Part shown: positions 1-64,000 of the stretch, piece after piece | How positions within the stretch are numbered: position 1 is the stretch's first letter | Layout: the number at the start of each line of letters is the position of its first letter | Origin: a virus | Lineage: Duplodnaviria > Caudoviricetes | Length of the DNA stretch: 64,000 nt | Strand: one strand, 5' to 3' | IMG/VR virus record: IMGVR_UViG_3300031088_000782 | Span: 245,535-309,534 of that record | Notes under the pieces: model-generated | The model's input: only the letters and a program-made list of their open reading frames with translations | What the model was told of the DNA's origin: nothing | The model's database searches: none | Translations under genes and position numbers: made by a program

Positions 1-1
1 A

Positions 2-376
2 TCAAAAGGAGAACAAGAAGTAAGAAAATTTGCCGAAAATATTCTTCAAGAAAAATCCTTAAACAACAACAGAAAAATAATAACTCCTTACGAACTTGAC
101 ATATATTTCCCTGAAAAGAAAATCGCTATTGAATTTAATGGTACCTACTGGCACAGCGATATTCAAATACGGAAATCAAGAAACATGTCAGCTGAAGATT
201 ATCACAGTCATAAAATAGACAAATGTAGAGAAAAAGACATTATTTTACTCATTGTTTGGCAAGACGATTGGGAGAGCAATGCAGATATTGTTAAAAGAGA
301 CATTGAAAAAGCCTTGTTGAATAACAAAATTTCTTCAATGTTGAGAAAAACAATTAACGGGGAAAAAGAGGAGTAA
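2..376 (+). CDS. Vsr/DUF559-like PD-(D/E)XK endonuclease domain, 5'-truncated by window edge
   Basis: Frame of ORF 185..376 is open from base 2: SKGEQEV...ELDIYFPEKKIAIEFNGTYWHS...YH..K..KC.EKDIILL.VWQDDW, typical of phage Vsr-like/homing nucleases. Confidence 0.75.
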   Translation, partial: SKGEQEVRKFAENILQEKSLNNNRKIITPYELDIYFPEKKIAIEFNGTYWHSDIQIRKSRNMSAEDYHSHKIDKCREKDIILLIVWQDDWESNADIVKRDIEKALLNNKISSMLRKTINGEKEE

Positions 377-377
377 A

Positions 378-857
378 ATGTCTGATAGATACGTTTATAC
401 TGCCAACATGACGAACTTCTTTTCAAGAGAATTATATATGTATAGCCTCGGTGACATTAAATTCAAAAAACCGATTTCGTTGAAAAAGGTAGCTTATACA
501 ACTGCTTTCGTAATTATTTGGACACTTCCTATTATACTTATTTTTGGAATTCAGCTTAATCCATTCTATTTTGCTATTGTGCTTTTGCCGCCTTTTGTTT
601 TGGGTAATTTTGCTGCTAAGCCTGTATGGGGCGGTAGAGGATTAGTTGATTTTATTAAAACTTTGAGTGGATTCATTGCTGAACCTAAAGGGTGGACGGA
701 TTTGAATGCTACTAATGTATTAGATAAAGAAGTTCTATTCATTGAACAAGAAATTTGGATAAGCCGACGAAGAGAATTGTATCTTCTTGCTCAACTGAAA
801 GAGCAGAAAGAGCGTGAGTCTGGAAAAATCAAACCCCGAAAGAAATTGAGAAAGTGA
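378..857 (+). CDS. TcpE-family conjugal transfer membrane protein
   Basis: ELYMYSLGDIKFKKPISLKK, two TM helices, GGRGLVDFI...EPK; directly upstream of a VirB4-like ATPase as in Tcp/Tn916-type systems. Confidence 0.7.
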   Translation: MSDRYVYTANMTNFFSRELYMYSLGDIKFKKPISLKKVAYTTAFVIIWTLPIILIFGIQLNPFYFAIVLLPPFVLGNFAAKPVWGGRGLVDFIKTLSGFIAEPKGWTDLNATNVLDKEVLFIEQEIWISRRRELYLLAQLKEQKERESGKIKPRKKLRK

Positions 858-863
858 TAAAGC

Positions 864-2060
864 ATGGCAAACAAGTTTAATTATTCAACAAGTATGTTTA
901 TTGGAACTACGACTAATGGTATTGAAATGCCTGTATTCTTTGATACTCATACTCCTATCTTCAACAACAACCCGCCTGGAATACTTATTACAGGTCAACC
1001 GGGTTCTGGTAAAACATTCTTGGCTATGACTTTGACAGCTATTTGTGCAATTATTGGAAAAATCACAGTAGTGCTTGACCCTAAAGGTGATTTTCTTGCT
1101 CTCAATGAAATTAAAGAAGATGTTGGAGATATAAGTTTCTGGAATCTGGCAGATAGGAGACAAAAGGGAATATTAGATCCTTTTTATATGGCTGATGATA
1201 AGGGTGATCAATTGGATCTTGTTCTCAGTGTTATTGACATGTTTGTGGGAGGTTTGACTGGCGATCAGTTGACTCACCTTTCTCCTGTTGTCAAAGATGT
1301 TCAAGAAATGCATGTTCCCTCTCTTTTGGCGGTTACGGATGCTTTACAGACTTCGCCTCATTCAATAGCTAGAAATTTGGGAGCGCATTTGGATCTTGTT
1401 AGAAGATTACCTTTTGCTGATTTGTGTTTCGCACCTGGTTCAAGGAAGAGAAAAAACGTTAAGTTTGATAGTGGTGTTACTGTTATTACATTGATTGGTC
1501 TTGAACTTACTCCTGAGTCGGACAATAATAATGTCAGCCAAACTAACGCAAATAAGAAACGACTTTCTTCAGCTATTTTCTTTCTTTTGACAGACTTTAT
1601 TCGAAGAATCATGTACAATGATACTTCTGATAGTCCAAAAACTTTAATTATTGACGAAGCATGGGCTGTTTTATCTACCCCTGCTGGTGCTGAATGCATT
1701 AAATCGGTTGCCCGTCTTGGTCGTTCTAAGCGCCTTGCTATGATTCTTGTTACTCAAAACAATTCAGATGTGAAAAAGATGAGTATTGAAAACACAATTA
1801 CAACACGTTTTGCTTTTAAAACAGATCCAACTGAGGCTTCTGACATTGTTGAAGGTATGCAGCTTCCTATTGGGGAAAGTTTTGAGAATGCTCTTATAGG
1901 TTTGAATAATGGAGAATGCCTGTTCAAGGACTTCCAGGGGCGTTATTCTACTATACAGATCAGCGATTGGCGTAGAAGCTGGACTGAAGCGTTTGAAACT
2001 AATCCTCTTGAAAAAATGCGAGCACAAAAGAAAAAACAAGCGTTGGCAAAGAATAAGTAG
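864..2060 (+). CDS. VirB4/TcpF-like conjugation ATPase (ATPase domain only, 398 aa)
   Basis: Walker A GQPGSGKT, LDPKGD, Walker B IIDEAW, ARLGRS, LVTQN. Confidence 0.8.
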   Translation: MANKFNYSTSMFIGTTTNGIEMPVFFDTHTPIFNNNPPGILITGQPGSGKTFLAMTLTAICAIIGKITVVLDPKGDFLALNEIKEDVGDISFWNLADRRQKGILDPFYMADDKGDQLDLVLSVIDMFVGGLTGDQLTHLSPVVKDVQEMHVPSLLAVTDALQTSPHSIARNLGAHLDLVRRLPFADLCFAPGSRKRKNVKFDSGVTVITLIGLELTPESDNNNVSQTNANKKRLSSAIFFLLTDFIRRIMYNDTSDSPKTLIIDEAWAVLSTPAGAECIKSVARLGRSKRLAMILVTQNNSDVKKMSIENTITTRFAFKTDPTEASDIVEGMQLPIGESFENALIGLNNGECLFKDFQGRYSTIQISDWRRSWTEAFETNPLEKMRAQKKKQALAKNK

Positions 2061-2137
2061 ATTCTGATATTCCTTTATGGAACAAGAACCACAACTACCA
2101 CTTTATAGCTATTTTATGTAGGAAGGAATTGCTGAGT

Positions 2138-3031
2138 ATGGCATCTAAAGGAAAGAAAGGTCTGAAAAGTAACGGACTGATTCTCATAGCAATAGGCGTA
2201 GTATCTCTTATTCTGTTTGGAGTCGTTTTCTCAGTAGCTTCGAAACTATTTCAGACAGAAACATATTACGTTCTTAAACAAGACGTTCCGACGAGAACAC
2301 AGGTAACAGAAGAAATGCTTGAACCTGTTGTTACATCTGAGGGAACAGCACCAGAAGCAGCTATCGGTTTAGCTGACGTTCAGACAGGAAATGTTTACAC
2401 CCAATACCCACTTCTGTCAGGAGATATTCTTACTATGTCTAATGTTGGAGCAATGGAAGACATTTCTGTTGGTATTCCTGATACTTGGGTTATCACAAAC
2501 TTCTCAGTAAACGCGGATGATGCTGTTGGCGGAAGAATCCAAAGAGGAACATATTTTGACATTATGGTCACATCCGATGATGGTTCATTCTATCCTTTTG
2601 TCAATGTTCTTGCACTTGACACAACAGTAGATCTCAGCAATGCATCCTCTTCTGAAGCTGCTGATTCCGAAGAGGCACATGAAGGACAAACCTCACAATA
2701 TGTTGTTGGTATGTCTCCTGAAAATGCCGCTAAATTACAAAACATTGTCAAAAAGTACAACAATGACATCAAACTCGTTCTTTCACCAAGACAGAATGAA
2801 TACGAGAAACCACAACTTGCTTCTTACAGCGGTAACTTCAAGTTTGCATCAGGTGACGAAACTATTGCACCAGGACAAGGTGAAGATGGAGAGCAAACTG
2901 ACTACACATTCACTGATGTTGAACGTGATGCATTCGGAAGACCAGTTGAGAAACTTGAAAACTGTTCATCAGGAAACTCAAAGGTTGCTGGTGAAGATTG
3001 TAAAGACAGTGAAACACAATCTGATGAGTAA
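2138..3031 (+). CDS. CpaB/RcpC-like pilus assembly protein (TM + SAF domain)
   Basis: N-terminal TM; SAF-like YYVLKQDVPTRTQVTEEML...PLLSGDILT; RcpC-like VNADDAVGGRIQRGTYFDIMV. Confidence 0.75.
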   Translation: MASKGKKGLKSNGLILIAIGVVSLILFGVVFSVASKLFQTETYYVLKQDVPTRTQVTEEMLEPVVTSEGTAPEAAIGLADVQTGNVYTQYPLLSGDILTMSNVGAMEDISVGIPDTWVITNFSVNADDAVGGRIQRGTYFDIMVTSDDGSFYPFVNVLALDTTVDLSNASSSEAADSEEAHEGQTSQYVVGMSPENAAKLQNIVKKYNNDIKLVLSPRQNEYEKPQLASYSGNFKFASGDETIAPGQGEDGEQTDYTFTDVERDAFGRPVEKLENCSSGNSKVAGEDCKDSETQSDE

Positions 3032-3050
3032 TAGTTTAGATTAAGCAATA

Positions 3051-3103
3051 AAAACCATAGGGCTGTAGTAGGTTTGGAAACATTCATACAGCCCTATGGT
3101 TTT
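3051..3103. terminator. 16-bp IR, 21-nt loop
   Basis: aaaaccatagggctgt/acagccctatggtttt after CpaB-like gene. Confidence 0.7.
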
Positions 3104-3252
3104 GTCTGAAAATACTATTCTGATATTAAAACATGGAAGCGTGAAAACTTCTAAATGAAAACCAAAAATAATTATTTCTTCGTCTACCACCACGAAGAAG
3201 AGGGTAAGATTATTCAGTAGATCACCCAACTTCTGAAAGAAAAGGGAAAAAC

Positions 3253-4608
3253 ATGCCAGTACGTCCAAAAGCAATATTTGTAGGGCCAGCAAAGCTTGGC
3301 GAACATTTAGAGAAATTGAGAAAAGGCTGGGACTTCGTTAGCATTGTGCCAGATATCGCAAGTCTTTGGAACGGCCTCAACAACCAGACTATTGATGACA
3401 ATGTTCAGGTAATAATAACCTTAGACGGATTCTTCAAACCAGATTCGGAAGAAGATTCATCATTTGAGCAGTTAGTTGCCATGATGTCCCCCCATTGTTT
3501 CTTCTTAATTGTGTCTTATATGCCAGAATACGAAAGCCAAATGAGATCAAGAATCAGCTCAGAGTCTCATGCTGTCGGAAATGGTGGAAATGAAGAATAC
3601 TTTTTCGTTGACCCAAAACGTCCCAACCTGACAATCGACAGAGCACTTGCAGAATATATTAAAAACACTGAAAACAAAGAAGTAGCCGCTATTCTTGATG
3701 GAAGAGAAATAGAGCAAGATCCCGCTACACAAGAACTGCAAGAAGTTCAACCAGCTCCTGTAGCCACAGATTATAACTTTGATGACATTGAAAGTGACAA
3801 GTTGGGACAGGTTGTTGCTATCACATCAAGTAAAGGTGGATCCGGCAAGTCTACTGTTGCAACAACCTTAGCAACATATTTAGCTCATTCTTCAATCAAC
3901 TCCGTTAAAGAAGGACTAGAAGAAAAGCCACTCAAAATCTGTATTCTCGACTTGGACGTTAGGGACGGTCAGATTGGATTCTTAACAGGAAACCTTCAGC
4001 CTACAGTTCTTCATATGAGATCGCATGGTATTGATCCTCAAACTCTCAGTGAAACAATCATTTACAGTGAAAGACTGAAAGTAGATTTGCTATTAGCACC
4101 TAAAAGACCAAGACTTTCAGATGATACTCCAGCTGAATTCTACTTAGAACTTATTCAATTTTTGAAACGATTCTATGATTATGTCATTTTGGATACTTCT
4201 GTGAACTATCTTGATCCATTATTGGAGAAAGTTGCTTATCCGATTGCAGATCAAATTATTTTCGTTTCAGACATTGTTGTTCATTCTGTTTATTCAATGA
4301 CACGATGGATTCAAGAGGTTACAAAACCTAAGAGTCAGCAGGGAATGGGAATAGACAAAAAGAAAATCGGTATTGTTGTCAATAAATCAATGGCGAACAT
4401 CAGCATGTCAGGCGAAAAAATCGCTAAAAGTGCACTTGGTCTCCCAGTTCTGACAGTTATACCAAACAACGCTAAACTTTTGGCACACGCAGCTAACCTT
4501 CAGTCAATGGAGCAAGTTCTGAGACATGCAGATATCAAAAACTCTATCAGGCTATTAGCGCGTCGTATCGTCGGTAAAAAATATAAACTTACTGATAACG
4601 TGTCATAA
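3253..4608 (+). CDS. CpaE/TadZ-MinD/ParA-family ATPase with N-terminal receiver-like domain
   Basis: Deviant Walker A SSKGGSGKST, ILDLDVRDG, YDYVILDTS, IGIVVNK; follows CpaB-like gene. Confidence 0.75.
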   Translation: MPVRPKAIFVGPAKLGEHLEKLRKGWDFVSIVPDIASLWNGLNNQTIDDNVQVIITLDGFFKPDSEEDSSFEQLVAMMSPHCFFLIVSYMPEYESQMRSRISSESHAVGNGGNEEYFFVDPKRPNLTIDRALAEYIKNTENKEVAAILDGREIEQDPATQELQEVQPAPVATDYNFDDIESDKLGQVVAITSSKGGSGKSTVATTLATYLAHSSINSVKEGLEEKPLKICILDLDVRDGQIGFLTGNLQPTVLHMRSHGIDPQTLSETIIYSERLKVDLLLAPKRPRLSDDTPAEFYLELIQFLKRFYDYVILDTSVNYLDPLLEKVAYPIADQIIFVSDIVVHSVYSMTRWIQEVTKPKSQQGMGIDKKKIGIVVNKSMANISMSGEKIAKSALGLPVLTVIPNNAKLLAHAANLQSMEQVLRHADIKNSIRLLARRIVGKKYKLTDNVS

Positions 4609-4640
4609 CAGATTTTCCCTCTTAACGGGCGGAAAAACAC

Positions 4641-4686
4641 ACAACACAGGTTCCTAGTGGTAGGGGAGCCTGTGTTGTTTTTTTTT
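4641..4686 (+). terminator. hairpin + T tract
   Basis: acaacacaggttcc/ggagcctgtgttgt-T tract after CpaE-like gene. Confidence 0.75.
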
Positions 4687-4781
4687 ATTCCCTCTTTTAT
4701 CAACACCAGTAGACAAAATTTTATAAACATTATAGAAAGCACTTATAAGGCACAGAGACATTCTACAAAAGGACAGCTGAC

Positions 4782-5990
4782 ATGGGCAAATTTCACATTA
4801 ATGACAAAGATGAAGTAAAACCATGTAAAGCAACTATCAAAAAATGTAAATTTGGAGATAAGAAACATTTTTCAACAATTCATGAAGCAGAACAAGAATT
4901 AGTAGAAAATTTTAACAATAAAACTATAAAAACTCTATCAAAGATCAAACCTGACACTTTATCTGCAAACATCAGTAAAAACTACTCTCATTTGTCAATA
5001 ATCTTCGACCACATGCACAACAGCGGCCACACAGGAAACGAACTTGAACAGTACTATTACAATTCCCCTGCTGGAAGGTTAGAACTTGAAAGAAGAACAG
5101 GAAAAGGGAATAACATAGACAAAACTTATATAAAAATAAAAGAAATAATTGACGATCCTGAATTCCAACCAATTGACACAAAAATTAACGAAAACAAACT
5201 TAATGAATCAATTCAAACAGGTTATGAAAGTTTTTCTGAAAAGTTTGGCGAAAAAGACAAAGAATTAGATTACGAATACAGCGATATTGATCCTAAAACA
5301 AATGAAATGAGACATGCTTTAGTGGAAGAATCTCACAAGTGGTATCTTAATCTTTCAACAGAACAGCAGGAAGCTATTTCCGAACTTACATCATCAGGAT
5401 TTGAAAAACTTCAATATGCTCATGGAATCAAAACAAATTCACCAGCAAATTTTATTTTTGACACAGACATAGATATAGATGAATTTTATGAAACTTATGA
5501 TGGAAATGATTTTAAAGAAGAACTCAATAGAAGATTCTCATCAATAGGAGATGAATACAAGAAAAATATTGATGAAGCTTTTAAACATACCCCCAAACTT
5601 GAAAAACCTATCATAACATACCGAGGAACAAGTTTAGAAGAAATCAAAGAAATAGCAGGATTCGATTCAGAAACAGATGACAAACAATTCACAGAAAAAA
5701 TGTTAAATGGAGAACTCGATAATCAGAATATTAGTGAAAAATCTAGATTAGCTAATTTACCTATTTCTTCAACAGTTTCAACAAACATTGCTAAAAGATT
5801 CGGTAAAGGAATATATTTAGAAATTAAACGTCACACATCAAGCAGTCCTGTATTGAACAGCGCATGGGGAAGCTACGAACAAGAATTTTTGACAAACCCG
5901 AACAGTAAATACAAAATAATCGAAGCAGTAGAAAGTCAAAATAAAAGAGACAAAGGATTGATCGTTCGAATAGAAGAAATAGCTAATTGA
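4782..5990 (+). CDS. R-S-E type ADP-ribosyltransferase (VIP2/Alt-like) with N-terminal His/Cys module
   Basis: ITYRGT, ISSTVS, SYEQEFL motifs; N-term FHIN..DEVKPCKATIKKCKFG...HFST..EA. Confidence 0.7.
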   Translation: MGKFHINDKDEVKPCKATIKKCKFGDKKHFSTIHEAEQELVENFNNKTIKTLSKIKPDTLSANISKNYSHLSIIFDHMHNSGHTGNELEQYYYNSPAGRLELERRTGKGNNIDKTYIKIKEIIDDPEFQPIDTKINENKLNESIQTGYESFSEKFGEKDKELDYEYSDIDPKTNEMRHALVEESHKWYLNLSTEQQEAISELTSSGFEKLQYAHGIKTNSPANFIFDTDIDIDEFYETYDGNDFKEELNRRFSSIGDEYKKNIDEAFKHTPKLEKPIITYRGTSLEEIKEIAGFDSETDDKQFTEKMLNGELDNQNISEKSRLANLPISSTVSTNIAKRFGKGIYLEIKRHTSSSPVLNSAWGSYEQEFLTNPNSKYKIIEAVESQNKRDKGLIVRIEEIAN

Positions 5991-6038
5991 ATAAAAACTA
6001 TCCTAATTTTTAAAATTAAATAATTTTTTAGAATAATT

Positions 6039-6101
6039 AAAATAGAGCAGATAGACATTAGAAGAATAATAATCCTTCACAACGCTCATCTGCTCTATTT
6101 T
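6039..6101. terminator. 14-bp IR, 35-nt loop
   Basis: aaaatagagcagat/atctgctctatttt between convergent genes. Confidence 0.6.
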
Positions 6102-6125
6102 TAATGGTTTTTAGGGAATTTTTAA

Positions 6126-6253
6126 ATTCTTAAAACTCATTCTCTAACGGCATTCAAAAACGCCGCATAAAACCTTGCTTATTTCAGGTATAAAAAGGTT
6201 ATTTTTAAAGGGATTTTCTAAAAACCTTATTTTCCCTATCCCGGTACTAAAAA
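6126..6253 (+). repeat. Degenerate copy A of dispersed ~120-bp repeat
   Basis: GCATAAAACC core, then GATTTTC..AAAACC.T.TTTT...TATC.C.GTA.T.AAA aligned by eye with copy C. Confidence 0.6.
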
Positions 6254-6305
6254 CAGAAAAATTTCTCTCAAAATTCATTATGGAACTTTCAGCAAAATAA
6301 ATTCT

Positions 6306-7940
6306 TCAATTGTCCATTTCATTTTCAAGCATCAAAGGAAGCATCAGAACAGGATTGATCTCAGCGTCAAAAAGATCACTGTCCAGAGCATTATGCCATT
6401 CTTGGAAGCTCGGGAAAGTTTCAATAGATAAAATATACATCATATTAAAAAATTCAACACATGATTTAAACCATTCATCACTGTTATCTTTAGACAAAAT
6501 TTTAATAAAAATATCCAAACTATTATCAATATTGCTTGCCATGCTTCCAAAAACAACATTCTTCATATTTTCTTTACTCTGATAATTTAAAATAAAATCA
6601 TCTTTAAAGCTCATATCTTTTCTATTAGAGTAGTTAACATAAGAAAAGCTAATAGTTTTGTCATCATTTATCTTCTGTTTTTTAATACTGACGAAATTAT
6701 AAAGAAAAACAAGATTAAATACATTATAAAGATCCTCAGCAGAAACACAGTCCTTCTTTCTATATATCTCTTTCAGAAATCTCACAGCTAAAAAAGAATA
6801 ATTCTCATCATGAAAATAATCAAGATCGTGCTTTTTAAAATATTTATTAAACTTGTTATAGATCTCTTTCAATTCAGAAATAACCTTCTCTTTATTTAAA
6901 TCTGCATCAAAATACATCAAAGCCCACACAGCGTGCCTAGTCCAGTCAAAATGAGAACTGTAACTACCGCGCTCAAAGAAATCAAACGCAAACATCTCCT
7001 TACTAGAAAGATAAATACTCGAATCAACATACATATGTTCAACCATTTCAATAAAACTATCAAACATATTATTATCTTCTTTATTTTCGTATGCATCTAC
7101 ACGACTACGAAACCAAACAATCTCTTCATAAGCTTTCTCATTAAAACGAGAAACGGCTTTATCCAAATCAATACGAGAAAGTTCAGAAAATGATTCACAA
7201 AACTTTAACAAAAAATTTCGTGAATAATTACTATCTGCAGGCTTAAACCCATAACCAATATAACGACTCAAACGCTCAAGAGAAGAAGTAATAAAATAAA
7301 AGCCATCTGCATTTTCTTTTGAGAGATTTGGAACAAGAAGCCGATTATTCAAATGATCATAATAATCTTTGTAATAGACACAAGAATAAGATTTTTTCGA
7401 ATCTTCTACATAATCAACAGTAAAGTTTTCGCCAACAAAATCTTTGTCAATGATTCCTTTAACCAAAGCGAACTGAGTGACAGTATAATCAAAATCTGAA
7501 AGTATAGCCTCCGGAGATCCAAAATTTTTGCGCACCAAATCAATTGTCACATTATAAAAATAATCATAGAACCCAATAGAATTTTCCGTGTCATATTTTT
7601 TCTCAAAACCAGGTCTTTCACTAAATAATTTAACAGCATCATTGAAATCCTCTTCGCTCTCAAAGAAAACATCAATATCCTTAATAGCTCTACTTGTCAA
7701 ATAATCCTTAAAAACGCCTCCAGCAATAAAACCTTTATGCCCATCAAGAATGCTCTCAGCAAAAGCACTCACAAACTTCTGCAAATCTTCTTCTTTATCA
7801 TTATCTGTTGTAGCATTATCGGTGTCGGTGTTTCGTTCTACAAGAATTTCAGAGTTATCTTCAGAAATTACTGAAGTACTGAAAGAACAATTCGCATTCA
7901 CAACAACAGAATTCACTCCATAAGACAAGATAGCCTCCAC
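6306..7940 (-). CDS. Nucleotidyltransferase, poly(A) polymerase/CCA-adding head-like, with long C-terminal extension
   Basis: FIAGGVFKD, KDIDVFF, TIDLV, ILSDFDYTVTQFA (GG...DxD and FDxT motifs). Confidence 0.65.
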   Translation of the reverse strand: MEAILSYGVNSVVVNANCSFSTSVISEDNSEILVERNTDTDNATTDNDKEEDLQKFVSAFAESILDGHKGFIAGGVFKDYLTSRAIKDIDVFFESEEDFNDAVKLFSERPGFEKKYDTENSIGFYDYFYNVTIDLVRKNFGSPEAILSDFDYTVTQFALVKGIIDKDFVGENFTVDYVEDSKKSYSCVYYKDYYDHLNNRLLVPNLSKENADGFYFITSSLERLSRYIGYGFKPADSNYSRNFLLKFCESFSELSRIDLDKAVSRFNEKAYEEIVWFRSRVDAYENKEDNNMFDSFIEMVEHMYVDSSIYLSSKEMFAFDFFERGSYSSHFDWTRHAVWALMYFDADLNKEKVISELKEIYNKFNKYFKKHDLDYFHDENYSFLAVRFLKEIYRKKDCVSAEDLYNVFNLVFLYNFVSIKKQKINDDKTISFSYVNYSNRKDMSFKDDFILNYQSKENMKNVVFGSMASNIDNSLDIFIKILSKDNSDEWFKSCVEFFNMMYILSIETFPSFQEWHNALDSDLFDAEINPVLMLPLMLENEMDN

Positions 7941-8090
7941 AATTTCTAAAAATATCTCACAAAAACTTATACAAAAACAATCCTATCATAGAACACAATC
8001 AAAGTCAATGACAGTATTCCCAACTTAATCATTTATCCTTTTGATTGTATTCTTGAACAAACTATCATTTCAACAAATAATAAAAATAGA

Positions 8091-8134
8091 AAAGTCCATA
8101 AGGTATATTATTCGTTATATACCTTATGGACTTT
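8091..8134. terminator. 18-bp IR
   Basis: Downstream of pilT-like gene. Confidence 0.75.
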
Positions 8135-8150
8135 ATTTTTCTAAAAACAT

Positions 8151-9875
8151 TTAACCAAGTTTTTTCAACAATTCGTTAAAACGGATAATGCTTGTGGCTT
8201 GACGGCGAGCAGCGTCTACCTCACATCTATCCTCAGAAACAGCCCTCACCAGAGCATGTTCCATTGTAATCTCACGATCTATCTGATACTGTTTGATCCC
8301 CTCAATGTCAGCATGAAGGATCATTCGTGAAACTTCTTCATCAACATTAAGAATTTCACGAACAGCAAATCTTGACTCGCCATCCTTCGACTGCAATAGA
8401 ACCTGATTAGCAAAACCACGAACATTCTCTGACAATGAACCAAGAATTCGAATCTGATCATCTCCCTGATACAAAGAACGAATACGGTTTACAGTAGCCG
8501 GGGCTGAATTAGTGTGCATAGTCGAAATAGCCAAATGGCCTGTCTCAGCAGCTCTCAACAATTCATTAACCTCAGTCTGATTCCTAACCTCACCAATCAT
8601 TATAATGTCTGGTGCCTGACGCATAGCACTCGTCAAAGCGCCAGCAAAGGTTCGGGTATCTCTACCAACCTCACGTTGAGTAATCAATGCCTTACCCTCT
8701 GTTCCGTACATGAACTCAACAGGTCTCTCAACCGTAATAATCTTACAAGCCCTGTCCATCTGAATCTTATGTATCAAAGAAGCCAAAGTGCTCGATTTTC
8801 CAGTTCCCGTTGGCCCATTCATCATGACCAAACCATTCGGCAAATCACACCAATCAATCAAATCTTGCTCAACACCCAAATCTTCAGGCATAGGAATGAT
8901 GTTACTGATAATACGGAACACCATAGCAAAATCTCCACCATTAGCCTTCAACACAGACAAACGCAAACGTCTCCCCTGATACTTTCCCTTCTTTACGACA
9001 TAAGAAGCATCCAATTCAAGATCCGTAGCAAAATCAGATTGCGCAACATGTGAAGTAATATTTGTGAAAATTCTCTGCACAATAGTAGCAGGAATAATAC
9101 CAAAATCACTCACACGTCGAATGTCACCTAAAACAGTATAAGCAATATAATCATTCGGAGAAATATGAATATCCGAAGCCTTCAAATCAATTCCAAAACC
9201 AATAATCGCATCAATATCAAACCCAGAAAACTCATCCTCAAAATCATCCTCACTCAAATCATAAGCACCAGAGAAAGAATCCTCACTCTCATCCCCATTA
9301 AAAGCAGCATCTAAAATAGAATCAACATCATCCGAAACGGGATCATCACTATCATGCTCATCAATAGTATTCAAAACATTCTCAAACGAATCAAACTGAG
9401 CAGTGTCCTCAATACTATCATCTTCATCAATGTCTAAATCAGTATGAGAATCATAATCAGAATTTTCATAACCTTCATCAAACTCTTCATCAACAGAATC
9501 GTAAGAGCGAGAACGGTAATGTGAATCATAATCATCCTCATTGCCATTCACATCAACATAAAAATCAGGAATACTATGAGCAGATTCTTCGTATTCTCCA
9601 TGCCCCTCATCTTTGACAACATACACATCCTCAACACCAGGCAAAGCATCATCCTCGATCTCATAACCAATAAGATCTTCATTCGGATTACCCTCAATCA
9701 AATCACGAGAATGCTCAAAAGTTCCAGTAGACAAATTGCTCACATCAACATCAAGAGACATCAGATCAAAACTATCCTCATACTCTTCCTCCTCATCAGA
9801 ATCATCTAACAAAGGATTCACAACATCATCCTCATCGTCCAATAAAGGATTCGAGTCATCATTCAGATCATCCAT
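8151..9875 (-). CDS. pilT: PilT/PilU-like type IV pilus ATPase with ~215-aa acidic N-terminal extension
   Basis: ASDIHI, GPTGTGKSST, AMRQAPDIIMIGEVR, AETGHLAISTMHTNSA; RBS AGGAGAG upstream. Confidence 0.8.
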   Translation of the reverse strand: MDDLNDDSNPLLDDEDDVVNPLLDDSDEEEEYEDSFDLMSLDVDVSNLSTGTFEHSRDLIEGNPNEDLIGYEIEDDALPGVEDVYVVKDEGHGEYEESAHSIPDFYVDVNGNEDDYDSHYRSRSYDSVDEEFDEGYENSDYDSHTDLDIDEDDSIEDTAQFDSFENVLNTIDEHDSDDPVSDDVDSILDAAFNGDESEDSFSGAYDLSEDDFEDEFSGFDIDAIIGFGIDLKASDIHISPNDYIAYTVLGDIRRVSDFGIIPATIVQRIFTNITSHVAQSDFATDLELDASYVVKKGKYQGRRLRLSVLKANGGDFAMVFRIISNIIPMPEDLGVEQDLIDWCDLPNGLVMMNGPTGTGKSSTLASLIHKIQMDRACKIITVERPVEFMYGTEGKALITQREVGRDTRTFAGALTSAMRQAPDIIMIGEVRNQTEVNELLRAAETGHLAISTMHTNSAPATVNRIRSLYQGDDQIRILGSLSENVRGFANQVLLQSKDGESRFAVREILNVDEEVSRMILHADIEGIKQYQIDREITMEHALVRAVSEDRCEVDAARRQATSIIRFNELLKKLG

Positions 9876-12202
9876 AAATCTCTCTCCTTAAACACACCGT
9901 CTTCAGTAATAACAGGAACGATATCAATACGCCCCTCCTGCCATAAACCAATCTCTTTAGAAATCTGCTCCAACTTACGAGCAGGGCCAATATTTTTACA
10001 CACCCAAATAACTTTCTTATACAATCTATTATCAGCACGATAAGCTCTCAAAGTTTTCTCATAAGAACCACTCGCTTTATTGTTAATCTCAATCTCCACA
10101 GCAATACTCTCCGGTGTTCCATCCTCATTTCTTGGACGAACAACAACAAGGTCAGGAACATGGTAAGCCAAACGAATATTGAAAGGCGGCATCAAAGCCC
10201 ACATGTACTCATTCCCCAAAACTTGCTCAGGGCTTGGGCCGAAATTAACACCACCAGCACGCTCCCAAGAACGAAATTGTTTCTCAATCTCAGCCAACAA
10301 TTCAGGACGATACACATCAGATTTATCAAACATCTTAATCTTTCCAAAAGCAGATTGAATCTCCAGCTCACTCACAAGCTTCTCACCAAACACCATCTCC
10401 CCCTTACCATCAACACGATTACGCACAGGAAATTCAGGAAGATTAAGAACATTCACATTAGCACCCCACAAGTTAGCAGCAGTATTATTTACCGTAAACT
10501 GATGCGGAAACATACTAAAAGTCAACTTGCTTTCGGTCACACGAGGCAAATCAAAACCAGACAAAAGCAAACCAGCCTCAGTCAAAAACCAAATCGGACG
10601 AGCACCATAAATCTTCCTATCAATCACCAAACCAACACTACGCAACTTCTTCAACCTATTATAAGAAGTCTGCACACTACAAGAAAACATACGAGCCAAC
10701 TGCGCATCAGTAGCATAACGGAACATAGCCAAAAACTGCAAAGTCTCACGATCCTTAGCATTGAAAGAAGAACGAGAACCACGCTTCAAACCATCAGCAC
10801 CACGCAAAGCCTGCTCATACAAAACAACCCTCGCCTTACGATCAGCCTCACTCTCACCCAACCCATCAGAGTTAGAACGTAAAGAAGAAACCAAAGAATC
10901 ATCACTCAAAACAGAAGACTTACTACCGCCTAGATTTTTGAAAAACTCCAACTCCGCAACATTCACACGACCATCATTAGACAAATAACGATAACGCTCC
11001 CGAGAACCAGAACCACTCTTTTTCACACCCTTATCAACTGCAGACGAAGAACCTTTTGTAACAGCATCCGAATCTTTCGCAACACTTTCAGAACCTTCAG
11101 AAACATCACTAACAGAATCAGAAATAGAATCCACAACCGAATCTGAACTACCAGAAACTATACGACCAGAGTCATCAACAACAACCTCACGAACAGGCTT
11201 CCTCTTAAAATCAGAATCAATAGCACGAGGTCCACGCTTCCCCTGCTTCTTCTTTTTAGAAGCCGCACCACGCTTCTTCGAACGCTCACGAGAATCAACA
11301 ATAGTCTCATAAAAAGAACCCAAACGATCCGCATCCCCATCAGAAACCAAAGACTTAAACTCAGCACCAGACACAACAGAGTCACGAACAGACTCAACAG
11401 AATCAATAGAAACTTCATCTGTATTGCCTGACTCACTATTAGACAATCTTTCAACAGCCCCAACAGAATTAACTGCACCAGACACATAATCTTCATCCTC
11501 CTCATCAACAAAAGGATTAAAAGAATCAGAAACAGAATCACTTGCCGGAATACCAGAAGACTCTTTTACACTCTTTGTAGAAACATTATCAAAACCGACA
11601 AAAGTTTCAGAATCATCATCCTCGCTACCATCAACAAAAGATTCCCTATCTTGAATCCCACGAGAAATAGCACCTACATCAATAATAAAATCAGAAGAAC
11701 CAGAACTGGAATTTAAAACAGAATCATCATCCTCCCCCACAAATTCATCAAAGAATTCATCATCAAAAGAATCAAACGAATCATCAACTCCATCAGAAAA
11801 ATCTTCAACAGAATCGGTCAAATCAGAATCAGCAACAGAATTAAAGTCAACACTGGAACCCTCAGAAATTTCATCCTCCTCATCAACAAAAGGATTAAAG
11901 GAATCAGAATCAACACCTGAACTATTTGAGACAACAACATCTTTTATAGAATCACCAATAGAAGAATCATTTACTGAAACACTTGTAGAAGACTTTTCAA
12001 TAGAATCCTCAACCGGAGAAACATCATCAAATTTAATAGGACTAAACTTAAACTTCTTCACAGGAGAAACAGAACTACTATCAATAATAGAATCTTTATC
12101 ATAATTCTCAACATCACTAGTATCTGAAACGACAACAGATTCATCTACTATACTATCATCACTATCAGAAGAACCAAAATTAGGTTTTTTAAACTCAACC
12201 AT
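9863..12202 (-). CDS. Replication-relaxation (Replic_Relax) family protein with long Ser/Asp-rich N-terminus
   Basis: C-terminal wHTH (ETLQFLAMFRYAT..QLARMF...RLKKL...GLV...WFLTEAG), PHQF, PDLVV, IAVEIE; start chosen at MVEFKKPNF (ATG 12202). Confidence 0.7.
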   Translation of the reverse strand: MVEFKKPNFGSSDSDDSIVDESVVVSDTSDVENYDKDSIIDSSSVSPVKKFKFSPIKFDDVSPVEDSIEKSSTSVSVNDSSIGDSIKDVVVSNSSGVDSDSFNPFVDEEDEISEGSSVDFNSVADSDLTDSVEDFSDGVDDSFDSFDDEFFDEFVGEDDDSVLNSSSGSSDFIIDVGAISRGIQDRESFVDGSEDDDSETFVGFDNVSTKSVKESSGIPASDSVSDSFNPFVDEEDEDYVSGAVNSVGAVERLSNSESGNTDEVSIDSVESVRDSVVSGAEFKSLVSDGDADRLGSFYETIVDSRERSKKRGAASKKKKQGKRGPRAIDSDFKRKPVREVVVDDSGRIVSGSSDSVVDSISDSVSDVSEGSESVAKDSDAVTKGSSSAVDKGVKKSGSGSRERYRYLSNDGRVNVAELEFFKNLGGSKSSVLSDDSLVSSLRSNSDGLGESEADRKARVVLYEQALRGADGLKRGSRSSFNAKDRETLQFLAMFRYATDAQLARMFSCSVQTSYNRLKKLRSVGLVIDRKIYGARPIWFLTEAGLLLSGFDLPRVTESKLTFSMFPHQFTVNNTAANLWGANVNVLNLPEFPVRNRVDGKGEMVFGEKLVSELEIQSAFGKIKMFDKSDVYRPELLAEIEKQFRSWERAGGVNFGPSPEQVLGNEYMWALMPPFNIRLAYHVPDLVVVRPRNEDGTPESIAVEIEINNKASGSYEKTLRAYRADNRLYKKVIWVCKNIGPARKLEQISKEIGLWQEGRIDIVPVITEDGVFKERDLWMI
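11493..11899. repeat. Two identical 29-bp direct repeats (11493-11521, 11871-11899) encoding FNPFVDEED
   Basis: tcatcctcctcatcaacaaaaggattaaa read at both positions. Confidence 0.9.
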
Positions 12203-12565
12203 CAACAAACACCACCAAACAACATCAAAGGAACAATACATTACATATAAGCAAACATAACAAAACACTCATAATAAGACACAAATAAATATCAAGGACA
12301 AGAAAAAATTAAAAATAAGACCATTTAAAGAAGCTTTAAAAACCCTTACCTAAGCACAAAAAGATAAAAACAATCCCCTTTAACATAATAAAACGCCAAG
12401 AGAAACCCGCAAATAACGAAAAAGAAGAAAAAGTAACATGAAGTTACTATTAACAACAAACCATCCTCTACTGTTATTAGCTTTATATACATAGGTATAA
12501 AGAAAGCCTTCAAAAACCCCGTAGCCTAACCATGCCATAGGAACGTGGGTCGTGGTGTCACCCTT

Positions 12566-12817
12566 GTCCGCTACGCGGACGCAACTATTGTTCAAGCGCA
12601 GGGCGCTTTCTCAGATAGTTGCCCGAACGCCTGGGGGCGTCCGGAGGGTGCCAGTTTGTCGCTGACGCGCCAAACCTGATACGGCAATGCTGACGCATCA
12701 CCGTATCAGCCACTCGGTCGGGGAGTGGAGTGTTGTTTGTGAGTGCGTTGTTACTTACGTTCACAAACTTGCGGTTCGGGTTTGATAAATGTTGCAAAAG
12801 GGTTTGCTAAACATTTG
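12566..12817. other. Cluster of GC-rich hairpins in non-coding island
   Basis: GTCCGC-tac-GCGGAC (12566-80); CTGATACGG..ATGC-tgac-GCAT..CCGTATCAG (12676-12709); GTTTGTGA/TCACAAAC (12735-68); AAATGTT/AACATTT (~12788-12817). Confidence 0.7.
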
Positions 12818-13359
12818 AGAAAGGAGACAAGGTAGAAGGTCCGAGGAAAGAGAAGAGTTGAAGAAAGAACGTAGGTGTGCGCTACACTGTTAAGGTAGCG
12901 GTTCAAAAGTCAGGACAGGTCAGGGTCATGGGTGTGCGGAACACTACGCCACAACATAGGGTTAAGAAAAGGAATGGGTGTGCGCTACACAGCAAAGGCA
13001 AGGGTTGGGGGTTGTAAGTGTGCGGAACACTCCAACAGCGGTAGCGGAACGAATGGCGCGTCAGCGACAGGCGTGACATGAACGTGCCGCGTCAGCGGGA
13101 CGTTCAGCGAAAAGCGCGTCAGCGGTTTGAGTCGGCTTGGTGGGGAGGGGAAGTTGAGGAACGTGGGTGTGCGAAACACTGTGGTTAGGTCACGATGAAA
13201 ACGAAACGTGAGTGGAACGGAAAGCACCGCGTCAGCGGGGATTGTAGTGGAACGTGAGTGTAGTTGGAATGGGACTTGGTTGCAGTCACCGTGAAAAGCT
13301 GGGAACGGATCATGCTCAGGTTATAGTCACCGGGAATGGTTGAGGGGTGAGCGTCAGCG
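12660..13359. repeat. GCGTCAGC(G) motif: five + copies and two inverted copies
   Basis: + at 13058, 13089, 13116, 13229, 13351; inverted (GCTGACGC) at 12661 and 12689. Confidence 0.85.
12875..13179 (+). repeat. Five copies of GTGTGCG(CT/GA/AA)ACAC, iteron/operator-like
   Basis: At 12875, 12932, 12978, 13018, 13167; dyad GTGT-N5-ACAC. Confidence 0.85.
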
Positions 13360-13646
13360 AACTTGTGTTTGCGAAGTGTTGGTCAAGTGGTTTGTGAATG
13401 GTGGGTATGGTTAGTGTGGTGGTTGGGTTCGGGTGTTTGTTGAGTGTTCGTGTTGGGTGTGGGGAAAGTGTGAAAAAATTGTTGGGAAAATTTGTTGCTG
13501 AAATGTTAGGTTGTATTTCTTTTTTTTTATTTTTTATTTTTCTTTTTTGTCAAGGGTTTTGTGGGGTTGCTGTTTTTGGTGGTTTGGGGTAGACTGGTGT
13601 TGGTGCTTGTTTTTAGTTGGTCTATTTTTTGGAGTTGTTTGTTGTG

Positions 13647-13836
13647 ATGTTTCGTAAATATTTTGGTGAACATAATTTTGTAAATGATTCAAATGATGTT
13701 GGAGCCTGGTGAGGTTGTGTCGTTGCGTGTTGGTTCTCGTCCTTTGGATGTGGATCGTTATTATGGTGGTGAGTTTGGTTTTGAAGTTGAGGTTGAGCCT
13801 GGCAGTGAGATGACTGTTGTGCGTTTTCCTGATTAA
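13647..13836 (+). pseudogene. Frameshifted paralog of 35693..35905
   Basis: MFRKYFGEHNFVNDSNDV in one frame, LEPGEVVSLRVGSRPLDVDRYYGGEFGFEVEV in another; 14 nt missing relative to paralog. Confidence 0.7.
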
Positions 13837-13858
13837 TTTCTTATGAGAGGTTGTTTTT

Positions 13859-14170
13859 ATGTTGAGTGATAAGTTTGAGAGTAATGTCGTTAGTGTTGGT
13901 TTGCCTGTTGAATATTGGGTTGATGTTGTGGATGAAATTTTTAGGAATTATTCGCCTACTACAACTATTGCTGGTAAGGATGATTATAAGTTTCGGGATA
14001 CTGTGTTTTATGATATGAATGATTTTTATACTTATTTATTGTTGAATTTTTTCGGTGAGGTAGATCTTTTGCATCCTGGTGAGGTTAATCTTGTTGAGTT
14101 TATCAATGGTGATTCGAGAACTTTGGGTGAGATTATTGAATATTGGGACTCTGTTAAGAGGGTTATTTAG
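13859..14170 (+). CDS. hypothetical protein
   Basis: 103 aa ORF, RBS GAGAGG, followed by IR. Confidence 0.65.
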   Translation: MLSDKFESNVVSVGLPVEYWVDVVDEIFRNYSPTTTIAGKDDYKFRDTVFYDMNDFYTYLLLNFFGEVDLLHPGEVNLVEFINGDSRTLGEIIEYWDSVKRVI

Positions 14171-14298
14171 TGGTGTGAATCTTGCGTAGTGTAAATGCTT
14201 GCTGTATAGTTTGTGAGTGAATATGTTGCTCATATTTCAGGTACATTTAAGTCTCCTATGAAAAATGTTGATGTTAAATAATTTTTATATTTTTTAAC

Positions 14299-14339
14299 AA
14301 GTGGGAGTGACATCAGTATATTTGATGTCATTCCCACTT
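14299..14339. terminator. 17-bp IR
   Basis: aagtgggagtgacatca/tgatgtcattcccactt. Confidence 0.7.
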
Positions 14340-14470
14340 TTTTCATGTTGTATATTTTTATTTACTTGTTTGGCAATGGTTGACAAATTCTGTTTGAATA
14401 GTGTATGATTAATAGTGTCGTAAATTTTTAATATTGTTTATTGTGTTTATCTAACTCTTGGAGGGTTATT

Positions 14471-14632
14471 GTGGCTTTGGATTATTATGATCGTGATGAG
14501 GCTCTTGCGGTGATTAATCAGTGGGTGCTGGATGGTTCTCGTATTGAGTCTTGGGGTGCTGATAATTCTTGTGAGTGGATTAATCTTCGTGGTTCTGATG
14601 GCTGTCTTGAGGATTTTGTTATCTATTTTTGA
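14471..14632 (+). CDS. small hypothetical protein
   Basis: GGAGGG RBS before GTG; promoter at 14380. Confidence 0.55.
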   Translation: MALDYYDRDEALAVINQWVLDGSRIESWGADNSCEWINLRGSDGCLEDFVIYF

Positions 14633-14753
14633 GCCAATGAACAATAGGTGTGTTGTCTGTTGTGAATCCTGTCAGGTTGCGTTAGGTGTTGTTTAGACAT
14701 TGAACCTGTTGGTTTCATAATTTTCTAGCGTTTGCGAAGCGGGGTGTGTTGTC

Positions 14754-15098
14754 TTGTTGATTCGTGATTTGATGTTTGGGGATTTTGTTTCTTATGGCAT
14801 GAATCTTGTGTGCTCTTTTTGCCGAAGGGAGTTTTATTGGGTTTGCAATGATGCTCATTCTAATTCGATTTACAACCGTCCGTCTTATTGTTCTAATAGA
14901 CATAGGGAAGAGGCTCGTTTGTTGAGACGTAGAGTTGAACAAAGCGGTGGGGATGTTTGTCCGTTCCCAGGAAAGAAGAGCTTTGTTGAGCGAGATGATG
15001 CTTTGGCTGTGATTGTAGCAAATCATTATGGGGATGATGGGTTGTTCCCGTATTTGTGTGTTTGTGGTTTGTGGCACAATGGGCATAGAATCAAATAA
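14754..15098 (+). CDS. Cys/His-rich putative zinc-binding phage protein
   Basis: CSFC, CPFPGKKSF...YLCVCGLWHNGH. Confidence 0.6.
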   Translation: MLIRDLMFGDFVSYGMNLVCSFCRREFYWVCNDAHSNSIYNRPSYCSNRHREEARLLRRRVEQSGGDVCPFPGKKSFVERDDALAVIVANHYGDDGLFPYLCVCGLWHNGHRIK

Positions 15099-15311
15099 TT
15101 TTTTGTGGTAGCAGTGATTTCGGCTTGGTGTTTGCAACAGTATTTTCCTATGCTATGATTAAGTGTGGCAAAAGAGTTGAGAATAAAGGTTTGAGAGTTA
15201 CTTGGCTTGTCTATCTGGTTGAGAAAATTTGTGAAAGAGGTTGCGAAAGATACTGTAGTAGTGTAGGATGGACAGTAGAAACAAAGAAAACAGTAGGTAT
15301 CATTAGCAAAG

Positions 15312-15518
15312 GTGAATGAAATGTTTAAAGCGGCTTGTGCGTTCTCTCGTGGAGATAAAATGGTTTCGCGCGGGATTAGTGACAAGGTTGAGATTCTGAC
15401 TGTGACTCATTCGTCTTATGGTTCAGAGGAAACTCAAGATAAGGTGTGGATTGAGTTTGGCAATGAACGTCGATTGTTTGATTATGATGCTCGACTTGAA
15501 TACGTTGAGAGTGAATAA
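15312..15518 (+). CDS. small hypothetical protein
   Basis: 68 aa ORF followed by IR at 15540. Confidence 0.5.
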   Translation: MNEMFKAACAFSRGDKMVSRGISDKVEILTVTHSSYGSEETQDKVWIEFGNERRLFDYDARLEYVESE

Positions 15519-15539
15519 GATTCTTAAATAGTTCAATAA

Positions 15540-15584
15540 CAATTAGAGCACCTATCTCCCGTTAAGAAATAGGTGCTCTAATTG
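15540..15584. terminator. 16-bp IR
   Basis: caattagagcacctat/ataggtgctctaattg. Confidence 0.7.
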
Positions 15585-15737
15585 TTTCTTTTGTTGCAAC
15601 GGAAATTTCTCGTTCTCACTTTCTTGACATATTGTTTAATGTAATATAATATGTATTCTACATGTTCGTTGATTTATTATTGAATGTTTGTTAATGCAGA
15701 AATGCCTATTTGAGAAAATTTTAAAAGGAGATTGAAA

Positions 15738-16106
15738 ATGGGATTGTTTACCGATAAGAGCAAAGAAGCAAATAGCAACAAAAACGCAGAAGTCTATTGT
15801 TTTGACATTACTATGATGAATGGGGATATTTTCTGTATTATTCATTCTCTTGAATTTGATCGCGGAATATGGCTAGAAGTCAATAATCATTTTGCCTATG
15901 CTGTCGGGAACGAAGATCTTTGGGATAAGAAGAACAATGTTGTTGATCGCAATAATTTCATTAGTTATGATAGGCAGATTAAACTGATTTGTGCTTCAGG
16001 AAAGGCAGACATTCTTATCAACCCTAAAGCTATTGCTTATGTCGGGGAAGTTTCAATTGGAGAAACAAGTAATTCTGAACTATCCCGAGCGCGAAACAAC
16101 AGGTAA
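15738..16106 (+). CDS. hypothetical protein, paralog of 21296..21565
   Basis: RBS AAGGAG; SYDRQIKLICASG...INPKAI. Confidence 0.65.
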   Translation: MGLFTDKSKEANSNKNAEVYCFDITMMNGDIFCIIHSLEFDRGIWLEVNNHFAYAVGNEDLWDKKNNVVDRNNFISYDRQIKLICASGKADILINPKAIAYVGEVSIGETSNSELSRARNNR

Positions 16107-16297
16107 GAAAAAAGGCGAAATTGTTCAACCCGATTATACTATTGGAGGATATGCTAAAAACTTTCCAATGAGTAGTGTTGGTTATGGATTATTTCTGGAT
16201 TAAGTGCTTTACGTTTGAGTGCTGTTGTTGTTGAAAATTGTTTGGCTGTTTGAAAAGTAATTTAGTTTGAGAATGGTTGTATATTTGAGGGGTTGCT

Positions 16298-16614
16298 GTG
16301 AGTGCTGTTGCTGATTCTCAGTCAAGCAGTCGAATGGATCGTGACAATTTTTCTTTGGTGACTGTGTTCTATTATGTAGGGGTTCCGCTTACGACGGTGT
16401 GTGTGCTGTTTTGAGCGGGTATTTTATTGCGCTGGGGAATGTGTCAGTTGGTATAGGGTTAGTTGTTTCTGCGGCTGTTTTTGGTTCTGTGGGTGCTGTC
16501 ATTGTGCGCAACATGGTTGAACAGATTTCTTTCACTGTTCCGAAAATTATGTTTCAAGTCTTAGCACTGATTGTTGCAGTGTTGGTTATTCGTGTTGTTC
16601 ATGCTGGAATTTAA
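16298..16614 (+). pseudogene. Membrane protein split by frameshift in (GT)4G repeat at 16397-16405
   Basis: GAGGGG RBS + GTG 16298 frame stops after VCVLF; removing one GT fuses it to hydrophobic ORF 16399..16614 (104 aa). Confidence 0.55.
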
Positions 16615-16634
16615 AAATAATTTTGGTGAATGTA

Positions 16635-16663
16635 TTGACTTGTTTTTGTTGATGTTATATACT
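16635..16663 (+). promoter_or_regulatory. sigma70/SigA-type promoter
   Basis: TTGACT-17-TATACT. Confidence 0.7.
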
Positions 16664-16721
16664 GTGATGAGTTTGTTCATTAATGTATTTTTAATTTTTG
16701 ATTGTTAGTAAGAATTTGTAA

Positions 16722-17051
16722 ATGTATGTGAAAGGAAACAATGTTATGGCTAGTGTAAAAGATTTGGATTTTAGTGATGTTGATTTGCTTGTTCTTGTTG
16801 ATCGTGTAGAGGGCGGTTGGAATGCTGAGGTGAGCGAGGGCTTTACGGGGTCTTCGACTGATGATGGCGGGGACACTTTTGGCGAGTTGTTGAATAATGT
16901 TTTCGCTTGGGCTGGGATTAGTGGCTTTGAGTTCGGGGTTGATGACTCTGTTGATGATGTTCGTAGTGCTGTTAAGCGTTGGAATGATGAAGCAAATGAG
17001 CTAGGAATTGATTTTACTGTTCGAATTTATACTGGTTTTGGAATTGTTTAA
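16722..17051 (+). CDS. hypothetical acidic protein
   Basis: ORF downstream of promoter 16635; likely start MASVKD after GAAAGGA. Confidence 0.65.
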   Translation: MYVKGNNVMASVKDLDFSDVDLLVLVDRVEGGWNAEVSEGFTGSSTDDGGDTFGELLNNVFAWAGISGFEFGVDDSVDDVRSAVKRWNDEANELGIDFTVRIYTGFGIV

Positions 17052-17112
17052 TTAGTTCTATGATTTGACAATGTTGAGCTGGTAAAGTTGTGTAAAGTTG
17101 TTGATTAATGAT

Positions 17113-17167
17113 GAATAAAGAATGACCTCATGCATTGCACTGTTGCCCATGAGGTCATTCTTTATTC
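17113..17167. terminator. 20-bp IR between convergent genes
   Basis: gaataaagaatgacctcatg/catgaggtcattctttattc. Confidence 0.75.
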
Positions 17168-17173
17168 AGTTTT

Positions 17174-17365
17174 TTAATCTTCAATAAGGTAAGTGAGTTG
17201 GGGGAGGATTATTCCGTTTGCGTTGTTGCTTGTTCGGTAGTAAGTGTAAACAAATCCTTCTGGGCTATCTTCGTGCTTTTGGGTGCCGGTGATGATTGCG
17301 TCTGTAATCGTCATTCCGTGAGGACGAACGATTACGGGGGTTCCGGGCTTGATTGCGGTGTTCAT
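17174..17365 (-). CDS. small hypothetical protein
   Basis: MNTAIKPGTPVIVRP...; ends next to 20-bp IR at 17113. Confidence 0.55.
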   Translation of the reverse strand: MNTAIKPGTPVIVRPHGMTITDAIITGTQKHEDSPEGFVYTYYRTSNNANGIILPQLTYLIED

Positions 17366-17614
17366 TTCTCGCTTCTTTCTATGTTTCGCTGTTGCGTTTG
17401 TCTTATCTGTATTGAGTATATAACCTTTTCTCAACTTTCGCAAGGTTCTCGTGAAAATTTTTCTAGTTGATTTGGTTGAGCGATTGATGGGTTCGAACTT
17501 TGGCGAAAATTGAAAAATTGTTTGAATCGTTGTTGACGCGAGAGGAATTTTCGTGCTATTGTGTTTTTGTAAGGTTCGTTAATTAAAACATTGAGAACAA
17601 AAAGGTTGAATAAA

Positions 17615-17956
17615 ATGTCTACTGTCTATAATTACGATAATGTTGTCAAGGTTGCTGAATCTATTGTAAAGAATGTCAAGGCTGAGATTGCCAAAGTTGC
17701 TAATTCAATGAATCGACGTGTTGAGATGGGCGATTATTACATGTCGGACCTTGTTAGTGGATTGGTTGTTCTTGAAAGCGCTCTGTGCTATCTGGAATCT
17801 GTTAGTCGCCACTTTGAGAGGGGTTTTATTAGCCAACTTTCACCGCTGGACGCTCTTGATTCTCTTATTGTGAATGACGATATGCTCAAAGGATATTCTC
17901 TGTATTCTCGTGAGATTATGCAAGCACTGAAGAATGCTGAAACTGTAACTGTATAA
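17615..17956 (+). CDS. hypothetical protein
   Basis: ORF after promoter 17533, RBS AAGG, IR after. Confidence 0.65.
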   Translation: MSTVYNYDNVVKVAESIVKNVKAEIAKVANSMNRRVEMGDYYMSDLVSGLVVLESALCYLESVSRHFERGFISQLSPLDALDSLIVNDDMLKGYSLYSREIMQALKNAETVTV

Positions 17957-18068
17957 TTCGAATGTGTTTAGCGAATGATTGCTGAATGATTTGCAAACAA
18001 AAGTGAGTGTGTCGGGATTACTTTTCTGATATACTCACTTTTTCGTTGTTAAGTGAGGAAAGATTGAG

Positions 18069-18477
18069 ATGAAGATGTTCAAACAGTTTTTCAAGGATAT
18101 TCCGGGTGAGTGATATGGTAGATGTTAAGTTGTGTGTGTTGGAAGTTGTTGACGTTTTAAATTACAATGATGCTCGCTCTTATGTTCTTCATCAACTTGT
18201 CGCTGAGAGACTAGAAGAAAAACCAGCTGGAGTTTTATTGATTGCTTTCACCAATTTGCGTTCTTGGGGCAGGAAGCCTGGGTTGGCGAGATCTCGTTTG
18301 TATATGAATGAGTGGGAAGAGACACTGGCTGATTTGTCTGCTACTTTGAATGTTCTGCGAGGCTTGGATGAGCACTCTTGTGTTCTTCGTTCTTGTTCTC
18401 CTTTTGCTGGGGTAGTCTCTGAAGCAGAGAGGGTTCAGCTCTTGAATGAGTTTAGGAAGTGTTGGTCAAATTTATGA
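18069..18477 (+). CDS. hypothetical protein, possibly frameshifted near 18102-18106
   Basis: RBS+ATG at 18069 (MKMFKQFFKDIP) is one base out of frame with ORF 18106..18477 across ccggg. Confidence 0.5.
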
Positions 18478-18584
18478 ATGGAGTTCGGCTGTTCTCTGTT
18501 GCGATTGTGGTTTAAGAATGGATTGTTGATGAATGTGTGAGAGAATGGCAAAAAAGAAGAATTGAGGGTTGTATTTTAAAGTTG

Positions 18585-18613
18585 TTGACGTGTGGGATTT
18601 TGTGTTGTATGAT
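18585..18613 (+). promoter_or_regulatory. sigma70/SigA-type promoter
   Basis: TTGACG-17-TATGAT. Confidence 0.65.
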
Positions 18614-18661
18614 TGAGTTAAGAGCAAGATAAACGATACATTAAATAAGAAGGAACATATA

Positions 18662-18841
18662 ATGGCTACTTATGCTGATAATTACGAGAATGCTTTTCCT
18701 TACGATTCTGATATTGTTGTTTTGGAGCACGCTGATAGCACTGCACGGAGTTCTTTTAGGGTTTGTAATCTTTGTGGGGCGTTGGTTTTGGATTCGCTTC
18801 ATGTTACTCATGTGAGGAATCAGCATCCTGGAAATGAGTGA
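18662..18841 (+). CDS. 59-aa putative zinc finger protein (not in ORF track)
   Basis: AAGGA RBS; ...RVCNLCGALVLDSLHVTHVRNQHP; promoter 18585, IR after. Confidence 0.65.
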   Translation: MATYADNYENAFPYDSDIVVLEHADSTARSSFRVCNLCGALVLDSLHVTHVRNQHPGNE

Positions 18842-19122
18842 AAGTAGTTAATAAGAGAAAGAAGCTATCCTGTTGAGGGTGGCTTCTTTTTTCTTGTTTT
18901 ACACAATTTTTATCATTTGAATAATAATGATAAAAATTGTGTAAATTATTGTAAAATAAATGAATATGATTATTGTAAATGATAAAACTTTTGAATACTT
19001 TAATGAGATAAATAGTTCAATATTCTAAAGAATTGTTTTGATTTTCTTTAATGTTTTAAAATGTTTTGGTAAAAATATAATTAAGTATTTTACAGTGAAA
19101 GAATTGGGGTGCTACGATTGCT

Positions 19123-19653
19123 ATGAAGGCAAATGATATAGTGAATGCTATTAGGAACAAACACGGGGGCAAAGCTGCTATTGTTCCAGAATTGACCATT
19201 GAAGATAGGTATTACTATCAGAGCATGATTCGAAGAGATCCTCGTTTTGAAGATTACGCAAATGATAGTAGCATTGTGGATGAAAATTATCAAGTAGACG
19301 AAACATATGATCTTGCTAATGGTAAGTATTCTAGACGAATTGACTTACTTATGTGTGAAGCTCAAAAATGGACTGCTATAGAAATTAAAGTATCTAGATC
19401 TGATTTTTTCCGTGACACAGAAGAGAAAAGACAAACGTGGAAAAAACATACACACAGGTTCATATATGCGACTCCACAGGGGCTTGTTAACATTGAAGAA
19501 ATACCTGAAGGGTGTGGATGGTGGGAAATAACTCCTACGGGTATGATAATCGTGAGCAAACGTGCTAAAGTTAACAAAGATAGGACTGACTTCCCTGATT
19601 CATTTATGAGGACTGTCTTTTGGCGTTTGGCAACAACAAGTCCATTGATGTGA
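19123..19653 (+). CDS. MmcB-like PD-(D/E)XK nuclease/DNA repair protein
   Basis: RRIDLL, AIEIKVSRSDFFRD...K, FIYATP.GL...PEGCG. Confidence 0.7.
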   Translation: MKANDIVNAIRNKHGGKAAIVPELTIEDRYYYQSMIRRDPRFEDYANDSSIVDENYQVDETYDLANGKYSRRIDLLMCEAQKWTAIEIKVSRSDFFRDTEEKRQTWKKHTHRFIYATPQGLVNIEEIPEGCGWWEITPTGMIIVSKRAKVNKDRTDFPDSFMRTVFWRLATTSPLM

Positions 19654-19784
19654 AGCACGAAATATAATAGAATATGTTTAAGTAAACTAATTAGTTCTTA
19701 AAAAAAAATGAAAAAATTTATAAATATAAATTAAAATTCATTAAGAATTGTTTTTCTTTTATGTGGAGGTAGAGAATTAATAAT

Positions 19785-20034
19785 ATGATTGAGTATGATT
19801 CTTTTAATATGACATAGATCCTTGTGGAATGATAACTGTTTTTTTGAGAAAGAATTTTGTGGGTTTTTATCTTGGCAGGATGAGACTGTTGTACATGTTT
19901 GGGTGAAAGAGTTGTACAGAAGGAAAGGAATCGCTACTCATATGTTTGAATTAGCTCAAAGCATTTGTGTCTCTTTGAAACATTCGGCACGTTTAACAAA
20001 TGATGGGTTAATATTCCGAAATAGTTTTTATTGA
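19785..20034 (+). pseudogene. GNAT-like acetyltransferase, probably frameshifted at 5' end
   Basis: VHVWVKELYRRKGIATHMFE (R/KxxGxA motif A) in ORF 19822..20034; GGAGG RBS+ATG at 19785 is out of frame. Confidence 0.5.
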
Positions 20035-20654
20035 TCATTGTTGATTTTATAAAATTTTTTGGTTGTATTAAAAAACAATTCAGGGTGAGAATGGTTTATC
20101 AATTTAGGGGATTTTGCTGTGGGTGAGATTAAGTTTGCTGATGTTGATTCTGAAAGTGACGATACTGCTGAGAGGGATGATGGTTTGAGTCGTTCGGATA
20201 CGGTATTGATGGTTGTTGAATCTTCTTTGGTTTTTGAATTGTTGTATATCTTGGTTAATCTTGATTGGGTTTGCGAATTTTTATTTTCTGTGTGATTGCT
20301 ATTTTTTCGTGGGGTAGCTGTCATGAATTGAATATTCCATGACACGATTCTTGCTGTCTTTGGAGCAGTTGATTAGATACATGCGTTTTCTGTGAGGCTG
20401 TGAGCGGCTTTTGAGAGCTGTGCGAGTATTTGAGTGTTTGTTGAGTATTGTCGGCTTTTTGGGGCTGCTCTGGCTTTCTCTATAACATGTGAATTTGTTT
20501 GTGGCTTTCACATTACGATTGACTGTGTTTTTTGCGTTAAGGATAGGGACAATTTTACGTTTGGTTGATAGGTTGAAAGATATGCTTTTATTTGAGTGTT
20601 AACACTTTTAGAGTCATGTTGATTTAAGAATGAAAAAGACTGAACAAAAACAAT

Positions 20655-20700
20655 AAGGAGAATGTCTGTCAGCTGTTGTGTTGTGACAGACATTCTCCTT
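20655..20700. terminator. 17-bp IR
   Basis: aaggagaatgtctgtca/tgacagacattctcctt. Confidence 0.7.
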
Positions 20701-20722
20701 TGGGGTTTGGTCTTGTGTTTTG

Positions 20723-21010
20723 TCAAAGGCGGAAATAGTCTGCCATTCGTTGTGCTACTTCATAGGGGTCGAATCGCGGGCTATTGTATTCGCTAATAAG
20801 GGTGCGATAAGTGCGGTCTTCAAGAGCAATAAGGTTCATTGTGTATTCAAGCTGCCCTAGTGATTCTGAGAGTTTAGCTTGGTTGATAAATGTTGCGGGA
20901 GCGTAGCTTGTCCATTCATTCACATAAATTTCGGCGGATTCTCGTGCTTTGCTAAGCGCGTCGAAGAGGGCGATTCTCTGTGTCTTGTTGAGTTCGTATC
21001 GCTGTGGCAT
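20723..21010 (-). CDS. hypothetical protein
   Basis: 95 aa, AAGGA RBS, followed on - strand by 17-bp IR at 20655. Confidence 0.6.
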   Translation of the reverse strand: MPQRYELNKTQRIALFDALSKARESAEIYVNEWTSYAPATFINQAKLSESLGQLEYTMNLIALEDRTYRTLISEYNSPRFDPYEVAQRMADYFRL

Positions 21011-21295
21011 TTTTCTTATCCTTGTCTTGGATTGTTCTGTTCAATATTTTTATCTATACTCTCATCTTAATTTACTGTTGAGGCTTTGTCAATCGTTGTT
21101 GAATATTGTTCGTAAAAGGTTCTGAATATAGACTTTAAGATTAAACAAGGTTCATGTTGAGATATGCTTTATGTTGAACATGGTGATGTGGGAGACTTTT
21201 GATCTTCGTTTGGGTCGTTGACTTTGCTCATGTATAGTGTTATTCTTGTTCTGTTGTTAATTATCAGTTAGATTTCATTTATAGAAGATTTTGTA

Positions 21296-21565
21296 ATGTC
21301 TGTTTTTGGTAACAGCAAGTCAGGTAATGTTGATGATAGTGTTGTTGTGGATGCTGAATTTTTGCGGCTACACTGAGCAATGGTAATGACGATCTTATTG
21401 ATGAGATTTATGGCGTTGTTTTTTATGAGGAACTATTTTATCATGATCGTCCTATTAAACTAGTATATCCTTCGGGGGAGTTTTTTTGATTTTGTAAATC
21501 CGTCTCATATTGTTTCTTTTTCTGGTCCTTATAGGATTACTGTGAATGTTCCTGCTGTTGACTGA
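21296..21565 (+). pseudogene. Paralog of 15738..16106 with compensating -1/+1 indels in T runs
   Basis: Reconstructed MSVFGNSKSG...FYHDRPIKLVYPSG...VNPSHI; shifts at T5 21359-63 and T7 21481-87. Confidence 0.7.
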
Positions 21566-21593
21566 TACGAACTACTAAATCCTTATTTAACGA

Positions 21594-21622
21594 TTGACTT
21601 TTACCCTGTCTTGTTATACAAT
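21594..21622 (+). promoter_or_regulatory. sigma70/SigA-type promoter
   Basis: TTGACT-17-TACAAT. Confidence 0.65.
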
Positions 21623-21642
21623 GGATAATAAAAGATTAATGA

Positions 21643-21885
21643 ATGATTGTCAAACTTGATGAAGATTGGATAAAGATTATGGAAAAGCGTAATGTTGTCG
21701 GACTTGAAAGTTTTCGTTTCGCTGTTGTCAATGCGGAAAACAACAATGTTGTGTCTCTCCATAAATCAGCAAAAGAAGCTGAGTGGCAAGCTGAGTCAGA
21801 GAATGAATATTTTGCGCAAAATGCTATTAAAGCAAAGTTTGAGGCTGTTGAAATTTTAGACAAAATTGGATATAAGCGTTATTGA
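21643..21885 (+). CDS. hypothetical protein
   Basis: 80 aa ORF after promoter 21594. Confidence 0.6.
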   Translation: MIVKLDEDWIKIMEKRNVVGLESFRFAVVNAENNNVVSLHKSAKEAEWQAESENEYFAQNAIKAKFEAVEILDKIGYKRY

Positions 21886-21952
21886 AATTGACTGTGATTG
21901 TCATGATTCTTATTTGTAAGGTAAATAAATCGTGAAGAGAAAAGAGATAAAG

Positions 21953-22225
21953 ATGAAGAATTATATTGAATCTTTGGTGAGAAATGTTGTTTCTGAACAG
22001 ATTGACAAACAATTGAACAAGAATTCTGATAGTAAACTGTCACCGGAAGAATTTGCGGAAGAAGTTTCTCTTATTGTGGGATCAAAAATTCCTGATTTCG
22101 AAGTTGAAACTTATCGAGAATTTGATGATCCTTATGACTCATTTTCTACTGAGAAAATGATCAAGTTTTCTTATGTTACTGAACAATGGTTGTGGGACAA
22201 AAAAAACAATAGATTAAATAATTAA
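21953..22225 (+). CDS. hypothetical protein
   Basis: ORF with AAGAGA RBS; IR at 22227. Confidence 0.6.
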   Translation: MKNYIESLVRNVVSEQIDKQLNKNSDSKLSPEEFAEEVSLIVGSKIPDFEVETYREFDDPYDSFSTEKMIKFSYVTEQWLWDKKNNRLNN

Positions 22226-22226
22226 A

Positions 22227-22278
22227 AAATTGCCGAACAGTTGACTTTTAAGAATTTAATTCAACTGTTCGGCAATTT
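22227..22278. terminator. 18-bp IR between convergent genes
   Basis: aaattgccgaacagttga/tcaactgttcggcaattt. Confidence 0.75.
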
Positions 22279-22282
22279 CTGT

Positions 22283-22471
22283 TTAGAGAAGTCCGATCTT
22301 GGTGAGAATTTCGATTGTATCGTTGGCACAAGCGATAGTTGCGGCGATGGCTCCAGCCCATGTTGCAATCTTAATCCACATGGCCTTCTTGTCAGCCTTC
22401 TTCTCTTCTGTCTTAGTTTCCATGACCGTGTTGTTGGTGACGGGACGGATGTTGATGGTGATACGAATCAT
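22283..22471 (-). CDS. small protein with hydrophobic C-terminal helix
   Basis: AAGGAG RBS, TTGACA/TATACT promoter on - strand near 22521-22550, ends at IR 22227-78. Confidence 0.6.
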   Translation of the reverse strand: MIRITINIRPVTNNTVMETKTEEKKADKKAMWIKIATWAGAIAATIACANDTIEILTKIGLL

Positions 22472-22711
22472 GGGATGTCTCCTTGGTGCTCTTGTTTCCT
22501 ACGTCCTTTGTAGTAACACCAGTATAGGCACAACATTTCTTGCCTGTCAACTGTTACTTACAATTCTGTTCGATAATTTTTCGAAAATGTTTGTGAGAGT
22601 AGTATACTAAAAGAATCAACTATATTCTTTCGCTTCTCTGTCACACGAAAAATGCACTCAATTTCACATTATTTTTGGTTCAAATTTTTCTGAACGATTG
22701 AATTTAATTTA

Positions 22712-22740
22712 TTGACTTTTCCACATTTCTATGATACTAT
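22712..22740 (+). promoter_or_regulatory. sigma70/SigA-type promoter
   Basis: TTGACT-17-TACTAT. Confidence 0.6.
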
Positions 22741-22830
22741 TGAAAATTAAGGCAGCAAGGATGAACAATAAAAAATATTGTCGAATCCTTGTTCAAGTTG
22801 AATTTATCGAATATTGAGGAATGAATTATC

Positions 22831-23256
22831 ATGTCAGAAAACATTGTTGATTTGCGTAAGACTTTGAATGACTACTACACTGAGAGCACCAAAAATGTTG
22901 TTGATGTTGATAGCGAAGGGCTGAAATTCATTCGTTATGGACTGACCATTAGTTTCGTTGGAGAATACTCGTCACTTGTTCTGAAAACTGTCAAGAATCC
23001 TGTTTCGGAAGGCGAACAAATTGTTGCGCTGTTCAATATTGAGTTGATGAATTTCCTTTCCGCAAGTTTCGATAAGGTGAGAGAAGCTGTTGAAATTGAT
23101 GACAAGATTTCTGTCCTGAGTGAAACGCTTGTCAATCCTAAAACCCCTGCTTACGATATGATTGCGGCAACTGGGTTGAAGGTTCCGTTTGTTGAAGCTG
23201 TCAAGAGCGATTTCGCAATCATTAACGAATTCTTGATGAACGCAAATAACGAGTGA
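22831..23256 (+). CDS. hypothetical protein
   Basis: 141 aa, GAGGA RBS, promoter 22712. Confidence 0.65.
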   Translation: MSENIVDLRKTLNDYYTESTKNVVDVDSEGLKFIRYGLTISFVGEYSSLVLKTVKNPVSEGEQIVALFNIELMNFLSASFDKVREAVEIDDKISVLSETLVNPKTPAYDMIAATGLKVPFVEAVKSDFAIINEFLMNANNE

Positions 23257-23385
23257 GAAATGAAAGGCAATAATAGCTTAACAGTTGATTGATTGTTTAG
23301 ATATTATTTTTGTAGTGATTTGTGTTATGAGGCACAAGTCTATACTATTTGTTTGTTTTTCAATCGTTATTTTCTGGGGGAAATT

Positions 23386-23739
23386 ATGTCTGTTGTTATG
23401 AATTTAAAGAAAGCTGGGGTTGGCTTTGCTTTGGCTGGGTTGTTGGCTGGCGGTAGTGCTGTTGTTACTAGCGCGACACCTGCTGAAGCTGCAAGCTTTT
23501 CATCTTCTACTTGTAAGAGTTCTTCAAAGTTGGCTAATTACATGTATAGCAAAGTAAGAAAAGTCGGCAAAAAATACACTATGAGTAATACTTATGTTGC
23601 TTATGTTGACAAAAAGTGCAAGAACAGCAACATTAAGAGTGCCGCTAAATACGCTCACAGTAAGAGCAAGAAAGCAAAGAGTTATGCAGCTAAGAACAAG
23701 TGGGCTGTTGCTTTCACAAAATTGAAAAAGGCTTTGTGA
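23386..23739 (+). CDS. secreted Lys-rich protein
   Basis: Signal peptide MNLKKAGVGFALAGLLAGG...TPAEA; two Cys; IR after. Confidence 0.7.
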   Translation: MSVVMNLKKAGVGFALAGLLAGGSAVVTSATPAEAASFSSSTCKSSSKLANYMYSKVRKVGKKYTMSNTYVAYVDKKCKNSNIKSAAKYAHSKSKKAKSYAAKNKWAVAFTKLKKAL

Positions 23740-23760
23740 ATCATAACGCTTAAACACTAA

Positions 23761-23807
23761 AAGCAAGGAATCCCGATCAAAATTCACCTGATCGGGATTC
23801 CTTGCTT
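23761..23807. terminator. 19-bp IR
   Basis: aagcaaggaatcccgatca/tgatcgggattccttgctt. Confidence 0.75.
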
Positions 23808-23981
23808 ATTATTCAGTCATTAAATTTTTCGTATTTTTTAAATACATTAGTTTCTTTCATTTTTTTGGACTGCACATAAAACATAAACATCATTGACACT
23901 AAAAACAAATAACAGCAAATCATCCCTTGACTTTCATTGTGCAACTGTTGTAGAATAGTGTCATAAGGTAGTTCAAATTTA

Positions 23982-24206
23982 TTGAAGGAGATGGAAATGC
24001 GTATTGTTAAGTCTGCTGAAGTTAAGGATCTTACGCCGGGAACTGTGCTGAATTTTGAGCGTGGTGTCGAAGGTAAGCCGGGTTATGGAAAGATGGTTTT
24101 CGTTCTTGATTCACCGGGGAATCCGAATTATGCAAAGTTCTCTATGACTGACAGAACCGTACAAGATTACCTTCACAATCGTTGGATTCTTACCGTTGAG
24201 GACTGA
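23982..24206 (+). CDS. hypothetical protein
   Basis: AAGGAG RBS, promoter 23927, 21-bp IR after. Confidence 0.65.
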   Translation: MKEMEMRIVKSAEVKDLTPGTVLNFERGVEGKPGYGKMVFVLDSPGNPNYAKFSMTDRTVQDYLHNRWILTVED

Positions 24207-24208
24207 AT

Positions 24209-24272
24209 GAGACAGACGAACACAAAAACAGTTCAACAAAATTTGGACAAGGTTTTTGTGTTCGTCTGTCTC
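24209..24272. terminator. 21-bp IR, 22-nt loop
   Basis: gagacagacgaacacaaaaac/gtttttgtgttcgtctgtctc. Confidence 0.7.
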
Positions 24273-24341
24273 TTTTGAGTTAGTTTTGATTGAACACTTG
24301 TTGAATGTTATGTAATATTGTTGAAATAGTAATAAAATGGA

Positions 24342-24524
24342 TTGAGGTTGAGGTTGATGAATATTTTGGTTTTGATGGCTTTAGGTATGTTGGTTTTCGC
24401 TCTCGCCTTGTTGGGATTTGCTGTATATAAGATTGTTAAGATTTCACGCTTACAGAAGACGATTCGGGAGCGAAAGGAATCTAAGGTATATCGTAATCCT
24501 GACGTTGCTGACTCAGATGCATAG
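24342..24524 (+). CDS. small single-TM protein
   Basis: Hydrophobic N-terminal helix then basic tail. Confidence 0.5.
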   Translation: MRLRLMNILVLMALGMLVFALALLGFAVYKIVKISRLQKTIRERKESKVYRNPDVADSDA

Positions 24525-24650
24525 TTATGAAATTCTTTCTCTACATTTGTTGACTTTCTGATTTTCAAGTTGTAGAGTGAGAGGATTTATATAATTTTGT
24601 TTAACTTTCTGAACTGAAAAACTCAATTGAACTGACAAGAGGATGACGAT

Positions 24651-25382
24651 TTGATAATTGAGAAAAGAGAATTTGACGATTGCTTTGGCAGCTATGCTTT
24701 GAGTACTGCTGCTGATTACCAGACAATCAGTGTGGATAATCGTATTCTGGGACATTTCAATATTGAAACTGTCAGCATTATCAAGCGAAATGGGAGCCAT
24801 AACAGTTGTATCTATTGTTGTTTCAATTCGAACAAACAGATAAGCAAAAAATATAGGTCAGGTGAAAAATTTTCTGATTACGTCTCTGCTTCGATTGTTT
24901 TGAATGACGCTGACCCTATTGATGTTTATGAGCTTGTTGAATTTGATAACATTGACCAAATTTCGGACTTCTTTGCTATTCATAATCTTGATTTCAGAGA
25001 GATTGTTGATTCTTACATTGAGGATTTTGTTGAGAGCGACAGAACTGATTCAGAAGGCAGATACGTAAAACTGTGGAAAGATTTGAGAAACAAATATGAT
25101 GACATTGTTGATTGGCAAGAAGATTTAACGAACATTTCTGATGGGTTTGACAATATTTACGAAAATGAATTAGAGCACATTGTCAGTAATTTTGCTGATT
25201 TGAGCTTCTGGTTGAGTGCTCTTATATGTGACAACATGAAGAAAGAATTTTTCAACTATGGTGAATCGTCTGTCGCTGATTTGTCTGTGGTAAATGACGT
25301 TCATATTTTCAGATGGAATGTCAATTTTATGAATTTGAGTTTTGATGCTTGGGTTGATGAATTTTTCGGGAAACTGTTCTAA
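24651..25382 (+). CDS. hypothetical protein, 'EDL.NISDG' family
   Basis: WQEDLTNISDGFDNIY...SVADLSVVNDV shared with 55262 and 51149. Confidence 0.7.
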   Translation: MIIEKREFDDCFGSYALSTAADYQTISVDNRILGHFNIETVSIIKRNGSHNSCIYCCFNSNKQISKKYRSGEKFSDYVSASIVLNDADPIDVYELVEFDNIDQISDFFAIHNLDFREIVDSYIEDFVESDRTDSEGRYVKLWKDLRNKYDDIVDWQEDLTNISDGFDNIYENELEHIVSNFADLSFWLSALICDNMKKEFFNYGESSVADLSVVNDVHIFRWNVNFMNLSFDAWVDEFFGKLF

Positions 25383-25426
25383 ATCCTCAACTATCCTTAA
25401 TGACACTCTTAGTGAATTTAAAATGC

Positions 25427-25476
25427 AATAGAGAACGAGTCAGATTGTTCTTAATGAATCTGACTCGTTTTCTATT
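25427..25476. terminator. 20-bp IR (one mismatch) between convergent genes
   Basis: aatagagaacgagtcagatt/aatctgactcgttttctatt. Confidence 0.75.
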
Positions 25477-25517
25477 GCTGATTACTGTTGTTTTGTCAAT
25501 TGTTGTTTAGATTATGC

Positions 25518-25898
25518 TTACGCTGTTTCATTCCATTCGGGCTTGTCTGGATAACGGATTTCTGTGGCTCCTGCATTGGGAAGGCCGAAATCGTAGAGTG
25601 GACTGTTTGTAAAATAAGTGTCCGTATAGTTGTCATCCATTGTGAAGTATCCTGAATAGTATTTGATTCCGTCATCATCATACATGTCAAATGCGATTCT
25701 GTGGGAACCTGGTGTTTTGACGGCTGTTGTAGCTTCGTCTGTTGCCTCACTAGGGCCGTTCGTTCCTACCTGATTATATTCGCCATCCTCAATGTAGTCA
25801 TGAGTCAAAATCCAAGCATGAGCAACCTGACCATGTTCTGGAGCTGTTGTCTGACGATAGAATCCAAGATTGATTGTCTCGTTGTTGTTCTCTGCCAC
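25518..25898 (-). CDS. conserved phage-type hypothetical protein
   Basis: FDMYDDDGIKYYSG...PLYDFGLPNAGATEIRY. Confidence 0.65.
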   Translation of the reverse strand: MAENNNETINLGFYRQTTAPEHGQVAHAWILTHDYIEDGEYNQVGTNGPSEATDEATTAVKTPGSHRIAFDMYDDDGIKYYSGYFTMDDNYTDTYFTNSPLYDFGLPNAGATEIRYPDKPEWNETA

Positions 25899-26690
25899 TT
25901 TTTCTCCTTTGCTGAATCATTGTTGTTATGTGTCAATATTCTATAACATTTCAGCACTGTTTGTCAAGATTGTTCTTATTCTGGAAGGTTCGATGATACG
26001 GAAAAACTCAATGGTTCAATGTTGGTTTCAGTTTGACTTTTGACATGAATTGCTCTAAACTTTCTCTTATAAGAAAAGTTCATGTTAAAAATACTTGCGA
26101 AAGAAAAGTGATTAAAGTGCTGTTTGCTATTGGTGGTCTGTTTGTTGAGTTTTTTATTTTCTGTGCTCTTGTCGGAATTTTTGTGAAGCCTGAACCTGTT
26201 ATTGACTAATTGTTGAGATATTGCTCTGTTTGGCTGTTCCCGTCGCTTTATAGCGGTTTTGGCAGTCGAATAGGGACATTCTTATGTTTCAATCATTTTA
26301 TCGCCTTAACGGGCGTTTTTTTTGCGATCCTCTCTTTCCGGTGATTTATTTACCGTTTCGCAACAGAGTTGTTATTTTGTTCTCATTTGATTACTTTTTG
26401 ACTTTTCGGTGCTCTTTCTTCTGCTGTTTAGTTACTATTTTGTGTTCAAATTTTACTTAATTTTAGTGTGTTTAAATAGTGCGTAAACCCTCCTTCATAA
26501 GCTAGAACATACCGTGTAAGTTTTTTGTTGCCAAAATTTTATGAAATCACCAAAGAAAACAAGCTTTTAATCAATTTATATGAATGAACTTTGTTAAGGA
26601 TTTTTTGCTGTCATGATATGAATAAATTAATATTCAATTATTCCATATTTTGATAATATGAATGAAATAATGAAAAACGGAGGTTGAACT

Positions 26691-27497
26691 ATGAGTGTAA
26701 ACGTGAATTACATTGCTGTAATAGACAATGATGCTGTTGGTACTGTTGTTGATAAATTGAATAATGTTCTCAACCAGAAAAATGATACTGACACGGTATT
26801 TGATTTCGTTGTTCATAAAGTCAGTTCGGAAGATTTTGGCAAAACTGTTGTTGAACTATCAAGCTTATGTAGGTTTGTTAATACATATAATGACAATCTC
26901 TATCTTGATTTCGGACGGTTAAACGCTTTGCTTCCCGAAATCGAAAAGCTGTCAGAAGTTGTGGAAGAATTTAACAATAATCTTAATGTTTTTTACGGGA
27001 ATAAAGCTATTGAATTGTTTTATTTGGACGAAAACAGCAGCTATTTCAGTGTTGAGTTTGATGATGTTTTTGAACAGATTAACGAAGAAGACCAATGGGT
27101 GTTTGTTGATCAGATGAGCAAAGATTACCCTACTGTTGATGGAAAATTCGTCAATGAGTTGAGAAATATTTATGAAGATTTGCGAAAGCATGAAAATGAG
27201 GGCGAATATTCTGAGGTTGATGAAACTGTTGTCGAAACGTATGTCGATAGCGTGGATAAAGAGTTTGACAAGATTGTTGTTTTTGAAGTGTTCTATGTGT
27301 TTGAGGGGCGAGGAATGAAGCCTGGTAGTTTTGTTGAATCATTGATTGAAACTATTGTTAAGGCAGATGCTGTCAACAAATCGAAACTTTATCTTGGGTT
27401 CCCTGACTATGTGAATGTCGTGTCAGCGTATCAGAATAGTGTTGAAAAATACAATGAAATGAGTGAGATAGTTAAAAAGGAATGCGATGATAGATAA
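26691..27497 (+). CDS. hypothetical protein; C-terminal domain paralogous to 31846..32124
   Basis: GGAGG RBS; EVFYVFEGRGMKPGSF...KADAVNK. Confidence 0.7.
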   Translation: MSVNVNYIAVIDNDAVGTVVDKLNNVLNQKNDTDTVFDFVVHKVSSEDFGKTVVELSSLCRFVNTYNDNLYLDFGRLNALLPEIEKLSEVVEEFNNNLNVFYGNKAIELFYLDENSSYFSVEFDDVFEQINEEDQWVFVDQMSKDYPTVDGKFVNELRNIYEDLRKHENEGEYSEVDETVVETYVDSVDKEFDKIVVFEVFYVFEGRGMKPGSFVESLIETIVKADAVNKSKLYLGFPDYVNVVSAYQNSVEKYNEMSEIVKKECDDR

Positions 27498-27512
27498 TTA
27501 ATTTTGACGAGC

Positions 27513-27562
27513 AAAGGTTGCTATCAGAAATCACAGTTAAGATTTTTCTGATAGCAACCTTT
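27513..27562. terminator. 18-bp IR between convergent genes
   Basis: aaaggttgctatcagaaa/tttctgatagcaaccttt. Confidence 0.75.
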
Positions 27563-27570
27563 GATTTTTA

Positions 27571-27894
27571 TTATTTGTTTTCGTATTGTGCAATAATATG
27601 ATTATTCGTTTCGACAGATTTCTTGATTCTGTTTCGAAGAATTCGCCAATCCCTTTTATTTTGTTGTGGAACAGTTTGTGTGATAAGTGCATTGGCTTTC
27701 TTGAACCTTTCAACAATTTCTTCAGGTTCAAAGTCGAACACTTCTGTAACAAGTCCAAGTGCTTCCTTAGCTTGATTATCAATTTCTCTCAGTTCTGAAA
27801 TTTCATTAATGTTGAGTTCATTAAAATGGTCATCAATAATGCAATGAGCTTGATCCATAATATTTTCAATTTGAATTTCGTGAATGATTGACAT
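27571..27894 (-). CDS. hypothetical helical protein
   Basis: 107 aa; converges on IR 27513. Confidence 0.55.
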   Translation of the reverse strand: MSIIHEIQIENIMDQAHCIIDDHFNELNINEISELREIDNQAKEALGLVTEVFDFEPEEIVERFKKANALITQTVPQQNKRDWRILRNRIKKSVETNNHIIAQYENK

Positions 27895-27972
27895 AAGATT
27901 CTCTTTTCTGATTATTTCTTATTTAATTTAATATTATAATAATGGATTTTAATATTTAAATCAAATACGTTA

Positions 27973-28374
27973 TTAGATGTATTCCAAAGTTTTTTCATCC
28001 CAATTTTCAACAAAAGCCATAGGATTAAATGAAGCCCCTGTGATATTTTCTGTGTTTTCATGGCGAACATGTTTGAAGATTCTTTCAAAACCTTCTGGGG
28101 TGTAACCCCCGCTGTGAGAGATATAATCGACATTGAAATATTCAGCGGTTTTGTTCATGATTTCAATAGACAGCCTTTTTCCTTTATACCCGTCACGAAC
28201 CTCAATGTCATGGAGAGAAAGTTTGGCAACATTGTTTTTCACATTGTAGTCAGCTTTCATATAAGCAACATTGATTCCATCGACTGTCAGCCAAAAATGG
28301 AATTCATTAATCCATTCATACATGACATTCCGATGGTCTTCTTCAACAATGAGTTCAATCTTTTCTGTCTCCAT
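27973..28374 (-). CDS. GNAT-like acetyltransferase
   Basis: LHDIEVRDGYKGKRLSIEIM...HSGGYTPEG. Confidence 0.6.
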   Translation of the reverse strand: METEKIELIVEEDHRNVMYEWINEFHFWLTVDGINVAYMKADYNVKNNVAKLSLHDIEVRDGYKGKRLSIEIMNKTAEYFNVDYISHSGGYTPEGFERIFKHVRHENTENITGASFNPMAFVENWDEKTLEYI

Positions 28375-28524
28375 GTGTTCATTCTACTTGTTGTTCTGAG
28401 GTGCGTCAATAGGTTTTTCAACATTACGGAATTTTCCACTTGGTTTAAAGTTTTCAACGATTGAGTTGACACTATGTCTATGGCTGTGTAGGCTGTTTAT
28501 GTAAGCAAAAGTGTTGATTAAACA

Positions 28525-28866
28525 ATGATTTGGAGAATAGAACTGTCTGTAGATATGAGAAACGATAAGGTGAAGGATTTTTCTGAGTTTGCTTATGCTT
28601 GTACTCCAAGCATTGCTTCTTTGAGTGCAGTTAGTTTTGAGGATGGCACCTTTGCCACAGTGGTTAATCATTGGGAAAATTACTCTCCTGTTGAAGGTGA
28701 TGTTTTTATTGATTCAGATGGTGATGACATTTGGACAATGATTGACGGTAACTGGGTTATATTTGATCCGATGACATGTAAAATCAATGAAAGTGATGAA
28801 AGCTGGGAATCGCTTAATCTCAATTACGGACCAGTTCATCTGCTAACTGAATACATTATTTACTGA
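28525..28866 (+). CDS. hypothetical protein
   Basis: 113 aa; FIDSDGDDIW motif; IR after. Confidence 0.55.
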   Translation: MIWRIELSVDMRNDKVKDFSEFAYACTPSIASLSAVSFEDGTFATVVNHWENYSPVEGDVFIDSDGDDIWTMIDGNWVIFDPMTCKINESDESWESLNLNYGPVHLLTEYIIY

Positions 28867-28902
28867 TAACTGTGCTATCCATGATTCAGCAACTTTAATA
28901 TT

Positions 28903-28950
28903 AAAGCATCTGAGACAAAAGTGATTCAGGTTATTTGTCTCAGATGCTTT
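28903..28950. terminator. 17-bp IR
   Basis: aaagcatctgagacaaa/tttgtctcagatgcttt. Confidence 0.7.
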
Positions 28951-29040
28951 TCTTGTATGTTTATTTCTCAATGATGGATTTTTTGCGCGAGCAAATCATT
29001 CTTTCATCTTAGAAAATCTTTTAAAATACTGTTCAATTTG

Positions 29041-29084
29041 AAAATGCGCAACTGGCAAAAATTTTAACACCAGTTGCGCATTTT
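29041..29084. terminator. 15-bp IR
   Basis: aaaatgcgcaactgg/ccagttgcgcatttt. Confidence 0.7.
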
Positions 29085-29096
29085 AGTTATTGATTT

Positions 29097-29438
29097 TTAT
29101 TTGAGAATGGTTTTCATGTCGATGCTGGACTTAAATGCCAATTCGTCAGCCCATCCAACGGTTCCGAAATCTCCCCAACCTGAATGATTAAACATCACTT
29201 CAACCTTGATTTTTCCGCTTGGCTTGAGTTTGAAATTAGGAAACACAAAGAAGTAACCAGATTGTTCGCTGAGACTTTCGTTGGATTCGATGCGAACTTG
29301 TTCAACGATAAGTTTTTGCACCTTATTGACAAGTGCTTTCTTTTTGCGATTGATTGTTTTCGCCTCTTGCACAGTCATGTCATCAGTGACAACTAGTTCA
29401 TTGATGTTCTTCACGAAAGTATTCTTATTCATTGCCAT
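29097..29438 (-). CDS. hypothetical protein
   Basis: AAGGAG RBS; IR 29041 after. Confidence 0.6.
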   Translation of the reverse strand: MAMNKNTFVKNINELVVTDDMTVQEAKTINRKKKALVNKVQKLIVEQVRIESNESLSEQSGYFFVFPNFKLKPSGKIKVEVMFNHSGWGDFGTVGWADELAFKSSIDMKTILK

Positions 29439-29640
29439 TTTCTTTTCTCCTTGTTGTTTATCCGGCGTGGAAGCTACCCGGAAAATTTACTTATTCCTTA
29501 TTACATTTTTAATCTACTATACATTTTACTAAAAGTCAAGCAAATTCGTAAATATTTTTTAAAATTGACTAATTGACATTTGGAATTGTTTACTGTAACA
29601 TTATTAATGAATAGACATTTATATAAGGAGACGGTTAATA

Positions 29641-29955
29641 ATGTTTAATGAAAAGTTTGATGTGAAGAAGCTCAATGAGTCGGCTAGCGGTTTTATTGAA
29701 GGCTACAATCACAACAAAGAGAATTTGTATCATGGTAGTGGCGCATCTTTTGAAGAATACTCTAATGCCATAATTTCAGCAATCAATGATGCTGTTGATA
29801 AAGGAATGGATGAAGTCACTGTGAAGGCACCGAAAACGTTTGATGAAGCGTTCGAAAGGTTTTTTCGCGTCATGCTTCGTAGCAATGGAATTCAAATTGC
29901 GATGAATTCTCGAACTGGAAACATTTATTACTGGGGAGATAAGCTCCTGAAGTAG
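29641..29955 (+). CDS. hypothetical protein
   Basis: AAGGAG RBS; promoter 29573. Confidence 0.6.
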   Translation: MFNEKFDVKKLNESASGFIEGYNHNKENLYHGSGASFEEYSNAIISAINDAVDKGMDEVTVKAPKTFDEAFERFFRVMLRSNGIQIAMNSRTGNIYYWGDKLLK

Positions 29956-30043
29956 TTGATAAAAATTGATTGAACAATTGCTTAAATTTAATTCTTATGA
30001 TATACTTGAATTTGAATGCATTGTGAAAACAAACAATAAATAG

Positions 30044-30415
30044 GTGGATTTTATGATTGAAGTTTCTGAACAAGTGACTATGGTGACAGTGAATGGAAAA
30101 GAGTATCCAACTCGATTGTATAACGGTGTTCAAAGGTTTGTTCCGAATGAAGTTGTTCAATACATGAATGATACCGTTCTTGATGCTTTTATGGACAAGA
30201 AAGATACTCTGGGTGTCGATTTGAATTCTCTCGGAATCAAGTTGCTCAAAAGAGAACTTCCTTTGCAAGACTATATTGAATATTTGACAATGATTGGATA
30301 TAGCGTTTCTGGGTTCTGTGACGCGGTTTATAGTATTGTTGAACTTAACGACCATATTTTCCAAGGTGATACAAAAGACTGGTTCACTATTGAAAATCCG
30401 CTGTGGAATAATTGA
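30044..30415 (+). CDS. conserved phage-type hypothetical protein
   Basis: GVQRFVPNEVV...DLNSL...IGYSVSGFCD. Confidence 0.65.
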   Translation: MDFMIEVSEQVTMVTVNGKEYPTRLYNGVQRFVPNEVVQYMNDTVLDAFMDKKDTLGVDLNSLGIKLLKRELPLQDYIEYLTMIGYSVSGFCDAVYSIVELNDHIFQGDTKDWFTIENPLWNN

Positions 30416-30438
30416 GAATCTGTTAAGGAGAAGAAATA

Positions 30439-30648
30439 ATGAACCCTTTTGATAAAACTCGTCCGGGTTATGACCTTCATGAATTTTTTGCTGATGAATT
30501 CGCATGTGCCCTGTTGATGCCTGCTGAGGATATTTTAAGGTGTCGAAAGCATGGCATGACACCTGTGGAATTGTCTAAGCGTTATGATGTTCCTGTTGAT
30601 GCTGTCATTGCTTGGCTAGAACGTTTGGACAGGCATCCTCCTGAATAG
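30439..30648 (+). CDS. stand-alone ImmA/IrrE-like C-terminal fragment
   Basis: EFFADEFACALLMP...ELSKRYDVPVDAVIAWL; no HExxH; AAGGAG RBS. Confidence 0.6.
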   Translation: MNPFDKTRPGYDLHEFFADEFACALLMPAEDILRCRKHGMTPVELSKRYDVPVDAVIAWLERLDRHPPE

Positions 30649-30746
30649 TGAATAAGGAATATCTAGAAGATAATAGGTTAAGAAATATTTCAACAAACAG
30701 TAATGTTGAAATAAATTGAGAAAGTAAAGTAAAGGACGCTAAAAAT

Positions 30747-31091
30747 ATGAGTGATGACAGCAATGAATATGTTCCGACAGAGGAAGACCTTGTTAGAGGT
30801 TTCCGTGCTCCTTGGCACTCTAAACCATCAAAAGAAGAGAATGAATCTTTTGCTGAATACATGGCTCGATTGAGTATTGATTCTTTTGAGGCTGGAATCG
30901 CTGATGAAAAAGCAGCTCGACGTGGGGTAGCGAAAATCAAGGCCGATGCACTAAGAGATTGGGCAAAGTTTCAAGAAGATGTTCTAGAACAACATTCTTA
31001 TGCCGCTGACGAAGAAGATTATGAAGAAGTTCAAGCTTGGACAAACGCTGTTCGTATTTATGCTGATGAGGTTGAAAAAGGAAACAAATGA
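30747..31091 (+). CDS. hypothetical protein
   Basis: 114 aa, AAGGA RBS. Confidence 0.6.
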   Translation: MSDDSNEYVPTEEDLVRGFRAPWHSKPSKEENESFAEYMARLSIDSFEAGIADEKAARRGVAKIKADALRDWAKFQEDVLEQHSYAADEEDYEEVQAWTNAVRIYADEVEKGNK

Positions 31092-31135
31092 TTGAAACTA
31101 TTGATTTATTGCTATTCTTATGTTAAGGTGATTAT

Positions 31136-31630
31136 ATGTTAGATATTGATGAAATTTTAGAGAAACATAGAGACCAGAAATGGGGAATCTACCCTTATTC
31201 TGTGCATCTCGAAAACGTTGCCCAATTTGCTGAATACTTCAACAACCTTTATGGGAAAAAAGAGTTCGACCCGATTGTTGTTGACCTGGCATCTTACTCT
31301 CATGATTCGGTTGAGGACACTGATGTTGTTCCTGAAGAACTTGATGAACGGATTCGGGATGCTGTTGTGCTTGTATCCCGAAATGTTTCGCAAGGGGATC
31401 TGTCTTATCAAGAATATATTCAGATGATTGCTGATAGTGGAAATCGTTTGGCTATTCTTATCAAGTTGAGTGATGCTTTAGCGAATTATCTTCTGTCAGA
31501 GAAGAACGAGAGTTCTATCATTGTTCGCTATCAGAAGAGTCTCCCCGTTCTGTTTAAGGCTTACACTAATCAGGAGTGGGATTTCAATGGCGACTGGCGA
31601 CACGACTTGTCTTTGCTTCTCCCTGAATAA
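31136..31630 (+). CDS. HD-domain hydrolase, RelA/SpoT (Mesh1/SAH)-like
   Basis: H..Q....PYSVH, SHDSVEDT, IKLSDALAN. Confidence 0.75.
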   Translation: MLDIDEILEKHRDQKWGIYPYSVHLENVAQFAEYFNNLYGKKEFDPIVVDLASYSHDSVEDTDVVPEELDERIRDAVVLVSRNVSQGDLSYQEYIQMIADSGNRLAILIKLSDALANYLLSEKNESSIIVRYQKSLPVLFKAYTNQEWDFNGDWRHDLSLLLPE

Positions 31631-31845
31631 CAAAATTTGATTGCAAAAATATTTGACAATATTCCATGCTCCATCTAATAAAGTCTATCGTATCTTATTC
31701 AGACATGATGGGCTTTATTGTTTTTCGTGTAGATTGTAGAAAGTCTTTTGGTAAGTTTTTATTGACAAAACAATGGCTGTTCTGCTACCATTGAGGAAAG
31801 AAGCGATATACAAACGCAAAATGGCATGACAAGGACATTGAGAGG

Positions 31846-32124
31846 TTGAGCAATATGAATGAAAACAAGATGATGGACAACAAGGCAATTCTTGAAGTGT
31901 TCTATGTCATGGAGGGGCGCGGGATTGAGCCGGGAAGTTTTACGCGACATCTGATTGAAACGATTGCTAAGGCTGATGCCACTAACAAGGGCAAGCTGGC
32001 TCTCGTCTACCCTGAATATGTTGAGGTTGTTTCAGCCTACCAAAACAGTGCTGAACTGTATGATGAAATGGTTGGGCAAGTGTTTGAAAACATTGCTGAA
32101 AACTATGGCCGAAACTCTGACTGA
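31846..32124 (+). CDS. hypothetical protein, paralog of 26691 C-terminus
   Basis: EVFYVMEGRGIEPGSF...KADATNK...VVSAYQNS. Confidence 0.7.
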   Translation: MSNMNENKMMDNKAILEVFYVMEGRGIEPGSFTRHLIETIAKADATNKGKLALVYPEYVEVVSAYQNSAELYDEMVGQVFENIAENYGRNSD

Positions 32125-32177
32125 CAACATGAAAGTATGAATCGTCAGAATCGTTTGTGAGAGCAAAAACCGCTTGC

Positions 32178-32290
32178 TTCAATACGGTGGCTCTCAAAAT
32201 AGGGTTTTTCGAAAATCTTCTCCAAGACAGCCAAATCGCCACCTGAAAACACGGCATAAAACCTAATGTTTTCAGGTGGCGTTCTCATTT
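32178..32290 (-). repeat. Copy B of dispersed repeat; perfect 14-bp IR (32237-50/32268-81) around 17-bp core
   Basis: Flanks match reverse complement of copy C. Confidence 0.85.
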
Positions 32291-32471
32291 CAATTTTAAG
32301 CCTTTTTGAGAATGCCGATTTTTCTCTCATTTCGCACAGATTTTCGATGAGGAGTGTGTTACGCAATGCCCTCATCATCTACTGAAAACAACATATTATC
32401 TCATTCTTGTTGAACTTTTGATAAGCTGAAAAGTAATATAAATTAGAAAGATTCGAGAGAATGGAAAATCA

Positions 32472-33214
32472 ATGGAAAATTACGATAACTTTATGGATTT
32501 TCTTCTTAACGCTACTTTAATTGTTGGCGCAATCTGTGGTTTTGTACTAATTGTGGCTTCCTACTTCACTTGGGGGAATAACAGAGAAATAAAGAAGATT
32601 AATTCTGCCACAAAGAAACGTCATCCTAATCCAAATGGTCTTCACGTTTATAATGACAAAATTCGAACACTTGAAAGAAGAATAGAATTTAAACTTGAGA
32701 GAAAAGATGGAACAATTACAAATGAGATTCACGCTCTATATTCTGAAATGACTAAAAAGCTCTCTCTTGGAAAGTTGTTCACCATGATCGAATTGATTTT
32801 GAGACTATTGTTAAAAATTCAAAACCTATCAAAACCTTAGACCAAATGGCAAAAGATGCAAGAAATAGAATGATTGTACAAAACAGTTCATTAAAGATTT
32901 CTACTCTTGCTCTTGGGGGAATCTCGAATGATAATACACCTGCAAGAAAAACCATTCCTAACCTTCAACCAAAAATTAACGAAGTTGAGAAAAAACTTGA
33001 ATTAATCAACAAAGACTGGAAAGAATACGAAAAAGAGGTTGGGCACTATAACACTGACAAAGAAGTTAAAGAATTGTTCGTGAATCGTAGAGATAGTCTT
33101 TCTGAAGAGTTGTCAAATTTGAGGAAGCAAGAGCAAGATGAGCTTCAAATGATTGAGGAAGAGAAAATTCAGGAAGCGCATTTGCGAATGTTCAACAAAA
33201 TGTATAACTACTGA
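32472..33214 (+). CDS. TM + coiled-coil protein split by -1 frameshift near 32753-59 (ORFs 32472..32840 and 32846..33214)
   Basis: Frame of downstream ORF is open back to ~32756; fusion resembles 40533/46695 family. Confidence 0.55.
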
Positions 33215-33453
33215 TTTGTTTAAAATTTTTCAAACTGGTTAACTCTCTATTTCTTTTCTGCTGTTTTCGTTATTCTCCTCATAGAGCGATTTCATGCGAT
33301 TAGAACGTTAATTTCTCTCTATGTTGATAATCTATTTATGAACTTTTGGCGAATTTTTTGTTTGTAAATTTTTCGTAAAGCAATCATATAGATAAGTGAT
33401 AAGAGAGTTTAAAAAGTTTTGATGCAAATGTTTGACAGAATGGGAGACAGTAG

Positions 33454-34200
33454 ATGGGTGCTGTTGTGGAATGGTTCATATGGCTGACTATTGCCTTCAT
33501 CGGTATTGGAGTTATACAATTTGTTGTTCAATCTCGAAGAACATTGGTAATCCCTGTGAAATTAAAAAGTCGACAAAAGTTCAACAATTTTTCCCCTGAT
33601 GACTATTTGCTGAACGTCAATGAAGAACAGTTCAAAGTCATTGCCAGTATCGTTGATGAATCACATCCGAACAAGTATCGTAGTATGACTATCACATGGA
33701 ATTACACAACACCTTCAGGAAAAACCTCATACACTGATTCTAAAAAATATGATTTCTCTGAATTGACTGATTATGTGAAAAAGATTGGGCCTACGTTCGA
33801 TAAAGGAAAGAAACGAGTTAAAGCGTTGAATCGTTTCTATGATGAAAGAATTCGCAAGGGCAAAGAGGTTGATGATGGAGTTCCAAAAATTTATTGTTAT
33901 ATGATTTATGGTCCTGACCATAGAGGGTTGATTAAGGTAGGTTTCGCAAAGGGTAGTGCATTCAATCGCATCAAGAATCAAGTGAAAACAGCGGCTCATT
34001 TGAAAGTTGATTATGAGGTGTTGTTTATTATGCCAGCTATCTGTGTCAATGGCAAAGAGTTCAAAGACCATAAGGTGCATAAGATTTTGCGTAACTCTGG
34101 GGTTAGTAATCCGTTTGGGGAATGGTTCAGATGCTCCCCTGACATAGCGAAAAAAGCTGTTGAGTCAGCACAGATGAATTTTCCTAAAATTGCACTCTGA
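33454..34200 (+). CDS. T5orf172/GIY-YIG-like domain protein with N-terminal TM
   Basis: IYCY, IKVGFA...NRI, HKIL, GEWF; TM at residues ~5-25. Confidence 0.7.
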   Translation: MGAVVEWFIWLTIAFIGIGVIQFVVQSRRTLVIPVKLKSRQKFNNFSPDDYLLNVNEEQFKVIASIVDESHPNKYRSMTITWNYTTPSGKTSYTDSKKYDFSELTDYVKKIGPTFDKGKKRVKALNRFYDERIRKGKEVDDGVPKIYCYMIYGPDHRGLIKVGFAKGSAFNRIKNQVKTAAHLKVDYEVLFIMPAICVNGKEFKDHKVHKILRNSGVSNPFGEWFRCSPDIAKKAVESAQMNFPKIAL

Positions 34201-34242
34201 TAATTCCGATTCAATTTTCTCAATGGTTTTTGCTGAATTGCC

Positions 34243-34272
34243 TTGACAAATTTTGTTCAACTGTTATATAAT
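34243..34272 (+). promoter_or_regulatory. sigma70/SigA-type promoter
   Basis: TTGACA-18-TATAAT. Confidence 0.65.
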
Positions 34273-34312
34273 ATTTTTAATAGGTAATTGTGCAAAGTTT
34301 GAGAATTGAAAG

Positions 34313-34756
34313 GTGAATGGATTGAAGAAACCAAAGAGATTGAAGAACGATGATTATGTAAGTCCTGATGCTGATGATGGAACTATTGTTGAAAATCTGA
34401 ATTCGTTCAATGATGCTTTGGTGGGACGTAGGGTTGTTGCTGTGGAGCGAAGCAAGTCATCTGGTCGTATTTATCATTCTGGTTCTGTTACTGCTTTCAC
34501 TTTGGACGATGGTTCTCGTGTTGAGTTGAGTGATACTGATGATTGTTGCGCTTACACTCAAATGGAAGGAATCATTGAGAAGCTTCCTGACATTACTCAC
34601 GCTATTACTGGTGTGGTGTCATCGGATGGTTATCAGAATTGGCATATCATGGCTGATTTTGGTGAGATTATGGAACTGAAAGTCGGATGGTCTTCAGGTA
34701 ATCCATTCTATTATGGTTATGGGTTTGACATCAATGTTCGCTCTATCAGTGATTGA
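34313..34756 (+). CDS. conserved phage-type hypothetical protein
   Basis: DTDDCCAYT...GWSSGNPFYYGYGF. Confidence 0.65.
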   Translation: MNGLKKPKRLKNDDYVSPDADDGTIVENLNSFNDALVGRRVVAVERSKSSGRIYHSGSVTAFTLDDGSRVELSDTDDCCAYTQMEGIIEKLPDITHAITGVVSSDGYQNWHIMADFGEIMELKVGWSSGNPFYYGYGFDINVRSISD

Positions 34757-34820
34757 ATGCAATGTTGAAAAATTTTAAAAAGAACTGTTTTTAACAATTG
34801 TGCATAAATAGGTCAAACAG

Positions 34821-34855
34821 AATGCCCGGATCTTGTTTTATCAGATCCGGGCATT
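34821..34855. terminator. 13-bp IR between convergent genes
   Basis: aatgcccggatct/agatccgggcatt. Confidence 0.7.
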
Positions 34856-34887
34856 ATTTATGTTGTCATTTGTTCATCACAATGGTG

Positions 34888-35394
34888 TTAGATTCGCTTT
34901 TTCTTGATAACTTTGACCGCGAGCTTCTTTGCGCTTGATGAGCAATTCTTCTGGTAACGCATTACACTCTTTGGGCTTCCCATTTTCTGTGCCATGCAAT
35001 CCGCGAGTGCTTCTACTCCGCCGTATCCTTTGCGCCCAAACATTTTATTGGCTTTGTTGGACAGCTTGTAGAATCCGCTGGGGCTTGCGAATTGAAGCAT
35101 GTGTGAGCATTCGTGACGAGCGGCATACTTACGCATTGTCACACTCTTTGAGTTGAGTCGTTTACTGAATAGTAAAGTATTTCCCGAGGCGAGCGCGAGG
35201 ACACCTGAACGAAGATTTTGATTTGACTTGAATTTGTAGCCTTTTCCGCAATATTTTTTGACATAGGACTTGTAGGTGCTTGCGCTAACGGCTTCTGCTG
35301 GTGTGGGGGCTGTGATAGCACCACCGAAAGCAATGAAGAGAGCCATAATCGCAGCAATGAGATATTTGGTGCTCTTAGATACAGTTGTTTTCAT
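34888..35394 (-). CDS. secreted basic HExxH (zincin-like) protein
   Basis: Signal peptide ending TPAEA; ARHECSHMLQ; EALADCMA. Confidence 0.7.
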   Translation of the reverse strand: MKTTVSKSTKYLIAAIMALFIAFGGAITAPTPAEAVSASTYKSYVKKYCGKGYKFKSNQNLRSGVLALASGNTLLFSKRLNSKSVTMRKYAARHECSHMLQFASPSGFYKLSNKANKMFGRKGYGGVEALADCMAQKMGSPKSVMRYQKNCSSSAKKLAVKVIKKKRI

Positions 35395-35692
35395 TTGTTG
35401 TCTTCCTTAATGTTTGTGAATGATTTGTCTAAGTTTGACAGTGTTTCATCCTGTTTGAACGGGTTTCGTTGTGTTTCTATAAGGATTCTATCAGTGTTTT
35501 CAGCATATATCAAACGATTCACACAGTTTCACAAAAATTTCGGTAGTTTTTCAGTAGTTTTGAATATGAGTCAGTAGTTGCCTGTCAGATAGGATTTTTG
35601 GTCAAAAGTTGATGAATCTGCTTGATTAATTTGTTTGAGTGTTGTATTATTATAATAATAGAGAAATAGTTAAACAATGATTTGAGAAGGAT

Positions 35693-35905
35693 TTGATGAA
35701 AATGGCTCAGCGTTATTACGATTCGCATGATTTTACGAACAACACGAATGAGGTTTTGAGTGTGATGCTTGAACCCGGTGAAATTGTTGAGGTTCGTAGC
35801 GGTTCACGACCTCTTGATGTTTCTCGTTATTCTGGTGAAGAGTTTGGTTATGAGGTTGAGGTTAGCCCGAATGAATCAATGAGAACGATTAAGTTTGCCG
35901 ATTAA
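35693..35905 (+). CDS. hypothetical protein, paralog of 13647..13836
   Basis: LEPGEIVEVRSGSRPLDVSRY.G.EFGYEVEV. Confidence 0.7.
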   Translation: MMKMAQRYYDSHDFTNNTNEVLSVMLEPGEIVEVRSGSRPLDVSRYSGEEFGYEVEVSPNESMRTIKFAD

Positions 35906-35932
35906 TCCACAATCATTGACTATATTTGATTG

Positions 35933-35975
35933 ACGAAATTTCCCTAATACTTGTTGAATATTAGGGAAATTTCGT
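35933..35975. terminator. 17-bp IR
   Basis: acgaaatttccctaata/tattagggaaatttcgt. Confidence 0.7.
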
Positions 35976-36051
35976 TTATGGGTAGAAAAATTGATTATTC
36001 GCTGATATAGAAAAACGTTTTAAATCCGTTTTCTTTGTAGGGGTGTTTTTC

Positions 36052-37074
36052 GTGTCATCTTCTGTTCGTTATCATATTAATCCTGAAACTGGCAATGCAA
36101 ACTTGTGTCGTGCTGATTTTGGTAACTGCCCTTATGAGAAAAACAATTTTGAAGAACATTACGCAACAAAACAAGATGCACAGAAAGCTTATGAAAAGAG
36201 AATGGAAAACCCGATTAGTGAGAATAGCCGATTAATGAAAATTCGCGGAAAAGTTCACCAAACTATCATGAATAGATTAATGGATCATTCTGAATCTACT
36301 GCGTTTTTGTCAAAAGATAAAGAACATATTTCATCAGTTTATTTACGTAATAGAATAGATGATTTTTTGAGTTCATATTCTCCCAATGGTGTTGATGATT
36401 CGGGAAGATTGGACACTACTCCATTAACAATAAGGGCACCGAAAATTTCTTATACCGATGAAGTGATAGTTGGATTTGAGGGAGTGTATGAAGATATACG
36501 CAAAGACTATCCTGAATTATTAAATGACATGAACACTGCTGGCGAAAAATGGATAGACAATTGCTCATCAGATGAAGCATGGGCGGTTTACAAATATTCT
36601 TGCGATTCTACCGAATATGCTGAAACGTATTCGCAAAATGATAATGTTTTTGCTGAAAATTTGAACAATGCTTTGACTAAGGCTCCCAAGTTTTCTGAAC
36701 CTTTGACAGTGTTTTCTGGTTTATCGTACCAGGCAAGAGATTTGGTCATGGATCAGAACCCTACTGTTGGTTCGGTTATCAATATAGATAGAGTGCTTTC
36801 AACATCTGTGAATCCTGCACAAGCGAACGGTTTTATGCGCGGGGATTTTCTTTCTAATGGAGAAATTGTTGATGGTAAAAAAGTTGCTTTGAAGATTATT
36901 GCTGATAGGGGAGGCGTAATGAGTTCTGTCAGTCGCCATCAGGATGAGCTTGAAGTTTTACTGCCAAAATCGGATTATGAAGTTGTTGAGATAGAGCAGA
37001 ATAAAGAATTAATGTGGGGCGAAGGAAAAAGAGGGATGGTTGCTGACGTTATTCTCACTTTGCGCATGAAATGA
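36052..37074 (+). CDS. ADP-ribosyltransferase-like protein with N-terminal His/Cys module
   Basis: YHINPETG...CRADFGNCPY...HYAT; VFSG (Arg absent), LSTS, ELEVLLP. Confidence 0.65.
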   Translation: MSSSVRYHINPETGNANLCRADFGNCPYEKNNFEEHYATKQDAQKAYEKRMENPISENSRLMKIRGKVHQTIMNRLMDHSESTAFLSKDKEHISSVYLRNRIDDFLSSYSPNGVDDSGRLDTTPLTIRAPKISYTDEVIVGFEGVYEDIRKDYPELLNDMNTAGEKWIDNCSSDEAWAVYKYSCDSTEYAETYSQNDNVFAENLNNALTKAPKFSEPLTVFSGLSYQARDLVMDQNPTVGSVINIDRVLSTSVNPAQANGFMRGDFLSNGEIVDGKKVALKIIADRGGVMSSVSRHQDELEVLLPKSDYEVVEIEQNKELMWGEGKRGMVADVILTLRMK

Positions 37075-37157
37075 ACTATCCATTGGCTAACTAATCAAAC
37101 GATCTTGTTAGCGAAACGTTGTCAATCACAATGAAATTAGAGCATCATTTTTTTCTA

Positions 37158-37186
37158 TTGACAAAATACTTATTTTCTTATACAAT
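37158..37186 (+). promoter_or_regulatory. sigma70/SigA-type promoter
   Basis: TTGACA-17-TACAAT. Confidence 0.7.
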
Positions 37187-37228
37187 TGAAGCATTATATA
37201 AGAAAGATTAAACAAAAAAGGTTATATT

Positions 37229-37522
37229 ATGGCTGAAGTTTTTCGTGTTCCCGTTCGAGTGAAGCTTCTTGATGAAAATTATGTTCGAGTTTTTGTTGAT
37301 GCATATAGCCCTGATACGCCTGTTGATCTCCACATTGATTCTGCTCCTGATTTTGTTGTTTCAGCACTTCGTGAATCTTCTGCTGATTTCATTGTTGCTA
37401 CCGCAAGCGTTTCTCTTGATGCTCCTGACATTAGCGGAATGTCTATTGTCTTTGATAAAGTTGTTCCTGTTCCAGCAGATGCGGAATTCTTTTCAAACAT
37501 TTCAGAAGATCTTGATTGGTGA
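37229..37522 (+). CDS. hypothetical protein
   Basis: Promoter 37158, AAAGG RBS. Confidence 0.6.
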   Translation: MAEVFRVPVRVKLLDENYVRVFVDAYSPDTPVDLHIDSAPDFVVSALRESSADFIVATASVSLDAPDISGMSIVFDKVVPVPADAEFFSNISEDLDW

Positions 37523-37569
37523 GTCTCTTCCGAAAACTCGAACATAATAATTTTTGGAAGTGTTTCTAT

Positions 37570-37598
37570 TTGACAAATTTTACTTAATGTTATACAAT
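37570..37598 (+). promoter_or_regulatory. sigma70/SigA-type promoter for AAA gene
   Basis: TTGACA-17-TACAAT. Confidence 0.7.
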
Positions 37599-37646
37599 AG
37601 ATTCATCAAATGATTATGAAATAATTGAGAAAGGGTAGTAACGAGT

Positions 37647-38777
37647 ATGGCTATTACAGTGAACAAGATTCAGAGTTACATGAAGAACGATTTCAATGTT
37701 CTCATTTCCGGTGAGGCTGGAACGGGTAAGACTCACATGATTCTCGGTGCCGCTAAGAATCTGGGGCTGACCGTCAAATACTACTCTGCCTCTACTCTTG
37801 ACCCTTATGCTGACCTGGTGGGTATTCCGGTTCCGCAGAATGATTCGAAGAACATTGAGTTCTATCGTCCGCGTGACATTGATGAAGCTGAGGTTATTGT
37901 CTTTGACGAGTTGAACCGTGCTGATTCAAAAACTTTAAACACGGTTTTTGAGCTTGTTCAGTTCCGTAGTATCAATGGTGAAAGGTTGCCGAAGCTTCGT
38001 TGCGTCATGGCGGCTATTAACCCGAATGACGGAAACTACACTGTTGATGAACTTGACATGGCGCTTGTGGATAGGTTTGACGCTTATCTGCAGTCCGAGC
38101 CGTCTATTGATATGCCTTATTTCAAGAGCGTGTTCGGTGCTGATGTTGCGAAGGCTGTTTCAACATTCTGGAACGATTACGAGAGGAACCGCAAGAATTC
38201 TTCACGTAATTCAAAGAACACTATGGCTTACATTTCGCCACGTCGTATGGAAAAGATTGTTTCAACATTCTTGAAGCTTCCATCGCAAACAACTATTGCT
38301 GAGACACTTCCTCCTGATGTGAATATTTCGCCAAGGGAACTTTACAATGTGCTGAATGGTGCTGTGAATGGGGCTTCCAAGAAAACAGCTAGCAAGGGTA
38401 AGGCTGCTAAGGGCACGACAGCGAAGAAAAAGGTTTCTAAGAATCCTTCTGCTGTTCAAGCAATCATGGACTATGGGGCAAAGGTTCGTCACGCTCCTAA
38501 GCGTAAGGCTTTGATGAATGTTCTGGTTCATGACAAGACTATTTCTGATGCTGACAAGCAGACTCTTGTGTCGTTCGCGGTTTCTCACCTTATTTCTGGT
38601 GTCGGGGTGGATAGCCTTATCAATGAATGGTCACCTGTTTTGGAGCGTATGAACGCTAATGATACAAAAGTCTTGACTCAGACTTGGGCACGTCAGAAGA
38701 AAATTGACTTTGACTACAAGATTCGATTGAGTTCGTTGAGCAATTGGGCTGACATTTCAAAAGCAATTGTTTTCTGA
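37647..38777 (+). CDS. AAA+ ATPase (MoxR/dynein-related type)
   Basis: GEAGTGKT, IVFDELNRA, AAINP, ALVDRF, ISPR. Confidence 0.85.
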   Translation: MAITVNKIQSYMKNDFNVLISGEAGTGKTHMILGAAKNLGLTVKYYSASTLDPYADLVGIPVPQNDSKNIEFYRPRDIDEAEVIVFDELNRADSKTLNTVFELVQFRSINGERLPKLRCVMAAINPNDGNYTVDELDMALVDRFDAYLQSEPSIDMPYFKSVFGADVAKAVSTFWNDYERNRKNSSRNSKNTMAYISPRRMEKIVSTFLKLPSQTTIAETLPPDVNISPRELYNVLNGAVNGASKKTASKGKAAKGTTAKKKVSKNPSAVQAIMDYGAKVRHAPKRKALMNVLVHDKTISDADKQTLVSFAVSHLISGVGVDSLINEWSPVLERMNANDTKVLTQTWARQKKIDFDYKIRLSSLSNWADISKAIVF

Positions 38778-38791
38778 CAGTTAGCCAATCA

Positions 38792-38820
38792 TTGACAAAT
38801 CCCTGATGCCATGCTATTAT
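38792..38820 (+). promoter_or_regulatory. sigma70/SigA-type promoter for vWA gene
   Basis: TTGACA-17-TATTAT with TGn. Confidence 0.65.
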
Positions 38821-38844
38821 TGTGAGTAGTGGCATCAGGGATTT
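38797..38844. terminator. 15-bp IR overlapping a promoter
   Basis: aaatccctgatgcca/tggcatcagggattt. Confidence 0.7.
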
Positions 38845-38916
38845 TCTGTTGTTGCGAAATTTTTGACAAAGATAAAATCAAAGTAATACAAGAATAAACT
38901 TGGGAAAGAGAGGGTA

Positions 38917-40377
38917 GTGAGAATGACTTTCAAGCAGGATTACATGCGCGGTTTGGATGCTATCTATGAGTATGCTCCGTATTTTTACCGTATTATGCGT
39001 TTCATCGGTATTCCGCAGGAGAACTATGACATTCCTACCGCTCAGGTGTCTTACAATCCGCACGATAAGACGATTCTGTTTGAGGTTAACCCCGAACTGA
39101 TTGAGGGTATGTCTGATGAGGAAGTAGGGTTCGTTGTTTCGCACGAAGCTTACCATGTTCTTTTGAGTCATTTGAAAGAGGTTCAGCAACGTGATGAGTA
39201 TCCTGACTCTGAATCTCTGTTGCTGGCTCATGAGGCGATTATCAACGATACTGTGGGTAATGTTCTCGGACTTGACGCTCCTGATATGGATTTGGTTTTC
39301 GGTGATAGGTTCGGTGCTGATTTTTCGGGGTTCTCTACTCGTGAAGCCTATGACTGGATTCGAGACAATGAGGATGAGAATAGCTCTAATGATGCACAGT
39401 CTGAAGATAGCGATTCTGGCTCTGATTCGAATGATGATTCTGATTCAGAGAGCAATGGTGATGAACAGAGCGGACAGTCAAGTGGATCTCAGAACAAGAG
39501 TGGTAACGCTTCTCACGGTTGTGGTGGTGTTTTTGTGCCGGAAGGCTTTGAGGATGAATTCATTGATGTTCTTTCGGATGTTCTGAAAGATGCTATGGAT
39601 GAAATTTCTCAAAAGGGAGATTCTGTTCCAACTGATTTTGTCAATGTTTTGAATGACATTGAGCAAGATTCGGGAAATGATATCACTGGTGGTTACAGTA
39701 TCGGCAACAACACTGGTTCAATGTTCGCTGGAAAAATGGATGACATGAATTTGGATTGGAAGATGCTTATTGCTGAGTTCAATCCGAAGATTCTGACTTC
39801 TGGCGGCTCAAAGTTCCGCGACAGTTGGACATCTCCTAATCGACGTATGATTAGTGTGTATCCGAAGGTTGTCATGCCTAATCGTGTCCGTAAAGACAAT
39901 TCGGGTGATAATGGTGACGATGTTCCTACATTCATTCTTGCTTTGGATATGAGTTATTCGATTCCTGAAAGACTTATTGCAGGTTTGGCTAATCTTGCGG
40001 ACACTGTTCCTGACAAGTTTGTGAGGGTTATGCCTGTCACTTGGGCTGATGATGTTTTGGAGTTCGATACTAAGCAGAAGAAGATTGTATATCGTGGCGG
40101 AACTAACATTGACGCTGTGTGGGATTATTCTCAAAAGGTGAAGAAAGAAATTGGCAAAGAGCCTTATGTTTTTGTTATTACTGATGGACAGTGTTCTTTT
40201 AACAATCGTTATTCTTATTCATATGGTTCTAAGGGTGGCCCTGTCAATGATTCTGTTGTTCGAAAGAATTGGTATTGGGGTGCAATTCAGCATCGAGATG
40301 TCAATTCTATCAAAGTCAACATGCGCAATCAGGTTGACCCTGAAAAGGTTTATCTTGTTGATGATTTCTTGGCTTGA
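38917..40377 (+). CDS. DUF2201-type putative metallopeptidase + vWA domain protein
   Basis: VSHEAYH, acidic linker, MIDAS-like LALDMSYS, RGGT, VITDG. Confidence 0.8.
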   Translation: MRMTFKQDYMRGLDAIYEYAPYFYRIMRFIGIPQENYDIPTAQVSYNPHDKTILFEVNPELIEGMSDEEVGFVVSHEAYHVLLSHLKEVQQRDEYPDSESLLLAHEAIINDTVGNVLGLDAPDMDLVFGDRFGADFSGFSTREAYDWIRDNEDENSSNDAQSEDSDSGSDSNDDSDSESNGDEQSGQSSGSQNKSGNASHGCGGVFVPEGFEDEFIDVLSDVLKDAMDEISQKGDSVPTDFVNVLNDIEQDSGNDITGGYSIGNNTGSMFAGKMDDMNLDWKMLIAEFNPKILTSGGSKFRDSWTSPNRRMISVYPKVVMPNRVRKDNSGDNGDDVPTFILALDMSYSIPERLIAGLANLADTVPDKFVRVMPVTWADDVLEFDTKQKKIVYRGGTNIDAVWDYSQKVKKEIGKEPYVFVITDGQCSFNNRYSYSYGSKGGPVNDSVVRKNWYWGAIQHRDVNSIKVNMRNQVDPEKVYLVDDFLA

Positions 40378-40417
40378 TAGTTGAGATAGACGTTTGTTGA
40401 ATTGTTTGATTGGGGGC

Positions 40418-40465
40418 AAAGTGCCAAACCTGAATTTTTCTCATGTTTTTCAGGTTTGGCACTTT
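40418..40465. terminator. 17-bp IR
   Basis: aaagtgccaaacctgaa/ttcaggtttggcacttt. Confidence 0.75.
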
Positions 40466-40468
40466 TCG

Positions 40469-40497
40469 TTGACAAGACATCAATTTTCATATATAAT
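40469..40497 (+). promoter_or_regulatory. perfect consensus sigma70 promoter
   Basis: TTGACA-17-TATAAT. Confidence 0.8.
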
Positions 40498-40532
40498 TGT
40501 TGTATATTGAGTAATATTATGGAGGCAGAAGT

Positions 40533-41492
40533 ATGTTAATGTTGAGTATTTTCTGGACAATAGGGTTATCTGGAGTGGGCGTTTTCTCTTTCTGGGTTAA
40601 TAAATCCTTGCGTGCTTCTCGTCCTTACAATCCTATGGCTTTGACTACAAGAGAAAAGTTTTCTTATATGATTAAAGATGTTGTTGAATATTTCAGAAGA
40701 GGTTTTGGGTTGTCAGAAACTCTACCTTTGACCCACAAAAGGTATAATCTCGCACTGAGTCATTTAGAAGATAACAATGCTGATTTTGTTGTTATTAATC
40801 GGAACTATCTCTATTGTGATAAATACCGTATTGCTTTGAAAATTCTTAATGAAACAGACTATTGTGATTCTCTTGTTCAAAAATTTCCTAAAATTCAGAA
40901 AAGCGAGTTAGGCACTGTTCTCAAAGATAAGATTGACACTTTTCATGAATCTCAATTGACTCAACCTGAATACTCTGATGCATATATTAAAACAGCAGAC
41001 GATTATGATTATTCATTTTTTGATGAAGTAGAACTTTTGGAAAAACTTGATGAAATAATGGAAGAAGAAAGCGATTCACAAGAGTTAGAACAGAATTCTC
41101 TTGATAGTTCGCAAGAAAAAGATTTGTCTCTTCTGTCTGAATATGATAAACTCTATTATCACACAGAGAAGATTTACAAATCGTTTGATGGTTTTGAGCC
41201 TATTATAGTTCCTGTTGATGAAAACTGGAGAGACTTTAAAAAACATGAAGATACGCTCAAAAGCATTTCTCAGCAAAAGGAAGACTATCTGAAAGAATTG
41301 TCAAATAGGGAATTGGCTGATGCTGAGCTGATTGACATGTTTGACAAAAGATTGAGCGAAGTGAAGATGGATAGGCTGAGGAGTCTGTATGATTTCTTTG
41401 CTTTTGCTCAAAACACGCCTCATGAGAATTCTGTTGTTCATAAAGATAATGAAATCACTTTGAAGGCTATGAATAAGCTGATGAGAACTTGA
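40533..41492 (+). CDS. TM + coiled-coil family protein
   Basis: N-term TM; ADAELIDMFDKR...ITLKAMNKLM. Confidence 0.7.
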   Translation: MLMLSIFWTIGLSGVGVFSFWVNKSLRASRPYNPMALTTREKFSYMIKDVVEYFRRGFGLSETLPLTHKRYNLALSHLEDNNADFVVINRNYLYCDKYRIALKILNETDYCDSLVQKFPKIQKSELGTVLKDKIDTFHESQLTQPEYSDAYIKTADDYDYSFFDEVELLEKLDEIMEEESDSQELEQNSLDSSQEKDLSLLSEYDKLYYHTEKIYKSFDGFEPIIVPVDENWRDFKKHEDTLKSISQQKEDYLKELSNRELADAELIDMFDKRLSEVKMDRLRSLYDFFAFAQNTPHENSVVHKDNEITLKAMNKLMRT

Positions 41493-41533
41493 TTATTAAG
41501 GATATTTGTTGAATTATCGCAAAGGATTATAAA

Positions 41534-41821
41534 ATGTTTGATGAAGATTATTTGAAACTGGTTAAACGATTGAAGATAACTGACGTTCTTAGAGCTGGCG
41601 TTAAGAGGTCGGATTATCATTTTCAGAAATTTGCTGAATCTCAAAACAAGGATTGGGATGATGTTACTATTGACGAATTTCTTGAATGTTCAATGGGCTA
41701 TGCATTGCCTGGCTCAACTGTCCCTGATGATTTGTGGGAAATTCAACAGAATGGACCGATGACAATTGTTACAGAAGGAACGAATGAACCTATTCCACCT
41801 TATGACCGTTCTGATCTTTAA
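41534..41821 (+). CDS. hypothetical protein
   Basis: 95 aa, AAGGA RBS. Confidence 0.6.
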   Translation: MFDEDYLKLVKRLKITDVLRAGVKRSDYHFQKFAESQNKDWDDVTIDEFLECSMGYALPGSTVPDDLWEIQQNGPMTIVTEGTNEPIPPYDRSDL

Positions 41822-41858
41822 CAAAATTGCTCCAATGAAAGTATATTAAGGATTCGCT

Positions 41859-42170
41859 ATGGATAACGAAAACAGAAAAATTGCTATTGTCCCTCGTTTG
41901 GCTTCTTCACGAATTTCAGCAAGGAATCTTCTTGAAGAGGTTGATTCTGATGAGGCAATTGTTGTTGTTGATTTTAGTGAGAACGAAGCTTGTTCAATCA
42001 GTTTCATTCAGGAACTTGTGAGAATCCATCTTATTCTTAACCGTAATGCGGAATCTGTTCTTGTGTTTCGCAATGTTCGTCAATCAACTGTTGAAAAAGT
42101 TGATTATGTATTCAATTCTTTTCCTAATGTTCGTAAGCGGATTGTTGCGGAAAATATTCGTGAAGGTTGA
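41859..42170 (+). CDS. STAS-like (DUF4325-type) protein
   Basis: SRISARNL...VVVDFSENEACSISFIQELV. Confidence 0.55.
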   Translation: MDNENRKIAIVPRLASSRISARNLLEEVDSDEAIVVVDFSENEACSISFIQELVRIHLILNRNAESVLVFRNVRQSTVEKVDYVFNSFPNVRKRIVAENIREG

Positions 42171-42273
42171 GACAGTGGGTTGTTTGCATTAGTTTTTCTT
42201 TAATAGGTTGACTCATTTGTTTTATAGAGTTAGAGTATGATTATAAGAATATTTCAGAAACAACAAAGAAGGA

Positions 42274-42513
42274 TTGATTGAAATGATGAACATTAAACCA
42301 GTTGAGCACAAGATGGTTGAAGTTAAGGCTACTGAGCTTGAAGCTGGGTATCCTACTGAATGCGGTTTTGTTGTCGAAGTGGTTTATGTCAGCGATGGTG
42401 AGGTTGTTGTCAATATGGTTGAAGATTTTGATGGAACTTATGATGCAACAGATGACGAAACTTTTGAACAGTTTGAATTTGAACCTGATGATGTTGTTTT
42501 GGTCAAGGAATGA
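42274..42513 (+). CDS. small acidic hypothetical protein
   Basis: Promoter 42208, AAGGA RBS. Confidence 0.6.
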   Translation: MIEMMNIKPVEHKMVEVKATELEAGYPTECGFVVEVVYVSDGEVVVNMVEDFDGTYDATDDETFEQFEFEPDDVVLVKE

Positions 42514-42628
42514 TTGTTCAAAAAAAACGTTGTCGAATATAGCGGATGTTAGTTGACAAATAGTTCTTTTGTGTTATTGTTGAAATTGTAAGAAAGAATC
42601 ATTAATAAATAATTTTTAATCAGATTGG

Positions 42629-42760
42629 ATGATGAAGATGCCTGCTGTTGAGTATGTTGAGACTTGTGGAATCAAGTATGCTGTTGTTGATGGTGCTTAT
42701 CATTTTGTTGATTTCGTAACGGGCGAGGTTGAAGAGCGTTGCCCCGAAGATTTCATGTGA
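42629..42760 (+). CDS. 43-aa hypothetical peptide (not in ORF track)
   Basis: MMKMPAVEYVETCGIKYAVVDGAYHFVDFVTGEVEERCPEDFM. Confidence 0.45.
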   Translation: MMKMPAVEYVETCGIKYAVVDGAYHFVDFVTGEVEERCPEDFM

Positions 42761-42800
42761 TAACATTTGTGTATTGAGCTCACTTTGAAAGGTTAGAACA

Positions 42801-43016
42801 ATGAGTAACGGAAACGTTCAGACTACATCGGGCGGAATTGGTTTCACCGGACTTTTGACTATTGTTTTCATTGTCCTCAAGCTGACTGGTGTTATTTCAT
42901 GGTCATGGATTTGGGTTCTCGCTCCGACATGGATTCCTATTGCCCTCGGAATTGTCACTCTCGTTGTCTTTCTTCTTGTTATGACTGTCATTGCTTTCCT
43001 GGATAGAAAAAAGTGA
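42801..43016 (+). CDS. small conserved phage membrane protein
   Basis: GGIGFTGLLTIVFIVLKLTGVISWSWIWVLAP. Confidence 0.75.
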   Translation: MSNGNVQTTSGGIGFTGLLTIVFIVLKLTGVISWSWIWVLAPTWIPIALGIVTLVVFLLVMTVIAFLDRKK

Positions 43017-43190
43017 CAGAAGAAAACTTTAGAACTATCAAAAGAACAGCAGGTTGAATAGTCGCTAAGATTATCCCGCTTGCTGTTCTTTTTTCTGTTT
43101 CTCTATTGATTTTGAAACTGTTTTGTGTTATTCTTGAACTGTATGAGAATAATTTTGTTCAATATTGTAATTGACAAATGAAAAAAGAAA

Positions 43191-43589
43191 GTGATGAATA
43201 TTATGAGCAATGAAATGAACGCTGTGAATATTGTGAAAGAACGATTCACTAATGTTCTTATGAATTCAGGGGTTCCTTCGGATAAGATCGATTCTGTTGT
43301 GAATGAGCTTTTGGGATATAACTTTATTCTCGAACCTAATCTTTCTTTTGAGAAATATTTTGTTGAAGATTCTTCTGATGAAGCTACCGCTCCTGGGCTA
43401 ACTGATGAATTTGTGTTTGGATTTCCTTTTTTCATTCGACGTTCTTTCAACCCTGAAGTTTGTTCTGAATGCGAAACTGATTCTTTAACAACTTATGATG
43501 AAGTCAATAATCGAGTTTCTTGTACTGGATGCGGCGAAGTTTGGAATGTCAATCCAGTTAATTCTACTATTCCCCTTGAGTGCTCTTAA
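43191..43589 (+). CDS. C-terminal zinc-ribbon protein
   Basis: CSEC...CTGC. Confidence 0.65.
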   Translation: MMNIMSNEMNAVNIVKERFTNVLMNSGVPSDKIDSVVNELLGYNFILEPNLSFEKYFVEDSSDEATAPGLTDEFVFGFPFFIRRSFNPEVCSECETDSLTTYDEVNNRVSCTGCGEVWNVNPVNSTIPLECS

Positions 43590-43629
43590 ATAGTCGATTA
43601 GTAGTTTAATTATTGGTTAAGGATGGTTT

Positions 43630-44058
43630 ATGTCTAAAATTGTTGAGTTTGAGAAAAACAACGGTAATCATTGGATTATTGATGATGGATATAAGCTAAA
43701 ATTGTTTGTTGATGAAAAACGACTTGCGCAAAATATTGTTAATGCTGTTTTTGTTGATGCTAATTCAATTAATGGGTTGAATGTAGCGTTTTTCAGTTTC
43801 GCAAAATCTGTTGATGTTTCACAAAAATTGATAGCAAAAAAGTTTAGCTGTTTGTCTGATAAGCGTTTAGATGGCTGGAATGGGCTGTTCTCTTATCGTG
43901 CGGCTGATAGAGTTCGAATGATTCCTGTTTTGATTCCTCATGGCGATAATAAGGCTGTTCAAGAAAAGTGGCTAAGTTTGCAGAAACTTCATAAACAGTT
44001 GATGAAAGATGATGTTGAACAATTGGCTTCAGATCTTGCGGATTGGCGAAATGAATGA
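43630..44058 (+). CDS. hypothetical protein
   Basis: 142 aa, AAGGA RBS, IR after. Confidence 0.6.
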   Translation: MSKIVEFEKNNGNHWIIDDGYKLKLFVDEKRLAQNIVNAVFVDANSINGLNVAFFSFAKSVDVSQKLIAKKFSCLSDKRLDGWNGLFSYRAADRVRMIPVLIPHGDNKAVQEKWLSLQKLHKQLMKDDVEQLASDLADWRNE

Positions 44059-44098
44059 GTAGTTAATTCAGCAAATAATAATTCATTTTATAATAATG

Positions 44099-44150
44099 AA
44101 GGAACAGTGACAAAGAGTTTGAAAACCTGTTTGTTCTGTCACTGTTCCTT
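44099..44150. terminator. 14-bp IR, long loop
   Basis: aaggaacagtgaca/tgtcactgttcctt. Confidence 0.65.
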
Positions 44151-44425
44151 TTTTGTCATCTTCGGCTTTCAACTTGTCTCTACCTATCTCTCAATCGTTC
44201 GTTCTCGCCCCGTCGAGCGTTTTTCTTGTTTGATTTGCACAAACTGTTCGTCAAAATTAAGAAAACGGCTGTATGGGCGATTTTCGTGAAATGATTGTGC
44301 TGTATCCGTATCTGTGCCGTTTTGTTTGTCAATCAAATCATCTTGTTTGTTAAAGAACTGTCAAATCGTCTAATCAAGATAGAAGAGAGATATTCTTTCA
44401 TAACGATTGAAACAATAAGGATAAG

Positions 44426-45172
44426 GTGATGAAAATGAATTATGCCCCAATTATGAGCCGCAAACATTTCACTGATGACAAACAACTCAATTTTGCTAAA
44501 TTTGCCGAAACCGTTGATAAAGTCTGGAAAGTTTATAAATTCGCTTTCTTAGGATTCATTTTCGGAGTATTTGTATTAGGAACTTTCGGATTAATGTCAA
44601 CCGAAAGCAATGTTTTTGTTAATGTTGTTGCTAACGTTCTATTGTTCACATTCTTTGCTTACTCAATTCGAATTTTGATACTATCAGTAATGAATGTTTA
44701 CGTCATAGACAACCAGAAAAAGAATATTGTCAAATCTGTTCAAGAAAAATATGGATTAAGGCTTGAACAAGAGAATCGTGCTTTTGTAGAAAATGAAGTT
44801 TATGCTCTCATCGACAATAACAATCAAGAAACTTTCGCAAAATTTGATTTTAATGATGATTTCACTGATGTGATTTTGACAGATGCACAAGGAAAAGAAG
44901 TTGCGAAACAGTTCAACAATGATTCCACAACCAATCGTCAAGAGTTTTTCGAATTTGAGAAACACGCATCTGTTGCAAATAATGAGCCTGTTAATGTGAA
45001 ACCGACAAATGTTGATCCTGACTTGAAAATGGATAAGATTTTCCGCAATAATGGAATAACAACTACTGAAACAAAAGTTGATGCTGACTCTAAGCAAACA
45101 GAAAACAGTGATAACTTAAACGTTGATGATTTAAATTCTGAGGTTGATGAAAAGGATTCTGAAAAATTGTAA
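44426..45172 (+). CDS. 2-TM membrane protein, 'KYG...FDFN' family
   Basis: KYG...FAKFDFNDDFTDVILTDAQGKEV shared with 62665. Confidence 0.7.
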   Translation: MMKMNYAPIMSRKHFTDDKQLNFAKFAETVDKVWKVYKFAFLGFIFGVFVLGTFGLMSTESNVFVNVVANVLLFTFFAYSIRILILSVMNVYVIDNQKKNIVKSVQEKYGLRLEQENRAFVENEVYALIDNNNQETFAKFDFNDDFTDVILTDAQGKEVAKQFNNDSTTNRQEFFEFEKHASVANNEPVNVKPTNVDPDLKMDKIFRNNGITTTETKVDADSKQTENSDNLNVDDLNSEVDEKDSEKL

Positions 45173-45285
45173 AATGAATAAGGTTTTAACATAATTGAAT
45201 ATATAAAAACACCACTAAGCAAATAAGCGAAGTGGTGTTTTTATGTTTGTATGATTAGCAAACTTTAGCTTACAACTTTTCTTGT

Positions 45286-45684
45286 TTATGAGGCTGCGTT
45301 CGACAGGTATTTTTCATAACAGAGAATTGAGTCGAGAATTTCCTTTTTGTTTTCTCCGACAAATTCAACCTTGGGAAACTTGTCCGTTGTTCCCATCCAA
45401 TTGATTTTGTTGATTCTTTCAGTATGGAGAAACATTCTTTTCAGTCCGCGTTTGATAAAGTTAGGAACCTTATTGAATTCCACTTCTGACGAAAGATTGT
45501 CTGTTTTGTCAAAATCAATCTTCCCTTCAACAAGAATACTCTTCTTCCTAAAATGCTTGAACTTTTTGCGTTCGGCAATATTTATCTCAGTGAAAGGGAA
45601 GATAGTGGTGATTTTCTTGCCTTTTGATGCAAGCGCGTAGTGGAACACTTTTTCTTTAAGCTCATCTGCTGTAACTTTCGGCAT
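45286..45684 (-). CDS. hypothetical basic protein
   Basis: 132 aa, GGAG RBS. Confidence 0.55.
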   Translation of the reverse strand: MPKVTADELKEKVFHYALASKGKKITTIFPFTEINIAERKKFKHFRKKSILVEGKIDFDKTDNLSSEVEFNKVPNFIKRGLKRMFLHTERINKINWMGTTDKFPKVEFVGENKKEILDSILCYEKYLSNAAS

Positions 45685-45861
45685 TTCATCTCCGGTTCTC
45701 GTTGATTGACAAATATATCGTTGTATCCATTATATGCGTTTTCATTAATTTTGTCAATGAAATATTCGAGGAAAATATCGAAAGGTTTGCCGATAAGAAT
45801 GAATATGAGAATAGTTTTGTCAAAATTTATCAACAATGATGTAATTTTTGTTGAAAAATTA

Positions 45862-45890
45862 TTGACTTTTTGGATTATTAATTGTATTAT
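45862..45890 (+). promoter_or_regulatory. sigma70/SigA-type promoter
   Basis: TTGACT-17-TATTAT. Confidence 0.65.
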
Positions 45891-45915
45891 GGGAGATAAG
45901 TTTAGTTTAAAATAA

Positions 45916-46644
45916 TTGAAGAAGATTGGACAGAAAATGTTGAGTGTTTTGAGAAAGTTTCGAAAGAAAAAGGAAAATAATCCGGTTCTTACAGAAAAAT
46001 CTCTTATTAATATTTTCACGCATATGTCTAAATCAAACAATGTTGAGGCTCGAAATATTGGACTTTCTGGTCTTAATATCTTGAAAAATAAGATTGGCGC
46101 AAAAGACGAAGAATACAAAAAATTCAATAGATTGTCTCGTTCTATTAATTATGATGATCCTTTTTGTCATTACTATGGAACACATAAAGACAGCATTGTT
46201 CGTTTTGCTTATCCTAAAATCTCTTTGAAAAGTTTTTTTGGAATGACAGTTGTTGAAGTGAAGAAATTGAACAAAGAAGAGCAGTTTAAATCTATCACGG
46301 ATCGCATTTGGATTGTAGACGGTGAATACATTGTTTCAGACATTGATTTCACAAAATATATGGACGATTTCAAAGAACTTGTCAATATTGATTTTCAAAT
46401 TAATGAACTTCGAAAAGATCTTAATGAGTATCACACTAAACTGTCGATCTATACTGACCAAATAGACAATGCCACTGTTAGCCTTGTTGAAGAGAAAATC
46501 GCAAGCGGCTACAAGCGTGCTGAAACTATTTTGGCGAACATTCGTGAAACTGAAAAATTTGTTATTGAAGATTTTGACAATGTTTCACAATATAATGAAT
46601 ATGCTCTCAACTTGTTCAACAAAGCAATGTCTGTGGACTTTTGA
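45916..46644 (+). CDS. coiled-coil protein, possible distant member of TM+coiled-coil family
   Basis: Promoter 45862; ends ALNLFNKAM. Confidence 0.65.
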   Translation: MKKIGQKMLSVLRKFRKKKENNPVLTEKSLINIFTHMSKSNNVEARNIGLSGLNILKNKIGAKDEEYKKFNRLSRSINYDDPFCHYYGTHKDSIVRFAYPKISLKSFFGMTVVEVKKLNKEEQFKSITDRIWIVDGEYIVSDIDFTKYMDDFKELVNIDFQINELRKDLNEYHTKLSIYTDQIDNATVSLVEEKIASGYKRAETILANIRETEKFVIEDFDNVSQYNEYALNLFNKAMSVDF

Positions 46645-46694
46645 AACTTGAACAATATTGATGAACAGAACAAAAATATTTAAGACGATGATCG

Positions 46695-47738
46695 GTGTTT
46701 ATGCTGGTTATTGTCTTAAATACTTTTACACGTTTCTCTATGTGTGAAGACTTTTATCATTCCCTTGATAAAATAAATAAAACAAGATTAATGAATAGAT
46801 TGGGTAATGGAATGGTTTCAGGAATATTGATTGTTTTTGGGGTGCCAGCTTTTGGAGTGGTCACCTGGATTTTTGTGATGAATTTAATTGCTGGAAAATT
46901 TGAGTTTAGTAGAAAAACAGTTGACCTTTCGAAAATCATTAAAGGAGACCAAAATACCCCTCTCCCTGATCCATTGGCAAACGTGAACCCAAAATCTGAT
47001 GAATACACAGTTTTTGCCGGAAATTACACGACAAAAAGAAAGTCGAATAACATGACAAAAGTTAATCGCGTTGACAGAGAATCGGTTAAATCAATCATTC
47101 AAGAAATTATTCAAAAACATTTCACACCGATGGTTATAGTGAAAGACAGCACAAGTGAAAATGAATCAGAGAACTTTGTTTCTCTTGATGACAATGACAT
47201 TTATCTTAAACTCACTTATACAAGCATTTCATCTAAAAAGGTGATGGAAGAGATCTCTCAGAAAATTTCAAATTACAAAAGTTATCAAGCTCTGATCAAC
47301 AAAACGATTTTCAATACAGTTGAACAAAATAGTTTCATTATTGATGTTCCTGCTAGTGATAGCAACGAGATTTCACATCGTGTACGTTCAGCAATAGCTT
47401 CAGCAGAGGAATCATATTCTCTTGTGCAGCAGGGTTTTTCTCATTTGGGGATTAAACTTTTCCCTGTTGAAAGCATTGACAAACTTGTTGAATTTGATGA
47501 AGCTCTCAAAAATGTCAAAACCTTGAAACAAGATTATCTGAACAAATTGACAAACCCTGAATATGCTGATGATGAAGTTATGCGATTGTTTGATGAAAAA
47601 GCTGAAGCATTCGAAACAGAATTCAACAATAAATTAGAATCCCTTATTGTTGAGGGAGCAGAACTATCATTGAAGAAAGATATTGAGCATAATGATTCTG
47701 TTACTTTGGAAACATTGAACAAATTGATGAAGCTTTAA
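46695..47738 (+). CDS. TM + coiled-coil family protein
   Basis: TM; ADDEVMRLFDEK...VTLETLNKLM; true start probably downstream (MNRLGNG). Confidence 0.7.
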   Translation: MFMLVIVLNTFTRFSMCEDFYHSLDKINKTRLMNRLGNGMVSGILIVFGVPAFGVVTWIFVMNLIAGKFEFSRKTVDLSKIIKGDQNTPLPDPLANVNPKSDEYTVFAGNYTTKRKSNNMTKVNRVDRESVKSIIQEIIQKHFTPMVIVKDSTSENESENFVSLDDNDIYLKLTYTSISSKKVMEEISQKISNYKSYQALINKTIFNTVEQNSFIIDVPASDSNEISHRVRSAIASAEESYSLVQQGFSHLGIKLFPVESIDKLVEFDEALKNVKTLKQDYLNKLTNPEYADDEVMRLFDEKAEAFETEFNNKLESLIVEGAELSLKKDIEHNDSVTLETLNKLMKL

Positions 47739-47898
47739 TGTGAACTGATAGCATTTTTCTTTTATGGGAAAATTATCATCTGTTTATAGTTAGCTATGAT
47801 ATATTGAGGATTAAAATTTTCTGTTTTGCTGTTGACTTATTGATTATTGTATTATAGAGTGATCTTGTTAAAGTTTTTAAGCATATTAAGAAAAGGTT

Positions 47899-48360
47899 AT
47901 GAAAATGGAAATCACAATCGATCTTGTAGTCGTTCTGAAAGTCATTCTTGGCTATCTCGCTGTTGGGGCTGTCCTGAATTACATTACAGCTTATTTTGTT
48001 ATCAAAACACAGCTCAGTAATTCATCAGAGAGTGAGAATCGTAAGCGATTTATTAGGGCTGTTTGGAGTTCAGTTATTTACTCATGGGCATCTCCTTACA
48101 TCGTTTTCACAGAATGGAAGGATATTCGAGAGGGTGCAATCAGCCGAAAGCTTCATGATAGCTTTTTTGTCAGTAAGGAAGATGGTACAGAAATTGACTA
48201 CAAGGAAATTTGTATCAAATATGCTGAAAGTGTTGATGTTGAATTTTGGCACGATGAAAGTCCTACATTTTGGGCAATTAATAAGCAAGCCAAGATTTAT
48301 AAGTTTGCTAAACAGAAGTATGATTTCAAGCCGCGTAAGAAGGAATCTGCTACCACTTGA
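47899..48360 (+). CDS. membrane protein
   Basis: Two hydrophobic segments; promoter 47832. Confidence 0.6.
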   Translation: MKMEITIDLVVVLKVILGYLAVGAVLNYITAYFVIKTQLSNSSESENRKRFIRAVWSSVIYSWASPYIVFTEWKDIREGAISRKLHDSFFVSKEDGTEIDYKEICIKYAESVDVEFWHDESPTFWAINKQAKIYKFAKQKYDFKPRKKESATT

Positions 48361-48396
48361 AAACTATTCAATAATTTAACAAACAAGCCATAATAT

Positions 48397-48447
48397 AGAA
48401 GAACAGTTTCGCAAATTTTGAGTTAATCATTGCGAAACTGTTCTTCT
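48397..48447. terminator. 18-bp IR between convergent genes
   Basis: agaagaacagtttcgcaa/ttgcgaaactgttcttct. Confidence 0.75.
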
Positions 48448-48491
48448 TCTGTATTGTATAATTTTTGTTAATTATCAGGTTAATTGGATTG

Positions 48492-49946
48492 TCAGCCGAT
48501 TGTACTGGTTCCGACTATAAGATTATGGTCTGATCCGTGTTTTGATGTGATTCTGCCTTTAGAATCAACTGAGATGACATTTTTGTAGTCACTCCATCCA
48601 CCTGTGTTTTTTGAGTAAAGATAGTCAATTCTTCCGTAACTGTCCACCATAGTGTTTTTGCCAAGAAGATTGTATGTGCCATATTTAGCGTTGCTTTCTT
48701 TTGTTGCACTCGCTGAATCATTCCATCCCCCTTTTATATAGACAGAGTTTGTATTTCCCAATGTATCGTTCGGTGTTGAGTTCATATCTCCACCTAAGAA
48801 AATTGGGTAATTGTTTTTGTTGATTTTTGCAAGTTGAGTGTTAATGTATTCTGCATCTTTGATTCTGTCTTTGACTGGCATATGAGGCGAAATATGAGTT
48901 GCAACAACATAGAACTGTTTTCCTGTTGATTTGCTTTTCAATAGAACCCACACAACGCTTCTACCTTCTTGAGTAATGCCGAATCTGCCATTGGTTACTT
49001 TCGTGTATTTGTCTTTCTTGAATGCGACACGATTCTTATCTCCATAGGTTCCATTGTCTTCAATTGCTGTGTTGAAACTGTATCCATAACTTTTCAAACT
49101 ATTGTAGAACCCTGTTTGTTGCCCTACTTTTTCACCATCTTTTGTGTTTGAGCCTTCCTGCATGAGATAAAGGTCAGGGTTGTATTTTTTAACGTCATTG
49201 AGCAATAGAGGCGCACGGTCTTTGAATTTGGGAGTTGGTTTATTATCAACAGAACATGTGACGCAGAGTAAATTCTGTGTTGCCAAAGTGATTTTCTCAC
49301 CTTTCCCGACTGCTATTGTGGAAGGCTTGATAAGCATTCTTTCATTTGAATAACGCATGTAATCAGCATTATAGGAGAACACTCTAACATATTTCGGCTG
49401 TCCGTCTTTGCTGTTCATTTTTAAGTCAAATGTTCTTTTTGTTGTGTAATAATTTTTGGCGTTGATGTTCATGCCTTTGTTGTCTGCTACCATTACACGG
49501 TATTTTTGTGCATAATCGCTTTTTGTCCAGTTGATTGTCACCCCGTTAAGCTTTTTCTTATAGGAGGTTGAAAATTTGGTAGGGAATCTTGGCTGTGTTT
49601 TGACTTTTGTTGAGGCAGACCATTTTGAGTAAGAGATTTTGCTTTTGTTCTTATACACTGCACGATACTTTGTGTAATATGTTGTGTTCTGTGTCAAAGG
49701 GCCGACATAACGAGAATTGTATTTGTCTTCTGTCTTTGACTTTTTGAAGTCCTTGTTTGTGGAATATTGAACCTGGTAATGGTTTGCTTTCGATACAGCT
49801 TTCCATTTTAGGTAGAAACTGACTGTGGTTGTTTTTGTAACAGTCGGTTTAGGCAATGTGCTTGCAGCTTGTGCGGAAACACTGTTTGACAACACTAACG
49901 CTGCTGAGCACACGATTGTTGCCAATGTAAGATAGAACTTTTTCAC
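48492..49946 (-). CDS. secreted FN3-repeat + endonuclease/exonuclease/phosphatase (EEP) protein
   Basis: GTG start after AGGAG; signal peptide to AQA; two FN3-like units (LKWKAV...YQVQYS; INWTKS...YRV); EEP motifs TQN, MQE, ATH, GGDMN, RIDYL, GSDH. Confidence 0.8.
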   Translation of the reverse strand: MKKFYLTLATIVCSAALVLSNSVSAQAASTLPKPTVTKTTTVSFYLKWKAVSKANHYQVQYSTNKDFKKSKTEDKYNSRYVGPLTQNTTYYTKYRAVYKNKSKISYSKWSASTKVKTQPRFPTKFSTSYKKKLNGVTINWTKSDYAQKYRVMVADNKGMNINAKNYYTTKRTFDLKMNSKDGQPKYVRVFSYNADYMRYSNERMLIKPSTIAVGKGEKITLATQNLLCVTCSVDNKPTPKFKDRAPLLLNDVKKYNPDLYLMQEGSNTKDGEKVGQQTGFYNSLKSYGYSFNTAIEDNGTYGDKNRVAFKKDKYTKVTNGRFGITQEGRSVVWVLLKSKSTGKQFYVVATHISPHMPVKDRIKDAEYINTQLAKINKNNYPIFLGGDMNSTPNDTLGNTNSVYIKGGWNDSASATKESNAKYGTYNLLGKNTMVDSYGRIDYLYSKNTGGWSDYKNVISVDSKGRITSKHGSDHNLIVGTSTIG

Positions 49947-50022
49947 TCTCTTTCTCCTTGTTGGTGAATGATTAAAATATCTTTTTAATACAGTCAAGGC
50001 ATATAATAAGCATATCTATCTA

Positions 50023-50050
50023 TTGACAAATCTTTATTCAATGTTATAAT
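50023..50050 (+). promoter_or_regulatory. sigma70/SigA-type promoter
   Basis: TTGACA-16-TATAAT with TGn. Confidence 0.65.
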
Positions 50051-50107
50051 TAAATAGTAGAATAATAATTATTAAACGTTTTAACAAGAAAGAAAGATAG
50101 GTTTGCC

Positions 50108-50401
50108 GTGAATAATCTTCCTATGAATCATGAATTGTGGCATCAGCGCGACCCGTCTGGTTATGTTCGGTTCATTTCAGCAATGAATTTTGACCTGACG
50201 AAGAAAGAAGTCAGGAAAGCACTGAAAAATACTTTCTTTTTCAAAAGCGCAAAAACCGGATCTTCTCTTGGGTATTGGGAAGAAGCTGATCTTCGTGATA
50301 AGATTTCTGAAAGTTTCGCCAATGGAACTTTTATCGAAACTTACCTGTTCAATAAGGAACAATATTTGAGTAAGAAAGCGATTCGCAAGTTTTTCAATTG
50401 A
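50108..50401 (+). CDS. hypothetical protein
   Basis: After promoter 50023. Confidence 0.55.
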   Translation: MNNLPMNHELWHQRDPSGYVRFISAMNFDLTKKEVRKALKNTFFFKSAKTGSSLGYWEEADLRDKISESFANGTFIETYLFNKEQYLSKKAIRKFFN

Positions 50402-50445
50402 ATTATTGAATTGATTATTGAAGCGTTGTTAAAAATATAAGAGGT

Positions 50446-50820
50446 TTGTGGATGAATTATTACAAAGATGAAGAGACTGTTGTTCCTATTGATGATTTTT
50501 TGAAGAAGAAAGTTTTGAGTAGGCTTGACAAGGACAGCGGAGATGTTATGGTTTCGGCTGAATATTGGGATCTTGGGTTTTGTGACACTTGTTCATGTCC
50601 TGAATCTGGCTTTGCTGTTTATGTGGATGAAAAACTTGTGTGGCCTAATGAAGAAAGCCTTCGCGCTATGGGTGGTTACATTTACGCTGACGATTCTGGT
50701 CGAGTCATTAGTGGAAAGCTTTCTACTTATGGTTATTTCTTTGAATGGCTTGATCGCAAAGACCTTGTAAAAATTATGGATGAAATTGATAATTTTTATT
50801 TAGATGAATATGATGAATGA
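50446..50820 (+). CDS. hypothetical protein with CxxC
   Basis: DLGFCDTC. Confidence 0.6.
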   Translation: MWMNYYKDEETVVPIDDFLKKKVLSRLDKDSGDVMVSAEYWDLGFCDTCSCPESGFAVYVDEKLVWPNEESLRAMGGYIYADDSGRVISGKLSTYGYFFEWLDRKDLVKIMDEIDNFYLDEYDE

Positions 50821-51139
50821 ATATGGGATGGAGATAATAATTATGACTACTGATTTTATGGATAAGGCGAAAGAGCGCGTTGATGTTAATCAAGCAACTG
50901 TGAATGGTGAGGTTGACAAGGCAAAAACTTTGGTATTGCGTAGTGCTTTTCTTGGTGGAATTCGTTATGGTCTTCAGGATGTGACGGATGAAGAGTTAGA
51001 GAATGTTGCGGAATCGTGGTTTAATCGAACAAATAATAATGGTGTTTTGTTTGAAGATCTTCCTTCTTTGGATAAAGAACAATGTAAGATTGATGTTATG
51101 GAAATTGTAAAAGATTTTATTTGTTTGCGCAAAGGTTAA
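50804..51139 (+). CDS. hypothetical protein
   Basis: GGAG RBS before MTTDF. Confidence 0.6.
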   Translation: MNMMNEYGMEIIIMTTDFMDKAKERVDVNQATVNGEVDKAKTLVLRSAFLGGIRYGLQDVTDEELENVAESWFNRTNNNGVLFEDLPSLDKEQCKIDVMEIVKDFICLRKG

Positions 51140-51148
51140 GAAAATATT

Positions 51149-51961
51149 ATGAAATTTTCACAAAGAGTTCCACGTCCTGTTTGGGATGAAAAATATCTTG
51201 AAGAAAAAGAACCTTTGATTCTTAAAAGTTTTAATTTTGAGTTGTTTGAAAATGGTTTCCCTTACTTTGGCGAATATGACAGTCTTGATGAGCTTTTTAA
51301 TGATAACTCATTTCATGTTAATAACAAAATTTTCTTTAAAGACCTTTCGGGAAAACCTCGTGAATTTATTTTTGAAGATAATTCTCAAAATCTAAATTGC
51401 GCTAAAATCAGCATTGATGGGATAGATTATGATGTCAAATTAGATATAGGATCAAATTTTCTCATTGAAAAAGCATATGGGATAAATTTTGTTGAAATGG
51501 CTAGAAGAACAAGTGTTTATTATGAAAATATTAGATATATTGTGGAAAAATTAACGGATATGTGGGATCTTTTAGAATATAAAGAAAATCTTGTTGAATC
51601 TGGTGGTGATGGGTATGAATATATTTTTGTTGATGAATTTAAGAAATTGTTTAATAATTTAGATTTGAAAATGTTTAAATTAAACGATTTTTTAAATGAA
51701 GAAATTATAGATAGTTACTTTGATAAAGAGGACAGTCATGTTTTAAATATTCTTCAACCTATTAATGGAGTAGATTGTTTTACTTTCAATAAATCAGATG
51801 TTTTAAAGAACGAAAATTCTGAAATACTTTTAATTGAAGAATTAGTAATACAAAACAGTTCTTTATATTATGAAGAAATAATAAATGAAATATATAAAAA
51901 TGCCTACATTGGATATATTATTGATAACTGTTATGAAAGGAAATTAGTGAATGGTTGTTAA
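51149..51961 (+). CDS. hypothetical protein, distant 'EDL.NISDG' family member
   Basis: YKENLVESGGDGYEYIF...YFDKEDSHV. Confidence 0.65.
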   Translation: MKFSQRVPRPVWDEKYLEEKEPLILKSFNFELFENGFPYFGEYDSLDELFNDNSFHVNNKIFFKDLSGKPREFIFEDNSQNLNCAKISIDGIDYDVKLDIGSNFLIEKAYGINFVEMARRTSVYYENIRYIVEKLTDMWDLLEYKENLVESGGDGYEYIFVDEFKKLFNNLDLKMFKLNDFLNEEIIDSYFDKEDSHVLNILQPINGVDCFTFNKSDVLKNENSEILLIEELVIQNSSLYYEEIINEIYKNAYIGYIIDNCYERKLVNGC

Positions 51962-52985
51962 AGATAAAAAGACTGCTTGGGATATCGTGCCTGAAATAAT
52001 TGAATCAGTTGAAGAAATTGATCATTATTCTGTTGATGGAAAACTATTTCTTGACTTACCAAAAGCTAAACGTCTTTCTAAAAAATTGAAGAAAGACGTT
52101 ATTGAGCATTATAATTCTGTCAAAATTTACGAAGTAGATTCGGAAACTTTTATCAATGAGGATGAAGCGTTAAAGAAGCAGAAGTCTTTGACAAAAAAGA
52201 ATCGTGATAAGTTGAGAGAAGCGGTTCGTGCTTTTGGTGTTTACAATATTTCAAAAGCAGAAAAGATTGATGAATTGTTTTGGCTGTTTAACAATTATTC
52301 TGTTGATGATGTTTTTGATACTAATTTCTTTTACATTTTCAATCGTGATGATGAAGATTATATGAGAGAATTTATGAGTCTTTGTATGTATGATTTACCA
52401 AAAGATACGCCGAATCCAATTAATCGTAAAGACTTGTCTGTTGAACATTTGTTTAATAATTACGATTTTCATAATTCGATAAATAAATACGAAACAAAAG
52501 TTTTTGCTTTTAATTTTATGAGTAGGTTTCCTGATTTAAATATTAGGCACGTTAATATGCGAAACGAATGGAGGTGGTTGAACAATTATGATGATTTAAT
52601 AGATTTCAGTGGAAGTCTTATTCCTGATCGTTTAGCTACGTCAAGTCCTGAAAGAAGGAAATATATCGAGGAACAATCGGCGTTAGATGACAAGTGCGTT
52701 AGAATAACTGATATGTTAGATTTTCGTGTTGCTGAACTGCTGTATTTGAAAGCTTATGAAACAGCTCATTTTGATTCTGATGGAAATGTTGAAGAAGTTT
52801 TACCTTTGGAAGATGTTGCTAAATTAATTAATGTTTCACCGATTGTTCAAGAATTAGAGGACATTATTGATTTTCTGCATGATAATGAGAACGGTGCTGA
52901 TTTTCATATTAAAGTCATCAATGGTGCGAATCATTATTGGCTGTATGGAGATAAAGCAATGATGGATCCTTTTAAGAAGTTTTAG
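51951..52985 (+). CDS. hypothetical protein
   Basis: 344 aa ORF overlapping upstream stop. Confidence 0.7.
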   Translation: MVVKDKKTAWDIVPEIIESVEEIDHYSVDGKLFLDLPKAKRLSKKLKKDVIEHYNSVKIYEVDSETFINEDEALKKQKSLTKKNRDKLREAVRAFGVYNISKAEKIDELFWLFNNYSVDDVFDTNFFYIFNRDDEDYMREFMSLCMYDLPKDTPNPINRKDLSVEHLFNNYDFHNSINKYETKVFAFNFMSRFPDLNIRHVNMRNEWRWLNNYDDLIDFSGSLIPDRLATSSPERRKYIEEQSALDDKCVRITDMLDFRVAELLYLKAYETAHFDSDGNVEEVLPLEDVAKLINVSPIVQELEDIIDFLHDNENGADFHIKVINGANHYWLYGDKAMMDPFKKF

Positions 52986-53089
52986 CAATTAAATTAATTT
53001 TAAAACATGCGATTAGGACAAATTAAAAAATTGATAAGATATAAATATAAAGCTAAATATTAATTGTTTCAATAATTGGAGAGTGAATT

Positions 53090-53326
53090 ATGTCAAGTTC
53101 GTTTTATGATTTTAGCGAATTAGAACAAATAGATGAAATTGTTGAATACTTGAAAAATATATTGAATGAGAAAAAATATAAAAAAGTAAGATCAAGTAAT
53201 TTTTTAAAGTCTTTTGCTATTGATTATAATATTACTTTTGAATATGCTCGTCAGTCATTATATCATTCTATATATGACAATAAAGTGAAATTGAACAGTG
53301 ATTATAGTTTGAGTTTAGTTGAATAA
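53090..53326 (+). CDS. small hypothetical, possibly wHTH-like
   Basis: GGAGAG RBS; 78 aa. Confidence 0.55.
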   Translation: MSSSFYDFSELEQIDEIVEYLKNILNEKKYKKVRSSNFLKSFAIDYNITFEYARQSLYHSIYDNKVKLNSDYSLSLVE

Positions 53327-53347
53327 TTGTTTAACTATTAAAATTGA

Positions 53348-53569
53348 ATGAGGAGTTCCATAATGTGGAGAGAAAATTTCTTATTAGGCAGTTCTCTTGT
53401 ATGTGCTATGTTTTTAAGTTTTCTTTTTGAATTCTTTGTGATGAATGAATTTATTTGGTTCCGTTCTTTTCTGTGGTTATTGATTTTGATTTCTGGGGTT
53501 TTTGGAATTCTTTTCACAACTATTAAATTAATTGATTTTAAAAATAAGATAGTGTTGACAAAGAAGTGA
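53348..53569 (+). CDS. small 2-TM protein
   Basis: Two hydrophobic helices. Confidence 0.5.
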   Translation: MRSSIMWRENFLLGSSLVCAMFLSFLFEFFVMNEFIWFRSFLWLLILISGVFGILFTTIKLIDFKNKIVLTKK

Positions 53570-53716
53570 AAGAATTATTTGTGGATCGCAGAGATAATCT
53601 TTCTGAATTATTAGCGAATTTGGAAAAAAGAAGAAAAAGAAGAGCTGCAAATGATTGAGGAAGAAAAAGTTAAAGAAGTTCATTTGCGAATGTTCAGCAA
53701 AATTCATTTTTACTGA
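53554..53716 (+). pseudogene. Remnant of C-terminus of 32846..33214
   Basis: VDKEVKELFVDRRDNLSE...ELQMIEEEKVKEVHLRMFSK; +1 A in A6 run near 53624-29. Confidence 0.75.
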
Positions 53717-54032
53717 ATTATTTATCGCCCATAGATAAATAAGGTTTCAATATTAAAATAATTACTTGACAAAATTTTTATCACAGTATGTCATAATATA
53801 TTTTAGATTGGATTAATATGAAAACCGAAAATAGAGATGTCGCTATTGTTATGAGCACAAACAAAATGAGTAAGCTCAAACAGTGGATTCTACTACATAA
53901 GAGTCTCCCCCAAGCCACCAACAAATGAATACCTTAATCCACAAGAATACACACATGTCTCTTGATGGGGCTTTTTTGAACCTTCTTGAAAAATTGCCTA
54001 CTGTTTGCGACTGTTGAAAATAAGTAATTTTT

Positions 54033-54078
54033 AAACTGGTCTGTCAATTGATTCAATAAGTTGTTGACAGACCAGTTT
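54033..54078. terminator. 15-bp IR whose arms contain TTGACA
   Basis: aaactggtctgtcaa/ttgacagaccagttt. Confidence 0.6.
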
Positions 54079-54092
54079 TTGTTTGCTATTAT
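54064..54092 (+). promoter_or_regulatory. sigma70/SigA-type promoter
   Basis: TTGACA-17-TATTAT with TGn. Confidence 0.65.
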
Positions 54093-54171
54093 ATAACTGT
54101 AAGAAAAAATGAATAAACAAAATTAATCGGGTTTTCTCTTACGCCGATTGAAAAACAAGGAGATTATTGAA

Positions 54172-54606
54172 ATGAAGAATACAGTTTTCATTAATGGTGC
54201 TAAAATTACTAAGATTACTAAAAAGCACGGTGTTGAGGGTGTTATTACTCTTGATTCTGTCAGCACTGACTTGGGAAGAATTCAAGAAATTGATGCTTAT
54301 AACCCTGAAATTGTAGAAAATCTTAAAGACATTGTTGAACAAGAGTTTAACTTTAAGCGTGATAGCATTACAATTGTTTCAGCAAGGGCTGGACAGTATG
54401 GCATCGGTGTTAATTACGATGTTAAAGGTATTGTTCAAAATGTTCCCCAAAGTGTCCTTGATGAAATTACTCAAAAGGAAAATGAGACAAAATTGAATCT
54501 GGTTGAGCAGAAGAAGATTGATTCTGAAATTCAAGAGATGAATGAAAAGATTAAGAAACTGCGCGAAGAAAGAGAGCAGTTGAATCCTGTTAGGTTGAGT
54601 TTTTAA
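54172..54606 (+). CDS. hypothetical protein with C-terminal coiled coil
   Basis: AAGGAG RBS; promoter 54064; IR after. Confidence 0.65.
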   Translation: MKNTVFINGAKITKITKKHGVEGVITLDSVSTDLGRIQEIDAYNPEIVENLKDIVEQEFNFKRDSITIVSARAGQYGIGVNYDVKGIVQNVPQSVLDEITQKENETKLNLVEQKKIDSEIQEMNEKIKKLREEREQLNPVRLSF

Positions 54607-54615
54607 AGAATAGTT

Positions 54616-54663
54616 AATAATACCATAAAAACCTTGATTATTTGAGGTTTTTATGGTATTATT
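54616..54663. terminator. 19-bp IR
   Basis: aataataccataaaaacct/aggtttttatggtattatt. Confidence 0.7.
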
Positions 54664-54699
54664 ATTTTTGATTAATAGTGTTGTTGAAGGGTTAATGAA

Positions 54700-55068
54700 A
54701 TGATTAAAAAAGTTGAAAGAAGTGAATTGAAGCACATTAAAGCGAATGAGGTATTTTCGATTTTTGCTCAATCTTTTTTCCTCAAATCATTTTTTCAGCA
54801 ATATGATTTAACAATTTATATAAATCTTGTTAAGGAAATCAATACTCTTAAAGACTATTCTGAAACATTAGAGAATAATGGTTTTGAGAAAGAGTTTATT
54901 AAAGAAAATTTTGATACTGAGGAAAATCTTATTCCTATTATTGATTATTTGATGGAAACTGTTGAACCAGATTTTAATGAATATGTTTATAATGGTTTCT
55001 TTCAATATGAGAATAGTGAAATTAAGGATTTTAGTAAAGATGATTTAGGCAAAAGAATTTATTTTTGA
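54700..55068 (+). CDS. hypothetical protein, may extend to 55225 via indels
   Basis: Coding-like sequence continues after TGA. Confidence 0.5.
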   Translation: MIKKVERSELKHIKANEVFSIFAQSFFLKSFFQQYDLTIYINLVKEINTLKDYSETLENNGFEKEFIKENFDTEENLIPIIDYLMETVEPDFNEYVYNGFFQYENSEIKDFSKDDLGKRIYF

Positions 55069-55261
55069 GAAAATTTTGATAAGACTTTTAATCTTTATCC
55101 TGTTCGTGAAGCTCATGATTATCTTAATAAGAATGTTATTGAAATGAGAAAGGGGATATTGTGAAGTCGGATTCAAAGATGTTTTTAGCTATCTTGAAAA
55201 GAATGTTGCGAAAGTAGAATATTAACGAAAGTCTGCTTGTAGAAGAAAGGGATAAACAACT

Positions 55262-56152
55262 GTGAATGATTTGATTAGTGAAGAATTGTTTAATTTTTAT
55301 AAAGACAAACCAACAACGAAAATTTTTGATTCTAATGAGGTTCATTCAGTTTTTGAATTTTCGTCAAACACTGACAGAATTTTGTATGGAAATGTTGGTA
55401 AAGATTACGATGCTGCTTATTTGGCGATCAATAAAAATTACGTCAATGAGAAAAACGAATCGGAAAGAGTTCTTTGTAAATTTTCCCCAAAAAATGAATT
55501 CACTAATACAGAATTGAGAAAAGATTTAGATTCAAGAATGAAAACAGAGATTCCTTTTCTCAGTTGTGTTGTTGATGAAACTGAATGTCGTGGTTTTTCT
55601 GAAATTATTATTAAAGATTTTCTATCTTCTTATGATAGCACTGTTTCTTTGTTGAATAATTCTTTTGTGGAAAATGAAAATGGCAATAAGATTAAAGAAA
55701 TCATTGCTGAATATGAAGACTTTTCTTCTTATCAAGAAGACCTTGTTAATATTAGTGATGGTTATGAGAGTATCTTTCAAGAAGATTTATCAAAAATTTC
55801 TCTAAAGCTTCCAATAGTATTTCATAAAATTGTTTTATCACTTGAAGGCGAGTTAGTGAAAAATTATTTCAGCTATGATGACAGCAAAGTTGAAGATTTG
55901 TCTGTTGTTGATGGCGTAAGATGTTATGTTTGGGAAGAGGGCCATTATTTATCCGGTTTTAGTTATAATTTAGGGCTTCTTCTTCGTCGCTCTATTATAA
56001 ATTTCTACAATATTGATGAAAAATACCTTCCTGAAAATTTGCGAAAAGAATTTGAAGGGCAAGAACTTTCAAAAAACTTAATTCGATTAACTCAAAATAT
56101 GAAAGATGATAATCAAGAACTCTTTAAGAAAGATTGGACTTTAACTAATTGA
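55262..56152 (+). CDS. hypothetical protein, 'EDL.NISDG' family
   Basis: YQEDLVNISDGYESIF...KVEDLSVVDGV. Confidence 0.7.
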   Translation: MNDLISEELFNFYKDKPTTKIFDSNEVHSVFEFSSNTDRILYGNVGKDYDAAYLAINKNYVNEKNESERVLCKFSPKNEFTNTELRKDLDSRMKTEIPFLSCVVDETECRGFSEIIIKDFLSSYDSTVSLLNNSFVENENGNKIKEIIAEYEDFSSYQEDLVNISDGYESIFQEDLSKISLKLPIVFHKIVLSLEGELVKNYFSYDDSKVEDLSVVDGVRCYVWEEGHYLSGFSYNLGLLLRRSIINFYNIDEKYLPENLRKEFEGQELSKNLIRLTQNMKDDNQELFKKDWTLTN

Positions 56153-56181
56153 TTGACAAAATATTGTTTTTAATATAGAAT
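56153..56181 (+). promoter_or_regulatory. sigma70/SigA-type promoter
   Basis: TTGACA-17-TAGAAT. Confidence 0.7.
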
Positions 56182-56226
56182 AGTAACTTGCGTGAACAAC
56201 TTTTTAATTCTATTTGAAAGGTAAAA

Positions 56227-56841
56227 ATGAATTTTATTAATAGAAAAGATTTTGATTCTATTGTTAGACATTATATTAATCCTGTAATTGGTCAAATTCG
56301 TCTTGATCCTGAAGATAAAAATTATTCTGATAAATTGAATCGTGCTTATGATAAGATTTTTGAAGATTTGAAAAATTCTGTTGAAAATGAGAATTTTAAC
56401 GATCATCCTGATTCTATTATTATTGATGATGTTTCTTATTCTGTTTTAGTGAATCGTAATGGAGAAAATGAAATTCAATCATTTGGTCTTTATGCTGAAG
56501 ATGGTGAAATTTTCTTTGAATATGATTGGTCTGGAGAAATAACAGCTGATAACATTGTTGAATTGATCAACGAGGATAAAGAAAGAAATTCAGTTAATTC
56601 TTCATTAATCAATGATAGTGATAGTGATGAATTAAACAATGAAAAATTAGTTGAACCATTTGATGATAATGAAAAAATTAAAGAGTTTGATTTTCATTAT
56701 CCTTATTATAATAATTATGATGATGAGTTCAAAATTCAAGCGATTGATGATATTAAAAAATTTTCTGATGAGTCTCAAGATTTTAAGATTATTATGATTT
56801 CTGAATGGTTTGAAGATTGGGAAGAATTTGGTGAATTTTAA
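56227..56841 (+). CDS. hypothetical acidic protein
   Basis: Promoter 56153, AAGG RBS. Confidence 0.65.
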   Translation: MNFINRKDFDSIVRHYINPVIGQIRLDPEDKNYSDKLNRAYDKIFEDLKNSVENENFNDHPDSIIIDDVSYSVLVNRNGENEIQSFGLYAEDGEIFFEYDWSGEITADNIVELINEDKERNSVNSSLINDSDSDELNNEKLVEPFDDNEKIKEFDFHYPYYNNYDDEFKIQAIDDIKKFSDESQDFKIIMISEWFEDWEEFGEF

Positions 56842-56870
56842 AAAATAAATAAACATTATGAAAATTTCAA

Positions 56871-57377
56871 GTGAAGAAAATTATTGAGAGAAAGCTTTTG
56901 AATATGATTGATAAAATTGAGAAACATTTATGGGATGCTCCTCATCCATATTACTGTGAAGAGGGTAACTTTTTCAAAAACGGGTTGCATAATATTTTTG
57001 AATCTTGGGAAGAGTTTGCTCAGCCTATTAGCGGACAATTTATGGAAAAAGGCAACACTCTTTATGACTTTGACAATGATTTAAATTTTCTTTACCGCTG
57101 GGATTGGGTTAAAGCTGATCCAGAAAACTACTTGTTCAACTTCAGCGATGAAATTTTGAAAGAATGCAACATCACCGAAGAGCAAGTTGCTGAATCTCGA
57201 AAAGAATTTGAAGAAGATTCCAAAATTGACAAATTGATGCTATTTTTCATGCTTCAGAGGAAAAGTTACAACATTTCAGCTGAAGTCAAAGTGACTGAAT
57301 CAGATGAACCTCTTGTTCGTGAATGGTTGAACAAGAAATGGGAGTATATGAAAGGCATGTGGGAACCACTGTCTTGA
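56871..57377 (+). CDS. conserved phage-type hypothetical protein
   Basis: HPYYC...LYRWDW...LQRK...WEPL. Confidence 0.7.
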   Translation: MKKIIERKLLNMIDKIEKHLWDAPHPYYCEEGNFFKNGLHNIFESWEEFAQPISGQFMEKGNTLYDFDNDLNFLYRWDWVKADPENYLFNFSDEILKECNITEEQVAESRKEFEEDSKIDKLMLFFMLQRKSYNISAEVKVTESDEPLVREWLNKKWEYMKGMWEPLS

Positions 57378-57387
57378 ACAGTTAATA

Positions 57388-57648
57388 ATGAGGAAGGATT
57401 CAACTATGACAAATGGCAATAATGCACCCGGATTGAGCAATGAGCAAGCACAAAAGATTCTTGATGAACTGCTTACTGAAACAATAGCAAAACATGAAAG
57501 TGGAACTTTTGATGCTAAGATTGGAAAGTCAATGAACACAAGCATGAGAGTAATTTTGCAGTGTGTTTCAGAACTTAAACAATTTATCTCAGAATTCACT
57601 AACAGTTTTGCAACAACAATTGGTAAACTTGCGAAACTATTTAGGTAA
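57388..57648 (+). CDS. hypothetical protein
   Basis: AAGGA RBS before MTNG. Confidence 0.55.
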   Translation: MRKDSTMTNGNNAPGLSNEQAQKILDELLTETIAKHESGTFDAKIGKSMNTSMRVILQCVSELKQFISEFTNSFATTIGKLAKLFR

Positions 57649-57757
57649 TTTTTCGTTTTATCAGATTTCACAAAAATTGTTGAGCGGTTGATTTTTCGAG
57701 AATATCATGCTACAATTGAAACAAGAGACGATAAAAACACTGAGAGAAAGTAGTCTG

Positions 57758-58573
57758 ATGATGAAGTTCAATATTGCCAAGAAGTTTTCGGCTGTTGCTA
57801 TTGCTGGTTTGATTGTCATGAGTGCAAGTGCTTGTTCGCAAACTGATTCAAATCCGGTTGATGAACAAAAGAACGATTCCGTTGCAACTTCGACCCCCAC
57901 TGCTACTGAAATTATCAATGCATCATCTTTCGGTTATGATTTCAACAAGGCTTCCGTCAAGAAGAGTGTTGAGTCAAAGTATGGCAAGGATTCTGTTGAT
58001 AATCTGTTCGCTGATGTATTCGGGGCTATGGCTGAAATGAAGATCAACGAAGCTCTCTATAAGCCCGGCAAGAAAGATTCTGATGTTTATTCATCGCTCG
58101 AATCTTACCTGACTCCTGAAGCCTGGAAGCGGAATGCGAAAATTGAGGATGACAAGGATTCTGATGACACAACTGATGCATTCAACGCTATGGCTTTTGG
58201 GTGTGATGAATATGGAAAAACTTTTGTTCTGAAAAGGGGGGCTAAGGCAAACAAGAACCCGGATAACTACGAAAAGATTACTTGTGATAAGAAGCAGGAA
58301 CTCAGCAACACGAAGCTTTCTAAGATAAAGGTTGACACGTACAAGCGTAAGGCTGATGACACTCTTCTTATTAAGTCCCCTGAGCATGTCACTGTCAGCG
58401 GTATTCAGACTCAGCGTTTTACTGGAACAGACGACAAGGGCAATGAACAATGGCAGGAAATGATTATTGATTTCACTTTCTATGTTGTTCCTGACAAGGA
58501 TAAGAAGAATCATTGGCTCGTTGATTCCGCAAGGTGGGCATACGATTATGGTGATAGTTCTTACAACAAGTGA
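57758..58573 (+). CDS. putative lipoprotein
   Basis: Signal peptide ending lipobox-like ASA-C. Confidence 0.7.
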   Translation: MMKFNIAKKFSAVAIAGLIVMSASACSQTDSNPVDEQKNDSVATSTPTATEIINASSFGYDFNKASVKKSVESKYGKDSVDNLFADVFGAMAEMKINEALYKPGKKDSDVYSSLESYLTPEAWKRNAKIEDDKDSDDTTDAFNAMAFGCDEYGKTFVLKRGAKANKNPDNYEKITCDKKQELSNTKLSKIKVDTYKRKADDTLLIKSPEHVTVSGIQTQRFTGTDDKGNEQWQEMIIDFTFYVVPDKDKKNHWLVDSARWAYDYGDSSYNK

Positions 58574-58697
58574 ATTATCAATAGTAGCAAAAGCAGCAAA
58601 ATTGATAAAAACTTGTTGAATAGTGAGCAATATTATGATTGCTTGGTTAAGGTAAACATGTAGATGTTTTTCAAGAACAAGAATAAAGAAAGAAAAG

Positions 58698-59303
58698 GTG
58701 TTGAAAATGATTAAAGGTTCTTATGATTTTTTATTTAAAAACAATAAAACGTACTTAACTTTAAATAACGAGATAAATCGACTTAATGAATGTTCAGATA
58801 AGCTTGACACAAGAGTCGCTATTTTTGCGACAATTGCTGTGATTAGCGGTATTATCTCTTTTTGCTCATTTGTTGGATTTATTGCGGGGCTAGGAATGAG
58901 CGGCAACGGAATTTTTGGTGTTGTTTCTCTTGTGATGGTGCCTATATTTTTGTCCTCTCTTTTTGTTTGTCTTTTCAGTAGAGCAAAAAACAGTTCGCTT
59001 TGGAATGAAAAACTCCGCACTTTACGTGATCAGAGACATGAAATGTTTGTTGAAAAAGTTAGTAAAGACCTGAAAGAGCAGTATGGGGCTGTGTTCTTTA
59101 ACAGTGAAGTTCATCCCAGTCATTCCAAGTATGAGATTAAGTTTGACAATGGGAAGCATTATATGGCAAGGGTTTTCTACACCGATGGAAAAATGATTGT
59201 CGAACTTTTGAATGAGAAGCACTACATGAAGCCAACAGGTGTTTCTACCGACGAAAAGCCTAAGACGGATTTTGATGTTATTGATGGATTGAAGAATGTT
59301 TGA
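58698..59303 (+). CDS. 2-TM membrane protein, possibly related to 44426/62665
   Basis: Two TM helices then EQYG and soluble tail. Confidence 0.65.
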   Translation: MLKMIKGSYDFLFKNNKTYLTLNNEINRLNECSDKLDTRVAIFATIAVISGIISFCSFVGFIAGLGMSGNGIFGVVSLVMVPIFLSSLFVCLFSRAKNSSLWNEKLRTLRDQRHEMFVEKVSKDLKEQYGAVFFNSEVHPSHSKYEIKFDNGKHYMARVFYTDGKMIVELLNEKHYMKPTGVSTDEKPKTDFDVIDGLKNV

Positions 59304-59353
59304 CGAAAAACTATTGAAAGCGTTAATTATTTGTGCAAATAATTAACAAAAAA

Positions 59354-59382
59354 TTGACTTTTTAACTTATTTAATATAGAAT
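59354..59382 (+). promoter_or_regulatory. sigma70/SigA-type promoter
   Basis: TTGACT-17-TAGAAT. Confidence 0.65.
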
Positions 59383-59893
59383 GAATATAACCAATTACTA
59401 TATTTCAAGGAGAAAAATGGCTGAATTTGTTCGTTATAATATGGAAGAATGGTCCGCACTTTATCAAGATGGAAGTCTTGTTAAAGTAGGTGACAGTTAT
59501 CTTACTGATGAGTATTTGGCAAATTTTCTCAATGTTGAAGAAATTGATAGTGATGATTGTTTTCTTGGAAAAGAGCATACATACGATAATGTTGCTCAAA
59601 ATATTGATGAAATTTTAGCATACGGACAAGAAGTTGAGGATGCTAAAAAGGTTGCTCAATCATTGAAGGAACAGGCTGAAAGTCTACTTCTTCAAGCTTC
59701 TTTTGTTGAAAATTCTCAAAAAATTTCTCAAATTCTTGAAAGCGAAAAATATGTTGATAGCGATAGCAACATCTGGCGTTTGACAGAACAAGACAATAAG
59801 AATGTTTGGCGTTCAGCAATATTTAGAGAAGAAAGTGATTTTAAGACTGTTGATGAAATGAGTTTGTTTATTGCCAAAGAATTGATGAATTGA
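59381..59893 (+). CDS. hypothetical protein
   Basis: AAGGAG RBS before MAEF; promoter 59354. Confidence 0.6.
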   Translation: MNITNYYISRRKMAEFVRYNMEEWSALYQDGSLVKVGDSYLTDEYLANFLNVEEIDSDDCFLGKEHTYDNVAQNIDEILAYGQEVEDAKKVAQSLKEQAESLLLQASFVENSQKISQILESEKYVDSDSNIWRLTEQDNKNVWRSAIFREESDFKTVDEMSLFIAKELMN

Positions 59894-59906
59894 TTTAAAT
59901 AACCAG

Positions 59907-59935
59907 TTGACATTCGGGTCTTTCTGTTATAGGAT
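59907..59935 (+). promoter_or_regulatory. sigma70/SigA-type promoter
   Basis: TTGACA-17-TAGGAT. Confidence 0.6.
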
Positions 59936-59983
59936 GAAGTCAATAAGTTCGTTCATAGTTTTAAACCTTTTAAGGAGATTGTT

Positions 59984-60223
59984 TTGTCTAAGTCAATTAC
60001 CACTCAGGTTCCTGCTTTTGAACATGATTGCGATGAGTGTGTTTTTCTTGGTCGTTTTCTTGACAACGATCTGTATTTCTGTGATTTTGGTGTTGATTAC
60101 ACTGTGATTGCACGTCATTCTTCTGAACCTGCTGATTACATTAGTGGCGAACTTCTTGTTCCTTATTACGAGGAGCTTGCAATGGCTCGCAAAAAGGCCG
60201 TAGATGCTGGGCTGATTGTTTGA
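59984..60223 (+). CDS. conserved phage-type Cys/His protein
   Basis: PAFEHDCDECVFLG...DLYFC...VIAR. Confidence 0.7.
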   Translation: MSKSITTQVPAFEHDCDECVFLGRFLDNDLYFCDFGVDYTVIARHSSEPADYISGELLVPYYEELAMARKKAVDAGLIV

Positions 60224-60277
60224 TTTGAGTAGGTTTTGAATTGTTGGAAACAAACTCTAAAATGCCGGAAATTTCCA

Positions 60278-60414
60278 TATCCTAATATTCTTTAAAACAG
60301 CAATGAGAACGCACATTGAAAACATAGCATAAAACCTAATGTTTTCAGGGTGCGTTTTTCAAGTTTTGACAAAGATTTTCCGAAAACCCTGTTTTGAGTA
60401 TCACCGTATTGAAA
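60278..60414 (+). repeat. Copy C of dispersed repeat; 14/16 IR (60308-23/60341-56) around 17-bp core
   Basis: aatgagaacgc...gcataaaacctaatgttttcagg...gaaaaccctgttttgag...caccgtattgaa. Confidence 0.85.
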
Positions 60415-60698
60415 CTAACAAAAATCTGCTGAGAATTGATATGGTGTTGTTTCGATTTCTTTAATTTGATAACATTTTATTCTGCGGTTTTTGAGTCAAT
60501 CTAAACATTAAACACTCTAACCGATAATTATTAGATAACATCAATATAAAGTTTTGAAATTGATAAAGGAGTTCGAATATGCCATTACCACTTATTGTTC
60601 TTATTGTTATTCTCGGGTTCAATGTTGCTATCGGATTGTTTCTCATTGCAGGAGCATTCTTCAAAAGATTAGATTAATTATTGAAATGAATTGATAAT

Positions 60699-61223
60699 AT
60701 GCAAACATTTATGCCATATGAAGATTATTCAAAAAGTGCTTCTGTTTTAGATAACAAAAGATTAGGTAAACAGAGAGTCGAAACTTATCAAATTCTTCTG
60801 CAGTTATGTGGTTTAAATAAGTTTTTAGAACCGAGAGAAGGTAAGTGGAATCATCCTGCTATGGCAATGTGGTCAGGTCATGAAATAGCGTTAGTTGATT
60901 ATCAAGAAGCGGTTTGTCAAGAATGGACCAATCGTGGATTTAAAGATACCTGTTTAATGAAGTCGCAAAGAGCATTAGAGGTTTGTCAGAATGATGATTG
61001 GACTGTTGAAAAACCTTCATGGATTGGAGATATAGATGTTCATTTAAGTCATCAGTCAAATCTTTTAAGAAAAGATAAAAAGTTTTATGAAAAATTTTTC
61101 AATGTTGAAGATGATTTAGAATACATTTGGCCGAAAAATAATTTTGATTTAAAAACTCGAATGAAAGAAAACTATTTGCGAATGTTAGAGTTGATGAAAA
61201 ACAACTTTAAAACATCATTTTAA
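60699..61223 (+). CDS. pyrimidine-dimer DNA glycosylase/endonuclease V-like (MSMEG_6728 type)
   Basis: MQTFMPY...LDNKRLGKQRVE..QIL...HPA..MW.G...SHQSNLLRKD. Confidence 0.8.
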   Translation: MQTFMPYEDYSKSASVLDNKRLGKQRVETYQILLQLCGLNKFLEPREGKWNHPAMAMWSGHEIALVDYQEAVCQEWTNRGFKDTCLMKSQRALEVCQNDDWTVEKPSWIGDIDVHLSHQSNLLRKDKKFYEKFFNVEDDLEYIWPKNNFDLKTRMKENYLRMLELMKNNFKTSF

Positions 61224-61319
61224 TAGTTAATCATTTTAATTTTTTTAGTTAATGAAATTTCTCAAATGGATTAAGGAAGATCAGATTCAGAAAATTTTCA
61301 AAAATATTATTGAATTATG

Positions 61320-61348
61320 TTGACATAGTTCTTTAACGCTTGTAGAAT
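61320..61348 (+). promoter_or_regulatory. sigma70/SigA-type promoter
   Basis: TTGACA-17-TAGAAT. Confidence 0.7.
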
Positions 61349-61396
61349 GATTATTGTCAAACAAAGTTCAAGAAATTTTAAGAAAGAAGTTGAATC

Positions 61397-61582
61397 ATGA
61401 AGGCACCTCGTTCATACAGCAACAAGGATTACGTTGAGAATCAAGAATATCGAGCAGCTGCTACAAAAATTATGGAACTCTTTGATGGTGAGCCAAGCTG
61501 GACAAGTTTGGTTATGTGGATTGTTGAAAATCGTGAAGAAAACGGAATGTTCAACGTTGACGAATTGATTAACAAAGGTTGA
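61397..61582 (+). CDS. small hypothetical protein
   Basis: Promoter 61320; IR 61609. Confidence 0.6.
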   Translation: MKAPRSYSNKDYVENQEYRAAATKIMELFDGEPSWTSLVMWIVENREENGMFNVDELINKG

Positions 61583-61608
61583 ACTAACAGAACAATAGAA
61601 TAATTGAG

Positions 61609-61646
61609 AGTAATCCTGAACTAAACGAAAAAGGTTCAGGATTACT
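61609..61646. terminator. 13-bp IR + T tract
   Basis: agtaatcctgaac/gttcaggattact. Confidence 0.7.
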
Positions 61647-61839
61647 TTTTTGTATTTATTTAAAGATTTGCTAATCATTTCTGAATTGAAATTATTAAAC
61701 TGTTGAAAAATATTTGTTGAATATGATTGTTTAATTTGTTGATTAATTCATTCAATAATGTTAGAATATATTTGAGTGAACTATATTTTAAATAATTAGA
61801 CAAAGAATGAATAGAAAACAAATTAAGTGGGGATAGTAT

Positions 61840-62526
61840 ATGAGTAAGTTTGTTATTTCAGTGGTCAGTGATATAGATGATTCTTCAACTTATGGAATTT
61901 TTGATACAGAGGAAGAAGCAGAAAAGGTTCTTGAACAATTGCCAGAACATATGTATGAAGGTGATTATTTTTTCAATATTCACGAAATTCAAACTAAAGA
62001 TGATTTTCTGAATAGTTACGGCGATGGTGACTATGATTACGCCGAAAAGATTTATGATGATGAATTTACCGAGAGTGTTGATGTTGAATCTGATTTGAAT
62101 AATTCTGTTGAAGATTTTCGAGAAAGAATCATATCAGTTGCCGACAAAGATGCAGCTAATTGGACTCCTGAAGATTTCATTCGCGCCTCTCAACAATCTT
62201 TAAACGATTTTCTTTATGGTGATGATGCAACTGAAGTTAAAACTCTTGATGAAATTTTCGAAGATGATAGAAGCGTTGCTGAAAGTGAATTTGAAGAATA
62301 TTACGAGGGCAAATATTTTAATGCACACTATTGTTATATGCTGTTTAACAATCCTCTGCTAGGGGAAAAGGAAGATCAGCCTTTTACGAGTGGTGAAGAT
62401 GTTGCGGAAATTTCTGTCAGATTAGGCAAAGAATTTCGCAAAGATTATCAAAACAAGGTTCGTGAGTTAGTAAATATTCATGGTGTTTCTCTTGATGAAT
62501 TATTTGATGAAGAATTTTTGAAATAA
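61840..62526 (+). CDS. hypothetical acidic protein
   Basis: GGGGA RBS; IR 62539. Confidence 0.65.
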   Translation: MSKFVISVVSDIDDSSTYGIFDTEEEAEKVLEQLPEHMYEGDYFFNIHEIQTKDDFLNSYGDGDYDYAEKIYDDEFTESVDVESDLNNSVEDFRERIISVADKDAANWTPEDFIRASQQSLNDFLYGDDATEVKTLDEIFEDDRSVAESEFEEYYEGKYFNAHYCYMLFNNPLLGEKEDQPFTSGEDVAEISVRLGKEFRKDYQNKVRELVNIHGVSLDELFDEEFLK

Positions 62527-62538
62527 TATTTAAGAGTT

Positions 62539-62580
62539 AGGTAGTCACAGACGTTATAAGAAATTCGTCTGTGACTACCT
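62539..62580. terminator. 15-bp IR + T tract
   Basis: aggtagtcacagacg/cgtctgtgactacct. Confidence 0.75.
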
Positions 62581-62664
62581 TTTTATTATAAAATTAAAGT
62601 TAAAATTTATTCACTGTTAAAGAGATATTCAACAAAACAAGTGTTATAAAATGATTGGATAAAA

Positions 62665-63225
62665 ATGAGTGATTATAATTTAAAAAAGAATTTTGTCAGT
62701 AAGAAACAAAGAATACTGTTTATAGTTTTAGATGTTGCAGAAATTCTTTGGAAAACATTAAGAAATATTTTCTTTTTATTTTTTGTAATGACAGCAGCAA
62801 CATATCTTTTGTATAGCATGGTTGAAACAATTCCTGAAAAATATGTAGAAAGCCTGATTATAATTGGATTGTGTTTCATAGTTTTGACAATTGTGAAATC
62901 TTTGTTAATTAATTTCCCTATGAATACGATTAGAAGGATTGAAAGTAAGAATATTAGACAAACAGTTTATAATAAGTATGGCTATTTTTCTGAGTATAAA
63001 AACATTGTCTTTATTGAAAAAGAAATATATCGACTTAAAAATGATAGTGGATTAACTTTGTTTGCTGAATTTGATTTTAATCATGATGAAAGTGATGTTG
63101 TTCTCAAAGACTCTGATGGTCAAGAGATTACATCAATTTATCAATCGTTCAAAAAAGAATCTTTTGATAAAAATGTTGTAGAAAATACTTTAACTGTTGA
63201 CAAAATCATCAAAAATTCTCTTTAA
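62665..63225 (+). CDS. 2-TM membrane protein, 'KYG...FDFN' family
   Basis: KYG...FAEFDFNHDESDVVLKDSDGQEI. Confidence 0.7.
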   Translation: MSDYNLKKNFVSKKQRILFIVLDVAEILWKTLRNIFFLFFVMTAATYLLYSMVETIPEKYVESLIIIGLCFIVLTIVKSLLINFPMNTIRRIESKNIRQTVYNKYGYFSEYKNIVFIEKEIYRLKNDSGLTLFAEFDFNHDESDVVLKDSDGQEITSIYQSFKKESFDKNVVENTLTVDKIIKNSL

Positions 63226-63361
63226 GCGTTATGAAAAAGAGTTGAATAATACTATATTGAATATGATGGAAAATATTAAAGTTTTCCATCATATTTTTTG
63301 TTTGCTTTGTTAAAAAATTGTGATATGATTTTGTCAATGTTAATTGATGAATGGAGTTATT

Positions 63362-64000
63362 ATGAGTGATTTGTATAAGTATCCTCGCACTCCTCATCTG
63401 CCTTTTTCAAAAGGTTCAACAAGTGATGACAAATATGCTACAAAAGAAACTATCAATTTTTTGAGTAGCGGTATTGATTTAGTAGTTACAGAGAAAATGG
63501 ACGGCGGAAATGTTACTCTTTATCGTGATAATTTTCATTCTCGCTCTTTAACATCTAAATCTCATCCTTGGGATTATCCTGTTAAAGCATTATGGTCTGA
63601 AAAACGCTTTGACATTCCTGAAGGTTGGCGAATTTCTGGCGAATCGGTTTATGCTCGTAGATCAGTGAGTTATAATAATCTGCCAAGCGTTTTGATAGTT
63701 TTCGGAATTTGGGATGACAAAAACAATCTTCTGTCATGGGAAGACACTGTTGAATGGGCTAATCTTCTTGAATTGTCTCTCGTTCCTGTTCTTTATTATG
63801 GGAATGATTATAATGAGGCTATTAAGGCTTGGTCTAAAACAAAAGATTCTTCAATAAGCGAAGGTTTTGTTGTTCGCAATGCTCAATCTTTCAAATATGA
63901 AAATTTTGAGAAAAATATCGCTAAATTTGTTCGCAAAGATCATGTTCAAACTTCTGACAGTTGGCGTGGAAGAGACGATTTTGAAGTTAATGGATTCTAA
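63362..64000 (+). CDS. RNA ligase family protein (Rnl2-like nucleotidyltransferase domain)
   Basis: KYPRTPHLP, EKMDG, GES, EGFVVR, KFVR. Confidence 0.85.
   Translation: MSDLYKYPRTPHLPFSKGSTSDDKYATKETINFLSSGIDLVVTEKMDGGNVTLYRDNFHSRSLTSKSHPWDYPVKALWSEKRFDIPEGWRISGESVYARRSVSYNNLPSVLIVFGIWDDKNNLLSWEDTVEWANLLELSLVPVLYYGNDYNEAIKAWSKTKDSSISEGFVVRNAQSFKYENFEKNIAKFVRKDHVQTSDSWRGRDDFEVNGF

Follow-up and report, generated by a model that had tools for sequence, protein, structure and literature searches.

The locus analysed here raises the question of whether genes for a Tad-type pilus and genes of the kind used in Gram-positive conjugation, found together on one giant element, encode a single machine. 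The window, which is the whole stretch of 64,000 nucleotides, holds the right-hand two thirds of a module of about 24 kb located at 234-258 kb of the record (G000); the searches covered 309 kb of this element, whose contig measures 681 kb or more.

The conserved block and its Tad genes

Profile searches have revealed that the six proteins named in an earlier note (TcpE, VirB4-type, CpaB-like, CpaE/MinD-like, PilT-family and Replic_Relax-type) are all present and intact at the positions given below. The block to which they belong starts with RadA, continues further on with pilin, TadC, TadA, TadB, RusA-like protein, TcpE, VirB4C, CpaB and CpaE, and is followed by a convergent PilT/Replic_Relax pair. 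This order is kept in six relatives, with protein identities of 30-68%; because it is identical there, the co-location of the six proteins is not due to chance, and the synteny expected from the earlier note is found. Homologues of VirB4C, the PilT-like and the Replic_Relax proteins also have at least 15 contig sizes in common, down to 9-14 kb.

Three sets of genes make up the module: a monoderm-type Tad/Flp pilus (pilin-like protein, TadC, intein-bearing TadA, TadB, CpaB-like and CpaE-like proteins); TcpE, which is VirB3-like, together with the C-terminal, catalytic half of a split VirB4, both inside the Tad operon; and DNA-handling genes, which upstream encode RadA and proteins of the OB-fold and RusA-like kinds, and downstream, beside an iteron array, the convergent PilT-family ATPase and the Replic_Relax-type protein with its winged-helix and nuclease domains. 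The Tad-type and Tcp/T4SS-type genes form one co-oriented conserved block, and all close relatives have TcpE and VirB4C placed after TadB and before CpaB. Since the Tad genes are interleaved with Gram-positive conjugation genes, beside a PilT-type ATPase and a relaxase-like nuclease, the block probably makes up a single machine for pilus-assisted DNA transfer. The chimeric system on an AT-rich giant element proposed earlier thus stands as a conserved block; conjugation by it is what we infer.

The pilin-like gene, TadC, the intein-bearing TadA and TadB lie directly upstream of the six genes of the window. The parts that the earlier note had missed and supposed to lie upstream are therefore there in the case of the pilin and TadB/C, which adjoin a true TadA, and of the coupling protein, which lies about 210 kb upstream; the exception is the prepilin peptidase (PF01478), which was not found in any of six records. 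The pilin-like protein is short (100 aa) and has a class-III-type leader, with a pattern ([KR]G|D-x-LV) common to the pilin and both pseudopilins of a second locus; the Glu found at +5 of canonical Flp leaders is missing from the pilin-like ones. RadA/Sms, at the head of the block, matches TIGR00416 above the cut-off (427 bits). The OB-fold protein gave weak SSB-like fold matches and the 197-aa RusA-like protein has a conserved RusA-like motif, with no Pfam match for either. An NAD-dependent ligase is encoded between CpaE and PilT in the relatives only.

Positions 1..376 (plus strand) contain the 3' portion of a homing endonuclease gene of the DUF4379/HNH type, which is free-standing (PF14311 in four stretches; phrog_3339 homing endonuclease, 1e-29). 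This gene (394 aa, start at L001:19192) lies between the RusA-like gene and tcpE and is missing at the corresponding site in the six relatives, so it is an insertion and not a part of the machine.

The CpaB/RcpC-like protein (2129..3031, plus strand) has one N-terminal membrane span (residues 11-43) and matches TIGR03177 (2.5e-7) and PF16976 (5.6e-4), both below cut-off; RcpC is matched by six of seven CpaB-like orthologues. It is followed by a CpaE/TadZ-like ATPase of the MinD/ParA type (3253..4608, plus strand; CbiA 1.3e-9, AAA_31, minD_bact 2e-12, CpaE_hom_Actino 1.5e-7), in which the alignment reveals a deviant Walker A motif (KGGSGKST). Its MinD/ParA core spans residues ~180-450, and the N-terminal region (residues 1 to ~175) is read by eye as receiver-like. 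A terminator-like hairpin, detected by pattern match (4641..4678, plus strand; 15 bp stem and then a T-run), closes the plus-strand operon.

Two genes between this operon and the convergent pair are cargo, outside the conserved module. One encodes a 402-aa protein (4782..5990, plus strand), possibly an ADP-ribosyltransferase from its weak phrog_3895 match (4e-4); the gene body was not found at the corresponding place in the relatives, which have the NAD-dependent ligase there instead, and only the N-terminal ~64 residues match a different gene in L022/L023. The other encodes a 544-aa Gad2-like nucleotidyltransferase of the anti-Gabija family (6306..7940, minus strand; PF26128 Gad2; phrog_4400, 2e-28), not found in the relatives' loci. 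A palindromic hairpin with an 18 bp stem, terminator-like on both strands by pattern match, lies between the Gad2-like and PilT-like genes (8091..8134). An RHS protein and an ART-like protein, which could be effectors, are encoded near the block.

TadA-family ATPase, two T2SSF platform proteins, CpaB/RcpC-like protein, CpaE/TadZ-like ATPase, TadE-like pseudopilins and a short pilin with class-III-type leader are all common to this element and to Tad/Flp pili (Caulobacter Cpa, Aggregatibacter Tad, actinobacterial Tad loci). Unlike those systems, the element has the order TadC-TadA-TadB, VirB3- and VirB4-type genes inside the operon and an extra PilT-family ATPase, with no prepilin peptidase found and leaders without Glu+5. 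We know of no Tad system with a PilT-family ATPase.

Split VirB4 and the second locus

The TcpE-family small membrane protein (378..857, plus strand; PF12648, E 8e-10, above cut-off) has a hydrophobic region at residues 37-80 with room for about two spans. Its orthologues (26-55% identity) are encoded immediately 5' of VirB4C in 8 loci, and judged by gene order its position is VirB3-like, directly before a VirB4 gene.

VirB4C (864..2060, plus strand; AAA_10, E 8e-52) is the C-terminal half of a split VirB4/TcpF, with the RecA-type ATPase, and of the TcpF/VirB4 profile (813 positions) it matches 468-809 only. It had been described as a half-length VirB4 and is now recognised as one half of a split VirB4 whose N-half (VirB4N, profile positions 6-428) is encoded at G000 39,537-40,922, 206 kb from VirB4C. 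The same split is found in G001-G004. VirB4C has 270 homologues, and the 120 among the matches listed are all 364-415 aa long. The Walker A (GxPGSGK) and Walker B (DE) motifs are invariant. The nearest cellular or plasmid VirB4 proteins have only 33-34% identity. Archaeal Ced, acting with Ups type IV pili, transfers DNA with a short VirB4/HerA-type ATPase and small membrane proteins; the match of VirB4C to the CedB model is, however, short and weak (6e-8), and no membership is claimed.

VirB4N belongs to a second conserved locus, about 200 kb away, with the order T4CP, TcpC, VirB4N, two TadE-like pseudopilins, VirB6-like protein and hydrolase, where the T4CP is the VirD4/TraG-type coupling protein, TcpC is VirB8-like and the hydrolase is a cell-wall hydrolase. 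TadE-like pseudopilins (PF07811, above cut-off) are encoded between VirB4N and the VirB6-like gene in G000, G001 and G002, and an orthologue in G003 was found by tblastn only. With TcpE and VirB4C in the Tad operon and TadE-like pseudopilins in the T4SS locus, each locus therefore carries parts of the other system.

MPF-FATA systems (pCW3 Tcp locus, Tn916, ICEBs1 and actinobacterial plasmids such as Nocardiopsis NZ_CP074136) have in common with this element TcpE directly before VirB4, a TcpC/VirB8-like protein, a VirB6-like protein of the CD3337/EF1877 family, a cell-wall hydrolase, a VirD4/TraG-type coupling protein and a MinD/ParA protein. They differ in that VirB4 is here encoded by two genes up to 206 kb apart, whereas the Nocardiopsis homologue is a single 847-aa protein, and in that the genes here occupy two or more loci, with Tad genes interleaved among them; no MOB_P/Rep_trans relaxase was found. 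Linear plasmids of Cutibacterium acnes (p15.1.R1 / pIMPLE type) carry a Tad locus beside FtsK-, VirB4- and TcpC-like genes, and a possible link between pili and conjugation apparatus has been raised (PMC5696575). They are likewise Gram-positive replicons with a Tad locus and FATA-type conjugation genes, but by their description they are of ~50 kb, with adjacent and not interleaved loci, and have neither a split VirB4 nor PilT (PMC5696575).

PilT-family ATPase, Replic_Relax protein and iterons

The PilT-family hexameric ATPase (8151..9875, minus strand) matches TIGR01420, the PilT/PilU family, with 1e-74 and 252 bits against a cut-off of 319; after it come the models for TraJ (145 bits) and DotB (114 bits), and TadA-family models reach no better than 5e-10. 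Among PDB proteins, PilT (1e-46), PilU (1e-35) and DotB (2e-30) are far ahead of CpaF (4e-6). By these scores the protein groups with true PilT and does not cluster with TadA/CpaF, which would have undone the earlier proposal. The core (residues ~221-574) is preceded by a 220-aa acidic disordered extension with two NPLLDD motifs, and AIRNLIRE, which we take to be the canonical PilT helix motif, is not conserved in the alignment or its consensus. PilT-clade ATPases such as DotB and the TraJ of IncI also serve T4SSs, DotB working with the VirB4-type DotO in the Dot/Icm type IVB system. A PilT-clade ATPase alongside a VirB4-type one is thus common to those systems and this element, but the protein found here is much nearer to true PilT. 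It would be either a pilus retraction motor or a DotB/TraJ-style T4SS ATPase.

The Replic_Relax-type protein, encoded by the adjoining gene both here and in relatives (9863..12202, minus strand; 779 aa from the likely start at 12202, open frame to 12268), is weak by sequence (PF13814 1.5e-3; MobC_subf 3e-6). An acidic disordered N-region with two NPFVDE motifs is followed by winged-helix and PD-(D/E)XK-like nuclease domains. The AFDB clusters matched by its AF2 model (pLDDT 86) bear the names Replication-relaxation or restriction endonuclease, the highest TM being 0.65, and one match is a TraM-recognition (T4CP) fusion, so that the predicted fold supports the assignment. Residues D287, E306, E308 and K312 are invariant among 255 homologues (46-100% identity). 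A canonical MOB_P or Rep_trans relaxase was looked for and none was found; to our knowledge, Replic_Relax proteins are not proven relaxases.

An acidic NPxxDD motif is common to the PilT-like, Replic_Relax and HU-like proteins, being present in 68/120 PilT-like and 81/120 Replic_Relax homologues, in none of 120 VirB4C and 150 p327 homologues, and in only 4 of 318 G000 ORFs, the HU-like protein among them. Because this apparently docking-type motif is common to the Replic_Relax and HU-like proteins, it favours recruitment of the PilT-like protein to a DNA-processing/coupling hub.

Iteron-like repeats are located at 12660..13359, in a gene-free stretch of ~1.4 kb upstream of the Replic_Relax gene; no gene was called in this region in L002/L003. 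GTGTGCGNNACAC is present in 5 copies, all on the same strand, and has no other copy in the 309 kb, and GCGTCAGCG in 5 direct copies and 1 inverted, with one further copy elsewhere in the record. The array is a candidate oriT, origin or operator.

The proposed transfer machine, its alternatives and the element family

The best explanation, held with modest confidence, is that both loci make one envelope-spanning machine that moves the giant element, or part of it, between cells. Physically integrated in this way, a Tad-type filament would make or tighten cell contact, and the translocon would consist of the two VirB4 halves, joined again, and of TcpE, TcpC, the VirB6-like protein and the hydrolase. 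The Replic_Relax protein may process the element DNA at the iterons, and the coupling protein would pass it into the channel.

It is unlikely that the genes encode a DNA-import machine, in which the Tad filament and PilT retraction would pull in external or neighbour DNA, the split VirB4 and TcpE would drive import, and RadA, the OB-fold and RusA-like proteins and the ligase would prepare the DNA taken up for recombination into the giant element. DNA uptake by pili is usually driven by PilT, which speaks for import, as do the bona fide RadA/Sms, the SSB-like matches, the RusA-like motif, the ligase of the relatives, the CedB match and the likeness to archaeal Ced with type IV pili. Tad-dependent transformation in Micrococcus offers a further likeness, and the precedent is cited in PMC5696575. 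These DNA-handling proteins suit import as well as export, but the OB and RusA assignments are weak, ComEC and DprA were not found in five records, and the coupling protein, Replic_Relax protein and iterons point to export of the element's own DNA. Two separate systems in one neighbourhood, with a Tad pilus for adhesion or colonisation, a Gram-positive T4SS that is dispersed, and no physical hybrid, are distinctly improbable. The PilT-like ATPase would then serve the T4SS only, or DNA processing with Replic_Relax, and would not be a pilus motor, which agrees with TraJ and DotB being its second and third best models and with a motif that links it to the Replic_Relax and HU-like proteins and not to Tad proteins. 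In Caulobacter the Tad ATPase CpaF is able to drive extension as well as retraction, so that a pilus can do without PilT, and the side-by-side loci of C. acnes also suit this reading. However, the reciprocal interleaving, of TcpE and VirB4C in one locus and of the pseudopilins in the other, is seen in every close relative and persists to ~30% identity; without joint function this would be difficult to account for.

The element family is giant (0.3-0.8 Mb), AT-rich and extrachromosomal, without recognisable virion genes, and in the six relatives the module is carried on contigs of 390-828 kb. Five Pfam models for capsid, terminase (two families), portal and sheath, which divergent virion genes could slip past, gave no match in the six records (G000-G005), where rpoB and 16S rRNA were not found either. 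IMG/VR classes all six as viruses. Terminal repeats occur in three of them, direct in two and long inverted in one relative. Traits like those of huge phages are also present, namely 66 clustered tRNAs with a tmRNA, homing endonucleases and inteins.

That these are genuine huge phages whose virion genes have diverged beyond recognition, and the block a host-manipulation or superinfection module (altering the host surface, excluding rivals or delivering effectors) and not a means of their own transfer, is very doubtful. The IMG/VR filing, the direct terminal repeats, the phage-like traits together with the Gad2 anti-defence gene, and the possible RHS and ART-like effectors would agree with it. 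Against this, the five hallmark families are absent from all six records, the full FATA-type set, the T4CP and the relaxase-like protein together are the mark of an element that transmits itself, and the long inverted terminal repeats resemble those of actinobacterial linear plasmids. The six records thus look like giant conjugative-type elements filed as viruses, and the host of the transfer machine would be a Gram-positive, probably actinobacterial, one.

Organisation of the Tad-type locus

The six proteins that the earlier note had named from sequence motifs (a TcpE-like protein, a short VirB4-like ATPase, CpaB- and CpaE-like proteins, a PilT-like ATPase and a replication-relaxation protein, Replic_Relax) were confirmed by ORF and HMM searches: each is a real open frame and shows the family signal expected of it. 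TcpE was matched by PF12648 (8e-10). The CpaB/RcpC-like protein scored under the cut-off, with RcpC matched by six of its seven orthologues, and the CpaE-like protein, a MinD/ParA ATPase, scored under the CpaE-specific cut-off and has an N-terminal region that, read by eye, appears receiver-like. Pilin, TadB/C, prepilin peptidase and coupling protein genes, all unseen at that stage, were suggested as possibly lying upstream. This was correct for a pilin-like gene and for TadB and TadC, located within the 20 kb directly upstream of the window (L001), and a coupling protein was also found, but no prepilin peptidase (TadV/CpaA, Peptidase_A24) was matched in the six IMG/VR records G000-G005, and a host enzyme may serve instead.

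The gene order in L001 is RadA/Sms (a bona fide member of its family), three small or unknown proteins, a 100-aa pilin-like protein, TadC, TadA, TadB, a 197-aa protein and a homing endonuclease that extends into the window. The TadA-family ATPase (TIGR03819, 5e-42; 1,069 aa; L001 14262-17471, corresponding to 239,796-243,005 of G000, the 309,534-bp record that contains the window) carries a LAGLIDADG-containing intein of about 460 aa, which splits the Walker A motif after GGTHSGK, and an orthologue without intein reads straight through this site. Inteins are also present in several PilT-like homologues of the relatives. Together with two T2SSF proteins, TadB and TadC (9.5e-14 and 7.3e-9), the locus thus holds the TadA/CpaF-family ATPase, TadB and TadC by which a Tad/Flp pilus is recognised. 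The pilin-like protein has a leader of about 24 residues ending in DRG, followed by DLVQT, a hydrophobic helix and two conserved Cys residues; it lacks a Glu at position +5 of the G/xxxxEY site and matched no Pfam or NCBIfam model. The 197-aa protein contains the conserved stretch RRxDPPNLxPTxKALxDGLTDAxWWxDD, which resembles what we take to be the catalytic region of E. coli RusA. For a 327-aa protein the predicted fold (pLDDT 89.6) has an OB-like barrel at the N-terminus and a helical bundle, and its fold matches in the PDB are weak (best E 0.03, SSB or AspRS OB folds). Neither the RusA-like nor the OB-fold protein gave a consistent Pfam family when orthologues or 58 homologues were scanned.

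As the hybrid proposed in the earlier note would require, the gene order is conserved at 30-68% identity in six relatives, on contigs from JGI, ENA and IMG/VR (390-828 kb) as well as a 25-kb one from Logan. The order kept is RadA, small proteins, pilin, TadC, TadA, TadB, RusA-like, TcpE, VirB4C (the C-terminal half of VirB4), CpaB and CpaE, then a convergent PilT-like gene, which is followed by Replic_Relax in those relatives whose locus reaches that far. The spacer between CpaE and PilT is variable, with an NAD-dependent ligase in most relatives and no insertion in the record with inverted terminal repeats, where PilT directly follows CpaE. In this element the spacer holds two cargo genes absent at this place in the relatives, encoding a possible ADP-ribosyltransferase with a His/Cys-rich N-terminal tag (window 4782-5990) and a Gad2-like (anti-Gabija) nucleotidyltransferase (window 6306-7940); the homing endonuclease before tcpE is likewise confined to this element. 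Two remoter records retain TcpE-VirB4C with a T2SSF or CpaE-like neighbour. Nearly all homologues are metagenomic proteins; the PilT-like protein has more than 590 of them, Replic_Relax 255 and the short VirB4 270, and the three match lists have at least 15 contig sizes in common, from 9 kb to 0.73 Mb. A megablast search with an 11.9-kb stretch gave no match in phage and plasmid collections. Among viral contigs, a pattern search with the VirB4C sequence alone retrieved nothing, and one based on an alignment retrieved relatives.

The split VirB4 and the second locus

The VirB4-like protein of the Tad locus, VirB4C, is a 398-aa AAA_10 ATPase (8e-52). It covers only 468-809 of the 813 positions in the TcpF/VirB4 model, and both Walker motifs are intact, with invariant GxPGSGK (A) and DE (B). 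Its closest cellular or plasmid relatives are actinobacterial (33-34% identity). The N-terminal domain is not on the same polypeptide, and G000 has only one AAA_10 gene. When the N-terminal 447 residues of the 847-aa VirB4 of a Nocardiopsis plasmid were used as query, a 461-aa protein, VirB4N, was found at G000 39,537-40,922 (E 8e-25), 206 kb upstream of VirB4C, and one such gene was found in each of G001-G004. VirB4N corresponds to positions 6-428 of the TcpF profile and is the exact complement of VirB4C; a separate gene for the N-half with complementary TcpF positions indicates that VirB4 has been split into two genes. The two genes, 206 kb apart in G000, are separated in relatives by distances of 16 to about 180 kb. 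The split is an old one. The half-length VirB4-like ATPase described in the earlier note is therefore real as a short ATPase, but it is not a lone half, since its N-half is encoded 206 kb away.

Decay of VirB4C into a fragment was rejected because the family is large, its catalytic motifs are invariant and its length is uniform (364-415 aa in all 120 homologues listed of the 270). Joining of the two halves by an intein was also rejected, because VirB4N stops at TcpF position 428 with about six residues to spare and, on the side of VirB4C, where the TcpF match starts at residue 43, the preceding 42 residues are conserved in the family and show by eye no intein C-fragment. In the Nocardiopsis plasmid the VirB4 homologue is of normal length, in contrast to the split form found here; two genes annotated as "conjugal transfer protein" precede it and a MinD/ParA gene lies nearby.

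VirB4N belongs to a second conserved locus (G000 32-52 kb; also L043, L044 and L046) with the order coupling protein, TcpC, VirB4N, two unknown proteins, two TadE-like pseudopilins, PhoH/PIN, VirB6-like protein and hydrolase, which is the same in G001, G002 and G003. The inverted terminal repeats of G003 contain this locus, which is consequently present there in two copies. The coupling protein is of the VirD4/TraG type (TrwB_AAD_bind plus TraG-D_C), the VirB6-like protein is a membrane protein of the CD3337/EF1877 family and the hydrolase is lysozyme-type. The two pseudopilins have the leaders KG/DSLVS and RG/DTLVM, and one of them scores over the TadE cut-off. The elements thus encode the FATA set of VirB4 and coupling protein together with TcpE, TcpC, the VirB6-like protein and the hydrolase. 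These parts are not gathered in a single locus, as MPF-FATA systems would have them: in G000 one group is at 34-51 kb and the other at 246-248 kb. No MOB relaxase of the MOB_P or Rep_trans families (PF03432, PF02486) was matched in the six records. Two further ATPase genes of G000 encode an intein-bearing TadA/VirB11-like protein, the second of its kind in the record (61.5-64.3 kb), and a short FtsK-like protein (202 kb).

The PilT-like ATPase, Replic_Relax and a shared motif

The assignment of the PilT-like protein to PilT rather than to TadA/CpaF, on which the proposal of a hybrid machine in the earlier note depended, was borne out by NCBIfam and PDB scores. Among 17 NCBIfam models the best was TIGR01420 (1e-74), with 5e-10 for the TadA family; in bits, PilT reached 252, TraJ 145, DotB 114 and the TadA family 39, the PilT value staying under the curated TIGR01420 cut-off (251.7 vs 319.1 bits). 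The PDB matches were PilT (1e-46), PilU (1e-35), DotB (2e-30), PilB (1e-27) and CpaF (4e-6). The AIRNLIRE helix is needed for PilT retraction; it is not conserved here, the aligned stretch being EEVSRMILHAD and the family consensus EVSxxILxGD. The pilus platform and ATPase genes of G000 are only of the Tad type; PilT/PilU ATPases work with a type IVa pilus (PilB, PilC, PilM-Q), which they retract.

An acidic N-terminal extension of 220 residues in the PilT-like protein carries two NPLLDD motifs. NPFVDE is found twice in the acidic N-region of Replic_Relax, and an HU-like DNA-binding protein (gene at G000 66,703-67,167) has a single copy of the motif at its C-terminus. The motif, NP[FL][LVI]D[DE] (window 9780-9850 and 11450-11900), is present in only 4 of the 318 ORFs of G000. 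Among homologues it was found in 68 of 120 PilT-like proteins, typically at residues 7 and 28, and in 81 of 120 Replic_Relax proteins, and it was absent from all 120 VirB4C homologues and all 150 homologues of the 327-aa protein. From this distribution we infer a common docking partner for the NPxxDD proteins. A complex prediction for the CpaE-like protein as a candidate for this partner, paired with the N-terminal 45 residues of the PilT-like protein, gave a score of 0.08, which weighs neither way.

Sequence matches of the Replic_Relax protein to Replic_Relax/MobC were weak and under the cut-off. An AF2 model of the conserved C-terminal 382 residues (31-sequence alignment, pLDDT 86) predicts a winged-helix domain and a PD-(D/E)XK-like core, and four residues (D, E, E and K) show no variation, in keeping with such a core. 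In AlphaFold-DB the model matched several "Replication-relaxation" clusters, one "restriction endonuclease" (TM 0.65/0.67) and one coupling-protein fusion, and in the PDB, searched with Foldseek, only the winged-helix part was matched. Upstream of the Replic_Relax gene, a gene-free, GC-richer stretch of about 1.4 kb contains an iteron-like array (window 12660-13359) with five copies of GTGTGCGNNACAC and six of GCGTCAGCG. Both repeat families are essentially confined to the array within the 309-kb record, and its sequence is not conserved in relatives; the array is a candidate oriT, origin or operator.

A possible joint machine and the nature of the elements

A pilus-assisted conjugation machine is the best-supported reading of these genes, and a somewhat probable one on the gene content described. 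Tad-type pseudopilins are found within the T4SS locus, and TcpE and VirB4C within the Tad locus; this conserved reciprocal mixing of the loci is the strongest argument for one joint machine. It bears directly on the alternative of two independent systems, in which PilT would serve either the T4SS or the relaxosome, and which we consider decidedly unlikely. A DNA-import machine, to which a Tad pilus with a PilT-family ATPase might also belong, appears unlikely to a lesser degree, ComEC and DprA being absent from the five records searched. That the genes form an accessory module of a huge phage, as the viral filing of the records would have it, is the least probable reading and in our opinion a poor one: the HK97 capsid, two terminases, portal and tail sheath (PF05065, PF03237, PF03354, PF04860, PF04984) gave no match over the cut-off in the six records, a search made with five Pfam models, which divergent virion genes may escape, and which for the present element covered 309 kb of a contig of 681 kb.

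If the pilus-assisted conjugation machine is taken further, an undescribed conjugation class can be proposed tentatively. A single Gram-positive machine would be a fusion of a retractile Tad-type filament and a T4SS of the FATA type, the split VirB4 halves would link the two gene sets genetically and perhaps physically, and a relaxosome-like set (Replic_Relax, HU-like and PilT-like proteins) would dock via NPxxDD; by this means, virion-less AT-rich elements of 0.3-0.8 Mb filed as 'huge phages' would spread between cells. Gram-positive conjugation is generally regarded as pilus-free, and Tad pili are not known to use a separate retraction ATPase. The closest precedent found is the family of C. 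acnes linear plasmids, in which a Tad locus adjoins FtsK-, VirB4- and TcpC-like genes; the paper that describes them raises a possible link between the two (PMC5696575). In contrast to those plasmids, the present elements are giant and show interleaving, a split VirB4 and a PilT-family ATPase with a shared motif. The searchable literature, whose coverage is incomplete, yielded no account of the module, of a conserved VirB4 split or of a Tad/T4SS hybrid that includes PilT. A conserved interleaved operon would be a natural test case for the merging of filament machines and DNA translocons, made stronger by the split VirB4 and the added PilT-family ATPase, and the split is in addition a simple experimental handle on the cooperation between the N-terminal and ATPase domains.

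The six records searched (179-438 kb) include two with direct and one with inverted terminal repeats, and contigs of the element family reach 0.83 Mb. Neither rpoB nor 16S rRNA was found in the six records, so the elements are not cells. A small CPR-type bacterial chromosome was rejected for the same reason, and also because the tRNA genes are clustered and duplicated and close relatives are lacking among the GTDB species genomes. From their gene content, we read the elements as plasmid-like, giant in size and self-transmissible, with replication, tRNA and anti-defence genes of a phage-like kind, and G000-G005 may be misfiled in IMG/VR; divergent virion genes, or the rest of the 681-kb contig, might alter this reading. 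This raises the question of what some "huge phage" database records really are: there may be a lineage of giant self-transmissible elements with a full conjugation-type set, about 66 tRNAs and no recognisable virion genes, and huge-phage counts may be inflated by them.

The window is the terminal 64 kb of one 309,534-bp record classed as "provirus" by IMG/VR, with a GC content of about 35% and most genes on one strand. Of the sequencing runs listed as containing this DNA, the best one, a possible source, is a phyllosphere metagenome, and none is an RNA run. The same DNA is included in a 681,645-bp ENA contig, in which the part past the right end of the record (L029 10698-20561) encodes M23 peptidase and CAP proteins that carry LGFP repeats, along with an RNA ligase. 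The LGFP domain is typical of Actinomycetota and, like the best VirB4 matches, points to a host in that phylum. Since like genes run on beyond the record end, the "provirus" borders look artificial; the element measures 681 kb or more. A region of about 34 kb (G000 145,134-178,814) contains 66 clustered tRNA genes, many of them duplicates, and a tmRNA (tag ANANKNAYALAA); one of the 66 tRNAs has a stop-reading TTA anticodon that would read UAA. Just upstream of RadA, a 2,123-aa RHS-repeat protein (L001 1034-7405, G000 226,568-232,939), with DUF6531 and eight RHS stretches, may be a polymorphic toxin.

Follow-up and report, generated by a model that had tools for sequence, protein, structure and literature searches.

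From sequence comparison, most of the examined members of a group of giant conjugative elements appear to carry a small HCCH module at the head of about a dozen enzymes that are otherwise unrelated. We favour, at somewhat short of even confidence, the reading that the donor makes these enzymes and that the module is a docking tag through which they are delivered together with DNA. In conjugation, proteins are known to cross along with DNA, and shared, definable signals for their transfer are rare; our literature search found no such signal described for Gram-positive conjugative elements. If the reading is correct, conjugation in monoderms would have a defined and portable signal for protein translocation, a 50-residue tag easily found by HMM. 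The window analysed here, a 64,000-nucleotide stretch of one such element, encodes two module proteins, ART A and protein B (Table 1), which share an N-terminal domain of about 50 residues with the pattern H-x9/10-C-x6-C-x6/9-H.

Table 1. Features of the window that bear on ART A, protein B and their surroundings.
Feature	Position (nt)	Strand	Details
TcpE, VirB4-like AAA_10, RcpC/CpaB-like and CpaE/MinD-like genes	378..4608	+	tail end of tad/tra operon
Intrinsic-terminator-like hairpin	4641..4678	+	15 pairs and T tail; ends tad/tra operon upstream of ART A
TAGAAA box, element-type, promoter-like	4733..4738	+	upstream of ART A
ART A, 402 aa	4782..5990	+	module, linker, helical region, R-S-ExE ART domain
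HCCH module of ART A	4782..4931	+	H5, C15, C22, H29; helix with A36
ART A catalytic residues	R281 at 5622	+	S329/S333; E366/E368; from homolog comparison
T2SSE/VirB11-like ATPase and weak Replic_Relax relaxase-like gene	8151..12268	-	pair kept in two related elements
Two TAGAAAA boxes (35983, 36008)	35983..36014	+	upstream of protein B gene
Protein B, 340 aa from GTG 36052	36052..37074	+	module, helical region, ART fold
HCCH module of protein B	36052..36222	+	H8, C19, C26, H36 (numbered from GTG 36052)
Protein B ART positions	36715; 36799; 36946-36954	+	Ser at Arg position; STS; E-x-E

The common motif that the original prediction had reported at the start of both open reading frames is indeed present at the expected positions of each. 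The pairwise score of the two modules was equalled in 4 of 5,000 shuffles, placing it beyond chance, and an HMM built from two other elements only recovered both ART A (E=3e-14) and protein B (E=4e-16), the best non-module match standing at 0.11. Full-length BLASTP of ART A against protein B was uninformative (best E=0.03). Because the H, C, C and H positions are conserved at ~100% across module copies, the module is probably a Zn-binding domain. It returned no match against Pfam, PHROG, NCBIfam or PDB sequences, and the top hits in a structure search with its model were Kunitz domains (Z 4.2, rmsd 3.1, 47 residues aligned), within background. Neither the RNase H1 hybrid-binding/L9 N-terminal domains nor the Ada Zn domain, which the module had seemed to resemble, came up in these fold searches. 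We found no description of the HCCH domain or its carrier elements in the literature searched, which mostly excluded subscription papers, and the domain appears to be undescribed. Were it simply a zinc finger for DNA or RNA, increasing the affinity of enzymes for nucleic acid, its HCCH chemistry, the basic linker that follows it (K+R 20% versus 14%) and the many cargoes acting on nucleic acids would be accounted for; however, the module as such is not basic, with E-T-G and E-E-A-x-E forming part of its conserved surface, and enzymes that modify proteins, as well as peptidases, are among the proteins it heads, so that we regard this explanation as quite unlikely.

Both proteins had been predicted to be R-S-E ADP-ribosyltransferases (ARTs), a description that fits ART A in fold and catalytic residues and protein B in its fold only. 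The C-terminus of ART A matches PF03496 above cut-off (30.8 bits, E=2.6e-8) and also phrog_3895 (E=4e-4), with R281, S329/S333, E366 and E368 invariant in all six homologs. ART domains similar to that of ART A are found elsewhere behind the delivery domains MuF, LXG and WXG100 (Atlas matches). For protein B, whose GTG start is backed by the homolog P0004, an AF2 model of the C-terminal ART fold (pTM 0.84) gave Foldseek matches of E~1e-8 to Tre1/Vis/C3-type ARTs (8za7, 6dre, 4xzj). The NAD-binding Arg of strand 1 is, however, replaced by Ser in 12 of 12 homologs, which keep an STS-like motif and E-x-E despite its loss. This Arg-less variant may act as a weak or altered enzyme, or as an NAD- or substrate-binding decoy.

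It had further been claimed that one of the ARTs sits inside the transfer locus. This is true of position only: ART A lies beside the tad/tra operon, with the terminator standing between it and the CpaE-like gene, and in two related elements its slot holds unrelated genes. Its adjacency to transfer genes is no evidence for delivery.

The module heads 11 proteins in the 310-kb contig that includes the window, indicating on sequence grounds that it is not an ART feature and is not restricted to the two ARTs. It matches 5,052 metagenomic clusters, and 227 tails that follow it sort into 123 groups. Three elements carry 11, 11 and 14 copies, and larger elements have module arrays, with 8–9 copies within 20 kb. 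Here the module proteins are 126–570 residues long, mostly with one cargo domain each, and a transmembrane-like segment was detected in only 1 of 221 module proteins. The cargoes include ARTs, ART-PolyVal, RNA ligase, Pnk/Zeta-like kinases, a CCA enzyme, nucleases, 2H, HD, DEDDh, Fic, M78 peptidase and YqaJ domains, many of the recognisable ones being not toxins but enzymes of repair or counter-defence. The cargo set turns over fast between elements. The CCA enzyme carries the module in this genome and lacks it in a related element (G001), which marks the module as a detachable addition. Three R-S-E ARTs of another element (G002) are also module-less and have a different Cys leader, seen on no other protein searched.

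The module is N-terminal in 236 of 243 copies. It also occurs at C-termini, in tandem and on its own, which would suit a binding domain of general use. Genomes without a match to this VirD4/VirB4 transfer system have a chromosomal form in single copy, whose hydrophobic tail is probably membrane-spanning. Both observations would be expected if the module were an intracellular address or scaffold-binding domain that gathers enzymes at one site of the carrier cell without export. That site could be a membrane adaptor, ribosomes or RNA, or the replication/transcription focus of the element, and the enzymes gathered there would repair RNA and act against host defence or competing phages. In such a resident cell, cargoes of the RNA ligase, Pnk-like kinase, CCA enzyme, 2H and HD types would be useful. 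This explanation, which we consider somewhat doubtful yet a serious contender, does not account for the sharing of one tag by ARTs, nucleases and Fic proteins that could do harm, nor for their fast turnover between elements, and no known nucleic-acid-binding fold was matched by the module. Even if the module only localises proteins in the cell, it would represent a large domain family missing from databases.

The carrier appears, from its gene content, to be a conjugative megaplasmid-like element, encoding VirD4, VirB4, VirB6, a relaxase, Tad proteins and its own sigma factor. The VirD4-type coupling protein (TraG-D_C/TrwB_AAD; G000:34346-36781) has homologs in the other elements, and co-occurrence with the module was seen in both directions: all three module-rich whole records, including this genome, have VirB4, relaxase and VirD4 homologs, and all four large records chosen by VirD4 alone contain the module, one of them as a single copy. 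The module is thus found mainly on elements with this transfer system; its occurrence mainly on elements lacking it would have spoken against the original prediction. In nine small records with distant coupling proteins, mostly fragments, the module was not found. The longest contigs of VirD4-homolog clusters (727,572; 697,643; 436,884) are equal in size to module-bearing contigs, and the VirD4 link of the metagenome contigs rests on this equality rather than on a whole-contig search. The co-occurrence may reflect only the shared ancestry of one element family. When the module (alignment of 80 rows) was co-folded together with Zn and the cytoplasmic domain of VirD4 (71 rows), the score was 0.00, a null outcome that weighs neither way. 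A WhiB search for host assignment found nothing.

Another reading would make the element a jumbo phage whose module is a capsid-targeting signal, in line with the filing of these records as viruses in IMG/VR and of one carrier under the name Siphoviridae sp. ctHip2. The ARTs Alt, ModA and ModB of phage T4 and MuF-fused ARTs serve host takeover on entry and are packaged in the capsid through a CTS or MuF domain, and ART A, although not protein B, shares their R-S-ExE arginine-type fold. Unlike in those systems, the module matches no such family, and neither capsid nor terminase was found here: four terminase families gave no match above cut-off in three records (and one of these families none in any of seven) and Phage_capsid none in seven, the two circular records belonging only to the wider set. 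This search covered five families, which divergent versions could escape. The conserved core of the elements consists of replication genes and VirD4/VirB4/VirB6/Tad, and one module query had no match in 50,697 phage records. G000, G001 and G002 have some 60 core proteins in common, among them VirD4, VirB4, two T2SSE ATPases, FtsK, CpaE and the relaxase. The capsid-targeting reading is largely disfavoured, and we judge it very unlikely. A tblastn search with one module, a low-sensitivity test, gave no match in PLSDB or INPHARED.

A TTAGA(A/T)A box lies upstream of module genes and is common to transfer genes, including VirB6-like and tad genes. Among independent loci it precedes 34 of 57 module genes, compared with 29 of 162 others (p=1.2e-8) and 3 of 57 on the other strand, whereas strong sigmaA-like promoters precede none of 9 module genes as against 22 of 87 accessory genes. 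The box matrix fails on G001, which has a GATATA-like box that was chosen after the fact. Since module genes share the box with transfer genes, it is probably the established donor that makes their proteins. The box also precedes replication-type backbone genes with no role in transfer, so it does not single out export and would also suit an intracellular address.

For a docking tag, then, speak one conserved head on many unrelated tails, the two-way co-occurrence with VirD4 and the enrichment of the box, together with the delivery domains found ahead of similar ARTs elsewhere and a cargo that overlaps that of polyvalent proteins. We envisage the module as a small, probably Zn-binding, portable docking domain on fast-changing soluble enzymes. 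The element-type box, presumably read by the element's own sigma factor, would drive module genes in the donor; the module would dock its cargo on one common element-encoded partner, most plausibly part of the VirD4/VirB4 machine; and the cargo would pass into the recipient with the DNA, reprogramming the recipient or blunting its defences. ART A, its R-S-ExE residues intact, would ADP-ribosylate arginines of host proteins as T4 Alt does, and the element's own ADP-ribosylglycohydrolase (ARH) could shield the donor or undo the mark later. The reading as a delivery tag is partly supported, by the many unrelated enzymes that the module heads and by its occurrence mainly with a transfer system. 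The position of ART A lends it no weight, and the Arg-less protein B, the repair cargoes, the chromosomal form, the three module-less ARTs of G002 and the VirD4-bearing record with a single copy speak against it. A folded metal site could also hinder threading through the transfer machine, and an N-terminal tag would be at odds with the frequent placement of conjugative translocation signals at the C-terminus or internally (PMC11288057).

The closest parallel to such a tag is the XVIPCD found on X-T4SS effectors of Xanthomonas (Oka et al. 2021, PMC8740702), where a single conserved, folded domain is likewise attached to many enzymes of unrelated kinds and the genome encodes a VirD4-type coupling protein; in the present element that protein lies on the replicon of the module genes. 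The XVIPCD is C-terminal, about 120 residues long with a Gln-rich tail and proven to bind the VirD4 AAD, and its effectors are mostly accompanied by immunity genes on diderm chromosomes (PMC8740702). In contrast, the HCCH module is N-terminal, about 50 residues long and on a mobile element, with no adjoining immunity gene, and its binding to VirD4 is putative. By analogy with X-Tfes, the module proteins could be antibacterial toxins exported through the T4SS or Tad to kill competitors. Their architecture is polymorphic, the folds closest to protein B include the interbacterial toxin Tre1 and a Listeria ART–ARH pair, and all three elements encode an ARH, all of which would agree with this. We consider it unlikely: no immunity gene is recognisable next to ART A or protein B, the ARH of this genome lies 45 kb from ART A, many cargoes are repair enzymes, and no cell-wall hydrolase is among the cargo families found.

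Polyvalent proteins (Iyer et al. 2017, PMC5512222) also resemble the tagged set, comprising ARTs including ART-PolyVal, zincin-like peptidase, nucleotidyltransferase and GNAT domains on carriers with T4SS-like genes, and their domain repertoire was proposed to be delivered with DNA. They join many domains in one large polypeptide, whereas here each cargo has a separate gene and its own copy of the tag; a term search of that text did not find the HCCH domain. We tentatively suggest that these uncultured 300–740-kb conjugative elements, probably of Gram-positive hosts, use a zinc-knuckle export signal to load some ten or more swappable enzymes, a 'split polyvalent' kit, onto the T4SS for injection, taking over the recipient and disarming its defences. 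Searching with the module also gives a catalogue of cargo domains that runs into the thousands; most of them are uncharacterised, and enzymes of counter-defence and host takeover are likely to be enriched among them.

Even with a purely intracellular role, the module marks giant plasmids of a group that is so far undescribed and is filed under phages in virus databases. Hodor megaplasmids (Yuan et al. 2026 preprint, PMC12934698) are similar in being conjugative, larger than 300 kb, first filed among huge phages and equipped with VirB4, VirD4 and VirB6. They have Rep_3, a MOBH-like relaxase and sortases, and Tad, sigma factor, ART and zinc module are absent from the text describing them (PMC12934698); the present elements differ in that they have Tad genes, encode a sigma factor of their own and use a relaxase of the Replic_Relax-like type. 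Within the window, the gene 3' of ART A is in convergent orientation, and the 3' neighbour of protein B is a 97-residue gene with its own sigmaA-like site.

Proteins A and B are encoded on G000, a contig of 309,534 bases (35% GC) whose final 64 kb form the window, and both carry the N-terminal pattern [YF]-H-I-N-x7/8-C-x-A-x4-C-x6/9-H-[FY]-x-T-x2-[ED]-A. The His-Cys-Cys-His (HCCH) module that the original prediction assigned to both proteins is genuine: the pairwise score between the two copies was equalled in 4 of 5,000 shuffles, and an HMM built from two other elements only matched A at E=3e-14 and B at E=4e-16, recovering all 11 copies in G000 with no other match below 0.11. The H, C, C and H residues are conserved in ~100% of 243 retrieved hits, which are the best-scoring ones and are biased to canonical copies, and because of this conservation we infer that the module binds zinc. 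It might alternatively act as a nucleic-acid finger, which we consider quite improbable. An AF2 model (pLDDT 85) comprises a beta-hairpin, a Cys loop, a short strand and a helix, with no convincing match in the PDB; a search of NCBIfam gave no match. The top matches in BFVD are ten paralogs of a single record, 'Siphoviridae sp. ctHip2', mostly equal in length to the paralogs of the related element G001. With 5,052 clusters found by profile search at E<=1e-3 and 767 at 1e-10, the module is a large, uncatalogued domain.

The domain is portable and its cargo diverse, so that describing it as a feature of two ADP-ribosyltransferases (ARTs) proved too narrow: of the 11 G000 copies, one sits on a CCA-adding-type nucleotidyltransferase and six on unknowns. 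The other four are on ARTs, one of which (contig 1-976) is in two pieces that were scanned separately and kept apart. Among the retrieved hits the module is N-terminal in 236 of 243, and 227 tails were sorted into 123 unrelated groups; a few proteins have it at the C-terminus, in tandem or by itself. Tails with a recognisable domain are a minority, and include RNA ligase, HAD phosphatase, Pnk/Zeta-like kinases, 2H phosphoesterase, DEDDh exonuclease, HD, ART-PolyVal, Fic, M78 peptidase, YqaJ, MvaI/BcnI and TelA. The CCA enzyme has the module in G000 and lacks it in G001, and three R-S-E ARTs of a second related element, G002, also lack it.

Coordinates of the two ORFs and of associated features (L-handles, further loci or contigs)
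Feature	Location	Strand	Size	Remarks
ORF A	window 4782-5990	+	402 aa	module at start
ORF B	window 36052-37074	+	340 aa	counted from GTG start supported by homolog P0004
Candidate oriT/origin and leading region	window 12300-33400			past relaxase-like gene; few long ORFs; sharp GC-skew flip near 12 kb
MoxR-like AAA ATPase beside DUF2201 metallopeptidase-like gene	window 37647-40377			pair seen again near module genes in L057, L065
Module-gene slot upstream of primase and VirD4	G000:25802 / G002:206906 / L097:4389			tail YqaJ in two elements, unrelated in G000; cargo exchange at a fixed site
Sigma-70-type factor	G000:54854-55837 (L096:854-1837)			kept in all three records; candidate TTAGA(A/T)A reader
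ADP-ribosylglycohydrolase (ARH)	G000:205367-206317			found in all three elements
TadA-like ATPase containing a homing-endonuclease insertion	G000:239796-243005 (L006:9797-13006)
Own SecA and SecY	G001:294509-297990 (L033:14509-17990)			just after CpaE-like region of the 325-kb element
Three tandem R-S-E ARTs	G002:233052-238064 (L047)			different Cys-containing, Arg-rich leader; inside a module-gene cluster, directly upstream of ARH gene
Chromosomal ~180-aa module gene	L013:9986-10534			also L012, L014, L015, L075-L087

Both A and B had been proposed as R-S-E-type ARTs, which holds in full for A. This protein exceeds the curated cut-off for ADPrib_exo_Tox, and its catalytic residues R281, S329/S333, E366 and E368 are invariant in 6/6 homologs, the majority of which clearly retain the module. 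Established ART chemistry links this residue set to arginine-type activity; together, these features point to A being an active arginine-type ART. For B, the fold stands, with a model at pLDDT 85 and pTM 0.84 and Foldseek matches (E~1e-8) to a Listeria ART, Tre1, Vis and C3; the R-S-E assignment does not. Its strand 1 reads T-V-[FY]-S-G-L in 12/12 homologs, with Ser where the NAD-binding Arg is expected, and therefore B falls outside that class; with an STS-like motif and E-x-E retained, it is a conserved Arg-less ART variant. Neither tail is present in G001 or G002. ARH occurs in G001 although no PF03496 ART was found there. That the tagged proteins are killing toxins we judge unlikely.

IMG/VR classes these records as viral. 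The core common to G000, G001 (325 kb, with direct repeats at its termini) and G002 (345 kb) contains VirB4, TcpE, VirB6-like proteins, a coupling protein of VirD4 type, a sigma-70-type factor, and a T2SSE ATPase adjoining a Replic_Relax-like gene; G000 encodes TadB/C-like and TadA-like proteins as well. We read them, from gene content, as conjugative megaplasmid-like elements of a family without earlier description. The closest plasmid matches of VirB4 and VirD4 are actinobacterial and distant (34% and 27%). Hodor megaplasmids (PMC12934698) were likewise misfiled, yet their replication, relaxase and surface genes are different. Four terminase families and Phage_capsid gave no match at cut-off in up to seven records, which makes it very unlikely that the module is a capsid signal. 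Many VirD4 homologs of this family also reach 1,060-1,400 aa and some give LAGLIDADG hits, which suggests inteins there and in the TadA-like ATPase.

Module and transfer genes co-occur. G001 and G002, selected through the module, carry 11 and 14 copies and transfer genes; four further large records selected through VirD4 alone hold 11, 21, 9 and 1, where inverted repeats duplicate part of the 21, so a module mainly on elements without a transfer locus was not seen. A 300-kb NCBI contig places a module+YqaJ gene 4.4 kb from VirD4, and on giant metagenomic contigs module genes form arrays of 8-9 per 20 kb. The exception lies on chromosomes of high-GC Actinomycetota (4 MAGs, 8 contigs), where a ~180-aa module gene, single-copy wherever counted, encodes a hydrophobic tail; these genomes gave no match to VirB4/VirD4 of the elements, and no TTAGAAA box was found at the gene, possibly a host-captured decoy or sensor. 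Given records selected either way, the module follows the transfer-bearing family, for which shared ancestry alone could account. The position of A, at first described as inside the transfer locus, is uninformative because a 15-bp terminator separates A from the tad/tra operon and in both G001 and G002 its slot is occupied by unrelated genes.

Module genes also share an upstream box. TAGAAA, a pattern chosen on these same genes, precedes 8/9 scorable G000 module genes versus 22/179 others, within about 110 nt and mostly at 30-60 nt; a G002-derived matrix separated module genes in G000 independently (p=8e-5). Among metagenomic loci with a GC content of 33-62%, the box (consensus TTAGA(A/T)A, without a conserved -35) lies before 34/57 module genes versus 29/162 others (p=1.2e-8), and on the opposite strand at 3/57. 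It also occurs upstream of backbone genes, VirB6-like and tad genes included, and strong sigmaA-like sites precede 22/87 accessory genes versus 0/9 module genes. We infer a promoter class specific to the element, with its own sigma factor as a possible reader. Such a class suggests that module proteins are made in the established host rather than first expressed on entry, which fits donor preloading and a resident role equally. Our leading reading, held tentatively, is that the module is a docking tag that would couple enzymes made in the donor to the transfer machine, to be delivered together with DNA; docking partner, export and targets are putative. The main rival, an intracellular address, would suit the resident role, and we rate it as a lesser, somewhat doubtful possibility. 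The proposed docking would work like XVIPCD-VirD4 recognition (PMC8740702), and the tag would carry the repertoire of polyvalent proteins (PMC5512222), here as separate genes; the module proteins belong to neither group, differing from each in defining features.

What the first reader, a model, noticed from the sequence alone, without database searches (positions are those of the whole stretch)
6126..60414. Dispersed ~120-bp repeat whose 17-bp core is inverted between copies
Seen: copy B (32178-32290) matches the reverse complement of copy C (about 60301-60414) along both flanks (ttcaatacggtg..ctcaaaa.agggtttt..gaaaatctt...cctgaaaac [core] gttttca...cgttctcatt). The core between the IR arms reads the same on the + strand in both (acggcataaaacctaat vs atagcataaaacctaat), so it is flipped relative to the flanks. 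B has a perfect 14-bp IR and C a 14/16 IR. A degenerate copy A (6126-6253) has C's arrangement. All are intergenic. Inference: a recombination-site-like or hairpin element with a micro-invertible spacer, possibly a switch, a resolution site or a MITE-like unit. No recombinase is visible in the window.
Basis: partly seen in the sequence, partly recalled or inferred. Interest (0 to 1): 0.7.

Follow-up and report, generated by a model that had tools for sequence, protein, structure and literature searches.

The report
Intergenic hairpin repeat with flipping loop
A roughly 200-base non-coding repeat, present seven times between the genes of a giant plasmid- or phage-like element, has a central DNA hairpin whose 17-base loop has turned over several times in evolution; this is most likely a passive copying accident already known from other hairpins, not a genetic switch.

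Summary
Copies B and C share about 100 bases of flank in reverse-complement orientation, yet the hairpin loop reads the same on the + strand. Copy A has C's layout.

The family is larger than reported. It has seven copies of about 170-215 bp in the 309.5-kb record, and orthologous copies in related elements. Relative to the flanks, four copies carry the loop one way and three the other.

At two orthologous sites the flanks of distant relatives stay collinear while the loop is reverse-complemented. A tree built on the flanks needs about four flips.

In a close lineage (about 86-93% DNA identity across these intergenic regions), all four comparable copies keep the same orientation. The record holds no tyrosine recombinase, serine recombinase or Y1 transposase gene. 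The flipped piece is only 13-17 bp.

Best reading: this is a dispersed intergenic cassette. Its hairpin belongs to the element's general class of long-stem, large-loop hairpins at gene ends, and probably acts as a terminator. The loop flips rarely, through the inverted repeat itself (template switching). A programmed switch is not supported.

This scan has reported the same loop-flipping hairpin-repeat phenomenon before on other DNA. I rate it a new member of a known kind, of low to moderate interest.

The parts
32133..32346 (+). Copy B of the repeat (flanks on + strand, loop 'sense' relative to flanks: B-type)
   Evidence: nhmmer E 1.5e-48; alignments A1, A3, A6
32237..32281 (.). Hairpin of copy B: perfect 14-15-bp arms (32237-32251 / 32267-32281) around the 17-nt loop 32251-32267 (ACGGCATAAAACCTAAT)
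   Evidence: RNA MFE -26.4 kcal/mol
60246..60460 (-). Copy C (flanks on - strand, loop inverted relative to flanks: C-type)
   Evidence: nhmmer E 3.5e-47; BLAST flank hit on the minus strand and hairpin hit on the plus strand
60308..60356 (.). Hairpin of copy C: 16/18 arms around the loop 60324-60340 (ATAGCATAAAACCTAAT); AT/AT extends the stem, leaving 13 asymmetric nt
   Evidence: (I23)
6083..6297 (-). Copy A (flanks on - strand, C-type, stem degenerate), between convergent genes; loop 6162-6178
   Evidence: nhmmer E 6.8e-40; orthologue L038 is 93% identical with the same orientation

Best explanation
This is a dispersed non-coding cassette of about 170-215 bp. It has seven copies in this 309.5-kb giant conjugative or phage-like element, and it is kept at orthologous intergenic sites in related elements.

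Layout: a box reading roughly ACAGAATG.ATTTT.AG; then an ~85-nt module (TTTCAATACGGTGATACTCAAAA ... GGTTTTT.GAAAATC); then an A-rich spacer; then a 13-17-bp-stem hairpin with a 13-17-nt loop; then GCGTT and a second copy of the box or a T-rich tail.

Shown:
- The hairpin stem covaries.
- The loop lies in either orientation relative to the flanks (4 versus 3 copies).
- It has flipped at two orthologous sites while the flanks stayed collinear.
- About four flips are needed on the flank tree.
- Orientation is stable over short evolutionary distances.
- No recombinase gene lies in the record.

Inferred, mechanism: the flips are rare, recombinase-independent events caused by the inverted repeat itself. 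The candidates are an intra-hairpin template switch during replication, a switch to another copy aligned through the palindromic arms, or recombination between the arms. This is the mechanism invoked for minute inversions in plastid DNA and for loop inversions in RNA-gene hairpins.

Inferred, function: the hairpin serves as the gene-end structure at transcription-unit boundaries, probably a terminator or a stabiliser of the RNA 3' end that can work in both directions. A flip leaves the stem and its A-rich and T-rich borders unchanged, so it is close to neutral.
For: 1. Reality and size of the family. BLAST and nhmmer find seven copies at E 1e-21 to 1e-48.

2. Flips among paralogues. B, the 212-kb, 127-kb and 82-kb copies are one type; C, A and the 58-kb copy are the other.

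3. Flips at orthologous sites.
- Upstream of the Rad50/SbcC-like gene, the own copy, L029 and L033 share one orientation. L030/L031/L032 carry the reverse complement, with collinear flanks and compensating stem changes.
- At the 82-kb locus, the own copy and L040 share one orientation and L039 has the other.

4. Recurrence. The flank-only tree needs 4 changes (bootstrap range 4-5, at least 2 forced by strongly supported branches). Orientation is no more clustered than in shuffles (232 of 500).

5. The rate is slow. Zero of four loci flipped in the close lineage SRR20303025. The sequence is identical in three samples of the L030 lineage. The source-sample contig runs through B without any difference.

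6. No enzyme. PF00589, PF00239 and PF01797 are all absent from the record, while the control genomes give hits.

7. The hairpin is maintained. Ten of 14 stem pairs show changes on both sides: 24 such cells against 12.1 +/- 2.6 in shuffles (0 of 500), and the slid-partner controls are far lower.

8. The loop is not specially constrained. After correcting for flips, loop identity is 0.57-0.64, against 0.54-0.58 for flanks and arms.

9. Context for a gene-end role.
- The window holds dozens of intergenic hairpins with 17-24-bp stems and 7-24-nt loops.
- Canonical terminators are rare: 3 found against 6.4 expected.
- Every copy lies 45-130 nt after a + strand gene end and ahead of the next gene's promoter-like boxes.
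- At the 58-kb locus it is the only hairpin in the gap.
- A relative lacking the element (L036) has an ordinary terminator hairpin followed by a T run at that position.

10. The mechanism is documented elsewhere. See loop inversion by template switching (PMC8794818), inversion of the spacer between inverted repeats (PMC8604942), and hairpin-facilitated 4-50-bp inversions in plastomes, Kelchner & Wendel 1996, as reviewed in PMC12371153.
Against: - No read-level data were available, only assembled contigs. A low-frequency mixture of orientations cannot be excluded.
- The terminator role is inferred from position and from the genome's hairpin style. There is no U-tract directly after the stem, the simple terminator scan does not call the hairpin, and no RNA data exist.
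- A pure terminator does not explain the conserved ~85-nt left module or the duplicated ACAGAATG box. The cassette must do, or have done, something more, such as binding a protein or being mobilised.
- In the own genome 6 of 7 loops point the same way on the + strand, where nearly all genes lie. That could hint at polarity. But one relative lineage has both sampled loops pointing the other way, and 6 of 7 is not significant.
- The record is a 309.5-kb part of a ~681-kb contig. A recombinase could be encoded outside it or by the host.
Confidence: 0.7

Rival explanations
1. Programmed micro-inverton. A recombinase flips the 17-bp core to toggle a regulatory state, such as a terminator or antiterminator, or a promoter in the loop.
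For: Inverted repeats bracket an asymmetric core. Both orientations exist. This genome does place promoter-like boxes in hairpin loops elsewhere: TGTTATAAT sits in the loop at genome 55868-55922 and in its orthologue in L030.
Against: - No tyrosine recombinase, serine recombinase or Y1 gene lies in the record.
- A 13-17-bp segment is far below what known invertases turn.
- Orientation is fixed at 4 of 4 loci in a close lineage and across samples.
- No sigma-70-type -10 box or GATATT box is conserved in the loop.
- The promoter-bearing loop at 55868 keeps its orientation in relatives, unlike this family's loop.
Confidence: 0.05
2. Nucleoprotein site of the BIME/RIP or Correia kind. The cassette binds element or host DNA-architecture proteins (HU/IHF-like proteins, gyrase, or a partition or condensation factor). 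The hairpin arms and central box are read as duplex or cruciform DNA, so core orientation does not matter.
For: - Several conserved blocks besides the hairpin: a duplicated ACAGAATG.ATTTT.AG box, TTTCAATACGGTGATACTCAAAA, and the small palindrome TTTTCGAAAA.
- Copies are spread at 23-85-kb intervals around the record.
- The element encodes two HU-like proteins.
- The loop sequence remains recognisable in either orientation.
Against: - No protein partner has been identified.
- Neither the box nor the loop-plus-arm motif is enriched outside the seven copies.
- There is no good IHF consensus (by eye, not a tool test).
- The loop is no more conserved than the rest of the element.
Confidence: 0.12
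3. Strand-specific single-strand signal: a priming or ssDNA-promoter site on the transferred or lagging strand, or an RNA hairpin read by a protein. Its polarity matters. Loop flips are selected to restore polarity after the cassette lands backwards.
For: - In the own genome all three + oriented cassettes are B-type, and three of four - oriented ones are flipped. As a result 6 of 7 loops read GCATAAAACCTAAT on the + strand.
- The genome is strongly polar: nearly all genes are on +, and GC skew is positive throughout.
- The element carries conjugation genes: VirB4-like AAA_10, T2SSE ATPases and Replic_Relax.
Against: - Six of 7 is not significant (Fisher p about 0.11, my calculation).
- The L030/L040 lineage has both sampled loops on the opposite strand.
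- Sense and antisense strands show no consistent folding asymmetry from G-U pairs.
- The own 82-kb copy is also on the other strand.
Confidence: 0.08
4. Non-autonomous mobile element (MITE-like). The flips merely reflect insertion of a palindromic sub-unit in either orientation.
For: - The copies are dispersed and lie in both orientations relative to genes.
- The element is absent from the Rad50 locus of more distant relatives.
- Copies cluster by genome rather than by locus.
Against: - No consistent terminal inverted repeats or target-site duplications.
- No transposase candidate.
- Flips occur at orthologous sites with both flanks of the cassette intact. The loop turned in place.
Confidence: 0.05

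Closest known systems
Hairpin-associated small ('minute') inversions of plastid non-coding DNA (Kelchner & Wendel 1996; Catalano et al. 2009; reviewed in PMC12371153)
   Same: Short inverted repeats directly abut a 4-50-bp spacer that is found reverse-complemented among relatives, recurrently and homoplasiously, usually in gene-end stem-loops. No recombinase is involved.
   Different: Here it occurs in a multi-copy dispersed repeat of a giant bacterial mobile element rather than in single-copy plastid spacers. The copies also homogenise within a genome.
Template-switch mutations in quasi-palindromes, loop or spacer inversion (Ripley model; PMC8794818, PMC8604942, PMC5941160)
   Same: One event can invert a loop and keep or restore perfect stem pairing. 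This explains the compensated stems and flipped loops seen here.
   Different: Most documented loop inversions are 4-8 nt (PMC8794818). Here the inverted piece is 13-17 nt and the flips recur within one family. The mechanism is inferred here, not observed.
PeSLs, the composite promoter-terminator cassettes of T4-like phages (PMC2839356, PMC4122927)
   Same: A repeated intergenic cassette with a stem-loop, scattered between genes of a large mobile genome, including variable regions.
   Different: No conserved sigma-70 promoter was found inside this cassette. It is longer, and loop flipping is not a described PeSL feature.
REP/BIME mosaics and Correia-type repeats of bacteria
   Same: Extragenic palindromic units combined with other conserved motifs, occurring in either orientation. 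A central asymmetric box lies between inverted arms.
   Different: No RAYT gene, no terminal inverted repeats, only seven copies, no sequence similarity, and no Rfam match.

Membership tests
Hairpin-mediated minute inversion / template-switch loop inversion | Inverted-repeat arms directly abut the inverted spacer, and spacer length is preserved | tested here: met
   13-17-bp arms with a 17-nt loop (18 nt in one copy) in all 13 sequences
Hairpin-mediated minute inversion / template-switch loop inversion | At an orthologous site the flanks stay collinear while the spacer is reverse-complemented | tested here: met
   Rad50-upstream locus: L030/31/32 against own, L029 and L033. 82-kb locus: L039 against own and L040.
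Hairpin-mediated minute inversion / template-switch loop inversion | Recurrent, homoplasious occurrence on the phylogeny | tested here: met
   Four changes on the flank tree, at least 2 forced by strongly supported branches
Hairpin-mediated minute inversion / template-switch loop inversion | Arises during replication without a recombinase | not testable with these tools
   Indirect only: no recombinase gene in the record
Site-specific invertible switch (inverton) | A dedicated invertase (tyrosine or serine recombinase) encoded nearby | tested here: not met
   PF00589 and PF00239: zero hits in the 309.5-kb record, with positive controls. The rest of the ~681-kb contig was not searched.
Site-specific invertible switch (inverton) | Both orientations coexist within one population | tested here: inconclusive
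   Only contigs could be laid, and the source contig is identical at B. Zero of four loci flipped in a close lineage.
Site-specific invertible switch (inverton) | An invertible segment that carries a directional signal (promoter) and is long enough for synapsis | tested here: not met
   The segment is 13-17 bp, and no conserved promoter box lies in the loop
REP/REPIN with RAYT | A cognate Y1 (RAYT) transposase gene | tested here: not met
   PF01797: zero hits
MITE (Correia/ERIC-like) | Terminal inverted repeats and target-site duplication | tested here: not met
   No terminal inverted repeat is shared by the copies. The ends carry a direct, family-wide box instead.
PeSL promoter-terminator cassette | A sigma-70 early promoter plus a stem-loop within one short conserved cassette | tested here: not met
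   The stem-loop is present, but no promoter-like site falls within 32133-32346
Canonical intrinsic terminator | A GC-rich stem with a 3-8-nt loop, followed at once by a T run | tested here: not met
   Not called by the scan. The loop is 13-17 nt and the T-rich tail is interrupted. The hairpin does match the genome's own long-stem, large-loop class.
Any Rfam RNA family | A covariance-model match | tested here: not met
   No match at gathering score in the window. No match at the copies with E up to 5.

The most novel reading that the evidence does not exclude
The hairpin may be a polar, strand-specific signal: an RNA loop read by an element protein, or an ssDNA priming or promoter site on the transferred strand of this conjugative giant. 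If so, loop flipping would be the route by which a cassette that landed backwards regains the right polarity. That would be selection exploiting template switching as a slow orientation-repair or phase-variation device.
Probability: 0.08. Interest if true: 0.6.

Novelty: new member of a known kind. Interest (0 to 1): 0.25.

Why it matters
This is a clean natural example of hairpin-loop inversions being recurrent in a giant mobile element of bacteria, as they are in plastid DNA. It has two practical consequences.

- Such flips create clusters of apparent point differences. They break alignments and assemblies at these sites, and they can be mistaken for switches or recombination sites.
- The cassette marks transcription-unit boundaries in a poorly understood group of giant conjugative or phage-like elements whose terminators are not of the textbook kind.

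It does not reveal a new mechanism.

Tried and rejected
- **Pattern scans.** A scan of IMG/VR for the hairpin core gave no hit. A scan of JGI metagenomes gave two chance matches without a hairpin.
- **Protein-guided IMG/VR scans.** Neighbours of B and C and the Rad50-like protein gave only unrelated or very distant loci. The relatives came from the protein collection and Logan assemblies instead.
- **Sequencing runs.** No RNA holder is listed. Three runs hold the stretch or part of it, all kept as contigs. Laying them gave no read-level information on mixed orientation. The only record listed across B is the source sample's own contig; for X2 the one listed piece nearby ends at 32119, just before the element, and most of its pieces were not shown.
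- **Whole Logan records of relatives.** These could not be searched.
- **Coding hypothesis for the left end.** The conserved stop codon and a 'QNRF*' frame suggested a coding end. Rejected: those frames are only 6-25 codons long.
- **Loop-to-flank pseudoknot (AAAACC with GGTTTT).** Rejected: the flank motif is kept in only some copies.
- **Promoter in the loop or in the right box (sigma-70, SPO1-late-like CGTTAGA...GATATT).** No conserved -10 partner.
- **G-U asymmetry to tell the transcribed strand.** No consistent difference.
- **RNAalifold on the whole cassette.** No consensus structure was predicted. The central helix had to be tested with an explicit structure.
- **Loop-plus-arm motif and ACAGAATG box elsewhere in the genome.** Not enriched.
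- **Loop flips in other hairpins between the own genome and L029.** None in 22 kb.


Full report
**1.

Copy B has a perfect 14-15-bp inverted repeat (window 32237-32251 / 32267-32281) around the loop ACGGCATAAAACCTAAT. Copy C has a 16/18 inverted repeat (60308-60325 / 60339-60356) around ATAGCATAAAACCTAAT.

Aligning B with the reverse complement of C and A shows shared flanks on both sides of the hairpin, while the loop columns disagree. A BLAST search of B against the whole record finds C twice. The flank matches on the minus strand (E 1.3e-10) and the hairpin on the plus strand (E 8.2e-10). Chance is excluded.

**2. Where the window sits**

The window is the last 64 kb of a 309,534-bp IMG/VR 'provirus' record with 35% G+C. 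Exact-protein look-ups show that the record is part of a contig of about 681 kb.

The gene content is that of a giant conjugation-type or phage-like element:
- a VirB4-like AAA_10 ATPase, ParA, T2SSE ATPases and a Replic_Relax protein;
- a Rad50/SbcC-like ATPase;
- in the syntenic loci of relatives, HU-like proteins, a sigma factor and a TrbL-like protein.

Nearly all genes lie on the + strand and GC skew is positive throughout. The best DNA holder is a phyllosphere metagenome.

**3. The family is larger and longer than reported**

A profile built from the copies finds seven members:

| Copy | Genome coordinates | Flank strand | Window coordinates |
|---|---|---|---|
| 58-kb | 58789-59005 | - | outside window |
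| 82-kb | 82145-82357 | - | outside window |
| 127-kb | 127153-127324 | + | outside window |
| 212-kb | 212280-212489 | + | outside window |
| A | 251617-251831 | - | 6083-6297 |
| B | 277667-277880 | + | 32133-32346 |
| C | 305780-305994 | - | 60246-60460 |

Oriented by their flanks, all members share one layout:
- a box reading roughly ACAGAATG.ATTTT.AG;
- the block TTTCAATACGGTGATACTCAAAA;
- a small palindrome around TTTTCGAAAA;
- an A-rich spacer;
- the hairpin;
- GCGTT followed by a second copy of the box. In the B/C/212-kb/82-kb subfamily this reads TCTCATT...TTTTAA instead.

No Rfam family matches.

**4. Loop orientation**

Relative to the flanks, B and the 212-kb, 127-kb and 82-kb copies read GCATAAAACCTAAT-like ('B-type'). 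C, A and the 58-kb copy read the reverse complement ('C-type').

Relatives were reached through homologues of the neighbouring Rad50-like protein, a Gad2-family protein and a 553-aa protein, and through cluster members.

- Upstream of the Rad50-like gene, the cassette is collinear in the own genome, L029 (96% protein identity), L033 (61%) and L030/L031/L032 (65%). The L030 group carries the loop reverse-complemented. The stems differ by compensated changes: cgctatacgaaaac, gccacccgaaaat and gcaccctgaaaag.
- At the 82-kb locus, the own copy and L040 are B-type and L039 is C-type.

A maximum-likelihood tree of the flank columns alone needs four orientation changes (bootstrap range 4-5, at least two forced by strongly supported branches). 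Orientation is no more clustered than random labels (232 of 500 shuffles). Copies also group by genome rather than by locus, which points to concerted evolution among copies.

**5. The flips are slow**

In the close lineage from sample SRR20303025 (about 86-93% DNA identity across these intergenic regions), the orthologues of the 58-kb, A, 212-kb and 127-kb copies all keep the own genome's orientation. The L030-type locus is the same in three samples.

The Logan contig of the source sample passes through B with no difference. Contigs cannot show rare variants, so this is weak evidence.

**6. No dedicated enzyme**

Profile searches of the six-frame translation of the record find no Phage_integrase, Resolvase or Y1_Tnp domain, while the control genomes give hits. 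The inverted piece is 13-17 bp, which is implausibly short for an invertase substrate (established knowledge, not tested here).

**7. What maintains the hairpin**

On a loop-normalised alignment of 13 hairpins:
- 10 of 14 stem pairs show changes on both sides;
- there are 24 such cells against 12.1 +/- 2.6 in shuffles (0 of 500);
- controls with the 3' partners slid by a few columns score far lower.

Template switching produces exactly such one-step compensations as well as loop inversions (PMC8794818; PMC5941160). The covariation therefore fits selection for pairing, or the mutational mechanism itself, or both.

After correcting for flips, the loop is about as conserved as the rest of the cassette: 0.57-0.64 identity against 0.54-0.58. 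There is no sign of a special constraint on the loop.

**8. Likely role**

Several observations point to a gene-end role.
- The window is full of intergenic hairpins with 17-24-bp stems and 7-24-nt loops.
- Textbook terminators are fewer than expected by chance: 3 found against 6.4.
- Every copy lies 45-130 nt downstream of a + strand gene end and upstream of the next gene's promoter-like boxes. Examples are TGTTATAAT right after the 212-kb copy, TTGAAC-17-TAATAT after B, and a conserved TTCGGTA.AAT box before the Rad50-like gene.
- At the 58-kb locus the cassette's hairpin is the only hairpin in the gap.
- A more distant relative without the cassette (L036) has an ordinary hairpin followed by a T run in the corresponding gap.
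- The hairpin is bordered by an A-rich tract on one side and a T-rich tract on the other, so it could act in either direction. That fits cassettes lying in both orientations relative to genes.

This is inference. No RNA data exist. It also does not explain the left module or the duplicated box, which suggest an additional protein-binding or mobility-related role.

A useful contrast is another hairpin of this genome (55868-55922), whose loop holds a TGTTATAAT box. It keeps its loop orientation in L029 and L030, as expected when a loop carries a directional signal.

**9. Polarity**

In the own genome 6 of 7 loops read the same way on the + strand. All three + oriented cassettes are B-type, and three of four - oriented ones are flipped. 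This is suggestive but not significant (about p = 0.11 by my Fisher calculation). It is contradicted by the L030/L040 lineage, where both sampled loops point the other way. Folding energies give no consistent sense/antisense asymmetry.

**10. Comparison with what is known**

- The behaviour matches hairpin-associated small inversions of plastid DNA (4-50 bp, recurrent; PMC12371153) and template-switch loop or spacer inversions (PMC8794818, PMC8604942).
- As a repeat, it resembles PeSL cassettes of T4-like phages (PMC2839356, PMC4122927) and REP/BIME or Correia-type elements. It fails their defining features: no internal sigma-70 promoter, no RAYT gene and no terminal inverted repeats.
- Earlier notes of this scan describe the same loop-flipping behaviour in unrelated hairpin repeats of other genomes. 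I did not test those here.

**11. Verdict**

The 'switch or recombination site' reading is not supported. The feature is a new member of a known kind and of modest interest. The one open point that could raise it is read-level evidence of mixed orientation or of strand polarity.

Noticed in passing
window 6306-7940 (-): The 544-aa protein next to copy A belongs to Pfam PF26128 (Gad2, an anti-Gabija family) according to the precomputed annotation of its homologues. My own Pfam scan found nothing for it.
   Followed up: partly
genome 55868-55922 (outside the window); L030:6802-6855: This long-stem hairpin has an extended -10-like box (TGTTATAAT) in its 23-28-nt loop. The stems covary, and the loop orientation is conserved between lineages that are 65% identical in the neighbouring protein. 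It looks like a hairpin with a promoter in its loop.
   Followed up: partly
whole record: Exact-protein look-ups place the window's proteins on contigs of 681,631-681,645 bp. The 309.5-kb 'provirus' record is therefore a cut-out of a much larger contig, and searches of the record do not cover the whole replicon.
   Followed up: no
L015:4819-5604 (genome 212819-213604, +): The 261-aa protein just downstream of the 212-kb copy gives a weak, sub-threshold match to the Rep origin-binding domain (PF01719, E 0.0088).
   Followed up: no
L033:1 (also L034:1 and L035:1): The L033 contig begins 23 nt before the hairpin, so that assembly breaks at the cassette. The L034 and L035 contigs also begin 130-180 nt upstream of the Rad50-like gene, but no cassette is visible in them. 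The L033 break may come from the repeat or the palindrome. It could hide mixed orientation.
   Followed up: no
genome 66145-66186; L033:5777-5816; L030:17053-17089: These are the orthologous hairpins after the HU-like gene. The stems are completely different but perfect. The A/T-only loop of L033 (TTTTTAATTT) looks like the reverse complement of the own loop (AATAAAAA). This may be another loop flip, but the sequence complexity is too low to call it.
   Followed up: no
window 12300-31000: This stretch has very low long-ORF coverage (0.23-0.30 in 20-kb bins) under every stop-codon reassignment tried. It consists of many short + strand units separated by long hairpins.
   Followed up: partly
window 36043-37074, 38917-40377, 60699-61223: Cargo genes in this region: a weak ADP-ribosyltransferase-like match (PF03496, below cut-off), a DUF2201_N metallopeptidase-like protein, and a pyrimidine-dimer DNA glycosylase (PF03013, E 3e-21) immediately downstream of copy C.
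   Followed up: no
genome 229689-229701: An isolated perfect 13-mer, ACCTAATGTTTTC (half the loop plus the right arm), with no hairpin or cassette around it. It is either chance or a remnant.
   Followed up: no
window 32158-32178 / 32309-32329: In copy B only, a 21-nt, 76% complementary outer inverted repeat brackets the cassette. A segment at 32312-32324 is complementary to the left arm plus the start of the loop. Neither is shared by other copies.
   Followed up: no

Follow-up and report, generated by a model that had tools for sequence, protein, structure and literature searches.

What is the role of the GC-rich stretch of DNA that lies upstream of a Replic_Relax-like gene in IMG/VR record IMGVR_UViG_3300031088_000782, and does replication or transfer start there? 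The original prediction, made from a 64,000-nucleotide window of this record (positions 245,535 to 309,534), described a non-coding island with hairpins and two interleaved repeat motifs and read it as a candidate origin with binding sites for the winged helix of the neighboring protein. The compositional claim was borne out: GC content is 54% at window positions 12540-13400 compared to 31-37% in the flanks, and nowhere else does the 309,534-bp record hold a run longer than 400 bp whose GC exceeds 0.5. The absence of a credible ORF was also supported by comparison of frames and indels with relatives. No stop-free frame is common to the three alignable relatives across the island, and 24 of 27 indels against the relative L013 are not multiples of three. 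We therefore rejected the island as coding DNA, including a 142-aa ORF called in L013 and L103, which is unconserved. Searching the island against PLSDB plasmids and INPHARED phages using blastn gave zero matches. Conservation in related elements, suggested with the original prediction as a way to check it, was found in the form of GC-rich, repeat-bearing islands that precede the homologous gene down to ~31-36% protein identity. Coordinates of the island and its surroundings are given in Table 1.

Table 1 Features of the island and adjoining DNA, in window coordinates
Feature	Coordinates	Strand	Details
T2SSE-family (PilT/VirB11-type) ATPase gene	8151..9875	-	13-nt overlap with the end (stop) of the nuclease gene
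MOBC/Replic_Relax-like gene	9863..12268	-	Probable start 12202
TGATATT box	12288..12294	-	Invariant in 3 alignable relatives
Two blocks, AGAAACCCGCAAATAACGAAAA (12401) and AGCCTTCAAAAACCCCGTAGCC (12505)	12401..12526	.	Invariant; between gene and island
GC-rich non-coding island, whole cis element	12540..13400	.	860 bases
Gene-proximal cluster, six stem-loops	12540..12730	.	ssDNA fold -54.8 kcal/mol, z -5.5
Proximal hairpin 1, GTTTG-T-CGC/TGAC/GCG-C-CAAAC	12654..12675	-	c-GTCA-g on gene strand
Proximal hairpin 2, CTGATACGG..ATGC-TGAC-GCAT..CCGTATCAG	12676..12709	-	-11.6 kcal/mol, z -5.1
Five M1 boxes, (G)GTGTGCGnnACAC	12875..13179	+	At 12875, 12932, 12978, 13018, 13167
Four distal c-GTCA-g hairpins	13050..13245	+	Loops at 13061, 13092, 13119, 13232
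Fifth GCGTCAGCG copy	13351..13359	+	Without stable stem, z -0.5
Extremely G/T-rich flank	13401..13683	+	GC skew +0.76; conserved block at 13439

The first motif, which we call the M1 box, had been described as five dyad 13-mers, and GTGTGCGnnACAC is indeed found exactly at all five + strand positions (spacings of 57, 46, 40 and 149 nt) and nowhere else on either strand of the 309,534-bp record. For the second motif (M2), the five + strand copies of GCGTCAGCG listed between 13058 and 13351 are likewise present (13058, 13089, 13116, 13229 and 13351) and are the only ones on that strand of the record, while the two inverted copies, GCTGACGC, lie at 12661 and 12689 as predicted, with three more in the other 245 kb. 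Both motif families are thus essentially confined to the island within the 309-kb record, in agreement with the expectation of enrichment over the rest of the replicon. When we shuffled the island 5000 times while preserving dinucleotides, 0 of 5000 shuffles reached the observed count of GTGTGCGnnACAC or GCGTCAGCG (means of 0.002 and 0.008, respectively).

The M1 array recurs well beyond this record. At 16 loci, whose proteins are 44-97% identical and whose GC content ranges over 38-61%, its core, GTGTGCG, occurs in 3-8 copies located 300-1300 nt upstream of the homologous gene and never on the gene strand, and four further loci carry 5-10 copies of a box variant, GTGTGACAC. Spacing is irregular in the relatives too. 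The box contains a GTGT..ACAC dyad and, because it forms no stable hairpin (z 0.06), is probably a duplex protein-binding box. The recognition helix of the neighboring protein differs between the GTGTGCG and GTGTGACAC clades; we rejected this co-variation with box type as evidence, since it is confounded with phylogeny. A search of viral contigs for the 16-mer TGTCGCTGACGCGCCA returned 31 single matches, which we regard as chance because none carries the other motifs.

M2 behaves differently from the iteron-like duplex site that had been proposed. GCGTCAGCG is the tip of a c-GNCA-g tetraloop hairpin, at the apex of covarying stems, and all but one of the seven M2 copies in the window fold as DNA with a C:G closing pair, a G...A tetraloop and a Watson-Crick stem. 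The second inverted copy sits in a hairpin loop, as predicted, and the sequence around it folds as single-stranded DNA, with an outer stem of 9 bp separated by a 2x2 internal loop from an inner ATGC/GCAT stem that is capped by TGAC (proximal hairpin 2 in Table 1). On the other side of the island, the strongest distal hairpin (13079-13106) reaches -13.9 kcal/mol (z -5.6), and the copy of GCGTCAGCG without a stable stem reads GCGTTAGCG in L013. Blocks of the proximal cluster are kept in L012 and L013, and the stem of proximal hairpin 1 is CTTATG/CATAAG in L013. Among relatives, 6 of the 9 outer pairs of proximal hairpin 2 are altered on both sides; for the proximal pair of hairpins together, 9 of 20 pairs change on both sides and 96% of cells pair (slid controls ≤2).

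Across ten lineages, we counted 43 c-GNNA-g hairpins compared to 1.3 expected, with the gene-strand hairpins on the gene-proximal side and those of the other strand on the distal side in all ten (10/10). Of the 43 loops, 33 are GNCA and only 6 are GNRA, so the set fits the stable DNA class d(cGNNAg) and not RNA GNRA. The d(cGNNAg) loops are an exceptionally stable DNA tetraloop class (Nakano, Moody, Liang and Bevilacqua 2002, cited in PMC10085684) and share with the hairpins here a C:G closing pair, G1 and A4 of the loop and a free position 2. The difference lies at position 3, which is C in the same 33 hairpins; this preference exceeds what stability needs and suggests that the loop is read by a protein. 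Covarying stems combined with kept loops point to a single-stranded or extruded structure rather than a duplex operator. At this stage, the origin reading keeps its conserved cis-acting element, which is non-coding and linked to the Replic_Relax-like gene, and loses GCGTCAGCG as an iteron.

The gene itself probably starts at 12202 (MVEFKKPN) and not at 12268. Its product has an N-terminus of ~450 aa that is acidic, Ser-rich, variable and disordered, a MarR-like winged helix (~residues 500-575) and a PD-(D/E)xK-fold domain (577-801); D706, E725, E727 and K731 do not vary among 36 sequences with identities as low as 34%. The original prediction had named a Replic_Relax gene with a winged helix, of which the winged helix is supported and the Pfam assignment is not. 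The Replic_Relax model (PF13814) scores 19.1-22.1 bits, under the 25.3 gathering cut-off, aligns at profile positions 1-70 only, within the winged-helix part of the protein, and gives weak matches in 15 of the 36 family members (best E 3.4e-5). Profile searches matched MarR/ZitR chains, and an AF2 model (pLDDT 89) aligns to MarR-family structures over model residues 31-105 with Z 8-9 and rmsd 2-3 Å. For the nuclease-domain model (pLDDT 90), the top 50 VIA matches are mostly restriction-fold nucleases with Z 5-7, which is moderate alone, and matched AFDB clusters include 'Restriction endonuclease' (E 4e-8, TM 0.74) and 'Replication-relaxation' (E 1e-5). Based on these models, the product is predicted to be a winged helix joined to a restriction-endonuclease fold and to be MOBC/Replic_Relax-like. 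Weak full-length matches to MUS81 were not relied on, with TM below 0.2 and whole-model fold searches dominated by the winged helix. A tblastn search of PLSDB plasmids and INPHARED phages with the conserved domain of the protein found no homologue, so no characterized relative anchors its function; GTDB genomes yielded only two weak loci, and we found nothing relevant in the literature on the element family.

Genes for a transfer apparatus are encoded in the record, including TcpE, a VirB4-like AAA_10 protein, an FtsK_SpoIIIE ATPase and the T2SSE ATPase, whose gene is syntenic in all close relatives. Such a set is in keeping with the T4SS and coupling ATPase that accompany a MOBC relaxase. No matches were obtained with the MobT, MobP, MobV and MobQ Pfam models. 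Among initiators, the Rep_3 Pfam model had no match in the record and the DnaA model reached only 12 bits, and DnaA-box-like 9-mers are absent from 12000-14000. The 309-kb record was cut from a 681-kb contig and another relaxase or origin could lie outside it, so the absence of an initiator is provisional. Over whole replicons, GC skew tracks gene orientation and shows no V-shape; one strand carries 85-87% of ORF bases. The switch in skew and orientation meets the island in genomes G000 and G001, but in the circular genome G003 the island lies ~10 kb inside an inverted block, off the strand switch and still beside the gene. A sharp skew inversion makes a bidirectional origin a tempting reading, but we do not take the inversion as evidence for one, because it follows gene orientation and is not at the island in G003.

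Candidate promoters are found on both sides of the island. One candidate, for the nuclease gene, is the TGATATT box ~90 nt ahead of the probable start codon; if it is the promoter element, the island would sit upstream of the transcript. The G/T-rich flank contains a T-tract (13517-13550) and a promoter-like TTGCTG-17-TAGACT (13567-13595, +), and precedes a long run of small + strand genes; an A-rich tract (12300-12320) is found on the other side of the island. Signs of a leading region were absent: in a Pfam scan of 20 downstream ORFs, the ten nearest the island had no match above the curated cut-off, and no recognizable anti-defence, ssb or psiB gene was found among the 20.

Because this layout adjoins the same gene in many distant relatives, a start site for transfer, and perhaps for copying, is the most likely function. 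Specifically, we read the island as an oriT-type region where a relaxosome assembles and the adjacent MOBC-like nuclease nicks, and which may also prime replication; we hold this reading with about even confidence. We infer that the MarR-like winged helix of the neighboring protein would bind the five co-oriented GTGTGCGnnACAC boxes, comparable to TraX of pAD1, and that the resulting nucleoprotein array would help the flanking DNA to extrude or melt. The PD-(D/E)xK domain would then nick one of the strands at, or next to, the gene-proximal hairpins (12654-12709), which lie 166-460 nt away from the boxes. The distal, opposite-strand c-GNCA-g hairpins (13050-13245) might work on the single strand once it is displaced, for instance as sso/ssi-type signals for priming or recircularization. 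Strand displacement from the island would lead to conjugative transfer via the element's Tcp/VirB4/FtsK-type machinery and could also support nick-primed unidirectional replication.

The conjugative plasmid system of pAD1 provides a comparison. TraX, a MOBC relaxase with an N-terminal winged HTH, binds five direct repeats 70-120 bp from nic (PMC12857230), and MOBC relaxases carry a DEE motif (PMC6736028). The likeness extends to a winged HTH placed before a restriction-endonuclease-type domain with a D-E-E metal motif (matched by motif description), to a nic region that is separate from the five direct repeats (here as sequence architecture only) and to a site that adjoins the relaxase gene in a Gram-positive-type conjugation system. 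Compared to pAD1, however, the protein here falls below the Replic_Relax threshold, has no tblastn match in PLSDB plasmids and carries a ~450-aa acidic disordered N-terminus, while the boxes are 13-16 bp and spread over ~300 bp, and the host replicon is 250-800 kb. Multiple opposite-strand c-GNCA-g hairpins flank the array here, a feature unreported for pAD1 in the accessible parts of PMC12857230 and PMC6736028. Several points speak against the oriT reading: seven hairpin copies exceed the needs of a single nic site, the same anatomy also fits a replication origin, the Replic_Relax score is below the Pfam threshold and concerns the winged-helix part alone, PLSDB plasmids and INPHARED phages offer no homologue to anchor the function, and the contig beyond the record could carry a different relaxase or origin.

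Two other systems combine some of these features. ICEBs1 pairs oriT and the NicK relaxase with a single-strand origin. This ~20-kb element uses one nick site for both transfer and unidirectional rolling-circle replication, its genes are co-oriented with strand displacement, and the displaced strand carries hairpin signals that prime synthesis of its complement. A dual-use nick site, co-oriented genes and displaced-strand hairpin signals are also what we propose here, but NicK is a Rep_trans (MOBT) enzyme and the MobT model has no match, and we know of no description in ICEBs1 of a box array flanked by divergent hairpins. The oriV of IncQ plasmids (RSF1010) carries iterons plus ssiA and ssiB hairpins on opposite strands, from which strand-displacement synthesis proceeds in two directions; it resembles the island in combining direct repeats with two oppositely oriented hairpin sets. 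In IncQ, however, the iterons are tandem 20-22-mers and the ssi sites lie together on one side, whereas here hairpins flank the boxes, the partner protein is a nuclease, and no counterpart of RepC, RepA or RepB' was identified. More speculatively, and with less confidence than the oriT reading alone, this large family of 250-800-kb uncultivated elements may possess an undescribed origin architecture, in which a MOBC-like enzyme with a restriction-endonuclease fold on GTGTG-type boxes acts on flanking opposite-strand d(cGNCAg) hairpins to serve conjugative transfer and nick-primed unidirectional replication from one site. If true, that one site would start replication of the whole co-oriented genome.

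A replication origin in the classical sense (oriV), with M1 boxes as iterons for the neighboring protein acting as Rep or for another initiator, hairpins as lagging-strand initiation sites and A- and T-tracts that unwind, is the most probable alternative, though an unlikely one. Hairpins on opposite strands either side of the box array would each lie on the lagging-strand template of an outward-moving fork, the tracts at 13517-13550 and 12300-12320 flank the island, orientation and skew diverge at the island in G000 and G001, the DnaA and Rep_3 models found no initiator in the record, and some Replic_Relax proteins have been reported to take part in plasmid replication (PMC3424549). Irregular box spacing (40-149 nt, neither tandem nor helically phased) and the lack of DnaA boxes argue against it, as do the absence of a V-shaped skew and the position of the island inside the inverted block in G003, and the partner gene has a nuclease domain and sits in a transfer module. 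Less probable than oriV is a role purely in transcriptional control, in which M1 boxes are operators through which the MarR-like domain autoregulates divergent promoters, with the hairpins incidental or regulatory and no start of a DNA strand at the island. The DNA-binding domain is of a suitable type, the GTGT..ACAC dyad resembles dimeric operators, and the island does lie between TGATATT (12288, -) and the promoter-like sequence on the + strand, but 5-10 boxes over 300-900 bp and 300-1300 nt from the start codon are excessive for an operator. Moreover, such a role sits poorly with stems that covary beneath conserved loops and with the retention of an invariant set of nuclease active-site residues.

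We consider it improbable that the island is a loading or segregation site for a DNA motor, either a clt/TRS-like M1 array for an FtsK/TcpA-type ATPase or a ParA-type centromere. The clt/TRS repeats of Streptomyces, which are bound by TraB, are short, asymmetric, co-oriented and irregularly arrayed, and the boxes here can be described in the same terms as 8-mers. Suitable partners are encoded as well, namely an FtsK_SpoIIIE ATPase (at 202 kb of the record) and a ParA/CpaE-like gene (3253-4608). However, the array always adjoins the nuclease gene and not the FtsK-like gene, which is ~56 kb from it, the ParA-like gene is part of a Tad block, and there is no genome-wide polar enrichment of boxes (~10 on + and 6 on - outside the island, near expectation). 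Least probable of all is a structured RNA, which would be either a long leader on the nuclease transcript or a non-coding RNA whose GNNA-capped hairpins are nut-like or bind protein. The island is GC-rich within AT-rich DNA, RNA folding gives z -5.7 (- strand) and -2.4 (+ strand), and covarying stems are equally compatible with RNA. Nonetheless, Rfam 15 had no match at gathering over the window (one chance-level match in 12200-14000, E 0.79, 16 bits compared to a gathering score of 70), and the predominance of GNCA over GNRA loops is not that of RNA. The strand of the functional loop flips between proximal and distal hairpins, so that no single transcript can present them all in one sense. In addition, the promoter-like elements are located beyond the island and directed away from it, and the M1 boxes are conserved in sequence yet unstructured.

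The oriT-type reading bears on a poorly explained group of enzymes, as MOBC is, to our knowledge, the least understood relaxase class. According to the review PMC12857230, TraX binds at a distance from nic and no covalent DNA intermediate has been seen, which leaves MOBC recruitment and religation unexplained. The family described here supplies defined, synthesizable candidate substrates, namely the conserved box and the conserved c-GNCA-g hairpin, whose stems are free. Because both recur in lineages that are unalignable at the DNA level, rules of binding and cleavage are directly testable. For the elements themselves, the island marks the probable start point for a group of giant, uncultivated and virion-less elements.

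The proposed candidate origin (oriV/oriT) is a 54% GC island between flanks of 31–37% and is the sole extended stretch exceeding 50% GC in the whole record (GC content ~35%). Its two repeat motifs are confined to it: all five copies of M1 (GTGTGCGnnACAC) are on the + strand inside the island, as are all five + strand copies of M2 (GCGTCAGCG), with two inverted M2 copies; every motif position in the original prediction was exact on re-scanning. None of 5,000 dinucleotide-preserving island shuffles matched the observed count of M1 or M2. Judged from alignment, the island is non-coding, as had been predicted: no open frame was common to the three alignable relatives, and the indel pattern was non-coding (24 of 27 indels relative to L013, a related locus, were not multiples of three). 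A 142-aa ORF called on the G-rich strand of the island in one lineage of 88% identity (L013:3559–3987 and L103:88–516) is not conserved in the window or in the related locus L012 and is probably spurious. An Rfam search of the island region gave no match, and a tRNA search found none. A 280-bp nearly C-free segment (GC skew +0.76) separates the island from the first promoter-like site; several blocks in it are invariant across three relatives, for example, GTTGAGTGTTCGTGTTGGG.

Features of the island and its surroundings (window coordinates)
Feature	Position	Strand	Remark
544-aa gene	6306–7940	-	downstream of the ATPase gene
T2SSE ATPase gene	8151–9875	-	
Nuclease ORF	9863–12268	-	801 codons
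Hydrophobic extension	12202–12268	-	GTG-started
Promoter-like TGATATT box	12288	-	outside island, facing away
Proximal stem-loop cluster	12530–12730		
Island	12540–13400		
Proximal hairpins	12654–12709		
Inverted M2 copies	12661, 12689		
Distal hairpins	13050–13245		
Nearly C-free segment	13401–13683		
Invariant block GTTGAGTGTTCGTGTTGGG	13439		
Promoter-like TTGCTG-17-TAGACT	13567–13595	+	outside island, facing away

Conservation in related elements was assessed across ~80 loci encoding relatives of the nuclease. The island could be aligned in three lineages (the window, L012 and L013/L103), where the motifs are invariant and the spacers divergent. In 16 loci spanning 44–97% protein identity and 38–61% GC, the M1 core GTGTGCG occurs in three to eight copies per locus, only on the non-gene strand and 300–1,300 nt upstream of the nuclease gene, usually with AC(T)G 4–5 bases on. 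GTGTGACAC replaces the core in four more loci (5–10 copies), and relatives down to ~31–36% protein identity still have a GC-rich island ahead of the gene. M1 does not fold (z = 0.06) and therefore behaves as a putative duplex-type protein-binding box. One relative of 437 kb, with 45% protein identity, has six to eight classical iteron-like 22-bp tandem repeats (TTTTAAAGTTTGTnAnGC...; L003:4003–4200) separating its GC-rich box island from the gene; the window is without such repeats.

The neighboring 'Replic_Relax gene' matched that Pfam profile below threshold and over its first 70 positions only; its product is distantly MOBC-like. Because database copies begin at MVEFKKPN (779 aa), the true start is probably 12202, with the intergenic region from 12203. 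At least 259 metagenomic homologues were found, on contigs of up to 828 kb and with no precomputed Pfam domain among them. Conservation is limited to the C-terminal 330 residues, which gave a confident model (pLDDT 89–90), with a predicted MarR-type winged helix (residues ~500–575) and a predicted restriction-endonuclease fold (residues 577–801). For the latter, restriction-fold nucleases made up most of the top 50 matches in the VIA structure library (Z of 5–7, moderate alone), and AlphaFold-DB clusters gave 'Restriction endonuclease' (E = 4e-8, TM 0.74) and two 'Replication-relaxation' entries. D706, E725, E727 and K731 are invariant in 36 sequences, down to 34% identity. The MOBC relaxase superfamily corresponds to PF13814 (PMC5357655), a member of the PD-(D/E)xK superfamily (PMC3424549), and a DEE motif is a feature of MOBC enzymes (PMC6736028). 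Given the winged helix, the restriction fold, the invariant D/E/E/K residues and these published MOBC features, the family is a distant MOBC-like clade that formally fails the Pfam threshold. Using tblastn, the winged-helix/nuclease domain had no match in 72,556 PLSDB plasmids or 50,697 INPHARED phages; 185,579 GTDB species genomes held only two weak loci compared with hundreds of metagenomic copies. The N-terminal half (residues 1–450, given as window 9863–11400) is acidic, Ser-rich and highly length-variable, with protein lengths of 490–1,044 aa across the family.

IMG/VR classes the 309,534-bp record, of which the window is the final 64 kb, as a provirus; since a 681,645-bp contig carries the same nuclease protein, the record was probably cut from a larger element. 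Left of the island lie transfer-type genes (TcpE, a VirB4-like AAA_10 ATPase, CpaB-like, CpaE-like and the T2SSE ATPase) and to its right a long series of small + strand genes, the closest ten of which had no Pfam match exceeding the curated cut-off. Pfam model searches of the record identified an FtsK_SpoIIIE ATPase and no above-threshold match to MobT, MobP, MobV, MobQ, DnaA or Rep_3. The 544-aa gene has no Pfam match in its window copy; its counterparts in L012, L013 and L103 have precomputed PF26128 (Gad2).

M2 is a hairpin apex and not an iteron: six of its seven copies fold as DNA with a GTCA or TGAC tetraloop and a C:G closing pair, and the stems covary. The two strong M2 hairpins reach −11.6 and −13.9 kcal/mol (z = −5.1 and −5.6), and the proximal segment is a stem-loop cluster throughout (z = −5.5). 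In the proximal pair of hairpins, 9 of 20 base pairs had changed on both sides, whereas slid controls gave two at most; 96% of cells were paired, and of the three that were not, two are artefacts of where a gap was placed in the row for the window. The same hairpin class extends to lineages without alignable DNA: ten lineages hold 43 c-GNNA-g hairpins, where shuffling would give 1.3. Every one of the ten has its gene-strand GNNA loops gene-proximal and its other-strand loops distal, with the M1 array between. Only six such hairpins in the whole record passed a 6-of-7 stem filter, three of them in the island. The loops (33 of 43 GNCA, only six GNRA) are unlike RNA GNRA loops and match d(cGNNAg), a class of DNA tetraloop of exceptional stability (Nakano et al. 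2002, cited in PMC10085684). This likeness, the strand flip of the loops and the promoter-like elements, outside and facing away, argue for hairpin function in DNA, extruded or single-stranded, and make a structured RNA highly improbable.

The sharp GC-skew inversion at the island is real but is no evidence of a bidirectional origin: skew tracks gene orientation throughout the record and two related elements, G001 (344.9 kb; L106–L123) and G003 (247.8 kb; L124–L136), and the G003 island lies ~10 kb inside the inverted block, away from the switch. None of the three has a V-shaped cumulative skew curve. In each, ~85–87% of ORF bases (long ORFs) are on one strand, + in the record, and one short opposite-oriented block holds the nuclease and ATPase genes; the conserved feature is the island–nuclease gene linkage. 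The ends of G003 (L124:1–55 and the L136 end) share a 55-nt direct terminal overlap, indicating a circular assembly. The 'inverted terminal repeat' of G001 (L106:1–55 and the L123 end) also measures exactly 55 nt. This length, shared by the two, is the assembler k-mer size, and the G001 repeat seems to be a product of assembly and not a telomere.

The nearest parallel among described systems is pAD1: TraX, its MOBC relaxase, carries a winged HTH at the N-terminus and binds a set of five direct repeats located 70–120 bp from nic (PMC12857230); the island likewise has five boxes by a hairpin region, beside a winged-helix/restriction-fold nuclease and within a conjugation module. Because it shares this logic, we see about an even chance that the island is an oriT-type relaxosome and nicking region, where the boxes would be bound and a chosen strand cleaved, the distal hairpins probably acting on the displaced strand. 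The ICEBs1 oriT starts nick-primed replication, and by analogy the island may do so as well. The analysis itself demonstrates the uniqueness, conservation and covariation of the motifs and the protein folds; binding, cleavage, choice of strand and the biological process are inferences. A theta-type oriV with ssi-like hairpins is unlikely, though the best placed of the alternatives. That the island is a regulatory operator region only seems improbable, and a clt- or centromere-type loading site still more so. That an origin should adjoin a relaxase-like gene is to be expected and is not itself new; the novelty lies in the conserved architecture, a box array with c-GNCA-g DNA hairpins of opposite orientation on its two sides, and in its link to a deep MOBC-like clade that is uncharacterised and restricted to giant uncultivated elements.
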